From positions 3,038,001 through 3,102,000 of the forward strand of contig NC_092672.1 of the NCBI RefSeq assembly GCF_964355755.1: a stretch of DNA of 64,000 nucleotides, in the 5' to 3' direction. This document shows, one piece after another, positions 1 through 64,000 of the stretch. The position numbers and the translations under genes were made by a program. Source of the DNA: Antedon mediterranea. Taxonomy: Eukaryota > Animalia > Echinodermata. The notes beneath the pieces are model-generated. The model saw only the letters and a program-made list of their open reading frames with translations, had not been told where the DNA came from and ran no database searches. Position 1 is the stretch's first letter, and each line of letters opens with the position of its first letter.

Positions 1-496
1 CGTTGGTTTATTTTAAAATATGCTGTTAGTAGGTTTGCTTAATTTAACTAGGCCTACAGTAGCATAGTTGGTACAATAATACAACAGATTTTTTTCTTTT
101 GCATATGTATACTGAATAAAAAAAAAATAAAAAAAATACAATAGATCCGAAGTAATAAATACAAAATAACACAAATATAAATATCAATAGGCACGACATC
201 ACTTTTATTTAAAGACCATAAGCCTACGTGCCTATTATAAGATACTGTAGTGTCTGATTTCGTCTCGGCAGTATATACAATTCGAATCAAGATGAGTAAA
301 ATTAAAGAAAATCGAGAGAATGAACCAATATTGAAGCAGGACGGTAAGATTAAGTTATACTTACTTAGTTATACGTTGAAGATGAATATCTTTCTTTTAT
401 TTTTCCCATGTATTTATACGATGATTTGAGGACGAATTGTATGCCACGTTGAAGAATAATTCTAGGTTATATCAGGGAAGAGTACATTTCACTCTG

Positions 497-672
497 GTTA
501 ATTTCACTCTTCCCTGATTAATTTCACTCTTCCCTGGTTAATTTCACTCTTCCCTTGTTAATTTCACTCTTCCCTGGTTAATTTCACTCTTCCCTGGTTA
601 ATTTCACTCTTCCCTGGTTAATTTCACTCTTCCCTGGTTAATTTCACTCTTCCCTGGTTAATTTCACTCTTC
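497..672. repeat. 20-bp minisatellite (TTAATTTCACTCTTCCCTGG, ~9 copies) in SLC17 copy 1 intron 1
   Basis: Directly visible period of 20. Confidence 0.95.
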
Positions 673-2131
673 GAATTGACATACCATTGTTACCTTTTAT
701 TTCTATGGTTGAATAATTGTTCTACCATTGTATACTATACAGATGCGAAACCATGGTTGCAAGTTCGATACGTAATGGTCTTTCTGTGTTTCACAGCAAA
801 CACACTGAATTTCATTCTTAGAACAAACTGGAGTATTGCCATTTTACCTATCGTAAGCAACAAATTTGTCTGGATTGTTAGTGTATCAAAATACTAAATC
901 ATGAAATTGAATTAATGAACTATATGAAAATAATAAATATTTGACATATAACAATAGTAAAATTAAATTCACAATTTAAACACTGATGATTGTAAGTGTT
1001 AATATTGTGTCCAACGGAAACTTACAGTTTTGAGAGAAAAAAAACAATCAACTTTTAAACCTACACTTGGTATATATTACGATATCGTACTTAACTATCA
1101 ACCAAATATTACAGTAAAGTATAATCTATTCGTAAACATGCCGTTAAAAAAAAACTTTTTTTAGGCTAGAGAGTTCAACTGGGAAATCCAAAAGCAACAA
1201 AACATCTTAGCCACATTTTTTATTTCCAATTCATGCTCACCTCTTCTCGGAGGATGGTTGGTTGGAAAATACGGAGGTTTTCGGGTTGTGTTGCTTATGC
1301 TATGATTTCATCATTTACGATGGCACTATTAACTCCGTTTGCTGTTAATACAAGCGTTACTCTATTGATAATCAATAGACTCGTCGATGGTTTCGGACAG
1401 GTAGGCCTAATTTGTTTTTTTTTAAATTGTTGTTTTGCCAAAAGAAAAAAAATAAATTAAAATAGCAGCACTTGTAATCTGTGGTAAAACTGTATGCATT
1501 TGTATACATGTGTCGAAATCAATGATATTATATAGCCAAAGGCTTATTACATCTCTCTGGTAGAAATACATGTATTTATATTCCGCGCGTGCGCGCTCCT
1601 AACATTTGCGATCCGAGTTTTTATTTTTTGTTGTTGTAAACATTAAGGACACACGAAAGTTGTGAGTATAGCTAAATCGTTGTATCTATTATTTTTGCTT
1701 GTTTGTTTGGTCTGTCATCTTTCATTCCCTACAGCAATATAATTTTATCAATGAAATACAGTACATTTAATTTTTGTCAGGGCATGGTGATGACAGGATC
1801 CGTGGGTATTATAAGAAGATGGTCAATATTAGATGAACGCAGTACATTTATATCGATTACAACGTCAGGTAATAATTTAGACCTTGGTGCATTTCCATTT
1901 TTTCCATGCCTCCATGCCAGAAAAGCGGTAATTCTAAAGTTCTGAGGTCGATCAGAAATATGAAATAAAGTAAAACAATGCCATATTATAAAGTAAGAAA
2001 CAGAAAGAGGACATGCGAATGTTTGCATAGGCCTATCATTTGAAAACAAACGTTACATGTTATGTCAAATTCATTTCACTAAAAACAGTAAATGTTATCA
2101 AATCCCATTTTTTTATTTTTTGTTTGCTCGT

Positions 2132-2322
2132 ACAGAGTGAAAATCGTTTCACTCAGAGTGAAAACAGTTTCACGCAGAGTGAAAACCGTTTAACTTTGAG
2201 TGAAAACAATTTCACTCTGAGTGAAAATAGTTTCACTCTGAGTGAAAACAGTTTCACTCTGAGTGAAAAGAGTTTAACTCGGAGTAAAAACAGTTTCACT
2301 CAAAGTGAAAACAGTTTCACTC
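2132..2322. repeat. 21-bp palindromic-unit tandem repeat (CAGAGTGAAAACAGTTTCACT, ~9 copies; 3 copies at 12221-12285)
   Basis: Visible tandem array; it produces the spurious (SENSFTL)n ORF. Confidence 0.9.
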
Positions 2323-2899
2323 TAAACAACGAGCGACCATTTTACTCGTTTACGATAAAGAGTGTAGTTAGTATAGTCAAATTAGTTTTGGACTGTAATT
2401 GCAAATCTATGAAAATATCTTTTTTTTTAGGATATAGTTTTGGGGCCATTTTAGCAATGTACCTGTCTTCGTGGCTTTGCACGTCAACGGAACTGGGAGG
2501 CTGGCCAACTACATTTTATTCATTTGGTATGATAAGAACAATGATACTTTTTTGTACTTTTATGAAAATCTCATTTATATCACATGTGGTGCCTGTATCA
2601 TGTAAAGTTAAGTTAAGGGTTAGGTTACTACTAGATACACGTGAAACACATGTGATGTTGTATTACCAAATATTCCTATGATACTAATTCATTTTATTTT
2701 TATTGTTTTAAAATCTTAAATAGAGTGAATTTCTGTCAGTGGCTCCCCACGCTGTGTTTTGTATTACAATCATCATTGGGGGATTGGCTTCAGACTATAT
2801 CATTTCTCACTCGATGCTGAGCGTAACAAACACGAGAAAATTAATTTATGCTCTTCGTAAGTATAAGTACAACTTTATATGTACTGTATTTTGAGGAAA

Positions 2900-3068
2900 G
2901 TGACCAAATATGGTAGTGATATGTCCAAATATGGTAGTGATATGTCCAAATATGGTAGTGATATGTCCAAATATGGTAGTGATTATGTCCAAATATGGTA
3001 GTGATATGTCCAAATATGGTAGTGATATGCTCAAATAATGTCACGTAATGTTTGATAATGTAGACAGA
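2900..3068. mobile_element. Partial MITE of the GCTCTGTCTACACTATCAAA family with internal 21-bp repeats (CCAAATATGGTAGTGATATGT)n
   Basis: Ends in TTTGATAATGTAGACAGAG; related copies at 13151-13290, ~14000-14148, ~26580-26658 and ~30369-30540. Confidence 0.75.
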
Positions 3069-3807
3069 GTAACGCGTATATTATGATTTAATAACCGTGT
3101 TTTTTTTTATGTTTTATTTTTAGCTCTCGGATTATCCGCATTTTTAGTTGTTTTAACTGGTTATATTGAAAACAAAGTAATCAACGTCATTTTGTTGACT
3201 ATCGTACTTGGGTTTTATGGACCGATGGCTGGTACAGTCGGGGCTAATGCAATAGATTTGGCGCCAAATCATTCTAGTCTGATTGTTGGAATAGCGTATA
3301 CATTTTCTACAACACCTGGGTTTATTTCTCCAATGGTAGCCGGAGTAATAACAAAAAAGTAAGTAAGTAACAATTTCCAATATCATTAATATTGTGTGCA
3401 CAATTTACCTTACGGCTTTTTTGTTTTGGGCTCTAAATTTGACCGCGAACAATGACTAAAGGCCTAGCCAATTATAACATCTCATTTTTTACGCTAAATA
3501 GTAATGACAATTAATAAAGTTTTTTTATAAAAGATGTATTATCCCGCAAAAACATGAAAAATAAAGATTAATTTAAAAAGACTTTGAATAGACCATTTCG
3601 CAATAATAATGTTAATCACTTCCGTGGAAAAAGAATGTACACAACTGTGCTTTCACGGATAAAAAGAAAAAAAAAACGGTTAAATTACAGTTTTTTCAAG
3701 TAAAATTTTTTTTTTCGATCCAATTAAAAATGACACTGCTTCATCAAAAATATTTTAAAACAAATATTTTTTCAGGGGGACAATAAAATAGTGATAATTA
3801 GATATAA

Positions 3808-5371
3808 CTAGATGGCACGCTCGCTTCGCTCGCGTACCATCTCGGTCGTGCCCACAGATGGTTCTCGAATACACAGTATTTCCAGCGAGAAAAAAATGGA
3901 GATTTCAAATGTACGTACCGCAGGACTATAATACATTGTCGTTTACAGAAACGAATAAATATACACAATGATTTATGTAGTCAACCAAAATTAGCACCCT
4001 GGGAATTACTTCCGAGAGAGAAACAAAATGAGTCAAATTTTTTTATTTGGACTCATTTAAACAAACCCAATTTGTGTTTTGTATGTAACATTAAGGGTTG
4101 AGGGATGGGGGAAGAAGATAGGTACAAAGAGGAAACATTTTAAAATATATTCTTATCCACTCAGTAACGAAATATTGTTTTTAATGTTTTATAGGCCTAT
4201 AAATAATATACCACTAAATACAGTAAAACATTTACGATTTAATACGGTACTTTGTTAAAACTCTCACTGTCATAGTCGATTGAAATAGTAAAGTACATGT
4301 AACGATACACCACTACGACGTTTATATATTTTTAAATTATTAATTAATACAAACGTTGAGAAGCAACTGTCAGTAATAACGTTTATTTATTTCTATATTA
4401 TATGTTTATAATCTAACACTAGGGCCTACCCACACTCACAGTAATAAAGTTTATTTGTATATATTTTTATATTACATCTAACAGTACCAACACTCACAGT
4501 AAGAAATTTGCGATTCAAATTGCGATCAAAAGTGGTTAATACCTTAACAGTATTGTACAGCATTGCAATACTATTTATGTTTATTCTCCAAGGGGGCCCA
4601 TAAATCTAAATCTAAATCTATACCTCTATGGTTAAACCAAATAATTTGGAATGTTTATTTGTATATTATATGTTTATAATCTAACAGTAGGGCCTACCCA
4701 CACTCACAGTAATAAAGTTTATTTGTATATATTTTTATATTACATCTAACAGTACCAACACTCACAGTAAGAAATTTGCGATTCAAATTGCGATCAAAAG
4801 TGGTTAATACCTTAACAGTATTGTACAGCATTGCAATACTATTTATGTTTATTCTCCAAGGGGGCCCATAAATCTAAAGCTATACCTGTATGTTTAAACC
4901 AAATAATTTGGAATGTTCCATTCATCACAAATCAATACATTTGTAAAAACGTATATTAAATGTATCAAAATAGTATTTTTTAAAGAAAATCGGCCTGTCT
5001 TCAACATTATGATGCTGTACTCGAACTGTTCAACCGGTTTTCAGCTATTAAAAACAATTATCGTAGGAGGAGATAGGAAAATGCGAAGCCTCCTCGCATT
5101 TTTGTGGCGGGTATTTTTCAAGATGGACATCCATTAGACAGTGTATACCACGATCGGAAAACACCCCTATTTGGGGCAAATCGTTGAACCTAAATTCGTT
5201 TTAATCGTCAATAACTAATTATCTAACTTAATTTAATTAGTAAACAGGGTTACATCAGGTGGTTAAAATCAGTACCGAAAGTACGAACCAACTTTATATA
5301 CCATCGAGTAAAAATTCTAGAAGTAAGGCGCGATTTACCGAATTTTGCCCTTACGTAAATTTATATATAGA
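3808..5371 (-). mobile_element. Non-autonomous Helitron, 1564 bp
   Basis: On the minus strand it starts TC and ends CTAG, with a GC-rich 3' hairpin (GATGGTACGC...GCGTGCCATC). It sits between A and T with no TSD; the empty site is visible in SLC17 copy 2 at ~14880. It contains a ~270-bp internal tandem duplication (~4380-4915). Confidence 0.9.
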
Positions 5372-7766
5372 TTTTTACATAAAATTGAAAAAGTTTTAAG
5401 AATAACGATATAATCAACTGAAAACTATTGTTTTTTTCTTTTGTAACGTTAGTTCTTGTATTGTATTCCTATTCTTTAATAAAATAAAATATTTTATGAA
5501 TCTGTTAATTCAACTGATTGTTTTTTCAGAACACAATATATCAATGGCGAATAATATTCTGTATAGTAGCTGGACTTCATATCATTGGGATAGTTTCTTT
5601 TGTAATGTTTGGAAGTGGAGAGATACAGCACTGGGCAAAATCAAGCGAAAATAACGCAGAATCAGTACCATTCACATCATTAGAAAATAAAGAAAGTGAT
5701 GATTGAAACAAAAACAAACCAAGATTCACGAATCGAATGTTTAACTCCATTTATAAGATGAGAAATATACACCTTTGATAACGAGTGACAGGCCGACTGA
5801 CTATTGACTATAGTAGGCCTAATTTAGACCTATCGTCGCTAACAGTAAATCTAAAGTATAAAGATAATATTTGTCCTCAAGCTTAACTGGAAACTGAGGA
5901 AAATTCGGATTAGGTCCTCCACGGACCCACGGCAGCCAACACTGTAACGTCTACCATATCAGCACACCGGATTGTATTTATTATTAACAATTGTTTTTAT
6001 TTGAATTATTTTAACTTATTAAAATAATTTTCCGACAAATACACAATCATCAGCTAAATTCAGTCCTACTTTTTTTTAAACATCTCTGTGAAGCTCTGCT
6101 ATACACTATAAAACTAGTGCTACTAGCTGTTACTGCTGTTATTCATTAATCATTAACAGTGGCGCGTATGATGGGCTGTATCCGCATAATTTTGGTTGGA
6201 TATGATTTGTTTTTAATATTATTATATTTATATTAATAAGAAATTCTGTTTCATACCGGTTATACCGCCTAGTGTTGTTGGTGAATGGAGTGCGCGTCAC
6301 AGTGGATTAATCGTTATAGAATTACTGCAGCTCAAATTTGAAGAAAAAAAAGGCCTACTTGTTTTAAACTACCGCCATTTTATTCATGTAATGGCATGTA
6401 ATTCGTTTAATGCGCATGTCTGATGATATGCCATGTTTTGAGGCTACTTAGAGATAAACATACAATAGAGGTAAGGACGAGACGCAACGTGTGCGAGTTG
6501 ACCAATGACAAGCGACAGTTCAAATAATCCATCGCTTGTGATTGGTCAAATCATCATTGTGTTTCTACAGTAGTGGGACTAAGCTGAATATAATGTAAGT
6601 GCGATCGTGATTTACGGTATTAACTTTAAAAAGAAATGACCACTCACTAAATACAATACAGGTAAGTTCTACAAAAGACATAGAGTATAATACTGTACGA
6701 ATGTATAGAAAGTTATAATCATTTGACTTAAGTAGGATCCGTTGTTTCAATTAAGATCGTCTCAATCTTCCCTTCTGATTTATCAAGGTCACCTCTTAAT
6801 TTTGTTGTGTGGGTTTCTTTTCTAATTTAATAACTTGCACGATTTACATTTTTAGACCCATGTACAGCATTTAGTTTATTTACAGTTACTTGCATATAAA
6901 AAAAGGAGAAAAATCTATTCAAAATCAGTAATTCTGTTAATAAAATACATTCATGGAATGCTCCGGTGTAAGTGTATTTTTAAACATGATACATGAGTTT
7001 TTACAGATTGACTTATTTAATTCTCACTATTTTTATTTTGTAGAGTATATAGAGCAAAAATGAGCATAGCTTATTCTTTATGTTGCATTCTCAACAAAAA
7101 ACTTCAAAAGAACAGTTCCTATTATTAACATTTTAATTTCTAAATATATATTTAACATATATAATATTTATATTTTATTTGAATGGGTGTTAGCTTATTA
7201 AAATTATATTATTCATGTTAATGTCCATCTGTATAAAATATCGTTGGAACAAAAACACCCAGCCCTCTCATTTCATTTTCGTAATGAAAACCAAACATAC
7301 TGGACCCGACTGTTTTATTTTGAGGTCTAATAGCTGAATTCCGCTACTTGACAACCTTAACAACTCGGTGGTTGATGTTATATACCAAATTAGAAAGTAA
7401 GTGTTTTCTCTCGATTGTTGTTCGATTTTAACCCAACTGTAAGTTCATTGGTTTATTTAACTTAATATGCGGACATTGCTGTTAGTAGGCTTTGTTTTAT
7501 TTAACTACAATAGCATAGTTGGTACAATAATACAATAGGTCCGAAGTAATAAATACAAAATAACACAAATTCAATTTAAATATCAATAGGTCCTATACAA
7601 TACGACATCACTATAGAAAGACCATAAGCCTACGTGCCTATTATAAGATACTGTAGTGTCTGATTTCGTCTCGGAACTATATACAATTCGAATCGTTGAA
7701 CAAGATGCGTAAAATTAAAGAAAATCGAGAGAATGAACCAATACTGAAACAGGACGGTAAGATTAA

Positions 7767-8354
7767 AGGTCAGGTGCGGGCAACAATTATTTATTGATCA
7801 TACATTCTAATAATTATTGATCTATAGTTTCCCCTATGTTTCATAATTTTTGGGATTTTATTTGTGTTACACGAGCTTCTTGAAAATAAGCACTTTCTTA
7901 TCATAGTTAAAATTACACAGTAAAATCTCTATTCTTTTGTTGTACACAAATTTTGTAAATAGAGAGGCATTTTAAAAAGCTATGAAAACTAAACGGTGTG
8001 GTAAAAAATGTTATCAGATGACTAAATATAGGTAATATAACTTGAATATTACATATCTGGTATTTTTATTCAACTTCAGATTTTTATTTTCATGCTATAG
8101 CAAAAATTATCCACCGTATATACACCATCTTTTTTCACCTTCTAGGGAGTCACCAGACATGTTATTACATTAGGTTACCTACCTAACTACTGGACAAAAG
8201 TCTTTCTGGTTTTTATGGAAGAATTTTGCCAAATTTTGTATTTGACCATATTAAGGGAAATTCATGTTTTTTCATCTTGATTTCTGTTACAAATATTTGA
8301 TTTATGTACAATTAACCATATATTATATTTAAAATTCATGCCTGTACCTGAGCT
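7767..8354. mobile_element. MITE with TTAA TSD and AG...CT ends (Kolobok-type)
   Basis: Imperfect TIR AGGTCAGGTGCGGGC / GCCTGTACCTGAGCT; TTAA at 7763-7766 and 8355-8358; empty site in copy 1 at ~350. Confidence 0.85.
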
Positions 8355-8476
8355 TTAAGTTATACTTAGCAGTAAATTGTTGAAGATGAATATCTTTCTT
8401 TTTATTTTTCCCATGTATTTATACGATGATTTGAGAACGAATTTTATGCCACGTTGAAGAATAATTCTAGGTTATA

Positions 8477-9394
8477 TCAGGGAAGAGTACATTTCACTTA
8501 GTTCACTCTTTTCTGGTTAATTTCAATCTTCCTTGGTTAATTTCACTCTTCCTTGGTAAATTTCACTCTTCCTTGGTAAATTTCACTCTTCCTTGGTTAA
8601 TTTCACTCTTCCTTGGTTAATTTCACTCTTCCCTTGTTAATTTCACTCTTCCCTGGTTAATTTACTCTTCCCTGGTTAATTTCACTCTTCGCTGGTTAAT
8701 TTCACTCTTCCTTGGTTAATTTCACTCTTCCTTGGTTAATTTCACTCTTACTTGGTTAATTTCGCTCTTCTTTGGTTAATTTCATTCTTCCTTTGTTAAT
8801 TTCACTCTTCCTTTGTTAATTTCACTCTTCCTTTGTTAATTTCACTCTTCCTTGGTTAATTTAACTCTTCCTTTGTTAATTTCACTCTTCCTTGGTTAAT
8901 TTCACTTTTCCTTGGCTAATTTCACTCTTCCCTGGTTAATTTCACTCTTCCCTGGTTAATTTCACTCTTCACTGGTTAATTTCACTCTTCCCTGGTTAAT
9001 TTCACTCTTCCCTGGTTAATTTCACTTTTCCCTTGTTAATTTCACTCTCCACTGGTTAATTTCACTCTTCCCTGGTTAATTTCACTCTTCCTTGGTTAAT
9101 TTCACTCTTCCCTGTTAATTTCATTCTTCCCTGGTTAATTTCACTCTTACCTTGTTAATTTCACTCTTACCTTGTTAATTTCACTCTTCCCTGGTTAATT
9201 TCACTCTTCCTTGGTTAATTTCACTCTTCCCTGTTAATTTCACTCTTCCCTGGTTAATTTCACTCTTCCCTGGTTAATTTCACTCTTACCTTGTTAATTT
9301 CACTCTTCCCTGGTTAATTTCACTCTTCCTTGGTTAATTATCACTCTTCCCTGGTTAATTTCACTCTTCCCTGGTTAATTTCACTCTTCCCTGG
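8477..9394. repeat. Same 20-bp minisatellite, ~44 copies, inside a TCAGGGAAGAG...CTCTTCCCTGG hairpin element flanked by TTATA direct repeats
   Basis: Period 20; TTATA at 8472-8476 and 9395-9399; the element start is the reverse complement of the unit end. Confidence 0.9.
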
Positions 9395-9454
9395 TTATAT
9401 CGATAATATTGCAAAACTTTGATTTAGAAACAAGCAAGACGGTATATAATTATT

Positions 9455-9990
9455 TTTTTCTTTTTTTGTTCACATCTGTTATACATACAAAAAAAAACAC
9501 ATTTAAACAAAGCAAAACTACAATTAAAATAAGTAAAATAAGAAAATAATAAAGCACCCATAACCCACTACCCCCTTAAGCAAGATCTACAATTTTCTTA
9601 AATCTGTTTAATATGAACTTCAGCATTTTAAAATAAAGTAAATTATTTTTTATTCTGCAGGCATAAATATAATATTGTGTTGAAAAGGATAAAATAATTT
9701 GTAATACTTGGCAAGCCTTTTTCCCCAAAACTATAAATTTCATTGTTTAGATTAATTGAATTTCCTGTTAGTTCAAAATAAGGTTTTCAACAAAAACTCC
9801 AAAAAGGATGGCACACAAACAAATGAAGTAAATTGTCTTTCTCTTTTTTACAAAAGGAACATAAGTCGGATTCAGTTAATCCGATCCTGAACAACCTTTC
9901 ATTTGTAAAAATAATCTTGTGTAGGAATTTAAATTGGAAAGCGTTTACTTTGCCATCAAGGTGTAGCTTATGGAGTAACAATCAAAATTG
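9455..9990 (-). mobile_element. 3' fragment of an L1/Tx1-like non-LTR retrotransposon
   Basis: Minus-strand ORF FQFKFLHKIIFTNERLFRIG..SDLCSFC..EKDNLLHLF resembles the zf-RVT zinc finger C-terminal to RT; an A-rich tail follows. Confidence 0.75.
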
Positions 9991-10196
9991 CCCATGTTTG
10001 ACCATATTATAATATAATTATAATTATTATTGCGAAATAAAAAATCAGCATTATCATACGCACATTTTTCTTTTCTAATTACTCAATTATAATGGAGGAT
10101 TCCCACAGAATCCACCATTTACAATTACAGATTTGTCATTATTGTTGTCGGTAATTGTCCTTTTGTGGATGAGCTATAATACTTATTAGTAACTTA

Positions 10197-10396
10197 GGCC
10201 GTGTTTCCACAGCCAAAACAAAATTATCGGTTCAGTTCAAAGGTTAAACATTATCGCATTATTTTATGCGATAATTATCCGATTTGAATGAGATAATTAT
10301 CGGTTAATTTTTTGCGAGTGGAATCGGTTAAACCCCGTTTCCACAGGCAGTTTATCGGTTAATTATCGGTTAATTTTTGGCTGCAGAAACACGGCC
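10197..10396. mobile_element. 200-bp MITE with GGCC...GGCC termini (PIF/Harbinger-like)
   Basis: TIR GGCCGTGTTTCCACAGCCAAAA / TTTTGGCTGCAGAAACACGGCC; flanks TTA / ATA. Confidence 0.75.
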
Positions 10397-11201
10397 ATAT
10401 TGTCACAACATAATAAACATAATCATTTTCGTGGTATAATGATTACCGTAATATAAGGATCTATCCTAGCTTAATCAATTATCCATTGTATCTATCCCTG
10501 GGTCATTTTGAGACAAAGCTCACTTGAACTTCTAGACAACCCACCTATATTCTCATATGTATTATAATAATCACTATTATTATCGAATTGACTAACCATT
10601 GTTACCTTTTATTTCTATGTGATTGAATACATGTTCTACCATTTTGTACATACAGATGCGAAACCGTGGTTACCAGTTCGATACGTCACTGTTTTTCTGT
10701 GTTTCGCAGCAAACACACTGAATAATATTCTCCGAACAAACTGGAGTGTTGCCATTTTACCTATAGTAAGCAACACATTTGAAACTAATTCTGGATTGTT
10801 GTACCGAATTGAAATAATGAACTATGACAATAATAAATATTTGACATATAACTATAGAATTAAATTCACAATTTAATCACTGATTGAATTGTAAGTGTTA
10901 ATAATATAGTTTGTCCGATGGAAACTTAATGTGTTGTGAAAAAGTCAACGTTTAGACGTACCTAGGCCTAATTTAAGATATCGTAGGCCTACTTAAGTAT
11001 CAACAAAATTACAGTAAAGTATAATGTAGATTATTTGTATGAAATGTTTGATGTTTTTAATTAAAGGCCTTTTTGTAAAAAAAATCCTCAATCCAGCTTT
11101 TTGGCTGCTACAGATTTTATTTGCCTTAGTGAATTATTCTTGATGTTCTTTTGAAATTGAAATAAAGATACCAAGATATATATATGGCTTGCCGATCTAT
11201 G

Positions 11202-11202
<1 letters not shown>

Positions 11203-11262
<60 letters not shown>
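11203..11262. repeat. (TA)n microsatellite
   Basis: About 30 TA units. Confidence 0.95.
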
Positions 11263-11264
<2 letters not shown>

Positions 11265-13150
11265 CTATTCGTTTAAAAAACTATAACTTTTTTAGGCTAC
11301 AGAGTTCAACTGGAAAATCAAAAAACAACAAACATCTTAGCCACATTTTATATTTCCAATTCATGCTCACCTCTTCTCGGAAGATGGTTGGTTGGAAAAT
11401 ACGGAGGTTTTCCGGTTGTGTTGCTTGCTATGATTTCATCATTTACAATGGCACTATTAACTCCGTTTGCTGTTAATACAAGCGTTATTCTATTGATAAT
11501 CAATAGACTCGTCGATGGTTTCGAACAGGTAGACATAATTTGTTTTTTAAATTGTTGTTTTGCGAAAATAAAAAAGCAAAAATTAAAATAGCAGCACTTG
11601 TAATCTCTGGTAAAACTGTATTTATTATTGTAACATTTTGCAGTCCGATTTTTTTATATTTTTTATAAACATTAAGGACACACGAAAGTTGTGAGTATAG
11701 CTAAATCGTTGTATCTATTATTTTTGCTTGTTTGTTAGGTCTGTCATCTTTCATTCCCTACAGCAATATAATTTTATCAATGAAATAACTAACATAATTT
11801 AGGGCATGGTGATGACAGGATCCGTGGGTATTATAAGAAGATGGTCAATATTAGATGAACGCAGTACATTTATATCGATTACAACCTCAGGTAATAATTT
11901 AGACCTTGGTGCATTTCCATTTTTTACATGCCAGTAAAATGGTAATTTTAAAGTTCTGAGGTCGATCAGAAATATGAAATAAAGTAAACAATGCCATATA
12001 CATGGCTGTAGTCGCCTGCTCAAATTTTAGTTATAGTGTTTACCGACCGACCGACCAACCGACCGACATAGTGACCTGTAGTAAAAACAGAAAGAGGATA
12101 TGCGAATTTTTGTATATCATTTGAAAACAATCATGTCAAATTTATACCACTAAAAACAGTAAATGTTATTAAATTCCATTTGTTTAGGCCTACTATTTTT
12201 TTACTCTCTTTTTGCTCGTTCAGAGTGAAAACCGTTTCACTCAGAGTGAAAACAGTTTCACTCAAAGTGAAAACAGTTTCACTCTAAACAACGTCATTGT
12301 ACAATTCATGTCTTTTAAAAAATAATTCTTTAGATATTTTTAACTGTAATTTTTCTCAATTTAAATGTATTATTAATGAAATTATTTAACTTTTCTTTTT
12401 CATTTGTATATACTTATATTGGCTCATATTTTATAGTTTAGTTTTTATTTTCAACCTGTTATTGGTGTTTTACACTGTTGGTTTGATATAAAGAATAAAT
12501 AATGAATTTATTTTCAGTTAAATCTAAACGAGCGACCATTTTACTCGTTTACGATAAAGAGTGTAGTTAGTATAGTCAAATTAGTTTTGGACTGAAATTA
12601 CCAATCTATGAAATAACTTTTTTTTAGGATATAGTTTTGGGGCCATTTTAGCAATGTACCTGTCTTCGTGGCTTTGCACGTCAACGGAACTGGGAGGCTG
12701 GCCAACTACATTTTATTCATTTGGTATGATAAGAACAATGATACTTTTTTGTACTTTTATGAAAATGTATCTCCATCATTTGTTATATAACATTGTATTA
12801 ATATAAATAAAATATAAACTTGTATTTTACAAATTCAATGCATTATATAAAAATAACATGGAGTATCAAAAATATAAAATAATATTGATGTGTATTGTTT
12901 TTTTTTAATGTAGTGTACAATAATGAATATTATATTAAATTCAGCAATTAATATTAATGTATTTTGTTAAGGTATTACTACCATTATTTGGTGTTTGTTG
13001 TGGTGTATTATTGCATCTAGCTAGTGAACCAACTGACAATCGATGGATATCAACATTTGAAAAAGAAACGTTATTATGTCAATCAACAATGAAAGAAAGT
13101 GAAAAGGTTTTGTACATGTTTGTATTTCATGTTTTAATTATTGTATTAAG

Positions 13151-13290
13151 CTCTGTCTACACTATCAAACGTTATGAGACAAAGAATATGCTGTACCCAT
13201 ATATGGACATGATGACGTCATATCACTACCATATTTGGACATATCCCCACCATAGTTGGCTACATCACACCTTTTTTTTTGTCCAACTAG
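13151..13290. mobile_element. Complete short MITE (GCTCTGTCTACACTATCAAAC TIR)
   Basis: Right TIR GTTTGATAGTGTAGACAAAGC; TTAA on the left flank. Confidence 0.85.
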
Positions 13291-15692
13291 TTTGATAGTG
13301 TAGACAAAGCTTTATTATTTCTTTTAATATTATTATCATTCATTATTATTTTATTCGTATTGTTATTTATTTCCATCCTTACACAAATCTTAGTGATTTT
13401 AATATTAATTTTATAATTATCATTTTACCTTAGGATTATACCGTACCCTGGAAAGATATAGTGAAATCTGCACCTGTACGGGCACTAGCTATTTCAAATG
13501 TTTGCGCTGACTTTGGCTATTTACTACTATGCCTAGATTTACCTACCTATTTTTATTCCATATTAGAATTCGATATTGACACGGTAAGTGTTCTTTGAAT
13601 TGTAGACCTATTATTGTAATTTGACAGTGCTGTATCTCCACATACTATCTACTTCCGAAGTATCATATGAATATTTGGTAATACAGCATCTCATTTATAT
13701 CACATGTGGTGCCTGTATCATGTAAAGTTAAGTTAAGGGTTAGGTTACATGTGAAACACATGTGATGTTGTATTACCAAATATTCCTACGATACTAATTC
13801 ATTGTTTGAAAATCTTAAATAGAGTGGATTTCTGTCAGTGGCTCCCCACGCTGTGTTTTGTATTACAATCATCATTGGGGGATTAGCTTCAGACTATATC
13901 ATTTCTCACTCGATGCTGAGCGTAACAAACACGAGAAAATTAATTTATGCTCTTCGTAAGTATAAGTACAACTTTATATGTACTGTATTTTGAGGAAAGT
14001 GACCAAATATGGTAGTGATATGTCCAAATATGGTAGTGATATGTCCAAATATGGTAGTGATATGTCCAAATATGGTAGTGATATGTCCAAATATGGTAGT
14101 GACATGCTCAAATAATGTCACGTAATGTTTGATAATGTAGACAGAGCTTAAGGAAGTAACGCGTACGTATATTATGATTTAATAACCGTGTTTTTTTTAT
14201 GTTTTATTTTTAGCTCTCGGATTATCCGCATTTTTAGTTGTTTTAACTGGTTATATTGAAAACAAAGTAATCAACGTCATTTTGTTGACTATCGTACTTG
14301 GGTTTTATGGACCGATGGCTGGTACAGTCGGGGCTAATGCAATAGATTTGGCGCCAAATCATTCTAGTCTGATTGTTGGAATAGCGTATACATTTTCTAC
14401 AACACCTGGGTTTATTTCTCCAATGGTAGCCGGAGTAATAACAAAAAAGGAAGTAAGTAACAATTTCCAATATCATTAATATTGTGTACACAATTTACCT
14501 TCTACGGCTTTTTTGTTTTGGGCTCTAAATTTGACCGCGACCAATGACTATAGGCCTAGCCCAATTATAACATCTCATTTCTTACGCTAAATAGTTATGA
14601 CAATTAATAAAGTTTTTTTTTATAAAAGATGTATTATCCCGCAAAAACATTAAAAAGACTTTGAATAGACCATTTCGCAATAATAATGTTAATCACTTCC
14701 GTGGAAAAAGAATGTACACAACTGTGCTTTCACTGATAAAAAGAAAAAAAAACGGTTAAATTACAGTTTTTTCAAGTAAATATTTTTTTTTCGATCGAAT
14801 TAAAAATGACACTGCTTCATCAAAAATATTTTAAAACAAATATTTTTTCAGGGGGACAAGAAACTAGTGATAATTAGATATAATTTTTACATAAAATTGA
14901 AAAAGTTTTAAGAATAACGATATAATCAACTGAAAACTATTGTTTTTTTCTTTTGTAACGTTAGTTCTTGTATTGTATTCCTATTCTTTAATAAAATAAA
15001 ATATTTTATGAATCTGTTAATTCAACTGATTTTTTTTTCAGAACACAATACTGTATATCAATGGCGAATAATATTCTGTATAGTAGCTGGACTTCATATC
15101 ATTGGGATAGTTTCTTTTGTAATGTTTGGAAGTGGAGAGGTACAGCACTGGGCAAAATCAAGCGAAAATAATACAGAATCAGTACCATTCACATCATTAG
15201 AAAATAAACAAAGTAAACATGAATTAATTGATTGAATCTATGAGAGAAGAGTAATTTTAATGTCACAATCTTTTCAGATTGGCATTAAACTCACTCTTCC
15301 CTCGAATATTTATGCCACCTTTTATAAATTGAATCTGTTCTACAGTGTCAAAAATATATTAATGTGTTATCTATATGTTATAAAGTTATTATTTATTTAT
15401 TTCAACAATATTTTACGAGGGTGGTCCAACCAGCAATGTTGGTATCCTACAATTTTAGTGGGATACCAAATCCACAATAATTACCGATTTCAGAAGTTGA
15501 TAATCTTCTATAATATTATATATCTATATATAAATTTACGTAAGGGCAAAATTCGGTAAATCGCGCGTTATTTCTAGAATGTTTACTCGATGGTATATAA
15601 AGTTCGTTAGAATCTCGGTACTGATTTTAACCACCTGATGTAACCCTGTTTACTAATTAAGTTTAGTTAGATAATTAGTTATTGAGGATTAA

Positions 15693-16225
15693 AGATGTAT
15701 TGTCCCTTTGACTAATTAAAAAAAAAAAAAAAACAGATTTCGAAAAAAAGTAGGTCATTTTGAAGTATCATAATAGTTATTAACTTTCATCAAAAATTAG
15801 TCGAAAAAAAAATCATTTAACTGGAATACAGATGTTTTTTTGTTCAAAAAATAGCTTTGACTTCCAGTCAAAGTTTTAGATCAAAACATATCCCATAATG
15901 GAACGTTCTTGGTTGGCTTCTCTGTATAATCATAAAACTTCCTTGCAATCAGTGTGAAAACACCTTCTTAACCGTGACGAGTTGTAAACAATCCTAATTA
16001 GCATCATAATGCATACACGTAGTTTGAAATCTTTGTTTACTTTAACTCCCGACGATTTTCCAGATGAAATGTAATAAAACTAATTTACCTGTTAATTCAT
16101 TAACTTGTTGTTTTCGACTCAAATTTTCGACTGAAAGTGAATAAGTTTAATATTACTTTGATATGGCCAATTTAAATTAAGAATATTTTAACCTTCATTT
16201 TTGTGTTTCAAGGGACAATACATCT
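15693..16225. mobile_element. MITE with TTAA TSD (Kolobok-type) nested in the Helitron
   Basis: TIR AGATGTATTGTCCCTT / AAGGGACAATACATCT; TTAA on both sides; empty site at ~5200 in the other Helitron copy. Confidence 0.9.
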
Positions 16226-17083
16226 TTAAAACGAATTTAGGTTCAACGATTTGCCCCAAATAGGGGTGTTTTCCGATCTTGGTATACACTGTCTAATGGA
16301 TGTTCTTATGAAAAAATACCTGCACACAATAAACGAGGATACTTCACATTTTCCTATCTCCTCCTACGATAGTTGCTTTTAATAGCTGAAAACCGGTTGA
16401 ACAGCTCGAGTACAGTATCATAATGTTGAAGACAGGCCGATTTTCTTTAAAAAAATACTATTTTGATAGATTTAATATACGTTTATACAAATGTATTGAT
16501 TTGCGATGAATGGAACATTCCAATCTATCAGACTCCCAGTTTGTAGATAAATTTATGAGCCCATGGTTTAACACAAGTAGGTAAATTTATGGGCCCTTGG
16601 AGAATAAAACTTACATATAATATTGCAATACTTTGACAATATTGTAAATACTGTACATATTAACCATTTTGTTTGCCATTTGAATCAAAATTGTCTTACT
16701 GTGAATGTGGTTACTGTTAGATATATAACAAAATATACAAAGAACATTTATAACTGTGACTGTTACTGACAGTTGCTTCTCAGCGTTTGTATTAATTAAT
16801 AATTATAAAAAATATAAACGTCGTAGTAGTGTATCGTTATATGTACTTTACTATTTCAATCGACTTTAACAGGGACAGTTTTAAAAAAGTATTATAAATC
16901 GTACTTCTTTACTGTAGTGGTATATTATCGATAGGCCTATAAAACATTTAATATTAAAACAATATTTCGTTACTAAGTGGATAGAGAATATATTTAAAAA
17001 TTGTTCTTCCCATCCTCTTCCCCATCCCTCAACTCTTATATACAAAACACAAATTAGGTTTGTTTAAATGAGTTCAGATAAAA

Positions 17084-17193
17084 CAAGGCCAACAGCCATA
17101 AGTCGCGTGCTAAAACGCATAGTGATACCGGACCGACAGACAGACCGACAGACCGACCGGCATAGTGAACTATAGAGTCGCGTCCACGCGACT
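17084..17193. mobile_element. Short Helentron/DINE-1-like element
   Basis: (GACC/GACA)n microsatellite plus terminal stem-loop GTCGCGTCCACGCGAC, inserted in an A run that is empty in the other Helitron; a related piece lies at ~12000-12085. Confidence 0.55.
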
Positions 17194-17584
17194 AAAAATT
17201 GGACTCATTTTTAAGACAAGGCCTAATTCCCAGGGTGCTAATTTTACATAAATCATCGTGTCTATTTATTTGTAAACGGCAATGTACTATTGTACTGTGG
17301 TACGTACATTTTTTATGCTAAAATTACTGTGTATTAGAGAACTATCTAGTATATAACAATACAGTATAACCTTCAAGATGCAACCAGATTTTACATCTCC
17401 CTGATCCAACTGAGTGTCCCCTTAATAGGCGTGTCCTCTAAATGTGAGTTGGCCGCAGTATTTTATGAAAACAGCTGTGGCAAATCTTTCACTCTCTTCA
17501 ACACAAGTTGCAAACTTGATCTTCTCTATTATGGTAGGCCTATGTGTTGTTCAACTAAATCAATTTACATTGACAGATTACAAA

Positions 17585-19181
17585 TCATTGTTTTTCTGTG
17601 TTTTCAGTAATTATTGGAATAGTCCATTCTTTAGGAGGGATGTTTTCATCTCGCATCTTCCAAACATGAGGATTCTCTTTCCTTTTAAGTTCACGTTCTT
17701 GAAGAGCATTCTGAAATATTAATGTTGTCAATAACAACAGTTTTGTGTGCGTAATTTACATGTTAGATGTTAAAACATTCAAAATCATAAGTTCTAAAAC
17801 CAATGTTAAATCTTGGCATATTATGTTATTATTATGAATACAAACACGAATAAAAAAATTAATATATTGCAATGTTATATTATATATAAAAGAAAGGTAT
17901 TTTATTTCTGTTTTGAATGCAAATAAATAAATCAATCAAATTGAATTCAGAGTGGACTTCTAAACAAAGTGTTACAAAAAATTACTGAAAGGAGGATTTG
18001 AACCCTGGTTGTTGGATTGGTGAGCTTTACCTTAGCGTCTTCTGCTTGACTAGTCTTCCACTTCACTGCATTGATAAAATCCTGATTTTCTAATTCACAT
18101 GTTGGTTTTACACCATATATGTAGTAGTGGTGAAACATATTCCCAAGTGCTGTGTTAAAAATAAATAAAAAATTACCACAACAAAATAATAAAGTAAACT
18201 CTCCCGAAAGTTGACAACCTGGGACTAGCCCAAAAAGCTCTCGCGAAATCTGTCTGGTTTTTAGCACAATCACCAAAATAAATGAGATGGTACTGTAAAA
18301 GATTCAAAATCTATATCTCAATTTATGTAATGTATCCCCACATAGTCCAGGAGCATAGTAAAATACTGTAATCAGAGTGTAATATTTGTATCATACGGCA
18401 CCTGTATAATATGTTATTATGACGTGTGACCCTGTATCACAGAATTTGTCCATGATACAGTACAAACTATAGATAGAGCACTAAAAATTGGTTTTATACA
18501 AATATATATCAAAGTTTTATATGAATACAATATACAATATAATTATAAGGTACAAGTAAAGTTTATTAAAGAAACTTTAAACTAAACCAAAAATACTAAC
18601 ATACATTGACAATCTTTCAATTTGTCAGCATAATCTTCAATGGTAATCCTTGGCTGTGAAGTTTGAATAACAAAATATAATTTTAAGTTCAATATGCTGG
18701 AATGCTGGAATTCTTATATCAAAACTTTTTGTAATTTATTTATTAGCATTTCATGAAATGGTTTATGGACAATTCATAAATTAAATAGAATGGTTATTGA
18801 AAATTGGGGGCAAGATTATTACAGGTCCTAGATACAGTATGCATACTGACTCTCTCTAGTACTTGTATGTAATAGTATTGTAGACTTGGAATCTCGACCG
18901 GGCTCTATCAGCGCCCAGCGGCACCGTAGGCACTACATCGGCCCGCTAGCTAGTAGTACTAGGCCTAGCTAGGTAGCCTAGTAGTAGTAGTAGTAGGAGT
19001 AGGCTTGAAACACTCCTAGCCTAGCAAGTTTTGCTTTTATCTTTTTTCCCTAGTCTTTGAACTAAATAAAAACAGTACCAATGAAATTTGTAAAGTAGTA
19101 ACTCACTTTCCACACAATATTTTTATTTGCTAACAAATTATGAGCACCTTTGCTGCTGCTGCTTCCGTCATCATCATCCAT
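17585..19181 (-). CDS. C22orf39: UPF0545 / C22orf39 homolog, 122 aa, 4 exons
   Basis: Exons 19181-19107, 18653-18605, 18149-18031 and 17710-17585, all GT-AG and in frame: MDDDDGSSSSKGAHNLLANKNIVWK-PRITIEDYADKLKDCQ-SLGNMFHHYYIYGVKPTCELENQDFINAVKWKTSQAEDAK-NALQERELKRKENPHVWKMRDENIPPKEWTIPIITENTEKQ*. The HHYY.YG..P.C and VW..R...PP..W motifs match the family as I recall it. Confidence 0.88.
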
Positions 19182-19349
19182 GGGCGCAGCCATATTTGTT
19201 TTGGTCACGCATCATTTGTTTTTGTGTGGTTTTTTTTACCGACTCGAGTGTGCAGCAGAGGCGGACGTGGCAAGTTAAAGGGCTATATTTTGGCTATTTA
19301 TTGTTCGTATTATCTGTGTAATTTACTATCCTTACTGGCTATTTCCAGG
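19182..19349. promoter_or_regulatory. Compact bidirectional promoter / 5' UTR region shared by C22orf39 (-) and GOLGA3 (+)
   Basis: C22orf39 ATG at 19181; plus-strand donor CCAGG|GTAAGC at 19349/19350 upstream of the GOLGA3 acceptor at 19894; locally richer in CpG. Confidence 0.6.
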
Positions 19350-19923
19350 GTAAGCTAATAAAAACAGTATTCATTATTTAGGCTATATTGAAAAAAATTG
19401 TTAATATTGATGAAAAATCCTAAATATTCATGTTTTTATCATGGCTGTCCGATACCGGGATCCAGCTTGTTGTATATAGTCTAGCTAGGTCTACGCTATG
19501 TGGGTAGGACGACAGTAAAATAAAGTTTTGCAGCATGCTCTGTCCCTGTATAATTAACCGGTTCACCTGACAATGCTCGGCCTACAATCAACCAGTCTGT
19601 CAGTACGTGCCATAGCCAACATACATTTCTCTTAGACTCCAGTGATATGCCATTCATTGATGGTGAATTTGTTTTTTTAAATGTTTTTTTTTATGTTTTG
19701 ACATTTATTTTGCTTTTTATATCTAGCCTAGGCCTAGGGACAGTAGTCTAGTAGGCCTAGACTAGTACAGTACTACTAACTATAGGTAGTAGAGTGTGTA
19801 GTTGTATTAAACTTAGGCCTATAATAATAATAATAAGTTATGAAATTAGAATCATCTGTTTGTGACGATAATTAATACTACTGTATTATTTCAGGAAATA
19901 AATATGTGAATGGCCATGGGGAT

Positions 19924-22900
19924 ATGGAATCAAAGTCAGATGACGTTCCAGAACACTATGCAAGAGAAGCCATTGACCTTACAGCCACCATCGATGATTC
20001 ATTTGATCTATTGGTTTCATACGATACAGATATAGAACATTGGCAAAAGAAAGATTCTGAAGCTACAGGGTTAGCTGCATCTTATCAAATCGATAGTGAA
20101 CAATTAAAAACAGACCAAAGACCATTTGTGCCTTATAAGAAAGATCTGAAGCTAAGTTTGAAACCAGAAAGTTGTGTTCAAAGTAGCAATTCTCTGGAAA
20201 ACCCACATCTTCAATATTTATCTCATCGTTTTGTAGAAAATCATATTGAAGTTCCTCTTCAATTTGAAAGTGTACAGACTACAAGGAGGAATCAACCACT
20301 TGAGTCTTCTCAAAGCTCCACTTCCATTGAAGATTCCCTTCAGGAATCATATCCAGTTCTAGTAGATTCAAAAGTTGAGGATTTGCCTATTCTTCCAATT
20401 GATGATCAACAGATAACACTTGCCTCATCAATAAGAGAAACGCTTGAGGAGATTAACCTTCATCGTGCACGGAAATCTTTCCAAGAACAGAGAAATAACC
20501 AATCTCAACAATTAAATTTGATACCTCTTTCTCAATCAGAGCCTGTATCGCAAACTCTAAACAGGGGTAATCAGGATTCACAGTTAGATATCCAAAGAGA
20601 ACGTCCAAAAGTGTTGTCTGTTTTGGGAAACGATCGTATTGATGCATCCGATTGGACAACAGCTCGGTATTTACGAATTGTGACACCTCAACGGGACACT
20701 AACTTTCATTCAGAACGTAGAAGAAGTCGTCAGACGTCCTTGGGACTGAGCGAGGGCGATCCATTTGACGAGTACGTAACAGGGGCTGGTGAAATTAATC
20801 TTCTTGAAAGTCCATCAGAAGACTCTAGCTTTGAACATCTTAGGCTTCAAATTGGTGGCTCAGAATCGGAACTAGAGGGATCTATTTCTGAAGATCCCCC
20901 CAGTTTAGATCGGATATTATTGTCTGATAGAGAAAAACTTCTTCAGGCTTTTGCGGAAGATAACCTGACAACCGTACCATCCAGTCCTGGCAAACAAGAG
21001 ATACACCGTGGCCAATCAATTAACAAGATCAATAAGGAAATTAGTGATCTTGAGAAAGAAATAAAGAACCTTGTAGTGGAGATATATTCTGGTAGAGAAC
21101 CTGGTTTCCTACCTCTTCCAGGGTCAGCGTCTGGTATAGAGAGCCCCCAAGGATCAAGAACTGGAGGAACCCTTTCACAGCATTCTGCTGACATTGGTTT
21201 GGTAAATCCAGAGCACAACATACCTTTGTACAGTTACTCTAAAAAAGGTAAAAATGTATACACCGTAACATTGCTAATTTGCTAACTTTTGTTTTTTACA
21301 GGTAAATTTTAAAATACATACAGTAGGTACTGTAAGAAACACCACCTACAATCACCATTATAATTTTCTCCCCTCCCCAATTTGAAGTAATTTTCATACA
21401 TATTCAAGGATTAGGCAATATCTTGAAACATTTTCAAAAGCTTCCTAAATAATTGTGCAGAAACAGGTTAATGATTAAACAAAATGTACTGCAGTAAACT
21501 GCAGTAGAATAGACGCGCTCTACCTTTTTTGTGCTGTGTATAAATTATTCAGTAAATATGGTCGAAACGAAGCTTATCGGAAGAATGGATGTATGGTACA
21601 GTAAATACAATAACATTAACAACTAATAAAATCATTTGTTTTAATTTTATTCAAGTTTTATAATGAACTGGATCAGAAGGATTAGTGGTATGATGAATGC
21701 AGTTAATCCATATTTAAATAATTGTGGTTATTTTAATTTTTTTTTTAATCAGTCATGCGCTAGAAAATATGTTTTTGGTTGTGGGAGTGGTTACATTTGA
21801 CTACATTTTGCTTTCACTATTGTTCAATTCTAAACAAACTCAACCAACCTGAATAACCTTGATGCAGTGTTTGATTTTACTAAGCTGTTTGTTATATTAA
21901 TATCTATCTACAAAATAATTAATCTCACAGTCAAGTGAGATCAACATAAAGTCAACGACAATGCAGATACAGATTATTTAAAAAAACATTCCATGCTACT
22001 GTACCATTGTTGAGTTTGATTCTTAAGTTACATGCTGTACCTGTAGTAGTGCAGCATGAAAGTAAGTGGAAGAATTCCAATGAGATTTTTTTTAAATAAT
22101 TTTCATTTGTTATCAGCATTATTGATGAGCAGTTTTTTCAACCCTAAATTTATTATTTAAAAATTATTTTATGTTGTATTTTTTTTTAAAGATTTTGTTG
22201 GTGAACAGTTGCTTTTAATGATAATTTTGCTTATAAATTTATTATAAATGTGTTTTAACAGATCAAACATGCTTACATTGTTAATTTTTTGTTTTCTGCT
22301 TTTAGGCATAATGAATTCACAACCAAAGACACCACCTCTTTCATCCTCAACCCAGGATGATATACCAAGTCCAACTTCATCTCTTGGTGATGTTAAAGTT
22401 GACAATACTGCAGAAGCAATTGCTTTACAGAAGTCTGTAGTTGGTAAGGTCAATGGTTACATTTTCAGTGTCTCCCCACGAGAACTTGGTTTTTATTATG
22501 AATTTTTACAGTTACTCTCCTGTATCAGGCATGCTTGGGCTGACTCAAAATGTACAGTATGTTATTTCCGATAAAATTACGTAATTTTATGGAATACATA
22601 ATGCAATAAGAAAATAATCTTTGAGTAACATATTTGGATTCTGAGCTGATTAAGCAATTCTTATGTACAGCAACCATAGTAGAACATTATAATAACTGAT
22701 TATTAAATTCACACAGTCACTGTATTATTATTTATTTTCAGGTAATTCACAAGTCACGCCTGCTTCCCCCGAACAAATTGCTGCTGTTATTGCGCAAGTT
22801 CAAAGGCAGATGAAACAACAATCTCCTGTATCAAAGGCAATGACCAACAACCAAAGTAGAGAACATGCTTCAGAACCAACAACTATCCACACAGGTGTGG

Positions 22901-25900
22901 CTCCTGTTGGAGCCCACTCGATGCAAAGGAATTTGATTCCAACCCCTATAGTCAATGGGGTCACACCTCCTAAACCAGAAGAAATTAAACGACCTCTTGC
23001 CTGGCATCCACCAACAAATCCACCAGTAAATGGTGAGAAGAAAATCGAAAACACAGGTGATGGTGCACAAATAAACAACTATGATAGTCCACCTAAACCG
23101 GTCACAACAGTAAATCGACCTCACACTTTGGTGGGACAGAACACAACTCTTGCAATCCGAGGTGCATTTGGATCATCAACTAATAACAAAAATGAACCTG
23201 TATTATTTCGCAGTCCTGTGCAGTCTGTCACTCGGAAAACTATTGGAGCTGTGCAGAAACCTGAAAGTAAGAAGGGGAAGAAGAAACTGAAAATGAACGG
23301 AGATGTAGAAGGAATCAAGAAAAACACCCAAGGTGCTGTAGTGACTGTCAAAGCATCGGGTGAGAGTAGTGCTATTGTTGGCATGAAAGACATGAGTGAT
23401 GGTGTTATTATTACGCAAGAAAATATTAATATAGATTCTCAGAATATGAGGTTATTCAGTGAAACGGATCATACTTCACCAGATACTGTTGTAAATACTT
23501 CAGTGTCAAACCCAGATGTTAAGAACACCAGTACAGGGCCAAGTACATCTTTTCTTGGATCAATTCTTCCATGGAGCAAAAAACAACCACCACCACCTAT
23601 TGAAAAAACAAAATCTGACCCCTTGCCAGAAAAAACTTCAGGAGATAAACACCTTAACTCAAGTTTTTTGGCTAAGGGTAATGAGCAACCAGATGAAAGT
23701 GTTGACACGGGAATGTTTCATCCTGAAATGACACCTGTTTCAAGTTCAACACCAGTTAAGATGCAACCAGACATTGTTCATAAATCTCCAGATGTTCGAA
23801 AAGAATCGGAACTACTTCTGCAATCGTTGCAAAAAGAAAAACAACCAAAACGAAAGTTAACACCACCTTCAAAATTAGACAGTCAACTATCAAACTCATC
23901 AGCAAAATCAGTTGATATTGTGAATGCCCACATGCCTTATACAGTTAAAAAAAGGGATCTTAGTAAAATGCCATCTACATCGTTGCATAAAGCAAATAAT
24001 ATTGCACAAAAGCCTCGAAGCGAGTCTGTGACTAGTGTGAATGAGTGGAATGAACATTCAGATGATATCCAAGCAGTCTTGCAAGAAAAGGCAAGACTAG
24101 AAGGTCAGTTGGAAGCATTGTCAGTAGAAACAGCAAGTGCTCTTGCTGATAGAGCTAGACTTCAAACCCAGATTGCTGCTTTAGAATCTCAGGTACGCAA
24201 TAGCAATCATCATTTACAAACAGCTTTGCAAGAAAAATCTGAAATACAGTCTGAATTTGAAGCTATTGAAATGAATCGTAAATTTCTGGAAGAGAGTATC
24301 TCAAATTTACATACAAATATCGAAAGTAAAGAATCTGCTTTGGAGACATTAAGAGAAGACTTAAGGTCATCGCAAACTTCCAGCCTTAAGTTCCAACAAA
24401 AGCTTGGAGAGATTCAAGCAGAGTTGCAACAACGTGATGGTTCAATTTCCAATCTTCAAGATAGGTTACAAGAAACGCAACAAGATTTGAATAACGCTAT
24501 AGAAAACAGAGCACAAGCAGTTGCCATTCAAAAAACATTTGAAACAGAATTAAGGTCAATGAGTAAGACTAAGGAATGGCTTCAGGAACAGCTTAAATTT
24601 GCACAAGAAGCTAGAAGCAAACTTCAAGGAAACTATACAGAAGCTCAGAACCAACTGGTTCTTCAGGGAGCAAGTATGGAAACCTTAAAAACTGAGAATG
24701 CACGCATACGACAACAGCTCTCGGAAACCCAACAGAAAGCACTAAATGAAAAAGAGCAGATTGCCAAACATCTAGAAACTATAGAAGCTGATATGCTTGC
24801 AAGAGAGGCAGCATTTATGGATCTTCAAAAAGAGAAGGTTGCTGTTCAACAAGCAGTTGCCACAAAAATGGATCAGATTCAAGAAGAAAAACATAAATTG
24901 TCACATATCTTTATCTCTACACAAGATTTAGAGCAGCAACTTGAAAGAGCACAGAGAGATCTGTCTACTAAACAGGTGGCTATGTCAGCTCTTGAGGAGC
25001 AGAAAAGAGAGTTGATAAGAAAGTTTACATTAACACAGGTATGTTTGATTTAACTCTGAAAGCTAGTTAATTTTCCTAGAGTAATAGGTCGAGTCTAGTA
25101 ATAGAAAATTCTTTTTAAATGTGCACAATAATTTTGACAGAAAATAAAAATCTTCTCTTGTATTGAATATTATACTTTGGTTTGTTTTTGCAGGAAGCAG
25201 TAAATACTCGAGACCATGAACTGGACACGCTACAACAACAATTTGATGCTCTTGAAAAGCGTCTGAAAACATCACAAACTGATCAAGCAACACAAGGTGA
25301 TGAACTTCACAAGTTGAAAGTTGAAAAACTTGCGCTGCAATCTGCTCTTGCCACTGCTAACGATGAAAAACAACAGTTTGATGAAGCTATACAGAGGCTG
25401 AGACAAGATATGGTTATGGTTGAAAAGGGATTCAAGCAAATGAAACAAGAACTTGGTGAAAAAGATGGCCAACTACAAAGTGCACAACAAGAGAATAGTT
25501 ATCTTAAAGAACATATACAACAAATGCAACAACATTTAGCAGATGAACAGAAAAATGTGGAGAGTGTTAGTGCAGAAGTTAGTGGTAAAAACGTGGTGAT
25601 TGATGAATTCAAACAAACAAAATCGCAGCTTGAGTACGAAGTAGCTGCATTGAAACAAGAATTGCAAAAGAGTCACATGGCTCAGAAACATGAAATAGAA
25701 CTGAAAAATGCTGCACAGATAGAAGGACAAGAATTATCTGAAAAATTAATTGCAGCAGAGGAAAACTTGCAAGAAGCTATGAAAGAAAAGGTACGGATTG
25801 AAGGACAGTTAGAGATGATGGCAAGTGATCAAGAAAGAATGCAGAAACTTGTGGCTGAACATAGTGCTTTGAAGCAAAAGCTAGCAGAATCTCAAAACAC

Positions 25901-28900
25901 AACACATAGAGACTCCGCTGAACAGGCTGCAAACATCTTAAGACTAACATCCGATCTTAATAGAATACGTCAAGAGTTTAAGCAGAAAGACAATGAGAAT
26001 AAAGCAACTATTGAACTACTTCAGCGACAACTACAAGACTTAAACCAAGAGAAACAAGCAACTGAGAACAACCTTGCTGCTCTCCAAACAAAAACACAGC
26101 TTGATAATCAGCAAGAGAAGGAACAGTTAGCTGCAAAATTAAAATCTACAAAGGATCAACTTAGTAACACTCTAGCTACAAAGAATGCTCTTGAAAGGGA
26201 GCTTATGGAGTTTAAAGAAGATTCTGATATGGAATTGGATGCCTGTAGAGAAAAGATTAATCAGCTTGAAGAAGAGCTTACAGTAAGTTACAGTATTTAT
26301 TGTTGCTATCCTATTATGGTTTTAATAGTTTTAGTGTCTTTCTTTTAGTAATCAACTAATCCTTTTTATTTCTATCAAATGTTAGGCGGCTGACAAAGCT
26401 CTTGAAAATCAAAAGAAGATTACAGCAGAAAGTAGAAAGTTAGCACTCGACCTGGAAAGAGAAAGAGGCCGATTAGCTGGTAAGACTATTTTTAATTTTA
26501 ATTATACAAATAATTAACTGGAAACCACTACAATTCTGATCATCTCTAGTATTTGATGACTTTTTTTAAAAATGTAATGTGCCCAAATTTGGTAGTGATA
26601 TCATCATGTCCATATATGGGCGGATCACATTGTTTTGTCAAACTAGTGTAGACCAAGCTTTACATTGATCTAATAATTTTGTTCAAAGGTGTCAAGCAGA
26701 GTCATGAACATCTTAAAAGTCACGCAAGCGCTCTTGAAAATGCTCTTGCTCAACAAGAGTCATCGTTGACTGACTTACAAGATGAGTTGCACACTCGATC
26801 CAGTATGCAGCAAGAAGATGCAACTAAGAATAAAAAACGTTTTGTAGAAACTCAGGAGAGTTTAGAAAGGGATCAAGATATTATCAGACAGCTTAGAAAA
26901 GATGTAAGTTTGTTTATACTCTTTATATTCAAATTGTTATTTATTCATTTATTCAAAATGGTAGCTTCAACATCAGAAAACAAATAACCCTAATATCCAG
27001 TTGGTTTGTATGAACTAAAATTGTGTGGGTTTTTTTTTAAAGCTTGGTAATGAGAGGTCGTCAACAGCAAAGTTAAAGAGAGATTTAGAAGACACTAAAA
27101 CAGAATTTGAAATCCTTAAAAAAGATCTGGAAACAAGAACATCTGAAAATGCTGCAATGCAAAGTTTGTTGCATAAAGAAAAAGAGGTATGTACAGTTTA
27201 TTTATATTTCTGTTGTTTCACTCACAGGAAAACATATGTTACAATAGAATTTGAAGCTAGGAAACTAAAAAACATCAACCACCAAGCGACAAACAAAGTA
27301 TTTTATGATTAAAACAAACAATATTTGTTATTATAGATTGAAGAGAAACAAAAGAATGCATTGGATGGAGCTAGGCATGATATCCATAGGACTCGAGCCA
27401 AACTAGGACAATTGGAAAAACTACTACAGGAGCAGAATGCCCAAAACCCTATACAACAAGATACTATCAAGGTACTGTATGACAATTCTTAGAATCACTT
27501 TAGGTTAGACTTTGGACATTGTTGTCGCACTGACTTCGAACAGAGTTGAGTTTTGATTTATTTCTTGTGGTATTTATTATAGGCATTGAAATGGCAATAT
27601 GAACAGAAAGTGTCGGAAGTAGAGGGAATGAAAGAGCAATTGGAAATGGCCGAGGAACGTCAACAAATTGAAATATCCAGCATTAATGCTGCCCTCAAGG
27701 TAAACATTATTACATTTTTTTAATGCTGCCCTGAAGGTAAACATTACATTTTAGTAATGCTGCCCACAAGGTAAACATTTATATTGAAGCGAGTGAGTGG
27801 CCGAGCGGTTAAGACAGTGGAACCGTAATTACGTAGCCATAACATCGGCACGGGTTCGAGGCTCACTCGCTCCATGGTTCTGGTGGTAGAACGAGTCTTC
27901 TCGGATAAGGACTATAAACCGTAGGTCCAGTGTACACATAGCTCATGCACACTTTAAAGAACCTAGTACACCTTTCGAGACGAGTAGGTGGTTACCCCGG
28001 TGTACTAGTCCACACAAACACAGCCACTGTCACACACAGCCACTGTCACACACAGCCGCTGTGCAAATTGGGACTTGGCCGTTTTAGAGGTGCTTACCAC
28101 CTGTTGGTCCAGATCCTTCACTAACTGAGTTAGTGAGAAGTCGAATAAATAGATAAAATATACATTTTATTAATGATGCCCTCAAGGTAAACATTTATAA
28201 ATTTTATTAATGTTGCCCTCAAGTTAAACTTACCTTTTCATGATCCAAAAAAGACATCTATGGGAAAATTTGTGATGACAAATTAAAAGAATGTTTTATA
28301 AACATATTGCGTAAATAGTATTAGTATTTACTCCTTATTTACCTACTAAAATATTCCAGGTGGCAAGAACTGATTTGGATGGTCTAAAAACAGAGCTAGC
28401 AACTACTCGCAAGGACAAATTTTCATACAAAAATAAGTTGGCTGAAGTAAAGGCAGCACTGAAGGCTACAGCTCAACAAAATAAGGTAACTTATTATTTT
28501 AACATCATTTCAATGTATAAAAATATTATGTATTTCACTAATTTTATTCAACAAAGTGTCAAATCACACAAACAAATAAATATCTTTGAATGGTATTCAT
28601 AGTGGAGCTGTAGCTTGGTGGTTAACATACGTGCCTTCCAATCTCAAGGTTCAGAGTTCAATCCTGACCTAGTGCTAGGGTTGTAACTCATGACCCATTC
28701 AACTCCACTCCCTGAGCGTCAAATAAGACTTTATAGGCACGATAAATTATAAAATATAATTATGAAATTTTTAAAAAATAAATAAAAAATAATGATAGTT
28801 AATATTCATTCATTAAATCTTTTATTTCGGAATCTCTGGTCCATAGAAAGTAAAAATTACATATAAATGAAATAAATATTGTTTATATTAAAAATAACCT

Positions 28901-30042
28901 TTTTTAGCTACTGAAAGCTAAGTTATTAGCCAAAAAGAACCTAGAGAAGAGAGCGAAAGCAGAAGCAGAAGCTGAGAAACAGAAACAAAAAGAGCAGCTA
29001 CAACAAAATCCAAACCAAGAGAAACAACCCCTGGTACAGAAGCAACTTGAGCCGATTCTCTCATCTGCATTCGATGATATAATAATACCAGAAATAAGTT
29101 ATGATGTTGATGCTTTGATAAGCAGTGAGGACGTAGACGCTGCCACGGCTGAAAAGAGCAGGTGAGAGGTTATTATGTATTAAGGCAATTGGATGGTAGT
29201 ATTGTATTTACCAAAATGTCTACTGATCCATGACAATCCAATGGTTTCCTTCGAACCTTGGTTCTAATGAAACCAATTCTAGATGATTGTTGAGATAGCA
29301 GAACATCTTTCAGATGAACTGAAACAGATGAAGCTGTAATTCCATGTGCAACATAAGCCATGTGAATGTATTACTTTTTTAAAGTACAGTGAACGCTCCA
29401 AATATCAGATTCTCTAAAAACCATAAAATCTCCCAAATCCAAATTTTTCTTGTAATAATAAGAGTTGACCTTCTAAAGACTTTAACAAATAGAAAAATGT
29501 AAAATAATATATTTTTGAATATTGTTTGTTTAATAATTTTTGTTGTAGACCATTGCAGGCATTACAGGGATGTCTTCAGAATCTTAAAGATCAAATGGGT
29601 CAATTACAACATCAAATGGATGACCATACAGTTGCTGTAAATTCATCACAGCAAACATGGAAGTAAGATAAAGCAAATTACTTTGCCCTCTGGAATGGTC
29701 ATTTAGCTGAGCATCCAGCTGACCTCTTTATCCTGTTAATTGGCTAACAAACCTTTTATATACATATCTCCTTCTTTGTAAATATATGTATATACATCTG
29801 AATTAACACAAAATACAAATACATTGTAGACATACTGTACCAGAAAGTTCTCCCAATACTTAGGCCAAACAACATATTCTAATACACAACTTTTGTTTAT
29901 TTTCAGGGAAGTGAAAAACAGTCTGACAGGGGTGAAAGAAGCATGTATGAAGCCTAACCAAAAGCAGGGGCTTAGCCCATCTAATACAATGCAACACAAT
30001 TCTTCTCCTTTGCCAAACCTACCCAATGTTTATAACCTTTAG
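19924..30042 (+). CDS. GOLGA3: Golgin subfamily A member 3 (golgin-160)-like coiled-coil protein, ~2060 aa
   Basis: Exons 19924-21247, 22306-22443, 22742-25038, 25194-26282, 26386-26479, 26689-26903, 27043-27186, 27337-27471, 27583-27699, 28360-28485, 28908-29161, 29549-29662, 29907-30042 total 6183 nt in frame. Recognisable motifs: VLQEKARLEGQLEAL, KEWLQEQL, KLALDLERERGRLAG, LKWQYEQK, RKDKF, PLQALQGCLQNLKDQM..LQHQMDDH. Start codon uncertain. Confidence 0.9.
27684..28232 (+). repeat. Five copies of the GOLGA3 exon end plus donor (TAATGCTGCCCTCAAG|GTAAACATT), interrupted by a SINE
   Basis: Copies at ~27685, 27721, 27755, 28171 and 28208. Confidence 0.9.
27788..28160 (+). mobile_element. tRNA-derived SINE
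   Basis: A box TGGCCGAGCGGTTAAG, B box GGTTCGAGGC, paired GCGAGTGAG / CTCACTCGC ends of the head, unrelated body and an A-rich tail. Confidence 0.8.
28603..28760 (+). mobile_element. Degenerate tRNA-derived SINE
   Basis: TAGCTTGGTGGTTAA (A-box-like) and GAGTTCAATCC (B-box-like), followed by an A-rich tail. Confidence 0.55.
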
Positions 30043-30368
30043 AATACACAATGTTATATATTAATTTTATGAATACCAAATTGTATAGATGAGAGGAATA
30101 AACTACACTATTCAGTGCTTCCAGATATATGTCTTGTTTTTATAAAGAAAATGAAAATGGGAATAAAAATAAATTCATCTAAGGTTCTACAATGGAGGTA
30201 TAAAATAACATAATTATTTTATACCTCCATGGTTCTACCTATTGTACTGGTTAACATTGTACCAACTTTCTGATTTAAAAATGAATTTATTATTATAAAA
30301 GAAAAACGATTATAAATAAATTACATGATGATGATTGTATCAACTTTCTGATCCCAAATGTTGTCTCT

Positions 30369-30540
30369 CTCTGTCTACACTATCAAACAAGTTTGACGAA
30401 AAAAATGCACAAATATGGTAGTGATATGCTTAAATATGGTAGTGATATGCTTAAATATGGTAGTGATATCACACCATCATGTTCATATATGGGCACATCA
30501 CATTATTTTGTCACATAAAGTTTGATAGTGTAGACAGTGC
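30369..30540. mobile_element. MITE of the CTCTGTCTACACTATCAAAC family in the GOLGA3 3' UTR
   Basis: Both TIRs and internal 21-bp repeats present. Confidence 0.85.
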
Positions 30541-30740
30541 TTAATTGGATGTATGTTTATAACTGTTTGTACAGCACAATTGGTAAGGTTTTTAGATATA
30601 CTTTCTTTTCATACTATTTAAATGTACGGTGCTTTTAGATTGAGAATATAAATAGGTTTTTTGATCTACTCCGGCTTTCTTTATTGTCAGTAATCTGCAA
30701 TGTACAGTAGCCATGCAGTGTTTTGCTTTAAAATAATATA

Positions 30741-31580
30741 GTTCATGCTATTATAATTTGCATAGTGCAATAGACATATACATATCTAGAACAAATATTG
30801 ATATATTATAAATCATTAAGAAATGTTGATTTTATTTTACAATTTAGAATGCATAATTATATTCTAAAAATTCATGATAATTACAAAAATATAGCGTAAT
30901 ATATGGAGGCAGTAAAGCAACCATTTACGGGAAGAAAGATATTGGAACAGTAAATTTGAAATTTCAAGATGATGCAAAACTTGCTGTACTAATGTTTATG
31001 TTTAATATTAAAAAAAAGTAGATGGAGTTTTTGGATATTTGTATGTAATTGTTATGGACCAAACATTTTAATATAAAATACCTTGAAAGACATTCAAAAT
31101 GTTTTATCGGGGTGTTGCATGATATATGTAACATGAATTTTGATAAACAGCAGCTATACTAAATTCTAATTAATACCTGTCTATGTCTGGTTTTTAGAAT
31201 TGATGGGAGTTGTTTACATAAAAAGAATAGAATTCTGGGAATACCATTTTGAGAGAGTTGATTCTGTATATAGTATATTATTATGTTTGGTTTTTGTATG
31301 GTCTCATAAATTGAGAACCTATACATGTCTGTATCTATAGCAACTAAAAATGCATTATCTCTATGGAAACAAACAATGATGTGTAAAAAAACTCTTTAAA
31401 AAAAAAAACTCACAGTGTACCACCGATATGTACATTTTTGCTCATATACAATTCTGTTTTATAGTTCATTTTTATACATATCTACTTCTTTCTTTCTGAA
31501 ATAAAGATACTTAAAAATAAGTTGTTCATACGGATGTTTTTTGTCTCAATACTTTATCATCTACAGTATATAAATCACAC
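30741..31580 (+). repeat. GOLGA3 distal 3' UTR / poly(A) region, duplicated at 52331-53270
   Basis: Colinear direct homology, roughly 90% by eye, including AATAAA at ~31499. Confidence 0.92.
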
Positions 31581-32559
31581 GTGATTTTTATACTTTTAAA
31601 TACATTGTTAAAAATTGCACAGATACAGTAGATAAATTGACTAGTATATTCTGTTAAAGTTTCTACATATTAATACATTTTTAAAATACTTGTAATACTT
31701 AAAATGTAACAAAAGAAACATCTCCTACAATACTTATGCTGGTACCTAAGTGACAAAGAAAAGAACACAAAACAATAGGTTCAACCATGGAGGTATCTAA
31801 TTTTATAGGTCCATGGTTCAACCATCTCCCTGTTTTTAAACTACTCATATATAAAAACACAAACCTTATTCTAAAATATATTTACAAATTACAAATAAGT
31901 AATCATAACTCTTACGTACAAAAATGAAATGTTTTGGACTGGTAGTTCTGGAGTAAATACAATTTTTGTTTAGAATCTAAATTAGACGAACTCGCGAATG
32001 ATTCGATGACTTTAGAAATGTTCTCCTATTCTTTAGCACTAGCTGATTTCGGTCAAGCCAAGTCACTGTCTCATTGTATAGGGGTGTTCCAACGAGCACT
32101 CTGAACCAATCAAATTACTTTTAGGTTGTTAGAAAGCTTGATTGGTCATTATTGGACAGCCATCGTAATCGGACAATGATATCAGAAGTTAGAGACGATT
32201 CTGTAACCCTATCTAAAGATTTTATAAACAGGCCTATACTTAAACCCATAGGACGATTTTAAATGGTGTTACTTTAAAAATCCCTCCGACGATGTTTTAA
32301 GAAATTACGAATAAAAAATAACATGAGGTTGTTGGTTATTAATTAAGAAGATCGTTGCAAAAACAGCCATAAGAATCGGTCAAGTATTTTTTTAAAATAC
32401 ACTACAAAAACTACCGTAAAATGGCCGCTTTTCCATCGATTTCGTGCCGTTTAGCGCGCTTTCCTCACATTCTTCTTTCACCATTTTTTATTTGTTGCTT
32501 TCTTTTCTTATGAAGTAGGCCTAAAGTAAATTAATTGCATTGTTTTGTACAATTAATTT

Positions 32560-33510
32560 TACTTTTAATCTTTGTAACAAACTACTTTTGTTACAATGTT
32601 TGCTGAAAAAAACGAATACAAAAGTTGGATAATGTCAAAATAAAAAACGTAACCGTAACAAATTGACTGCGATAGTAGAAGTCAATTATATGCCATCGTT
32701 CAGGCGCGGCCTAGTTGTGATTTGTGTGGTGGGACAGAAGTGGGGGGAACAATATAACTGACTACGTGCAGCTTACAGACAAATTGATGCATTTGACCTA
32801 CTAAAAGATAACATGTTATTTATTCAGTGATTATCTATTTTATTCAAACAATATCACGTCAGGTATGAATGTCATACTTTGCTTGTGATCAGCACAGCGC
32901 CCTCTGTGTATCGGATATACCTCCTGGATATACCTCCTGGATATACCTCGTGATTGAGCTCATTCGACCCGCCGTTTATTTCTAAACGTATAGCTTTGCC
33001 CACTTTTACAACACGTTATAAGCCTGATACATTTTTTGTTTGTTAATTAAAAGTCTTCTTTTCTCGAAGTAGAGTAAATGAAATGCATCGTTCTCTACGA
33101 GTAGGCTAATATATATTTATTGTACAACAATCTACATTACAGTACTACCGTACTTTTGTTACAACGTTTTGCAGACAAAATGAATACAAATTTGGATGGT
33201 TTTTAACAGAAACTTCAAAATAAGTAAAACTTTAACAAATTGAGTCTAACACCAGGAATATACTGTAGTTGTGATTGTCTGATTGGACAGACGTGGGGGA
33301 TCAATAGACTGACTACGTCCAGGCCCCAGTCATACAATGGTGCATATTTGACCTACTAAAAGATAACATGTTATTTTCAGTAATTATCTAATTTATTCAA
33401 ACAATACCACGTCAGGTATAAATGTAACCTTTGGTCATATTTTGCTCGTAACCAGCACAACGCCCTGTGTATCTATATACCTGGATATACCTCGTGATTT
33501 AGCTCATTCG
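32560..33510. repeat. Diverged ~400-bp direct duplication upstream of NLR1 (~32580-32970 vs ~33150-33510)
   Basis: Shared blocks such as TTTGACCTACTAAAAGATAACATGTTATTT and GGATATACCTCGTGATT. Confidence 0.85.
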
Positions 33511-33823
33511 TTCATCAGCTTTCATGGCAATAGCTGCTGTTGCTCATCACTTCTACAGAAGAAACATTGGTTTACCTAAAGAGTGGGACTTCAACACCGA
33601 AAGTGTAACATCATCGCCGCATGAGTAGTACACTGCATTCTCGTTTTCCAATCAGAAGGAACTGTAAAGAATTGTAAAAAAGAAAGCTGGGAACTGAGTT
33701 AAGGAAACTGTTCACTCTACCAGATAGCAGATGACGTCACCGTTAAAAACCGTGAGTTGCATACAAATTGAAATAATAATATTACCATTAGTATATTACT
33801 TGCATTGGTTCTTATAGTTACAG

Positions 33824-34096
33824 CGTATTCGTTGATAGATGCGATTAAGGCGCATTCGTTGATAGATGCGATTAAGGCGCATTCGTTGATAGATGCGATT
33901 AAGGCGTATTCGTTGATAGATGCGATTAAGGCGTATTCGTTGATAGATGCGATTAAGGCGTATTCGTTGATAGATGCGATTGAGGCGTATTCGTTGATAG
34001 ATGCGATTAAGACGTATTCGTTGATAGATGCGATTAAGGCGTATTCGTTGACAGATGCGATTAAGGCGTATTCGTTAATAGATGCGATCAAGGCGT
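33824..34096. repeat. 27-bp minisatellite (GCGTATTCGTTGATAGATGCGATTAAG, ~10 copies)
   Basis: Visible period of 27; lies just before a likely 5' UTR donor CAG|GTATAT at ~34123. Confidence 0.95.
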
Positions 34097-34552
34097 AGAC
34101 GGCAGGAGCACAATGTAAAACAGGTATATGTCTGATTGTGAATGTTGTTATCTAGTAGCCCAACCAGCTGGCAGGAGTTCATGTTCAGGTACCTTTAAAA
34201 TTCTACTAGCAAAATATTAACTAAATAAAATAAATAAATGAAAAAAATTAACTTAAATGATTTGATTATCCTAACAGCATATTTTTATATTGTATTCATA
34301 AATAAAGAGTTTACCCTCCCAGTTCTCTCGCTCTTTCATATCTTTTAAATAGGCTTAGGTACGGTATGACACCCGATGACATTCCGATTAGAAATACATT
34401 TTATAACGCTTGATTGTAATAGAGCCTAATTTATTGAAAATGAGAAGTCATACTTTCCAAAACAAGCAGGATTGTCCATTCCGCAACGTGACGTCATTTA
34501 TCCTAAATATAACATTTATATTTTTCAGAATTGAAGACAGAAAATTGACAAC

Positions 34553-37500
34553 ATGGCAACAGGTAACGAACAATTTAAAGATTGCTTTTGTTCAATTGAG
34601 AAACGGTAAGTTTAAAATATCTAGTTTACTAATCTTCTGTTTTCACCGTTTTGTAGATTTTAATGTTGATTTAGTGAACGTTTCAACTTGGTATGATGAC
34701 CACCACCTCTTTCGACAGCTGCAAGTTTTATACCGAGATTTAATTGCAGTAGCGGACATAGATAAAGCACAAAAAACGATAGACTTACTACACCAATTAA
34801 TTAAATCAGGACATTTGAGTTCAGAAAAGCTTACAGTACTTTATCAAACAATCAAAATAACTCAAACGTTTGGAGCCATCGAAGTTCTCCAACAATCTTT
34901 TCCCGACGTTCAAGAAATCAATATTACACATTTCGCTCCATATCGACACTGGATTGTCAATTTAGGAAATGCACTGACCAAAGAAGATATTGGCCAAATT
35001 GATGCACTGTACAATGGCAGTGCGTTAAAGAATTATGAAGATGCCTGGAGTATGATTTGGGATTTGGAGCAGAGAAAAATACTTTGTAAAGAAAGAAAAG
35101 AAGAGTTTATTAACGATCTAAGAAAGATTGGACTGGAATCAAGAGTGAAACCTCCGACTGAAGGTAAGTTGTGCGAAGCGTTATAACAGTCCGTATAAAG
35201 GTGCATGTTATGAACATAAATATCTCTCTTTTGTTAGTTTCTTACACATAATGAAACATATTCATTTTGAATTAATGCTCCCTACTGACATTTTAAGAGG
35301 TATAGAATATCATTGTACATTACATTTTGTCATTTATTAAAACAGGGCAAGTGGCAACCAGTAGTAATGAAGAACAAGGAATGCGAAAAGAAGTTAAATC
35401 AGAAACAGGTTAGTTAATAATAATGAGCCGTATAATTTTGTATGGCAAGCCTCAGCTGTCTGAAGTATTCAAAATATTATATTATTATATCATTTTCTAT
35501 TATATTATATATTGTATTGTAATGAATTATACGTTTTGCATTATATTACTTGGTTTTAGCATTATATTATATCTATTTCTAATATATTATGTGAAAAATG
35601 TAACAAATTATTGACTTTTTGTATTATATTATTTTGTTTTAGCATTATATTATGAACATTTAATATTATATTAGTAATAAAATACATTATATTATAATAT
35701 AATTGTATTATATTAAACGCATTTACTTTACTTTATAACATACAACATTATTATATTATACGGATTCGTTAGTTATATTATTATTTTGTATGATGTTTAT
35801 TATACGTCACGGCTTATTTCAGTTCTTCTAACTCTTTCTCTCCCTCCCCCTGTTCACTAGCAATCAGCGGCCGGCAGAATCTGAATTGTGTGACTGTTGA
35901 AGAATAACTACGTACTAGGCCTAGCCTAGGCCTACTAGGGGATCTAGACAAGTGACCAAGGATCACCGGACAGCTACAAATAATACTACAATACAATAAT
36001 ACTACTACAATAACTACTACTGCTACTACCTAGGCCTAGCTAGTGAGTAGTAGGTAGCTACTACTAGGCTCTAGGGCGTATGTATGATGTTAACTACTAG
36101 GGCCTAGGCTAGGCCTAGAGGCCTACTAGGCTAGGCCTAGACTTAAGTTGTAGTAGGCTAGGGCCGGGCCTGCTGCCTTAGGCTAGGCTACTGCTACTAC
36201 TACTACTACTAGGCAGCCCATGATGGGTACGAGTAAGCCAAAATTTTGGATATATGTAAACCAAAATTTGGGTACGAGCGTGTTGGCATGGCATGGGTAC
36301 GGGTTGACCTGTATCCTTCTAATCTAGCTAATCGTACTATGCCTAGGCCTCAAGTAAGTCTACGCTACCCAGTCCGGCTACAATATGGTCTATTTTGTTT
36401 TATAGCTTTATTGATAGCTGGGTTCAAATCTGTGTTGGGACGGCTTTTTCTCATTCTAAAACAGATTTCCTTATAATAAAATAATATATGAATTTATTTG
36501 TAATATTGTAATGTATACATAATATAAGTAATTGCCATTGCCTTTATTACTATTAATTATGTATTATACAGTTACCCCTTAATTATACTATAGTATAATT
36601 TCCTTGTTATATTTTACAATATTTTCTTCCTAATTCTAAAATTTTGTCTTTCACAGCACAAATTTATCATACTGAATCATCACACACCAAGTCTCATAAA
36701 TCTCTACTGTATTTGTCCAAGCTACTCCAGCTACATGGTATTGCCTTGAGGCTAAACTACACGGTATACTGGCACTACCATCATTCCTGGCTCGTCAACC
36801 TGTACCACATAAGCACAGTTTCAGTTTCAGTTTATTTACCATTTCAATTTCTGAACATAAGAGATGAACAACTTATATGGATGGATAACCGTAAGAGCGA
36901 AGCTCGTTTACCGGTCACCCGTTAGTGCAGTGACATTACAGAAAACATAAAGACAGGACAAAGGTGCAATACTTAACAAGACATGTGAACACTTGTGTTT
37001 GCAACCCCTTGGATAAAATAATATATTTATATAAAGGAGAAAGTTAGATATTATAATATTTCTTTTTGATCATACAATGATATTTTTTAAATTACTTCTT
37101 AAGAAGTCATACTACTGATTCAAAATAGTGACTTACACCCTGTGGTCAAGGCTTTATTTGCTCTTATGCTTATTTCCTCCAACATACAGAGTACATAGGA
37201 CTTTTTTTATTCATAACTGTTGAATTGTTTCCCAATACATAGTACCTATTGGTATTATATCTAAAAATACAAAGGCGACTAACACAGATAGTTCCATATA
37301 TACAGTACTCTTTTATAGATAGATGTATCTCTCCAAACTACTCCCAACTACCTAATCTAATAATAGTACTATTAGCATACTACTATACACTTTGTAGACA
37401 AGAAATAAGTTGTATACACCTACAGGACTTATGGTAGTACAGTCGATCGCACTCTCACTGGCCCGGTCAACATAATCTATACCTAGATTAATATTACAGT

Positions 37501-40500
37501 AATTAAAGTACATTATTACAGAGTTTTGTTTTTTTTGCAGAAATCAAAGTTATGTGTATAGAAAGCAGTACTCGTATTAAAAACTAAGCAGGTTGCAGGT
37601 CTTGAATGCAAACTGGCAGGATATTTTGAATATTTTTTGTTGTTTAAATGATGGAATCCTAACTTCAGTTTCCACGAACTGGAGACGAAGACATATTATG
37701 ACCCTTTTATTTAAATTTATTTGAATAGACCTCCATGTAAAGTCATTAAAGGCTACATGATTGTTTTATATTTTAATATGTGATAGTAGGAAATCATTGT
37801 GTATAATGAGGACTATGAATCTGATATTTACTTGCATTCTTATCTTTTTAAAATATTATTTATAATGCCGGTAATGAGTTTAAAATTTAATTATATTGAC
37901 TATTTTTGATAATCATCATGTCCTTATAAATTCATTTATACTTTTTTTGTGTAATATAGTTCATATATTATGTATTAAATAAATTGGTAAGGCCCTATAC
38001 TGTTATTATTTAAGGAAAGTTTATATACACTATTATTTTATGCCTACCAATATTAGTATTAATTGTTTATGTAAATATTTTGTCTAATTGCCTTGATTTT
38101 TGTATAGGCCAATGGCATCAATGTTTTTCTCAAAGCAAATTAGCCTAATAATGCCACATTTAGACACATGATTCATTGATTTCTGATATTCTGTACTTGT
38201 GTGTATGCATTACTAAAATAGTAGTTAATATATTTCATTTATAATGTATGTATAAACATATATTCATATTTTTTTAAACATTTTTAAATTTAAAAATTAT
38301 TACAATACCTATCTACCTTTCTGATATTGTTACTATTATATAATATTCTTTGAGGCAGCAATAAAAAAAAAATTAGAACAATTAATTTGACTTATACTGT
38401 ACTATGTTAGTTCAGGAGATGAAGTGTGTGTGGGCAGAAACTAGTGTGTTGGAGGTTGGTGGTGTGAGGTGTATAGTAGTCACTTTAAGACCTAAATTAG
38501 ATGTTTTCTGAAGAAAAGAAGTAAGCGCATACGCTTTCAAACAACTCCAAGAAGATTCACACAAAAATAATTACTTTCCAATAAAGTAGTATAACCAGGG
38601 AAGAGTTAACTCTTTCCTGGTATAACAGTGTATATTACAGTACATTGAATAAACTCGAGCGGAATAATAACGCACATAAAAAAACATTCATTTTCTTTTC
38701 GAAAAGTGCCCTCTCTAGTTTTCTATTAATTTATTAATAATTGTTATTAATTAATGAGTAATATGAACATACATATTAACATTTAATGCTGGAAACTATA
38801 TCTACTCCTAACAAAGTTTCATATCTCCAAATTTCATTAACGTATTCAAAGCACTTCAATAAATTACATTTAACAATTACAAATTCAAGTTTTGGATATA
38901 ATTTTGCTTAAAAACATATACAAAAAACATCGATAAAAAATACTTTTCGTATTCAAAAACATTTGATACTTGGTATAAATGTTCAATATAGGTTGCTCCA
39001 TCCATATTGCAAACAAAAAATAACTATCAAGCCATATCACTGATTTTTTAAATTTACGTTTTTACAAAATGTACACTTATGAAAGACCATACAATTCCCA
39101 CTCATTTTTTTCAAGCTAATAACTATTTTGAAAAAACAACCAACAAAAAACGTTCATGAATGCAATTTTCTTCTGTGAATAGAGCAACCTATAGTGAACA
39201 TTTATACCAAGTATCAAATGTTTTTGAATACGAAAAGTATTTTTTATCGATGGTTTTTGTATATGTTTTTAAGCCAAAGTCTATCCAAAACCCGAATTTT
39301 TATGTTAAATGTGATATTTAATATTGAAGTGCTTTGAATACGTTAATGAAATTTAGAGATATGAAACTTTGTTAGGAGTAGAACCAGCTTCCAGCATTGA
39401 ATGTTAAAAATATGTTCATATTACTCATTAATTAATAATAATAATAATATTAATAATAATAAATTAATAGAAAACTAGAGAGGGCACTTTTCGAAAAGAA
39501 AATGAATGTTTTTTTATGTGCGTTATTATTCCGCTCGAGTTTATTCAATGTACTGTAATATACACTGTTATACTACTTTATTGGAAAGTAATTATTTTTG
39601 TGTGAATCTTCTTGGAGTTGTTTGAAAGCGTATGCGCTTACTTCTTTTCTTCAGAAAACATCTAATTTAGGTCTTAAAGTGACTACTATACACCTCACAC
39701 AACCAACCTCCAACACACTAGTTTCTGCCCACACACACTTCATCTCCTGAACTAACATAGTACAGTATAAGTCAAATTAATTGTTCTAATTTTTTTTTTT
39801 ATTGCTGCCTCAAAGAATATTATATAATAGTAACAATATCAGAAAGGTAGATAGGTATTGTAATAATTTTTAAATTTAAAAATGTTAAATAAAAATATGA
39901 ATATATGTTTATACATACATTATAAATGAAATATATTAACTACTATTTTAGTAATGCATACACACAAGTACAGAATATCAGAAATCAATGAATCATGTGT
40001 CTAAATGTGGCATTATTAGGCTAATTTGCTTTGAGAAAAACATTGATGCCATTGGCCTATACAAAAATCAAGGCAATTAGACAAAATATTTACATAAACA
40101 ATTAATACTAATATTGGTAGGCATAAAATAATAGTGTATATAAACTTTCCTTAAATAATAACAGTATAGGGCCTTACCAATTTATTTAATACATAATATA
40201 TGAACTATATTACACATAAAAAGTATAAATGAATTTATAAGGACATGATGATTATCAAAAATAGTCAATATCATTAAATTTTAAACTCATTACCGGCATT
40301 ATAAATAATATTTTAAAAAGATAAGAATGCAAGTAAATATCAGATTCATAGTCCTCATTATACACAATGATTTCCTACTATCACATATTAAAATATAAAA
40401 CAATCATGTAGCCTTTAATGACTTTACATGGAGGTCTATTCAAATAAATTTAAATAAAAGGGTCATAATATGTCTTTGTCTCCAGTTCGTGGAAATTGAA

Positions 40501-43500
40501 GTTAGGATTCTGGACATCATTTCAACAACAAAAAATATTCAAAATATCCTGCCAGTTCGCATTCAAGACCTGCAACCTGCTTAGTTTTTAATACGAGTAC
40601 TGCTTTCTATACACATAACTTTGATTTCTGCAAAAAAAACAAAACTCTGTAATAATGTACTTTAATTACTGTAATAATCTAGGTATAGATTATGTTGACC
40701 GGGCCAGTGAGAGTGCGATCGACTGTACTACCATAAGTCCTGTAGGTGTATACAACTTATTTCTTGTCTACAAAGTGTATAGTAGTATGCTAATAGTACT
40801 ATTATTAGATTAGGTAGTTGGGAGTAGTTTGGAGAGATACATCTATCTATAAAAGAGTACTGTATATATGGAACTATCTGTGTTAGCCGCCTTTGTATTT
40901 TTAGATATAATACCAATAGGTACTATGTATTGGGAAACAATTCAACAGTTATGAATAAAAAAAGTCCTATGTACTCTGTATGTTGGAGGAAATAAGCATA
41001 AGAGCAAATAAAGCCTTGACCACAGGGTGTAAGTCACTATTTTGAATCAGTAGTATGACTTCTTAAGAAGTAATTTAAAAATTATCATTGTATGATCAAA
41101 AAGAAATATTATAATATCTAACTTTCTCCTTTATATAAATATATTATTTTATCCAAGGGGTTGTAAACACAAGTGTTCACATGTCTTGTTAAGTATTGCA
41201 CCTTTGTCCTGTCTTTATGTTTTCTGTAATGTCACTGCACTAACGGGTGACCGGTAAACGAGCTTCGCTCTTACGGTTATCCATCCATAAGTTGTTCATC
41301 TCTTATGTTCAGAAATTGAAATGGTAAATAAACTGAAACTGAAACTGTGCTTATGTGGTACAAGTTGACGAGCCAGGAATGATGGTAGTGCCAGTATACC
41401 GTGTAGTTTAGCCTCAAGGCAATACCATGTACCGTAGCTGGAGTAGCTTGGACAAATACAGTAGAGATTTATGAGACTTGGTGTGTGATGATTCAGTATG
41501 ATAAATTTGTGCTGTGAAAGACAAAATTGTAGAATTAGGAAGAAAATATTGTAAAATATAACAAGGAAATTATACTATAGTATAATTAAGGGGTAACCGT
41601 ATAATACATAATTAATAGTAATAATGGCAATTACTTATATTATGTATAAATTACAATATTACAAATAAATTCATATATTATTTTATTATAAGGAAATCTG
41701 TTTTAGAATGAGAAAAAGCCGTCCCAACACAGATTTGAACCCAGCTATCAATAAAGCTATAAAACAAAATAGACCATATTGTAGCCGGACTGGGTAGCGT
41801 AGACTTACTTGAGGCCTAGGCATAGTACGATTAGCTAGAAGGATACAGGTCAACCCGTAGTCCGTACCCATGCCATGCCAACACGCTCGTACCCAAATTT
41901 TGGTTTACATATATCCAAAATGTTGGCTTACTCCTACCCATCATGGGCTGCCTAGTAGTAGTAGTAGTAGTAGTAGTAGTAGCCTAGCCTAAGGCAGCAG
42001 GCCCGGCCCTAGCCTACTACAACTTAAGTCTAGGCCTAGCCTAGTAGGCCTCTAGGCCTAGCCTAGGCCCTAGTAGTTAACATCATACATACGCCCTAGA
42101 GCCTAGTAGTAGCTACCTACTACTCACTAGCTAGGCCTAGGTAGTAGCAGTAGTAGTTATTGTAGTAGTATTATTGTACTGTAGTATTAGTTGTAGCTGT
42201 CCGGTGATCCTTGGTCACTTGTCTAGATCCCCTAGTAGGCCTAGGCTAGGCCTAGTACGTAGTTATTCTTCAACAGTCACACAATTCAGATTCTGCCGGC
42301 CGCTGATTGCTAGTGAACAGGGGGAGGGAGAGAAAGAGTTAGAAGAACTGAAATAAGCCGTGACGTATAATAAACATCATACAAAATAATAATATAACTA
42401 ACGAATCCGTATAATATAATAATGTTGTATGTTATAAAGTAAAGTAAATGCGTTTAATATAATACAATTATATTATAATATAATGTATTTTATTAATAAT
42501 ATAATACTAAATGTTCATAATATAATGCTAAAACCAAATAATATAATACAAAAAGTCAATAATTTGTTACATTTTTCACATAATATATTAGAAATAGATA
42601 TAATATAATGCTAAAACCAAGTAATATAATGCAAAACGTATAATTCATTACAATACAATATATAATATAATAAAAAATTGATATAATAATATAATATTTT
42701 GAATACTTCAGACAGCTGAGGCTTGCCATAATTTTGCTCTCAATTGTTAGTTTTTTTAATATTAATAATTGTCTTTTAATTTTTGTTCTTATTATTTTAT
42801 TATTAAAACAGGGCAAGTGGCGACCAGTAATGAAGGGCAAGGAATGTCAAAAGAGGTTAAATCAGAAACAGGTTAGTTGCTTTCAGAATAATAATATTTT
42901 ATACAAAATCCTTTTTGATGTTTAATTCAAATTATAAACCACATGTAGAACCATATAATAATTAGGAAGCTTCATTGTTTTAAAAACAAAATGTTGTTAA
43001 CATCATAAATAAGTAAGATTCGAATTACACACATTATTATTCTTTGAGATCCAATAAGCTTAATTCTAATCCGCATTGCAAAGTTTGTTTACTGAATACA
43101 AATAAAAAAAGGTCAACTAAAAAGTTAGATTTTCAGAGTAAATATTTCTGTTTTATTAGTATTTTATATACACTAAAACTCCAAACGGTACGGCTCTCTG
43201 AAAATTGTTATTGTTCTGTGTGCTGCCCTCTGTTGAGCATATTTCGACAGCGCCTGATGGATTAAAAATTGTATTTTCCGCCCTCTATTCAGATTCAGAT
43301 TAGATAAGATCTTTGATTCAGATAATAATAATAACCATGTTAACACCATTAGTCATGTATTCTTTAACTCTTTTCACGAAATAACAAAGAATAAAATACT
43401 TATATCAATATTATTGCAAACTTGTGTTTCAAACAGCAGCTCCACGGAAATTAATTTAGGATAAATGGCAAGGTTTTAAATTAAATTAATTCGTACACGT

Positions 43501-46500
43501 GCAATATTTCATTTTAAATAAAGCAAATGAAATATTTTCAACTTTAACTTTCATATTAAAAAATGTGAAGACTATAATTTTTTGGTGCAATTTCTATTAT
43601 CTCTGTTTATTTGAAAACATTTTCATTTTTTATAGTACAATTAAATTTTTATTTCACCTACAAAAAAAAAGGAATTAATACACATGCGTGCTACAGACGG
43701 TAATGTCGTAAACCGTTAATGTATAACCTCCAGCTAACTAATGTAGAATGGTCATTATGTAGTAACAAATTGCCTCACAGCTAATGTAGTACTTTACTAT
43801 CGCTAACTAATGTAGAATGGTCATTATAGTAACGAATTGCCTCACAGCTAATGTAGTAGGCCTACTTTACTATCGCTAGCAAATGTAGTATTAAATATTA
43901 TATATTTTACAAAACCATTAATGCATTAAAAACATGAGATGAGTAGTAGTAATTAGTACGGTCTTTATTTAAATGTATATTTAATTTCACTTTCTATGGA
44001 CCAGAGACTCCGAAATAAAAGATTGAATAAATAATAAAATCACATCGTCTTAAGTTTAATTTTACTCATTTAATTATAATTAATTTTAAAATAAAATGTC
44101 TTCATAAAATAATTGATGAGATTTTGTAAACAAAATTGAAAAATAGTAATTCACCATAATATTTCATGTACTGTAGTTACAACCATCTTTGTTCAAAACA
44201 TTGTTTAAAGTTTCTGATTAATGATAATTTTCTGTTTGCCGCCTTCTATAATCCCTTTATTTTCATAGATACAGCATTAATTAAGACCTATAAATGCACA
44301 AAAAAATGTGATTAAAACGTAGAGAATTGTGAATTCAGTTTCAATCATAAAAATCTTAAGCAACAAATAGCCTTTTAACCTAATAACATACATATGGTAT
44401 TTAAAAATATCAACATGTCACACCCTGGGTCGTGTATCCTACTCTTAACGATAAAAGAATAAAATACGTAAAATCAATTTTTTGTATTGCAAACGTGTGT
44501 TTACAACAGCAGCTCCACGATAATTACCAGTTAATTTAGGATAAATAGCAAGGTTTAAATTAAATTAATTCGAACACAAGTGCAATATTTCAATTTTGAA
44601 TAAAGCAAAAAAATGTATTTACAATTTTAACTTTTCCTATTGAAATTAAATGTCAAAACTATCACTTTTAACTCAATTTCTATTATATCTGTTATTTGTT
44701 ATTGCTTTCGTATTAAGAACAAAAGTTGTACTGAGATGCCTGAAAAATCTTTAATTTGTTTTACTACTGTACAACTCATTTTTTATTTCAACTACAAAAA
44801 AAAAAAAAATTAATATATGCGTGTTACAACGCTAATGTCGTAAACAGTGAAATATCAGCTTTAGTAAAAACCTCCAGCTAGCTACTAATATTGAAACATC
44901 AACAGCTTATGTAGTAAATAAAAAAAAAAAAAACAACATCTACTGTAGTTATTGGAGTAACAAAATTTCCTCATAGCTAATGTAGTTGCTATGGAGACAG
45001 CTGGAGGTTTTAGCATAAGCTGTGTATTGCTCTACATTAAACGGTTGTTACGATTTGCTGGCGACCACCAGTTGTTTAATCATGGAGGTACAGTATAAAA
45101 TAATAATAATATTTTATACCTCCATGATTTAACCGAGTTTTATTTCTGATTGATAATAAATTGTGTTTGTCGCCCTCTATATTATTTACTTGGTTTACTA
45201 CTTCGGCGCGGCTCCAGCACTTCTTATTGTATTACAATACTAGAAATTACAAGGCCCTTATTAAATAAAATAAATTTATTTTACTAAAATATTGTTTTTG
45301 CCATTTTTCTTCTCATCTAGACAAGATTGAAGAATATCTGCTTCAAAGACAAAAGAAATTGTGCAGCCAGGCCAGTAGATTTACACCAGCAACAATGCGT
45401 GATAGATACAATGTTGACATTTCACAGATGTTCACGGATTTGGAACTACGCAAAGAAGCTAAAAATAATAAAGGCTGCAAACCAACAACATTAACAGAAG
45501 TGATAGATGTTATCAGTTCCAAACCTGGATGTAGAGCTCTTATTGATGGGGAGGGTGGGATAGGTAAAACTACCATATTAAGGCATTTAGCATACAATTG
45601 GGCTACGGCTACTCAATCAATTAAATCATTTAAAGGTAAAATTGTATTTCTTTTAAGTTTACGGGATTTAGATAAAGATGAAGACATCATTGATTTAGTT
45701 GTAAAGCAAATTGATATGAAAGAGTTTAGCAGGCACACAAAACTTCCACGAAATTCAGAGTTAATTCAAGATTTTCTAATAACCAATGCCGATAAATTGG
45801 TATTTTTCTTAGACGGATTAGACGAATTGCGATTTAATAATCAAAGCGTAATTCGTCTTTTCAAAAAGACCAACCTAGAAGAAAGTACCGTGATACTTAC
45901 TTCACGATCAGAAAACATAGACAAATTCGTAAAAGAGAGTAACGTACATGTAAGAGTTAATGGATTTAATAACAAGAGCATAGGAAAGTATATTGACAAA
46001 CATTTTGAGTATTTTGAAAAACCAGAATTGGAAAAATCCCTTAAAAAGGAATTAGATATTGACACGCATCTTGAAACAGTTAGGCCTACGTGGATGATGC
46101 AGCGTATTAGAATGCGTCGCTTAAGCGAGGGAGAGCGAAAACATCCTGAAGCGTATGCAATGTGCAAAAACCCGATGCTACTTCTTTCACTCTGTATATT
46201 GTGGGAAGATCATCAAAGTCTCCCCGAAGATAAAACTGACCTCTTCAAAGAACTCTTTCGTAGTATTTTGAATCAGTTCAATAAACGAGAAAACATAACA
46301 AAGATTTCTGAATTTGAAAAAACACCAGTGAAGTATGTAAATGCTATGATTTTATTAGGGAAATGTATGTATGATAGCTTAAAAGTAAACCAACTTTCAA
46401 TAAACAAAACGGATTTGACTAAACATTCGAACAAAGCTATGGTTGATACGGCCTTAAAACTCGGGTTCGTTTATGAAGACGCACAAATTTCAAAATCAAA

Positions 46501-47329
46501 TTTTGATAACATTTTTATGCCTCCTCACAAATTGATAGTAGAGTCATTGGTGGGATTTTACTTGTGCAAATTATGTGAAAGTGAAGGTATGGAGAATGAG
46601 TGCTCAGATGTACGAACATTACTTACACCATTGGATGATGATGAGTGGGAGGTGATACGAGAGAGTAAGCATTTATACAGAGCGAGAGAGTTTGCAATTG
46701 GTTTCCTTGGTGATAAAGCTGGCGGTTTCCTCAAGCACTGGGTTACAAATAGTTTGTCAACATATCGCTATCTGCCGAGAAATTTTAACTTTGTTAAAAA
46801 ACAACATAAAGATACTGTGGTAAATGAATTAATTAATCACATGACAAGCAAAGATTTAGAAATAAATAATCATTTGGATGATATATCTACCTCCATAAGA
46901 ATGTTTATTGATTACATTAGTCCACGTGTACAATGTGACGGGCATTTCATACGTCTAATTATGCAATTGTATTGTATGCAATATGATTGGCATAGTGCCA
47001 GTGTCTTTTGTAGTAAGATGGCATTGGAGCGAAAGGGAAGAGTTATTGCACACATTTTAGGCATTCAAGATAAATGTGACGATGTTGTGATTCTGAATCT
47101 ATCACGTGATGTATTTCATGACTTTGTATCAGAATGTTCTCACAAACAAGTTCAATTAGCATTACGTGATCTCCATATCTCTCGTAGTAACCTTCACAAC
47201 CTTGATGTTAATTCATTGTCTTCATTACTCATTATGTGTCCTAAGCTGGAATACCTTGACATGAGGGATTGCATTCTATCAGCTGACGACATTCGTCACG
47301 TGTCTGAAAAGTGTTCATTTTTTCATTAG
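34553..47329 (+). CDS. NLR1: tandem death-effector-like domains, two linker micro-exons, NACHT and ~2 LRRs, 882 aa
   Basis: Exons 34553-34562, 34657-35163, 35346-35408, 42812-42871, 45321-47329, all joined in phase 1, 2649 nt in frame. Walker A GEGGIGKTT, Walker B FFLDGLDEL, VILTSR, CKNPMLL, F..PHKLIVE; LRR-like LRDLHISRSNL and LEYLDMRDCIL. Confidence 0.85.
35441..42730. mobile_element. 7.29-kb foldback element: ~3.55-kb inverted arms, ~183-bp spacer, no ORF
   Basis: TATGGCAAGCCTCAGCTGTC... / ...GACAGCTGAGGCTTGCCATA; arms 35441-38998 and 39182-42730; ATTTTG direct repeats at 35435-35440 and 42731-42736; empty site ATAATTTTGCTCTCAAT in paralogous introns at ~60043 and ~61403. Confidence 0.95.
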
Positions 47330-48364
47330 TTAGTTTTCACTGATAACGTATGTTACTTCTACTATATAACAAACACATTTTTAAATCTCGCAGCAAGCAG
47401 GTGTCAATTTTCAATATCGCAAATAATTGCAATTCTAACATTAAATTTGTATTCAATATAAAAACGACCTTTTATGTATAAATCGTATAGTAGATTAAAT
47501 CAATATGATAATCTAAAACAATAGCTTTTATAAAATGTTTTTAAACATTTTATTTTGCCATCATACTTACCTTCATCGACGGAGCGCGCGCGCGTACTTC
47601 CGCACGCGGCACACTAGCAACGCAAGTAATAATTATTAACAGCTGTAGCATGTAGATAAACAAGAATGTTTGTTTCTTATTCATTATAATCTTTATAAGC
47701 TGTGCTGCCATATTTAATGAAAATGATTCTTCTTAAAAAAAAAAAAAAAAGGAAAATGATTCTTTTATAATAATGCAATGTTTTTTACTTCATATATTGT
47801 ATAGAATTGGTTGTGCGTGTTTTAAAGTAATTATGTGATAATATTATATTAAATGTAATTAATACAACTCTTTATAATTAGGTTGGATGGTTAAATACTA
47901 AAAGTAAAGTGGTACAACTTGAAACTACAAAACATAACATTAACATAATGATGAAACGTTAAAAAAAAAGCAAAGCAGTTTTATTAAATGAAAACGTAAT
48001 TAGAAATTATATTAACAAATAAACACATTATGAGATGTCTTTGGCACAGTAACAACAACAGAACGAAGTTGTAGTAGAATTTGTAAAACTAAAAATGACA
48101 AAAATCAAAGAATGAAGACATTATATAATGTAGTTTGATATCAATGAATTTTGCATTTAGTTTCATTGGTGTGTTTTTAAATATATTTTTTCATGTAGAA
48201 ACATTTTTTCTATATGATGTAGAAATAGTGAAATATAATTCTGTATAAAATAAATTTAAAGTTGATAAGTTATGGATTACCATTTTTGTTATCACTATTT
48301 GTATTATATTAAAAGTTCTACATAAGATATATTTGTGTACAGTCTTTGATTTTCTTTATGTTGT

Positions 48365-48537
48365 AAACCTAAACACTGTGCTGACTTGTAATAACACTTG
48401 TTGCTAACAATAGTTTAAACCTGAACACTGTGCAGACTTGTACTAACACTTGGTGTTAACAATAGTTTAAACCTGAACACTGTGCTGACTTGTCATAACA
48501 CTTGGTGTTAACAATAGTTTAAACCTGAACACTGTGC
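48365..48537. repeat. 52-bp tandem repeat (~3.3 copies)
   Basis: AAACCTGAACACTGTG at 48365, 48417, 48469 and 48521. Confidence 0.9.
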
Positions 48538-48571
48538 AGTGCCGAAAACAACAGTAACTACTTGCATAGAA

Positions 48572-50325
<1,754 letters not shown>

Positions 50326-51059
50326 TGAGGTCACCTACGTTAATTAGGCCTAGTAGTAGACTCTAAACTAGATACTTCCCTCCTCCGACTCTCCAGAGTT
50401 GTTGTTTGTGGGCTAGGGGAGAAAAGAGTGGTACATAACATACACCGAATGCCGGTACACCCTGCTGGCTGGCTGTGTGTGATATTATTGTCACGTTAGT
50501 TAGGTGCCAGGCAGGCACCAGTAGGCCTAGCGTAATACCAAAACAGAAAAAAACTATAAACACCCAGCTTACCTAAGTTTTGTGTCTCTTAGAAGAACAG
50601 GTTAGGCCTACACCTTTTATATTATTCATAAAGGCCGCGCTGTGTGAATTGATACCAAAACCATACCCACCTCCTGCTCTCTACTCCAAACCAAAGAGCG
50701 CCTTCAACGGACAATGAGACCGTACCACCAGTTTTTGAAAAATAATTTATTTTATCAATTTAATTTTTCATCACTATGTCGATGTCAAAATATAACCAAA
50801 TTCGGTTTTTTTTTCTACCCAGAATTTAAATACAATACAACAATAATTGTTTTGTAATAATTGTCGGCGCAGTGACGATGCGATAATGCTGAGTCATCAT
50901 GAGGACGGTGCAAAGATGCCAGTTTTAGCATAAAAACAATATAGCAAAAATATGTAAAAGGTATAAAATGATGAATGCCGACTTGACAAAGGAAGAAAAT
51001 GGAAGAAGAATATGAGAATTGTTTGAAGGTTTTCATGACAAAATCAAAGAATCAGCGCA

Positions 51060-52280
51060 CTTTGATAAATTATTAAAATAAAAACAAATTGTGTCACGAA
51101 TAAAATTCGGAACTACTGTATTTACGGCCATTGGTTTGTTATACACTATTTCTTTACTTCAATTTATAAAATTAAAGCAATAGTACAGTGGATATAGAAC
51201 TTTGACTTTACTTTTGACTGGAAAATAAAAGACGCTAAAGAAAAATTGTGCTGTGTAAATTAGATGATGCGCGCAAACACATAACGGAAGTATAAAAATG
51301 CCAAACTATATTATTTTGGGTGTTTTTCGTTGAGATAAAAAAAAAGTGGACAAAAAAAAATCGAATGAAAAAAACATTGATGCGGAAACACGAATTAAGT
51401 TTATTCATTAACATTTTTATTTTTATTTCACTGGTTTTGATATTTTGCAATTTTTTTGTATGGGAGATTTGTTACGTACTTGCTACTTTTGTAATTAAAG
51501 TGTGGTCTACCAGAAACCTGTGCTCAGCACGGTTTGTCTACCTTAATAATAATTCACATGGCATGATTATTAAGTATAATAAAAGCGTACTTTTCCCGGC
51601 CACGATATTTCTTTTCTTACATAATTTGGGGACCCCTCATGAGACGTCACAAAATTAACATGAATATTCATTAATCATTTTTCCTAAGCTACGTTAGAAA
51701 TGAGCTAACAATTCGCTAATACAAAGGTTTTCTGTCGGACTTGTCGATGTATGGGGTTCGAATCCAATGAGCAAGTTCCTTTTACTGTATAGTGAGAGTA
51801 AGATTATAGAGGGTTAGATTTAGTTATACTGTATTTATGAACTTAAGTAGTTTGGCTATCTTTTAAGGGGCCCCAACTTCTGTACGAAATAAAAAAATCG
51901 CTTCCCGGCCTCTGAAAAATTGTTTTTTTTTTTTTAAATTGTCAACTATACAATTCGGAACTATTTACGGCCATTGATTTTGTTATACACGGAGTATTCC
52001 TTTACTTTGAAGTATGTAAGCTACAAAATGAAAGCAATGAGCGGGACAGACTTCTGTCAATCAGTCAGATTAAAACATTTTAATAATGAAGAAGACATTA
52101 AGATATGAAGTATTGGAATAATAACAATGATTACGGACTCAACACCAAAAGTAGTCGAAATTAGATGATGCGTTCGAACACAAACATTTTGGGTGTATTT
52201 TTCGTTGATATTTGATATTTAGCGGAAACATGACACTCATTTTGGATTCGTTTTGTGTGTTTTTTCATGGTTTTTTATAT
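51060..52280. repeat. Diverged local direct duplication (~51100-51440 vs ~51950-52280)
   Basis: Shared blocks AATTCGGAACTA..TTTACGGCCATTG, AAATTAGATGATGCG and GCGGAAACA. Confidence 0.7.
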
Positions 52281-52330
52281 TCCCCTCACCGAAACTTAAA
52301 ATGCTAAATAGCTAAAAAATGAAACATAAC

Positions 52331-53270
52331 ATTCATGCTATTATAAGTTGCATAGTGCAATAGACATATATACATATCTAGAACAAATATTGATATATTA
52401 TAAATATTTAAGAACTGTTGATTTTTATTTACAATTTAGAATGCATAATTATATTCTAAAAATTCATGATAATTACAAAAATATAGCGTAATATATGGAG
52501 GAAGTAAAGCAACCATTTGCGGTAAGATATTGGAACAGTAAATTTGAAATTTCAAGACGATGCAAAACTTGCTGTACTAATGTTTATCAAACAATATGTA
52601 AATAATCGATTTATCAACTCCAGATGTTTAATAAAAAAATAGACAGAATTTTTTTGATTTTTGGATATTTGTATGTATTAGTTACGGACCAAACATTTTA
52701 ATATAAAATACATTGAAAGACATTTAAAATGTTTTATCGGGGTGTTGCATGATATATGTAACATGAATTTATAGCTATACTCTAGATTCTAATTAATACC
52801 TCTCTATGTTGCATGATGATATATGTAACGTGAATTTTGATAAGCAGCAGCTATACTAAATTCTAATTATTATCTGTCTCTCTGGTTTTTAGAATTGATG
52901 GGAGTTTACATAAAATGGTCCAATAGAAATCAGGGAATACCATTTTGAGAGAGTTGATTCTGTATATAGTATATTATTATGTTTGGTTTGTTTATGATCT
53001 CATAAGTTGAGAACCTATGTCTGTTTCTATAGCAACTAAAAATGCATTATCTCTATGGAAATAAACCATGATGTGTACAAACCTCTTAACCGAATCACAG
53101 TGTACCACCGATATGTACATTTTTGCTCATTGATAATTCTGTTTTTATAGTTCATTTTGATACATATCTACTTCTTTCTTTCTGAAATAAAGATACTTAA
53201 AAATAAGTTGTTCATTTGGATTTTTATTATCTCTTTATATCATCTACAGTACAGTATATAAATCACATAT
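52331..53270 (+). repeat. Second copy of the GOLGA3 3' UTR end
   Basis: Direct homology to 30741-31580. Confidence 0.92.
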
Positions 53271-53934
53271 ATCGATTCGGCCCAGGACTACTCGGCCCAC
53301 TTTTAGTGGATATAAAATTATGTAGAAATAATAAGTAGTTTAAAATATGTCTCTCAAATAACAATATGTTCATAGTTTAAAAATGAAAATAGCCAAAATT
53401 ATCTTGATTTTTATATGCAAGTTGCAAAATAAATCAATACAGCCGAATCGTCCCACATTCAGACAAAAGATTAGTAGTATATTGGTAGTATATCATCATA
53501 TAATAATCGGAAAATGTCTTCAGTATTTTTGAATGTCCAACTTTCTCATTTTAATTGAAAGTTGTTTATTATTTTTTTAATAAACATTGAATTATTGTCT
53601 TCTATTTATATATATTGTTAATGTCGATCAACCTGGTCATCGTTATTTTCTACTATAAATTTATAGTACAGTAGCCTAGGCTATCTCTCATTAATTGAGA
53701 GATTTTTATTTTTTTAATTATTACGGTACTGTAATTCCTGAGTTTAACCAGGGAGTTGTCAAATATATATTGATATTATACATTTAAATCGAGGATCATG
53801 TGTGTTTTCGTTATATTCACTACATGCACGAGTTTTTATGGTAAAATCGAACAGAATTTAAAAGGACCAAATTTTAATTTCAAATGTTCAAATTTCGATA
53901 TTTTCATCATAAAATTATTATGCAGTACGGTACT

Positions 53935-54530
53935 ATATTGATGATAACCCAAGCGTGACGCACAGTATGTCAGTACTATATTGATGATAACCCAAGAGTG
54001 ACGTACAGTAATATGTTATACTCATGTTGATGATAACCCAAGAGTGACGCACAGTAATATGTTATACTCATGTTGATGATAACCCAAGAGTGACGCACAG
54101 TAATATGTTATACTCATGTTGATGATGACCCAAGAGTGACGCACCGTAATATGTTATACTCATGTTGATGATGACCCAAGAGTGACGCACAGTAATATGT
54201 TATACTCATGTTGATGATGACCCACGAGTGACGCACAGTAATGTGTTATACTCATGTTGATGATGACCCAAGAGTGACGCACAGTAATATGTTATACTCA
54301 TGTTGATGATGACCCAAGAGTGACGCACAGTAATATGTTATACTCATGTTGATGATGACCCAAGAGTGACGCACAGTAATATGTTATACTCATGTTGATG
54401 ATAACTCAAGAGTGACGCACAGTAATATGTTACACCATGGAGAAATCAGTCCTAACTGATTTCTCCATGGTTATACTCATGTTGATGACCCAAGAGTGAC
54501 GCACAGTAATATGTTATGCGCATGTTGATG
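53935..54530. repeat. 46-bp minisatellite (~12 copies); one unit carries a 36-bp hairpin insertion
   Basis: Unit CATGTTGATGATGACCCAAGAGTGACGCACAGTAATATGTTATACT. Confidence 0.95.
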
Positions 54531-56296
54531 CAATCATGTTACCATTAATAAACAATTTAATTAAACCTAATAAATTATTTTAAAATGTTTTAATCATAAT
54601 CATAATGTTCAGTATTGTTATATTGTCAATCTTGTATAAATAAATGCTCTTGAAAAATCTTTAAAAACTTCAGCTTCAATTAATTTAAACAAAAATACAA
54701 CATTTTGTATGCGGAAACATAATAAAATATAAAATGATTGACACTCGAACTAAAAGGTAAGTATTTTGTTTATGGAGGATCGAGAGTCAAATCAGATGCC
54801 AAATATAACGTATTGTGATATTCAAAAATCAATAGGCATGAGAAGAAACAAAACTGCTATAATAATTATTAATTTTTTCGCGTGGTAATTTTATTTGTTT
54901 TCGCGTGTTATATTATTTCGCGTTATTTTTCGTGTGGAATCTATTCCATCGATACAAAATCAATTGTTCTAGGTAGTGTTAAGAAAGGGGTGGATTCAAA
55001 CATATTCATTATCACTGTTCGCTAGTATTAAACCAACATGGGTATTAGCGCACATTGGTATCAGGAGATCTAATTTTTTTTTTACATCTCCCTGGTGGTA
55101 CTAAAACTTCTCACTGATTTTAATTGTATCCTATTCATGATATGTATTATAGGGCTTACCATTTCAGAAGGAAATTTTAAGTATTTTTCTAAAATAGTTT
55201 CTGTAGAATTTTGAGTGAATAAGTATAGACTTAGTATAGTAACCCTATTGTGCTTCTACAGAAAGACCTGCACTAGACTGTGGAACAGCTTTTGTGACGT
55301 CACGGCCAAAGTCAATAGCGGCATGTAATCGTGATATTAAAGTTGACCTCAAAGGGAGTGATGCGCATTTGTTGCTACGAAATGAATATTGGAATATTGA
55401 AATGAATATTGATAGTTCTTTTTGCAATTTACACATTTGTATAATCTGTATAAATTGCCCTTTTTAATATTACACATTTGTATAAGTGTGTGTAGGTACA
55501 ATGCATATCAGAAAAAGTAGTATTATCTGCAATCACAAATTGCCCTTTTAATATTACAAGTTTTAGTTTTAGTAAGTACCATGTAATTGTATTGATGTTT
55601 ATTTAATAATCTTTAATTGTAATTTGTAAGATAATTTATTTCAGCTTTTGGCTGCCACTGTATTTTAAATATTATTCAAAAAGAGTCTAGGTAATTTTCT
55701 AAAAATACTTTCTAGGGATTTTTGAATGGAATAATTATAGACGTCGTACGACGACGATATAATCGTGTACATTGTGTTTCAACAGAAAGACGGTTGGACC
55801 GTGGAAAAGTTTTTGTGACGTCACGACCAAAGTCAATATAGCATACATATACGTGGATTATGAATAATAATAATACACAGTATAAGTTGACGTCAAAGGG
55901 AGTGGCGCAGTTGCTGCTACAAATCGTCACATTTGACTGTATCGGTATATTGATAGTCCAGATACGAGATCCAGTTACAGTACAGTTTTAAGCCAATTGT
56001 AAGTTTACAATATTTCATTAATATAGTCTAATTTATTTGCAAAACAATAATATGAGAATATAGGCATAATTCTGATAATATGCTTCCATGTGTGGGTTGT
56101 GGTATATGTCTTGTTAATATCACTCACTGAACGTACTATTCTTGTGCCACACATAATCGTCAACAAACAGCGAGTTTGCAAAGAATTCCATCACAACAAA
56201 CAATATATCATATTATAAGATAATTATAATACTTATGTATCTTTTTTATATTTAAGTACGGTCCTATACAAGGCTAACATTCAATCTCATTTTTCC

Positions 56297-56530
56297 AGTG
56301 ATTGCCGAACCTGATCATAATCCTCGGGTGATTGCCGAACCTGATCATAATCCTCGGGTGATTGCCGAACCTGATCATAATCCTCGGCTGATTGTCGAAC
56401 CTGATCATTCGGCTGATTGCTGAACCTGATCATAATCCTCGGGTGATTACCGAACCTGATCATAATCCTCGGGTGATTGCCGAACCTGATCATAATCCTC
56501 GGCTGATTACCGAACCTGATCATAATCATA
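56297..56530. repeat. 30-bp minisatellite (GTGATTGCCGAACCTGATCATAATCCTCGG, ~8 copies)
   Basis: Visible period of 30. Confidence 0.95.
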
Positions 56531-57947
56531 AATGTAGCGGGTGTTCACTGTACTCCTCTTGCGTTCTGCGCAATTCTAACACCGCCAACTACAATAATAC
56601 ATTTGTATTGCAACTTAAGGAAACATTACAACAGTTGGTACTTAAGTGAAAAGGCCCTGACGACGACAAAAGAGGAAACATTGTTCATAGCAACAGACGA
56701 CCTCGTTAACCTATCCAATCTTACCTTTCTTTGCTAATAATATAATGTATATACACCCTCAACAACAACGCATGCATTTTCTCGTCTTTCAATTCAGAAT
56801 GTGGCTATCACAATAAACACAACAGATAAAATACTTACATTTCTGTTTTAATCATTTTACTATGCTAGTGTAATACAGTAAATTCGTTTAATCTTGACTA
56901 TTCCATTTTGGTGAGGTTACTCCAATTTGTCACTGATTACTCAACCTATCCAATATAATCCAAGTACGCGTGCGAAACATAAAGAGCATTATACATTACC
57001 CGGATGCTCGTCACTAAATTGACTATGAACAAACTGCACACGATCGTTTCTTACCAAGTAAAGTTCAATACTTGGTATGAAACAATCGTCACTTCATAAG
57101 TTTGACATATTTCACCAACCCTATTGATCTAATCTAACAGACTCATACAGAGGTAAATATGTTTTAAGATAAAACCTAAATTTATCCAAATTATACCCTT
57201 ATGGTCTTCTTGTTAACTTAGCATGAGGTAGTATCATTCAGGAAAGTCATTGTTAATTTAAAATTTTTTTTCTAGACAAATCGTGCAAATAAAATACGCT
57301 AAAAATGCTTTTTTTAGTCGAAAGAAAAGATACGGGACGCTGTTTGATGACATTGATAAATAATTGTGCAAACACATATGGTTTAGATTTGTTTCAACTC
57401 CTCTATAATGTGGCGCGTAGATTTGTAAAAACTAGGGCTACAAACAAGAACTGGGCAAATGGTAACATCTATAATGGCTTCTGATTCTGAATGAACGAGC
57501 AATAATAACCTTATAATACTGTATGTTTCGATGGAATGGTTAAACTTTTTTTGAATTCTCTTTTTCAACTAAAAAAATTACTATTCTATAAAAAAATGTC
57601 TACAAACGAAAATACGAATCAATATAAAATATTTATGACCGTGTTCACATTTTTTCGCCGCACTTTATGGAATGAAAGGAAAGAAATTGTGATTCCTGAT
57701 GTGTGCATTTAATTGTGTTTGTTTTTTAGATACCTTGATATAATTAATGCCTATAATACTGTACATAAGCGAGCATAGCGTAATAGTTGTAATCAATCAA
57801 AACCACCTATTTTTTTTTATTGTGTTTTCATTCTTGAATATTATTTTGATTCCTACTTCTTATAATATTATGTTTTATGTATTTTATATTTGATTTTTTT
57901 TTTGTGCCACTAATTTTAAAAGGTGATATCCAATGAATTAAACAATT

Positions 57948-58326
57948 TTATATAACACCTACACACATTCATGTCATTTGATTGGACGATTGTATCACAT
58001 GGCGTGAAATAGTATACAAATAATGAATGTTTATGAGTGCAATGGTACAAATAATGGCACGAGGTGAATGATGAAAGGTTATATCAACGAGGCAAAGCCG
58101 AGTTGATATAACCTTTCATCATTCACCAAGTGCCATTATTTGTACCATTACACGAATACAAAACATTCATTATTTGTTTTATATAACATCTAGACGTTTT
58201 TTTTTCGTACACAAAAATGTTTCAAAAAGTACTATTTAACGATCGTTGAATAGTGCGTACTATTGCACGCCATGTGACCCACATTCGTCCAATCAAATGA
58301 CAGGAATTTATATAGGTGTTATATAA
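57948..58326. mobile_element. Palindromic MITE-like element, ~380 bp
   Basis: TTATATAACACCTA / TAGGTGTTATATAA ends; long inner stem centred on ATATCAACGAGGCAAAGCCGAGTTGATAT. Confidence 0.85.
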
Positions 58327-58865
58327 TACGTACTATTTAACGATCGTGAAAAGGTACTTTTTTTTTATTTTTCGCGTATATCCAATACAGCACCGTCTGT
58401 TCTTTGACGCGCACCACGCGATCGCTCCTTCACAACGAGATCAGAACAATGACAACAACAGTGGCAATGACAAGAATCTATTTCGATGTTCTATAACAAA
58501 TACGGTAATGAATGTTTTTATATTCGTTCTATCTCATATTTAAAACTCAAGACGATGCTGCTAGGTATATGGTAAATAACGTACGCCTATGAAAAACAAA
58601 TGTACTGGTATAATGAACTGTGTGAAATCAATGATTTTTTCCATTTTTGGTCCAACTGAATAAAACATAATAAAATGAGAGCATTATTTCTATAATACAA
58701 TCAAATAATGTTCTATTATGCTTATTAATATTCTGAAAATGTGTACAATTCAAAAAGTATTTTTAAAAACGGTAGAAAAAAAACATTTCTATCGAAGTTG
58801 CTAAAATCAGTAAGAAAGTAAAATTCGACAAAATTAAATTTATTATTATTCTTTACAGATTCAAA

Positions 58866-59588
58866 ATGGATGAAAATGTTGTAGAATTCCAAACATTTCT
58901 GAGTGAACTCAGTGAACACTATTCTGGTGTAAAGATGCGATGGCTGAGAATGCTTCTATTTGGTATTATACCCATTGGAACTCTTGATGAAAAATCAGCC
59001 CTAGTTTTATTTAATCAACTGACTGAACGTGGATTGATTTCCAAAACTGATTTGAAGCTGTTGTCGGACATTGCTGAAGTAACCATGATGGCCTTAGCAA
59101 CAAAACGCATAGACAAATATAAGAACACTATCCAAAGTAGCGATACAGCAGGTGTAGGATTAACAGCATATCGCAGAGCAATGTTTAATGTGCTAACTAA
59201 CACTGACGAAGACGATTTGATGACGGTTATTGGTTTCTACAAACTGCGTGACTACAAATACAACAACATATGGGATGTTGTATATCACATTGAGAAAGCC
59301 GGACGCTTGAATTCACAAGACGACGTTGACACTTTTGCAAAGCGTATAAACCAACATGCACAAAGTTTTCTAAAAGGTAGATTGCCACATTATTATACAT
59401 AATACACTTACTTGAGATCATTTTGATTTAAATAGAACCTAATGTAGGCCTTTTTCAGTAATTTGCCTTTGGCTATCATTTCTAATAATTTAATCGTTTC
59501 AAATTAATTCATTAAACAAAATAACATCCGAGTCGAACAAAAGTGCATGTCTTTTTTCAGTAGTTTGCCTTTGGCGCTTCATGAATTA

Positions 59589-59630
<42 letters not shown>

Positions 59631-62600
59631 CTGAAAAGATGAGGGCGTATCAATTTGATCACTGCATGGTGCGCGTGCGTACAATTGAGGGATTGGCGCT
59701 GTCTACCGTACCACGCCGAGAGTGTTAAAGAGTCACTATCCAACAATACCATGACAGCCCCAGCATTCTAATGGTTGGACATCTGCATATAAAGCAGAAG
59801 GTTCCCGGTTCAAATCTCGGTTGGGGGGATTTTTTCTCTTTCTTACAGATTTCAACTTTATCGTTTCAAATAAACAAAACAACATCCATTTAAGTCGCAA
59901 TAAAGGTGCAATTGTTAGAACATATATATTTCTGTTATGTTAGTTATATTTCTTATTACACGATGAAACATAATTTATGTTGAATTAATGTTTCCAATAG
60001 TTGAATTATTTGAGGTATAGAACATTCATTGTAATGTACCGCATAATTTTGCTCTCAATCGGTAGTTTTTTTTTAGGTAGAATATTGTCAAATTTTTTCT
60101 TATTATTTTCTTATTAAAACAGGGCAAGTGGCAACCAATAGTAATGAAGACCAAGGAATGCGAAAAGAGGGTAAATCAGAAACAGGTTTGTTGCTTTCAG
60201 AATAATAACATTTAAACAAAATCTTTTTTAATGTTTAATTATAATCTGACCCCATGTTGAACGATATAGCATATTTCCGACACCTCCTGATGGATATTAA
60301 ATTGTGTTTGCCGCCCTCTATAAATTCGTCTATACTACAATCAATGAAAAAACGAACAACAATTATAATAACTTCATTAACCAAATACTGTGTGATTAAA
60401 TTTTCTGTAGCAAAAAAACATTCTTAATAGACTAAAAACATGAGATTATCTAGCCCTGCAAAAACATAAATAAATAGTTAACATGATTACATTCATATTC
60501 ATTTAGTAAAAACACTGCTTAATGGATCAATTGATAATCGGCAATAATAATATTAATAATGTTTTCCAAAATAAAATATATTCAGAAAAGATAGACTTTA
60601 GTTATTTTTCTTTAACAGATGAGAAAGTGTCGACGACTTTTAAAGAAGAACAAGGAAAGCGAAGAGAATATAATGACTCCGCCTCACGACGAAACAGAAA
60701 ATCTGTCTTTGTTACTTTTTTCAAAAGATTTGGCTTGAAAAAATCAGATTCAAGTGAGTTACTTCAGTTATTATGCATTAACATAATAATATGGTATTTG
60801 AATGCAATAATTGTACACACACGGTTTCCTATTTAGAAAGTATATTAAGTAAAAATGAGTTGTTTGATTGGTTTAGATAGATTTAAAAATTTATTTTTGA
60901 AATAAAGTTTATTAAATAAAATCACATCTCAATTTTGTTCATTTAATCATAATTAATTTGAAAATAACATGTCTAAACAATTCATGAGATTTTGTAATCA
61001 AATTCAATAGTAGTAATTGACTATTTTCATCCTGATGTACTGTAGAATTACAATCCGAATATTAACTCAAACACAGTTTAAAGTTTAGTTCTGATTAATT
61101 ATATATTTTGTTTGCCGCCCTCTATAATCCCTTTTATTTTCATGGACACACGTCACACTCACAGATACTGTAGTATTAATTATAAAATGCACAGTTGTAT
61201 ATGCCATTTGACATACAATTGTGGATGATGATAAATGAATGTGATTATGACGTAGATTGTGAGTTTAGTTTCACTCATAAACGTCCATGCAACAAATAGC
61301 CTACCTAATAATAACATTTATTAAAACAGGGCAAGTGGCAACCAGTAGTAATGAAAAACAAGGAATGCCAAAAGATGTTAAATCAGAAACAGGTTAGTTA
61401 CTATAATTTTGCTCTCAATCGGTAGTTTTTTAGGTAGTATTATTATTTCATTTTTGTTCTTATTATTATTTTATTATTAAAACAGAGCAAGTGACAACCA
61501 GTTATATTGGGCCTAATAAAGAACAAGGAATGCGAGAAGAGGTTAAACCAGAAACAGGTGAGTTACTAATAATGTACCGTAAAATTTTGCTCTCAATTTT
61601 ATGGTAGTACAGGTATAATTATTTCATTTTTTTTTATTATGTGATTATTAAAACAGGGCAAGTGGCGACCAGTAGTAGGCATAATGAACAAGGAATTCGA
61701 AAAGAGGTTAAATCAGAAACAGGTTAGAATTGCTTTCAGAATAATATTTAAACAAAACCATTTTGAACAACGATAAACAATTATAGGAAGCTGGTTAACA
61801 TCATAATAAGTAACTTGACTCATATTATACACATTATACCTTTACACAGAAATACCTAGCTTTAAATTTATGATTATTTATGATTTATTGTGGGAGGACT
61901 CAGTTGCCCTCAAAAGAATATGTCTACAAAAACCACGAAACTACTTAAACAATGTGAACTTCACAACAAGTTACAATTACGTTCTTACAAACTACAGTAT
62001 AGACAAACAGTTACAAGATAATCAGAAATCTGCCGAGGTTCCCTCATCATAAATATTGCACACTCTGAATGCTCTCGGCGGTACATGACACACTGTTATT
62101 GGAGCGGAATTAAGAATTTTACAGCTGTAACTGGCAAGAAATGATTTGGGAGGATTTTATTACTTTTAATACACTAAACTTACAGAGTAGCCTACGGCCC
62201 TGAAAGTTAATTTTTGTTTACTGCCCACTGTTGAGAATATTGTCACGCCTTCTCTGATGGATTAAAAATTGTGTTTGTCGCCCTCTATAATTCCGCCTAT
62301 ACAACACACAATGAAGAAACGAAAGTTGCACAATAACTTAATTAACCACAAAGTGTGTGATTATAGTTTCTGATACTGGCGAAAAAAAACAGCAATAATA
62401 TATACAAGAGGAAATTTAAAAGTGAATACTTGGCCTCATACTACATTTCTATAACAATCAAACATTCTTAATGCATTAAAAACATTAGATGAGTAGTAGT
62501 AATTAGTGTTTATTTTTGATTAATATATGTAACTTTACTTTCTATGGTCCATAGATTCCGAAATAAAAGATTGAATAAATAATCAAATCACATCGTCTTA

Positions 62601-64000
62601 CTTCAATTTTGCTCATTTAATTATAATTAATTTGAAATAAAAGACTATAATTGTATATATGCCATTTTGCATAATATTGTGGATAATCATAAATAAATGT
62701 AAATAAATCATAAACATCTTACGTAACAAATAGCATTTTAACTTAATAAAATACATGTATATGGTATTAAAAAAAACAACATGTCATACCCTGGGTCGTG
62801 TGTCATTTAACTCTGTTCACGAAATAACAAAGAATAAAATACGCAAAATCAACTAATTTTAATATTGCAAACCAGTTAATTGTAATTTAGGATAAATGGC
62901 AAGGTTTTAAATTAAATTAATTCGTACACGCGTGCAATATTTCTGAATAAAGCAAATTTATTTATAATTTTACTTCCCTATTAAATGAAATGTCAAAACT
63001 ATCACTTTGAACTCAATTTCTATTATATCTGTTATTTGTTATTGCTTTCATATTAAGAACAAAAGTTGTACTGAGATGCCTGAAAAATCTTTATTTTGTT
63101 TTACTACTTTACAACTCATTTTTTATATCAACTACAAAAAAAAAAAAATTAATATATGCGTGTTACAACGCTAATGTCGTAAACAGTGAAATATCAGCTT
63201 CAGTAAAAACCTCCAGCTAGCTACTAATATTGAAACATCAACAGCTTATGTAGTAAATAAAAAAAAACAAAACAACATCTACTGTAGTTATTGGAGTAAC
63301 AAAATTGCCTCATAGTTAATGTAGTTGCTATGGAGACAGCTGGAGGTTTTAGCATAAGCTGTGGATTGCTCTACATTAAACGGTTGTTACGATTTGCTGG
63401 CGACCACCAGTCGTTTAATCATGGAGGTACAGTATAAAATAATAATAATATTTTATACCTCCATGCTTTAACCGAGTTTTATTTCTGATTGATAATAAAT
63501 TGTGTTTGTCGCCCTCTATATTATTTACTTGGTTTACTACTTCGGCGCGGCTCCAGCACTTCTTATTGTATTACAATACTAGAAATTACAAGGCCCTTAT
63601 TAAATAAAATAAATTTATTTTACTAAAATATTGTTTTTGCCATTTTTCTTCGCATCTAGACAAGATTGAAGAATATCTGCTTCAAAGACAAAAGAAATTG
63701 TGTAGCCAGGCCAGTATATTTACACCAGAAACAATGCGTGATAGATACAAAGTTGACATTTCGCAGATGTTCACTGATTTAGAACTACTGAAAGAAGGTG
63801 ACAAGAATGAAGGCTGCAAGCCAACAACATTAACAGAAGTGGTAGATGTTATCAGCTCCACACCTGGATGTAGAGCTCTTATAGATGGAGAGGGTGGGAT
63901 AGGTAAAACTACCATATTAAGGCATTTATCATACAACTGGGCTACGGCTACACAATCGATTAAAGCATTTGAAGGCAAAATTGTATTTCTTTTAAGTGTA
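58866..64000 (+). CDS. NLR2 (3' partial): tandem DED exon, five linker exons, start of NACHT
   Basis: Exons 58866-59376, 60123-60185, 60619-60753, 61330-61392, 61486-61557, 61657-61722, 63660->64000, all phase 1 with open frames; Walker A GEGGIGKTT at ~63887. Confidence 0.82.
59755..59830 (+). mobile_element. tRNA-like SINE head
   Basis: TCTAATGGTTGG (A-box-like), GGTTCAAATC (B box) and CCCCAGC/GTTGGGG pairing; too degenerate to be a tRNA gene. Confidence 0.5.

Follow-up and report, generated by a model that had tools for sequence, protein, structure and literature searches.

The stretch of DNA that we analysed, a 64-kb window of the Antedon mediterranea genome, contains duplicated segments that differ repeatedly by a few bases accompanied by an additional TA, and we asked what process had written these short insertions.

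Filled and empty copies of duplicated segments

The initial annotation had listed nine filled/empty pairs and attributed them to transposon footprints. Local alignment gave a clean gap in each of the nine, and every insert was flanked by a TA that is duplicated relative to the empty site:

51-56: GGCC-TA insertion (TAGGCCTA at 49-56), with an empty paralog near 7505 by local alignment
10986-10991: GGCC-TA insertion, with an empty paralog near 1088 by local alignment
43859-43864: GGCC-TA insertion, empty in the tandem copy at 43776 and in related copies at 44901, 44972 and 63240 (polarity of an insertion)
15051-15055: CTG-TA insertion, with an empty paralog near 5537, in a young block (1.8% diverged)
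51116-51120: CTG-TA insertion, with an empty paralog near 51963
45091-45095: hairpin repeat with a CAG-TA insertion in one of its arms, present also in the duplicate at 63428
41432-41436: CCG-TA insertion on one side of a 3.5-kb inverted duplication, empty near 36731 on the minus strand
53252-53256: CAG-TA insertion adjoining an existing TACAGTA; ambiguous, since a tandem duplication of 5 bp describes it equally well
14166-14169: CG-TA insertion, a perfect 4-bp tandem duplication, likely slippage

The inverted duplication holding the CCG-TA of 41432 is also young (1.3% diverged). Polarity was visible at two of the nine sites, those having more than two copies; the CAG-TA of 45091 is missing in five other arms (45117-, 63456-, 30190, 31780, 4621-), which gives it the polarity of an insertion. 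The three GGCC insertions had CTAC, GTAC and GTAC as targets, with a 2-bp duplication of TA. Among the duplicates of the window, no site was represented by element, empty site and scar together, and four sequencing runs on 14200-28700, swamped by high-copy repeats, yielded no scar among the 12 indel rows listed. We consider that these TA-x-TA insertions, where x is CAG/CTG, CCG/CGG, GGCC or GGC/GCC, are probably germline excision footprints of the IS630-Tc1-mariner/pogo group, left by at least three transposon groups.

Putative scar words are enriched in the window

In the unmasked window, TAGGCCTA was found at 31 sites (shuffle mean 0.42, maximum 3; count reached in 0 of 100 shuffles) and is the top 8-mer by z-score, while TACWGTA was found 72 times (mean 13.3, maximum 24). 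We then removed second repeat copies and six long exons, leaving 40.5 kb, and compared the counts with local 300-bp shuffles (n = 100). Results showed that TAGGCCTA (18 versus 0.4), TAC[AT]GTA for CAG/CTG (51 versus 9.1), TAC[CG]GTA for CCG/CGG (11 versus 2.8) and TAGGCTA/TAGCCTA for GGC/GCC (15 versus 4.1) all reached counts seen in none of the 100 shuffles. Control spacers were flat after the same masking (GAG/CTC 5 versus 6.2, CAC/GTG 10 versus 9.4, GAC/GTC 4 versus 6.3), as was GC (14 versus 11.6). TACGTA was not enriched either (9 versus 9.4 after masking) and its sole pair is a tandem duplication; CG-TA, which had been proposed as a separate class, was therefore dropped. The broader proposal that several TA-targeting families had been active is supported in part, without that class, by the enrichment, the TA duplication and the match of CAG and CCG to known element ends.

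The enriched words occur almost equally in both orientations (CAG/CTG 36/36, CCG/CGG 7/6, GGC/GCC 12/13). The GGCC class is asymmetric in base order and strict in length, with 31 TA-GGCC-TA versus 0 TA-CCGG-TA, and 31 GGCC versus 4 GGGCC/GGCCC and 0 GGGCCC. Long exons are depleted (GGCC 1 of 31, 3.8 expected; CWG 3 of 72, 8.9 expected). One-mismatch neighbours of TAGGCCTA, that is, older and decayed copies, number 64 versus 31 expected. TACAGTA and TACCGTA are also terminal words of pogoR and Passer, and element ends could account for some of the excess.

Replication slippage or tandem duplication could also make such inserts and amplify the words inside (TAG/CTA)n low-complexity tracts. The CG-TA of 14166 and the CAG-TA of 53252 are perfect tandem duplications, thus indistinguishable from slippage, and the TA-G/C-TA chains described below contain pure (TAG)n runs that are of unequal length in the inverted arms. 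The inserts of the seven other pairs, however, are not copies of adjacent bases, and the same few spacers recur across unrelated flanks. Low-complexity clusters, where slippage also acts, hold 8 of the 18 de-duplicated TAGGCCTA, but GGCC 10 and CWG 50 remain once the clusters are removed (shuffle means 0.4 and 9.1, those of the set with clusters). As a general cause slippage is refuted, and we hold it to be extremely improbable for the insertions as a whole; it still applies to the two ambiguous pairs and to some of the clustered sequence.

Contribution to small indels

We also tallied the indels between paralogs. Scars make up 7 of 18 indels of 5-6 bp, 7 of 93 of all sizes and 4 of 71 in an unsupervised tally. 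Among six-bp indels, GGCC accounts for 3 of 7 (null 0.28% each, p = 8e-7), and among five-bp indels CWG/CSG accounts for 4 of 11 (null 0.86%, p = 2e-6), or, when the tandem case is left out, 3 of 11 (p = 1e-4). Therefore, the description of footprints as a major small-indel class is true for the 5-6 bp size only and does not extend to indels in general. In the sampled duplicates there were 7 scars per 645 substitutions, about one per 90.

The same tally bears on the opposite history, in which the filled words are ancestral, either as selected protein-binding motifs or as repeat-derived sequence, and microhomology deletion between two TA produced the empty sites. Such a history would agree with the GGCC clusters near gene starts, with a slightly higher local CpG observed/expected ratio at GGCC sites (0.92 versus 0.75, p = 0.03, n = 17) and with polarity being evident at just two of nine sites. 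Yet random deletion would produce TA plus core in less than 1% of 5-6 bp events, against the 7 of 18 observed, the inserts are missing from the five arms at 45091 and from four related copies at 43859, and scars are found within transposons and in duplicated introns, which are unlikely to be under selection. We judge ancestral words very improbable.

Clusters, chains and genic context

Several of the words are grouped, as follows:

18947-18995: chain of TA units with spacers GC, G, C, GGCC, GG and GCC, in the first intron of a minus-strand PANTS-like gene (ATG 19193, donor 19106)
19724-19821: three TAGGCCTA, a TAGCCTA and a TACAGTA, shortly before the first long golgin A3-like exon and close to a divergent promoter
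35909-36211: TA-G(n)C(m)-TA chains with five TAGGCCTA, mirrored at 41953-42261 via the inverted duplication
50345-50610: three TAGGCCTA within or next to a short intron-like stretch of the minus strand

The chain at 18947-18995 is a candidate for nested scars mixed with (TAG)n slippage. The TAGGCCTA at 46081, in a NACHT exon, encodes VRPT in a length-variable loop and is common to 5 of 27 paralogs; lacking an exact empty paralog, it was not counted as a scar. The NLR protein of the window is 100% identical to one labelled Antedon mediterranea, which marks the window as crinoid DNA.

A proposed model of excision and repair

Under the excision model, an element would insert at a TA and duplicate it, which is an established step. 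Excision would then cut each end 2-3 nt inward, so that the terminal bases stay behind on the two flanks as 3' overhangs, as is established for Sleeping Beauty and Tc1 and as we infer for the Antedon window, and end joining would retain overhang bases. The 3-nt overhangs of CAG...CTG ends, pairing around one mismatch, would give TACAGTA/TACTGTA, and those of CCG...CGG ends would give TACCGTA/TACGGTA in the same way. The two G overhangs of GG...CC ends cannot pair, so that fill-in would keep both and GG plus CC would make TAGGCCTA, in parallel to CA plus TG giving the taCATGta of Tc1. GGC, GCC, GGGCC and GGCCC would be products one base shorter or longer, and TAGGCTA/TAGCCTA/TAGGGCCTA are the minor products predicted beside TAGGCCTA. 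As TACATGTA is not enriched here (1 versus 2.0 after masking), 2+2 fill-in is not general in the Antedon genome. Each scar would in turn present two fresh TA targets, which may account for the TA-G(n)C(m)-TA chains near gene starts, and (TAG)n slippage would help build them.

The most likely source of GGCC is a GG-ended, TA-targeting element. Alternatively, an enzyme could write GG/CC at TA without a moving transposon, either a TA-cutting transposase that has been domesticated or end joining that adds untemplated G/C at TA breaks. A donor was not seen in the window and the G(n)C(m) length varies, as such activity would allow; on the contrary, a fixed stagger explains the strict 2+2 preference better than random addition would, CAG and CCG are exact matches to known element ends, and scar-rich animal DNA has GG-ended TA-flanked MITEs. 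This makes an enzyme acting alone very unlikely.

Search for donor elements

We searched for the elements that a GG-ended family and its CAG and CCG counterparts would require. TA-flanked terminal inverted repeat elements ending in CAG, CCG, CGG or GG gave weak, chance-level pairs only in the window, Pfam detected no transposase in 91 short ORFs (91 of 106, the rest being duplicates, tandem-repeat frames or already scanned), and there were no Rfam matches. TA|GGGG at 32079 was rejected as an element end, having no partner end and lying among CCAAT boxes. The sole GG-ended inverted-repeat element found is:

10197-10396: 200-bp MITE with GGCC...GGCC terminal inverted repeats, flanked by TTA and ATA (TWA-like, Harbinger-type)

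This MITE raises the possibility that a PIF/Harbinger-type (PHIS) element ending in GGC/GGCC left the GGCC scar, CAG and CCG being of Tc1/pogo origin. PHIS groups usually begin with GG, and TA duplications are found in one fungal lineage. Harbinger-type excision, however, usually restores the site, and the TWA-type flanks of the MITE differ from the 2-bp duplications at the three scar targets, which disfavours it as the donor. Target duplications are TWA in Harbinger and AT in ISL2EU, as given in PMC4482050; neither was found at the GGCC scars, where TA is duplicated instead. A PHIS origin is thus very unlikely.

Metagenome contigs, DNA independent of the window, contain filled/empty pairs of GGCC, GGGCC, GCC and CTG. 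A scar-rich contig from another animal (L082) carries two copies of a TA|GG...CC|TA MITE, without an empty site, and neither viral contigs nor the window contained the end of this MITE. No transposase was detected in the 50 long ORFs scanned, out of 88 in these metagenome loci. A TAGG...CCTA element on another contig, presumably hAT-like, was rejected as donor given its 8-bp flanking duplication. Of 17 viral loci with a triple TAGGCCTA, most were tandem repeats of local extent that lacked dispersed scars, and a 22-base repeat motif of the window had no match in the metagenome scan.

What the putative scars may record

Excision footprints are a known by-product of a textbook mechanism, so the surprise is limited; what is unusual is their density here. 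Reporter assays are the usual setting in which footprints are examined. Should non-coding DNA really carry about 1.5-2 scars per kb, excisions far outnumber surviving elements, counts of scar words can estimate past cut-and-paste activity family by family, and motif discovery in echinoderm and other invertebrate genomes will take TAGGCCTA or TACAGTA for regulatory sequences. From the GGCC scar one would also predict the end sequence and cut geometry of its donor family. As a tentative possibility, we propose an undescribed animal family, GG-ended and TA-targeting, which would leave a frequent 2+2 scar, re-target its own scars in open chromatin, and write TA-G(n)C(m)-TA chains into housekeeping first introns, as well as 6-bp inserts that keep the reading frame into variable protein loops. 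In that case, excision scars would constitute a countable, sequence-specific class of mutation, at roughly 1% of the substitution rate, and would directly record past transposition in invertebrate genomes.

Comparison with known systems

The CAG/CTG-TA inserts had been likened to Sleeping Beauty footprints, and they are indeed the same words: TACAGTA/TACTGTA are the footprints given for Sleeping Beauty, with 2-bp overhangs for Tc1/Tc3 (10.1101/659086), and the canonical ones of ZB, a Tc1/mariner element (PMC7913693). The 7-bp words are identical, TA is duplicated and both orientations are equally frequent; those scars, however, are experimental and lie at donor sites, whereas ours are natural, fixed or segregating, with a putative donor family, and exceed the expected count by about one copy per kb of non-coding DNA. 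Table S1 of PMC7386202 includes CAG-ended pogoR elements with TA target duplications in three echinoderms, and Passer (pogo superfamily), with CCGTA ends and TA duplication, whose footprints are given as 0-4 bp in PMC9976928. By end sequence, the terminal three bases of Passer are the CCG/CGG spacer of the window, at a TA target; no Passer copy was found in the 64 kb.

We found no description of the GGCC variant in the literature searched. For its donor, we lean slightly towards a Fot-like element of the pogo superfamily. Fot and Fot-like elements have GG(G) ends, and the text of PMC7386202 mentions 50 Fot-like elements with TA duplications; among the rows listed there, Fot duplications are mostly TAA, not TA, and an Entamoeba Fot-like row (GGGGT ends, TA/TA) is the sole one with TA among the matches listed. 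The GG-ended Fot rows among those matches (part of 99 for GGG) come from fungi, algae, an oomycete and an amoeba, with no animals. Likened by their ends, these elements have G-rich termini, some with TA duplication, as predicted for the GGCC donor. A parallel in geometry is the taCATGta footprint of Tc1 in C. elegans, described as rare (PMC3520976, citing Eide and Anderson 1988), in which two bases per end lie between the duplicated TA as in TA-GG-CC-TA. The terminal bases of Tc1 are different and its footprint is rare, whereas GGCC in the window is the dominant product of its class.

Insertions that duplicate a TA in paired copies

The initial annotation had listed nine pairs of duplicated segments in which one copy carries a short insertion duplicating a TA, and had read these insertions as footprints, that is, scars left by the excision of TA-targeting cut-and-paste transposons. 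When the filled and the empty copy of every pair were aligned locally, the gap fell at the place described in 9/9 cases. Two of the inserts, CGTA at 14166 and CAGTA at 53252, are perfect copies of the adjoining bases and could, judging from the sequence, be slippage products; slippage explains both, and as footprints they are ambiguous. The flanks of the remaining seven pairs hold no template for the insert. Copies beyond a pair exist at 45091 and 43859, the other seven sites having two copies each: CAGTA at 45091 is common only to a segmental duplicate at 63428 and is absent in five further arms of the same hairpin repeat, and GGCCTA at 43859 is missing in four related copies, which points to insertion as the direction of change at these two sites. 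Public reads over 14200-28700 (four runs) were dominated by high-copy repeats.

The indel set was drawn from 26 paralog blocks (12,877 columns), hand-picked from a self-BLAST and padded to take in the noted sites; 93 indels were kept by a flank filter, which the 45091 pair failed, so that it was left out of the count. Results showed that 7/93 consist of TA plus a scar core (three with GGCC, two with CTG, one with CGG and one with CAG, the last being the tandem case). At 5-6 bp the fraction was 7/18, the random-deletion null giving rates of 0.86% for 5 bp (p ~2e-6) and 0.28% for 6 bp (p ~8e-7), and an unsupervised BLAST tally returned 4/71 overall and 4/11 at 5-6 bp. The proposal that footprints are a major small-indel class therefore holds at 5-6 bp, while their share among all indels had been overstated. 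With 645 substitutions in the blocks, there is about one scar per 90 substitutions, and two scars lie in blocks only 1.3% and 1.8% diverged, suggesting that the process was active recently.

Putative scar words are in excess

Over the whole window, the GGCC scar word TAGGCCTA occurs at 31 sites versus 0.42 expected from dinucleotide shuffles, bearing out the predicted excess, and TACWGTA at 72 versus 13.3. We also masked second repeat copies and six long exons and shuffled the remaining 40.5 kb locally (300 bp, n=100). Four spacer classes stayed enriched, each count being reached in 0/100 shuffles: GGCC (18 versus 0.4), GGC/GCC (15 versus 4.1), CAG/CTG (51 versus 9.1) and CCG/CGG (11 versus 2.8). 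In the same masked sequence CG (9 versus 9.4), GC (14 versus 11.6), CATG (1 versus 2.0) and three control spacers were flat; CG-TA, formerly counted as a footprint class, is probably explained by slippage. Without four CTAG-rich clusters, 10 GGCC, 6 GGC/GCC, 50 CAG/CTG and 11 CCG/CGG words remain. The excess amounts to about 60-80 words in 40 kb, or 1.5-2 per kb. One-mismatch neighbours of TAGGCCTA are doubled (64 versus 31 expected), suggesting that the scar process is also old.

How the scars may arise

Considering the pairs, the word excess and the indel test together, we are fairly confident that excision footprints, as first proposed, are the best explanation of the TA-x-TA inserts; all repair steps proposed for this window are inferred. 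The canonical Sleeping Beauty footprints TACAGTA and TACTGTA come from 3-nt overhangs, and Tc1/Tc3 overhangs are 2 bp, as stated in a passage of 10.1101/659086. Rows of Table S1 of PMC7386202 include CAG-ended, TA-duplicating pogoR elements from three echinoderms and Passer elements ending in CCGTA, which accounts for the CAG and CCG classes; by the same rows, however, element ends too carry the words TACAGTA and TACCGTA, and the counts must be read with caution. For GGCC, an element with GG...CC ends cut two bases inside would leave two GG overhangs unable to pair, whose fill-in would place GG+CC between the TAs. The neighbouring spacers (GGC/GCC 25, GGGCC/GGCCC 4, GGGCCC 0, GGCGCC 0, CCGG 0) agree with this fill-in model; a GGC-ended element with 3-nt overhangs annealing through GC would yield identical words.

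In chains such as 18947-18995, TA units are separated by G, C, GC, GG, GCC, GGC or GGCC. The PANTS-like and golgin genes start divergently, and two of the chains are found at a distance of 100-600 bp from these starts, in what splice signals suggest to be first introns. Chains may grow when elements re-insert at the paired TAs of older scars, together with (TAG)n slippage, although the number of cases is small.

Genes and repeats of the window

The window is feather star (crinoid) DNA with 32% GC, as the NACHT protein listed below shows. Besides DED/NACHT genes it carries duplicated exons of an MFS transporter, a PANTS-like gene and a golgin A3-like gene. The following features were also observed.

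3808-5372 and 15522-17350: a composite repeat of 1.5-1.8 kb is present twice, and one of the copies splits an MFS transporter paralog; the end near 3808 has CTAG and a hairpin, presumably like a Helitron end.
13149-14148: TIRs of AGCTCTG...CAGAGCT bound this 1-kb element, which lies in a TTAA-like context and carries subterminal tandem repeats of 21 bp; pieces of it are at 2900-3075, 26596-26660 and 30400-30545, and it is high copy in public contigs.
15693-16225: 533-bp MITE with AGATG...CATCT ends and TTAA duplication, which we take from end rules to be Kolobok-like; the paralog near 5202 shows the site cleanly empty, and many public contigs skip the element.
27791-28187: high-copy repeat, SINE-like in that its head resembles a tRNA by eye, no Rfam match; absent in one public-run contig, which joins 27779 to 28188.
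35441-42730: 3.5-kb inverted duplication between DED and NACHT genes, arms 1.3% diverged, spacer 171 bp.
38589-38626: 31-bp insertion in a single arm of the inverted duplication, flanked by a 7-bp duplication; it forms a nearly perfect hairpin of 24 bp that is similar to the satellite unit (20 bp) of 8502-9397; possibly a templated insertion or minimal element.
45320-47326: NACHT protein that over 91% of its length is 100% identical to a protein labelled Antedon mediterranea; 40/42 matches come from that species, from unlabelled entries or from the crinoid Anneissia japonica.
46060-46140: loop whose length varies from 0 to ~29 residues across 27 paralogs of a crinoid NLR family that has expanded; this copy holds an in-frame TAGGCCTA inside a VRPT stretch common to five close paralogs.
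48572-49250, minus strand: exons with a 16-residue motif, presumably an SNF2/HELLS helicase C-terminus; last exon without a Pfam match.
57948-58326: nested palindromic element, outer arms 46 bp, inner hairpin 62 bp.

Candidate donors of the GGCC scar

Searches of the 64-kb window for TA-flanked elements gave no convincing TIRs of the CAG, CCG or GG type, and an ORF scan of it found 0 transposases in 91 short ORFs. A 200-bp MITE (10197-10396) has GGCC at both ends, but its TTA/ATA flanks follow the TWA pattern, given as the Harbinger target in a passage of PMC4482050, whereas the sites hit by GGCC read CTAC, GTAC and GTAC; we consider it an unlikely donor. Fot/Fot-like pogo elements are described in PMC7386202 as duplicating TAA in most cases and TA in some; the GG-ended Fot rows of its Table S1 are non-animal among the matches listed of 99.

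We also looked at 120 metagenome loci chosen for three close TAGGCCTA, a set enriched by construction; with the matched clusters masked, 48/120 still had at least 0.4 TAGGCCTA per kb. Their ORFs (50/88 scanned) gave RVT, 7tm_1 and SOCS matches, which suggests an animal host, and 0 transposases. Among 184 indels between the loci, 10 were non-tandem TA duplications, including GGCC, GGGCC, GCC, GGGTC and CTG. One locus, L082, carries a MITE with GG...CC ends twice (7048-7272 and 8136-8369; 225-234 bp), and 4/4 flanks of these copies are TA. Hence the donor type predicted for the GGCC scar exists in scar-rich animal DNA, although that DNA is from a different organism and no empty site accompanies the MITE.

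Comparison with known footprints

In the text of the open literature searched, we found neither TAGGCCTA as a transposon footprint among the matches listed nor a paper on footprints as an indel class. The Tc1 footprint taCATGta, as cited in PMC3520976, has the same geometry as the GG+CC of the GGCC scar. In conclusion, the scars, whose GGCC type is without a named donor, are most likely a known by-product of transposition present at high density.

Follow-up and report, generated by a model that had tools for sequence, protein, structure and literature searches.

Gene-less, nearly fully palindromic transposons with a short spacer are known from several animals, among them Tc4 and Tc6 of Caenorhabditis elegans, FB of Drosophila and TU of sea urchin; Tc4 has been called a 'fold-back structure'. 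An outer arm domain of short direct repeats is one criterion of foldback-type elements. Tc4/Tc6, FB and TU belong to other superfamilies than the element described here and have other target-site duplication (TSD) lengths, and their arms either stay below about 1 kb or consist of tandem repeats, whereas the arms considered here are 3.5 kb long and mostly non-repetitive.

Among the transposon families reported as edited are Tc4 and Tc6 (PMC4317174). Galileo copies with two terminal inverted repeats (TIRs), described in Drosophila, foldback-like and assigned to the P superfamily, are non-autonomous, consist almost only of long TIRs and carry repeats inside the TIR; they have a 7-bp TSD, a longest TIR of 1260 bp and a TIR length that is highly variable among copies, and their TIRs are proposed to lengthen when break repair copies one end onto the other (PMC3573991). 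Sex-chromosome palindromes have arms that are near-identical within a genome and an arm–spacer boundary conserved between species; they mostly carry genes, are homogenized by gene conversion between their arms, and in the case of P6 have arms of about 100 kb (PMC3723533). For the IS3EU superfamily, excerpts of the primary papers give TA..TA ends with a TSD of usually 6 bp (PMC10045372), IS3EU/GingerRoot termini of the form TAYGG..CCRTA (PMC12730594), and TIRs of over 30 bp (PMC12730594) or of 100–150 bp (PMC6839031).

Here we describe a 7290-bp gene-less palindrome within a 64,000-nt stretch of feather star DNA (the window, to which all positions refer). It is one copy of a highly repeated feather-star family, likely made up of non-autonomous, IS3EU/GingerRoot-type cut-and-paste elements that are probably moved by a transposase encoded elsewhere and whose arms are probably kept alike by copying from each other. 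The element shares with IS3EU/GingerRoot the TA..TA termini (here exactly TAYGG..CCRTA), the 6-bp TSD and an invertebrate animal host, but it has no transposase or second gene, and its 3.55-kb arms make up 97% of its length in place of short TIRs. Like Galileo it is non-autonomous, almost entirely composed of long TIRs and equipped with internal TIR repeats; it differs in superfamily, in TSD length (7 bp in Galileo), in TIR length (at most 1260 bp in Galileo, 3550 bp here) and in having an apex common across organisms where Galileo TIRs are variable. It resembles sex-chromosome palindromes in its near-identical arms and conserved boundary, but those are fixed, far longer in the arms and mostly gene-carrying, whereas the present element is dispersed, likely mobile and gene-less. 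Among the papers that literature searches brought up, no title or opening of an abstract described this crinoid family or any IS3EU element whose arms reach kilobase length; such a family may nevertheless be recorded in Repbase or Dfam, in subscription journals or in supplements to IS3EU papers.

Architecture of the palindrome

Self-BLAST returns a single inverted match, pairing 35441-39004 with 42730-39176 over 3605 columns at 96.2% identity with gap letters counted. The element occupies 35441-42730, and 7107 of its 7290 bp (97%) lie in the arms. The left arm (35441-38998, plus strand, 3558 bp) begins TATGG and the right arm (39182-42730, minus strand, 3549 bp) ends CCATA, its tip being set at 42730 by other copies. 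Exact pairing of the arms stops at 38998/39182, which leaves a spacer of 183 bp (38999-39181) that is repeated together with the arms. In a global alignment the arms differ by 46 substitutions in 3514 columns (98.7% identity) and by 16 indel events. The outer arm has 24 substitutions in 3248 columns (0.74%), against 22 in 266 (8.3%) for the roughly 265 bp beside the spacer (38736-38998 in the left arm, plus strand; Fisher p = 1.4e-13), a count that takes in about 6 columns beyond the true spacer edge. This suggests that the inner zone lags behind the outer arm in homogenization. The first-pass annotation had put the arms at about 3.55 kb and the spacer at about 183 bp, in agreement with these measurements; its estimate of about 99% arm identity holds for the outer 3.3 kb but not for the inner part.

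The outermost segment of the arm (35441-35810, plus strand) is AT-rich and carries short repeats, including three minus-strand copies of CGTATAAT (35526-35533, 35755-35762 and 35799-35806) that are mirrored in the right arm at 42364, 42408 and 42637. It is likely to serve as a transposase-binding zone. Further in, a GC-richer segment (35900-36350, plus strand) contains numerous CCTAG/CTAGG words and CTA triplets. The left arm alone has a 31-bp insert (38589-38619), containing a 26-bp hairpin between TATAA repeats, which contigs of runs X1, X6 and X9 skip (joint 38588-38620).

No coding remnant was found in the element. The longest stop-free stretch of the left arm is 108 codons, Pfam gave no family at E < 0.04 in 33 frames (from 61 ORFs and one right-arm ORF; best E = 0.043, noise) and none in six frames read through stops, and Rfam gave no match, in keeping with the first-pass annotation, which saw no ORF. 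The copy examined contains no integrase-like DDE transposase of the IS3EU/GingerRoot kind, as expected for a non-autonomous member of a family. The terminal 25-mer matched no loci when metagenomes were scanned, and no autonomous partner was seen in the data covered. Two X5 contigs, of 906 and 1825 nt, have nothing but the tip in common with the element and are candidates for DNA of such a partner. Structurally the element belongs to the foldback class: long inverted arms form most of it, it lacks coding capacity, its copies are dispersed, and its arms carry short direct repeats at their outer end, AT-rich and confined to the outer ~370 bp. MITEs are short, under about 1 kb, and at 7290 bp the element falls outside that class, although in its way of working it is comparable to an oversized MITE.

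Insertion site and host gene

The left junction reads ...GTATA ATTTTG|TATGGC... and the right junction ...GCCATA|ATTTTG CTCTC, so that the element is bracketed by two copies of ATTTTG (35435-35440 and 42731-42736). The target is uninterrupted, with ATTTTG present once each, in three paralogous introns of a downstream gene (60046-60051, 61406-61411 and 61584-61589). The locus is a 6-bp-duplicating insertion into a 107-bp intron, with the TSD length read from this one insertion, since contigs show single flanks; the contigs examined contained no empty allele of the exact locus. The terminal 18-mer has two matches in the window, at the two tips (0.02 expected). Among the rows listed, loose contig ends fall at 42730 in X1 (four contigs), X5 (two) and X10 (one), and none falls at 42727; two further X1 joints lie at 42730, and shared contigs end there in X5, X9 and X10. 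The first-pass annotation had proposed a real insertion, with an empty site in paralogous introns, and IS3EU-type TAT..ATA ends with a 6-bp TSD. The three intact single-ATTTTG introns bear out the former, and the TATGG..CCATA ends with the tip at 42730 in three runs the latter. Both tips match TAYGG..CCRTA at five of five letters, the TSD of this one insertion is 6 bp, and TIRs are present, although 3.55 kb long; membership of IS3EU, which rests on these ends, is likely.

The host is a DED-NACHT gene of probable NLR type, annotated in Antedon mediterranea, and its annotated protein, P0001, spans the element. All host exons are on the plus strand. The 5′ coding exons (34553-35163, comprising 34553-34562 and 34657-35163, with the death-effector domain) agree with P0001 at 168 of 168 residues. 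A 63-nt exon (35346-35408), also included in P0001, ends 32 bp before the element, and a NACHT exon (45321-47326) has an open frame. Genes of the NLR family combine a death-fold domain with NACHT and, as a rule, LRRs. Here NACHT scores above the Pfam cut-off, DED below it (E = 1.4e-5), and no LRR family was detected in the four host-gene pieces scanned with Pfam; in close paralogues LRR families are present, and these genes bear NLR names. We infer an immune role for the gene from its domains alone. An in-frame, 60-nt exon-like copy with intact splice sites (42812-42871, plus strand) lies 81 bp past the element and is absent from P0001.

X5 is likely an RNA run, with contigs that break at exon ends and join exon to exon, and five of its contigs depart from the sequence at 35408; X1, which covers introns, looks like a DNA run. 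Apparent splice sites in the arm near 36657, 37540 and 38108, picked out by eye, are not used in any spliced joint among the joints listed (15 of 54). Two joints into the right flank carry paralogue letters, and an ambiguous 35440/35360 joint occurs in X1.

The family in related organisms

We used public contigs from 5 of 18 runs (X1, X5, X6, X9 and X10; X2-X4, X7, X8 and the small-share runs X11-X18 were left out). The median summed depth of the arms reaches 165,060 in X1, where zero-difference flank contigs have 138 and 202; the corresponding arm values are 125,636 for X6 and 57 for X9. Summed contig depth is not equivalent to copy number. Spacer-to-arm depth ratios are 0.72 (X1), 0.53 (X6) and 0.37 (X9). 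In organisms A and B, both arms and spacer are present in high repetition, and contigs join the tip to differing flanks, showing that the copies are dispersed. An opposite-strand joint at 38998/39169, corresponding to arm–spacer–arm, occurs in two of four runs, from organisms B and C, and is absent from the two organism-A runs among the joints listed (15 of 54); no contig spans the complete element. At the contig level, the CCATA tip is family-wide, repetition is high and the arm–spacer–arm junction is shared with organisms B and C, and the palindrome is a standing structure of a highly repeated family and not a one-off.

Among the rows listed (40 of 321), 24 are variant rows inside the element. 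Both arms share the window letter in 14 of these. At 37790 and 38478 the window letter is nearly absent in all four runs (other letter at least 0.99), and at 35727 and 37816 it equals the letter of organism A whereas B and C differ at a level of at least 0.99; contigs drop rare variants, and such near-private bases may represent a small subfamily. That organism-specific and near-private bases are common to both arms points to arm-to-arm copying, by which the arms are probably kept alike. This copying is not constant, as the arms differ in the other 10 of the 24 rows listed.

CGTATAAT occurs eight times in the window, seven times within the element and once in the host intron (35429-35436, plus strand), where it overlaps the insertion site. 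In two X1 contigs the tip has inserted, in another copy, at a subterminal site of the element itself, of the 42641 type. The self-motif test is positive with 7- and 8-mers but not with 9-mers, and the host cut is 2 bp off the self-insertion cut position relative to CGTATAAT. Neither the one X10 flank (GCTGGC...) nor the consensus of the four X1 contigs starts with TAAT. The three sites give a hint of an insertion preference for this subterminal motif.

Alternative explanations

Mutator/MULE elements of the FB and Rehavkus type have GG..CC ends and a 9-bp duplication, and a 9-bp direct repeat, ATAATTTTG, does flank the insertion site, owing to an ATA that by chance stands before the target. Other copies, however, retain the terminal ATA and diverge only past 42730 (three runs, two organisms), and we reject this assignment, already disfavoured in the first-pass annotation, as having a negligible chance of being correct. 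The same annotation thought an assembly artefact unlikely. No listed contig bridges the junctions of the locus, as a fold-back chimera would predict, but the 46 substitutions and 16 indels that separate the arms, the clean TSD, the empty paralogues and the recurrence of the apex in other organisms leave such a chimera next to no credibility. It is unlikely that the same structure was moved by another superfamily with a 6-bp TSD (for example, Polinton-related or unclassified) and that the IS3EU label is wrong: the element has no transposase, and its arms far exceed the IS3EU TIR lengths in the excerpts consulted (over 30 bp; 100–150 bp), but both tips match TAYGG..CCRTA over five letters next to a 6-bp TSD. 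Polinton ends read AG..CT, which counts against a Polinton-related transposase.

The palindrome might also not be the mobile unit, and represent two one-ended elements inserted head to head or a fold-back local to this site. This would accord with the lack of a contig covering the whole element and of the apex joint among the listed joints (15 of 54) of the organism-A runs, but it is very improbable given that a single TSD pair encloses both arms, that the spacer is repeated as expected for about one per two arms, and that organisms B and C have the identical apex junction. Equally slim are the chances that the insertion has been kept as an RNA hairpin regulating the NLR gene, whether by silencing, by editing or by causing the 60-nt exon that follows to be skipped. 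The annotated protein does span the element without that intact exon, the apex is predicted to fold at -520 kcal/mol (z = -51), and inverted DNA transposons in introns are main editing sites in C. elegans (PMC4317174). However, the annotated forms of the paralogue, P0002 and P0003, likewise differ in whether such exons are included, with no insertion present there, the insertion is one of many copies with no sign of fixation, and X5 has no A-to-G/T-to-C excess (30 of 157 places versus 39 of 185 in X1), a weak contig-level test. Most probably the insertion is tolerated as a passenger of the intron, and on present evidence its location in an NLR gene is incidental.

Discussion

Our preferred reading, a non-autonomous IS3EU-type family moved in trans, suggests the following course. 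The element would have begun as a deletion derivative, with a copy of one end replacing the other in the course of break repair, the route put forward for the lengthening of Galileo TIRs, and the shared variants suggest that arm-to-arm copying continued, fading toward the spacer. Its mobilization would occur in trans, through an IS3EU transposase that binds to the AT-rich subterminal repeats, with a possible landing preference for CGTATAAT hinted at by three sites, and the host pre-mRNA is predicted to fold into a ~3.5-kb hairpin.

We regard as tentative, and rather doubtful, a stronger version in which the palindrome is mobile as a unit and belongs to an IS3EU-type lineage that predates the divergence of three or more related species (A–C), with arms evolving in concert by conversion, as in sex-chromosome palindromes, and a transposase homing on CGTATAAT. 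Were it true, self-nesting and intronic insertion would both be explained, and hundreds of such copies would give the genome an abundant internal supply of long dsRNA.

The IS3EU superfamily has received little study, and detailed structure and function analyses are described as largely missing (PMC11934779). The family bears on whether its transposase selects targets resembling its own end motifs. With high copy number and 3.5-kb non-repetitive arms, it also offers many natural replicates for the survival and homogenization of long inverted repeats, and lets conversion be related to how far a site lies from the spacer. Each transcribed copy would yield kilobases of near-perfect dsRNA, making its handling by ADAR and small RNAs testable in an echinoderm.

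Structure of the palindromic insertion

The 7,290-bp palindrome at 35441–42730 is a real insertion. Self-comparison of the window gives a single long inverted match (35441–39004 against 42730–39176), and exact arm pairing stops at 38998/39182, which sets the spacer at the 183 bp first estimated. The termini read TATGG...CCATA with ATTTTG on each side, and in three paralogous introns of the next gene the target is present once and uninterrupted, confirming the empty site reported in the first-pass annotation. Between the arms there are 46 substitutions in 3,514 aligned columns and 16 indel events. The earlier figure of about 99% arm identity holds for the outer 3.3 kb (24/3,248 substitutions, 0.74%) but not for the inner part (22/266, 8.3%, a count that includes about six columns beyond the spacer edge; Fisher p = 1.4 × 10^-13). 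In line with the reported lack of an ORF, no coding remnant was found: no stretch of the left arm and spacer stays free of stops for more than 108 codons, Pfam gave no credible match among 33 frames (one right-arm ORF and 32 of the 61 ORFs found in the left arm and spacer) or in six frames read through stops, and Rfam gave no match.

A 31-bp insert (38589–38619), present in the left arm only, consists of a nearly perfect 26-bp hairpin flanked by TATAA repeats. Contigs of three sequencing runs bypass it and contigs of run X5 have it in other flanks, so that either a very small mobile hairpin or the footprint of an excision would be an explanation. Near 36895 is a further mini-hairpin, GAGC-GAA-GCTC.

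Host gene and RNA

The flanking exons code for a DED–NACHT protein and best match P0001, an NCBI-named A. mediterranea protein, in three exon pieces (168/168, 20/20 and 604/608 residues equal, with the four differences at its very end). The match to P0001 identifies the host as a feather star, and the annotated transcript runs across the element: its 63-nt exon (35346–35408) is followed by the NACHT exon at 45321, and an intact 60-nt exon copy at 42812–42871 is left out. With that copy counted as an exon, the element has enlarged the intron from 107 bp to 7,403 bp. The skipping is no evidence of an effect of the element, because P0002 and P0003, annotated forms of the downstream paralogous NLR-like gene, also vary in whether they contain such exons, although that gene has no insertion. 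These in-frame exons of about 60–70 nt are tandemly duplicated in the DED–NACHT linker of both neighbouring NLR-like genes (35346–35408, 42812–42871, 60123–60185, 61330–61392, 61486–61557 and 61657–61722).

A 956-nt stretch at the apex is predicted to form one hairpin of -519.9 kcal/mol (mean of 20 shuffles -146.8, z = -51), a stability expected from any inverted repeat of this kind. Run X5 (organism A) behaves like RNA: five contigs depart at 35408, the end of an exon, and another links two exons. Its contigs also cover the element, as expected of intronic copies. Contigs are a weak test of editing, and A>G plus T>C changes give no such signal (30 of 157 variant places in X5 versus 39 of 185 in X1, also organism A). 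In Caenorhabditis elegans, 85–90% of editing sites overlap inverted repeats and 63–73% DNA transposons (PMC4317174), and only by this analogy would editing of the element's RNA be plausible. Summed X5 depth at 36670–37005 and 37342–37845 is 3–13 times that of the rest of the arm, a measure that cannot rank parts; the signal may come from a repeat embedded in the arm or from exons of a transcript of the element.

Elsewhere in the window, a multi-exon membrane-transporter-like gene, by eye presumably SLC17/sialin-like, is tandemly duplicated (100–5700 and 7500–15200, pieces about 90–96% identical). Minus-strand exons at 48575–51000, between the two NLR-like genes, resemble what we take by eye to be the C terminus of a HELLS-like SNF2-type helicase. 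Self-comparison also finds smaller, probably MITE-like palindromes or inverted repeats (57948–58326, 11202–11263 and 2133–2323), and minisatellites lie at 8502–9400 (20-bp), 33823–34097 (27-bp), 53931–54530 (about 90-bp) and 56299–56527.

Element ends and family assignment

The apparent 9-bp repeat ATAATTTTG at the element edges is compatible with two readings, TAT..ATA ends with the 6-bp target-site duplication (TSD) ATTTTG, preferred in the first-pass annotation, or a 9-bp duplication. We compared public contigs from five of the 18 runs listed (X1, X5, X6, X9 and X10). Loose contig ends start at 42730 in X1 (four contigs), X5 (two) and X10 (one, organism D), in two further X1 contigs 42730 is followed by other letters, and contigs shared with the element end there in X5, X9 and X10. 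Among the rows listed, which stop short of 13 further loose-end rows and 144 pieces, none falls at 42727. Contigs of other copies thus break at 42730, so the terminal ATA belongs to the element, which rules out the 9-bp duplication and upholds the 6-bp reading.

IS3EU families have TA..TA ends and usually a 6-bp TSD (PMC10045372), fungal IS3EU have TAYGG..CCRTA ends and terminal inverted repeats (TIRs) of >30 bp (PMC12730594), and GingerRoot has a 6-bp TSD and 100–150-bp TIRs (PMC6839031). The ends and TSD agree with these descriptions, in line with the IS3EU fit proposed at first, whereas the arm length is unlike the described TIRs. Neither an IS3EU element whose arms reach kilobase length nor an account of this feather-star palindrome family turned up in the titles and abstract openings that our literature search listed, with Repbase, Dfam and paper supplements outside its range. 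Tc4, FB, Tc6 and TU are foldback-type elements of similar mode, and the element works like the non-autonomous two-TIR copies of Galileo; the palindrome would be a foldback-type, two-TIR non-autonomous element with IS3EU/GingerRoot ends and TSD. Two X5 contigs (906 and 1,825 nt) share only the last ~50 bp (42673–42730) before diverging, and are candidate sister families with the same tip and candidates for the autonomous partner.

A repeated family in related organisms

Across the left flank, left arm and spacer, the region compared for depth, joints and variants, the arm reaches a median summed contig depth of 165,060 in X1 and 125,636 in X6 (organism B), 323 in X5 and 57 in X9 (organism C), and zero-difference flank contigs in X1 have depths of 138 and 202; summed depth is not copy number and gives an order of magnitude only. 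Arms are likely to number in the hundreds in organisms A and B, with C having far fewer. The spacer, too, is repeated, with a spacer-to-arm depth of 0.72 in X1, 0.53 in X6, 0.37 in X9 and 0.12 in X5. X6 and X9 contigs cross the spacer and switch strand at 38998/39169, the window's apex, so the palindromic layout is common to related organisms; among the 15 of 54 joints listed this one is absent for X1 and X5, and no contig spans the whole element. In organism D the tip is present and departs from the window at one of 81 letters. The layout is likely older than the split of these organisms, with transfer between species a possible alternative. Cover from organism C is almost nil at 36468–36840, where one contig departs at 36468; its arm version likely has another segment here, and arms may be mosaics.

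A possible insertion-site preference

The motif CGTATAAT occurs eight times in the window against 3.3 expected (at least eight in 4 of 100 shuffles), with three copies near each tip, one more in the right arm and a single copy outside the element, which overlaps the insertion site. Each of the three empty paralogue sites deviates from it. In two X1 contigs the tip is followed by TAATTC..., which lies within CGTATAAT of the element's subterminal sequence or a sister-family version; the host cut lies 2 bp from this self-insertion cut, and neither the X10 flank nor a consensus of four X1 contigs starts with TAAT. As a control, 20-nt windows outside the element were scored by the rarest of the k-mers with three or more copies in the terminal 400 bp. 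With 7-mers, 75 of 56,664 windows did as well as the insertion site, and with 8-mers 4 of 56,664 did (about 13 without the slice edge effect); with 9-mers the insertion site had no motif. Transposase targeting of the element's own subterminal motif, an idea that arose only after the sites had been inspected, is a lead.

Probable copying between the arms

Of the 321 variant rows, 40 were listed, 24 of them within the element; the two arms agree on the window letter in 14 of these 24, and the right arm has the other letter in 10. At 35727 and 37816 the letter of both arms is that of organism A (other letter 0.00 in X1 and X5, 0.99–1.00 in X6 and X9). At 37790 and 38478 the shared letter is almost missing in each of the four runs (other letter 0.99–1.00), although rare variants are lost from contigs and such letters may mark a small subfamily. 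A letter that arose once and stands in both arms would, given an older apex, have been copied between them, directly or through other copies. The arms of the window copy also differ less from each other (0.74%) than the left arm does from contigs of organism C (10 other letters in 554 and 15 in 492). The poorer match beside the spacer suggests that copying seldom extends to the apex, unless the inner segment is recombinant. The pattern is similar to that of Y-chromosome palindromes, with conserved arm–spacer boundaries and homogenized arms (PMC3723533), and to the TIR extension by repair proposed for Galileo, whose longest TIR is 1,260 bp (PMC3573991). We consider it probable that the element is a copy of a repeated, likely non-autonomous IS3EU/GingerRoot-type family, likely mobilized in trans, with arms likely kept alike by arm-to-arm copying.
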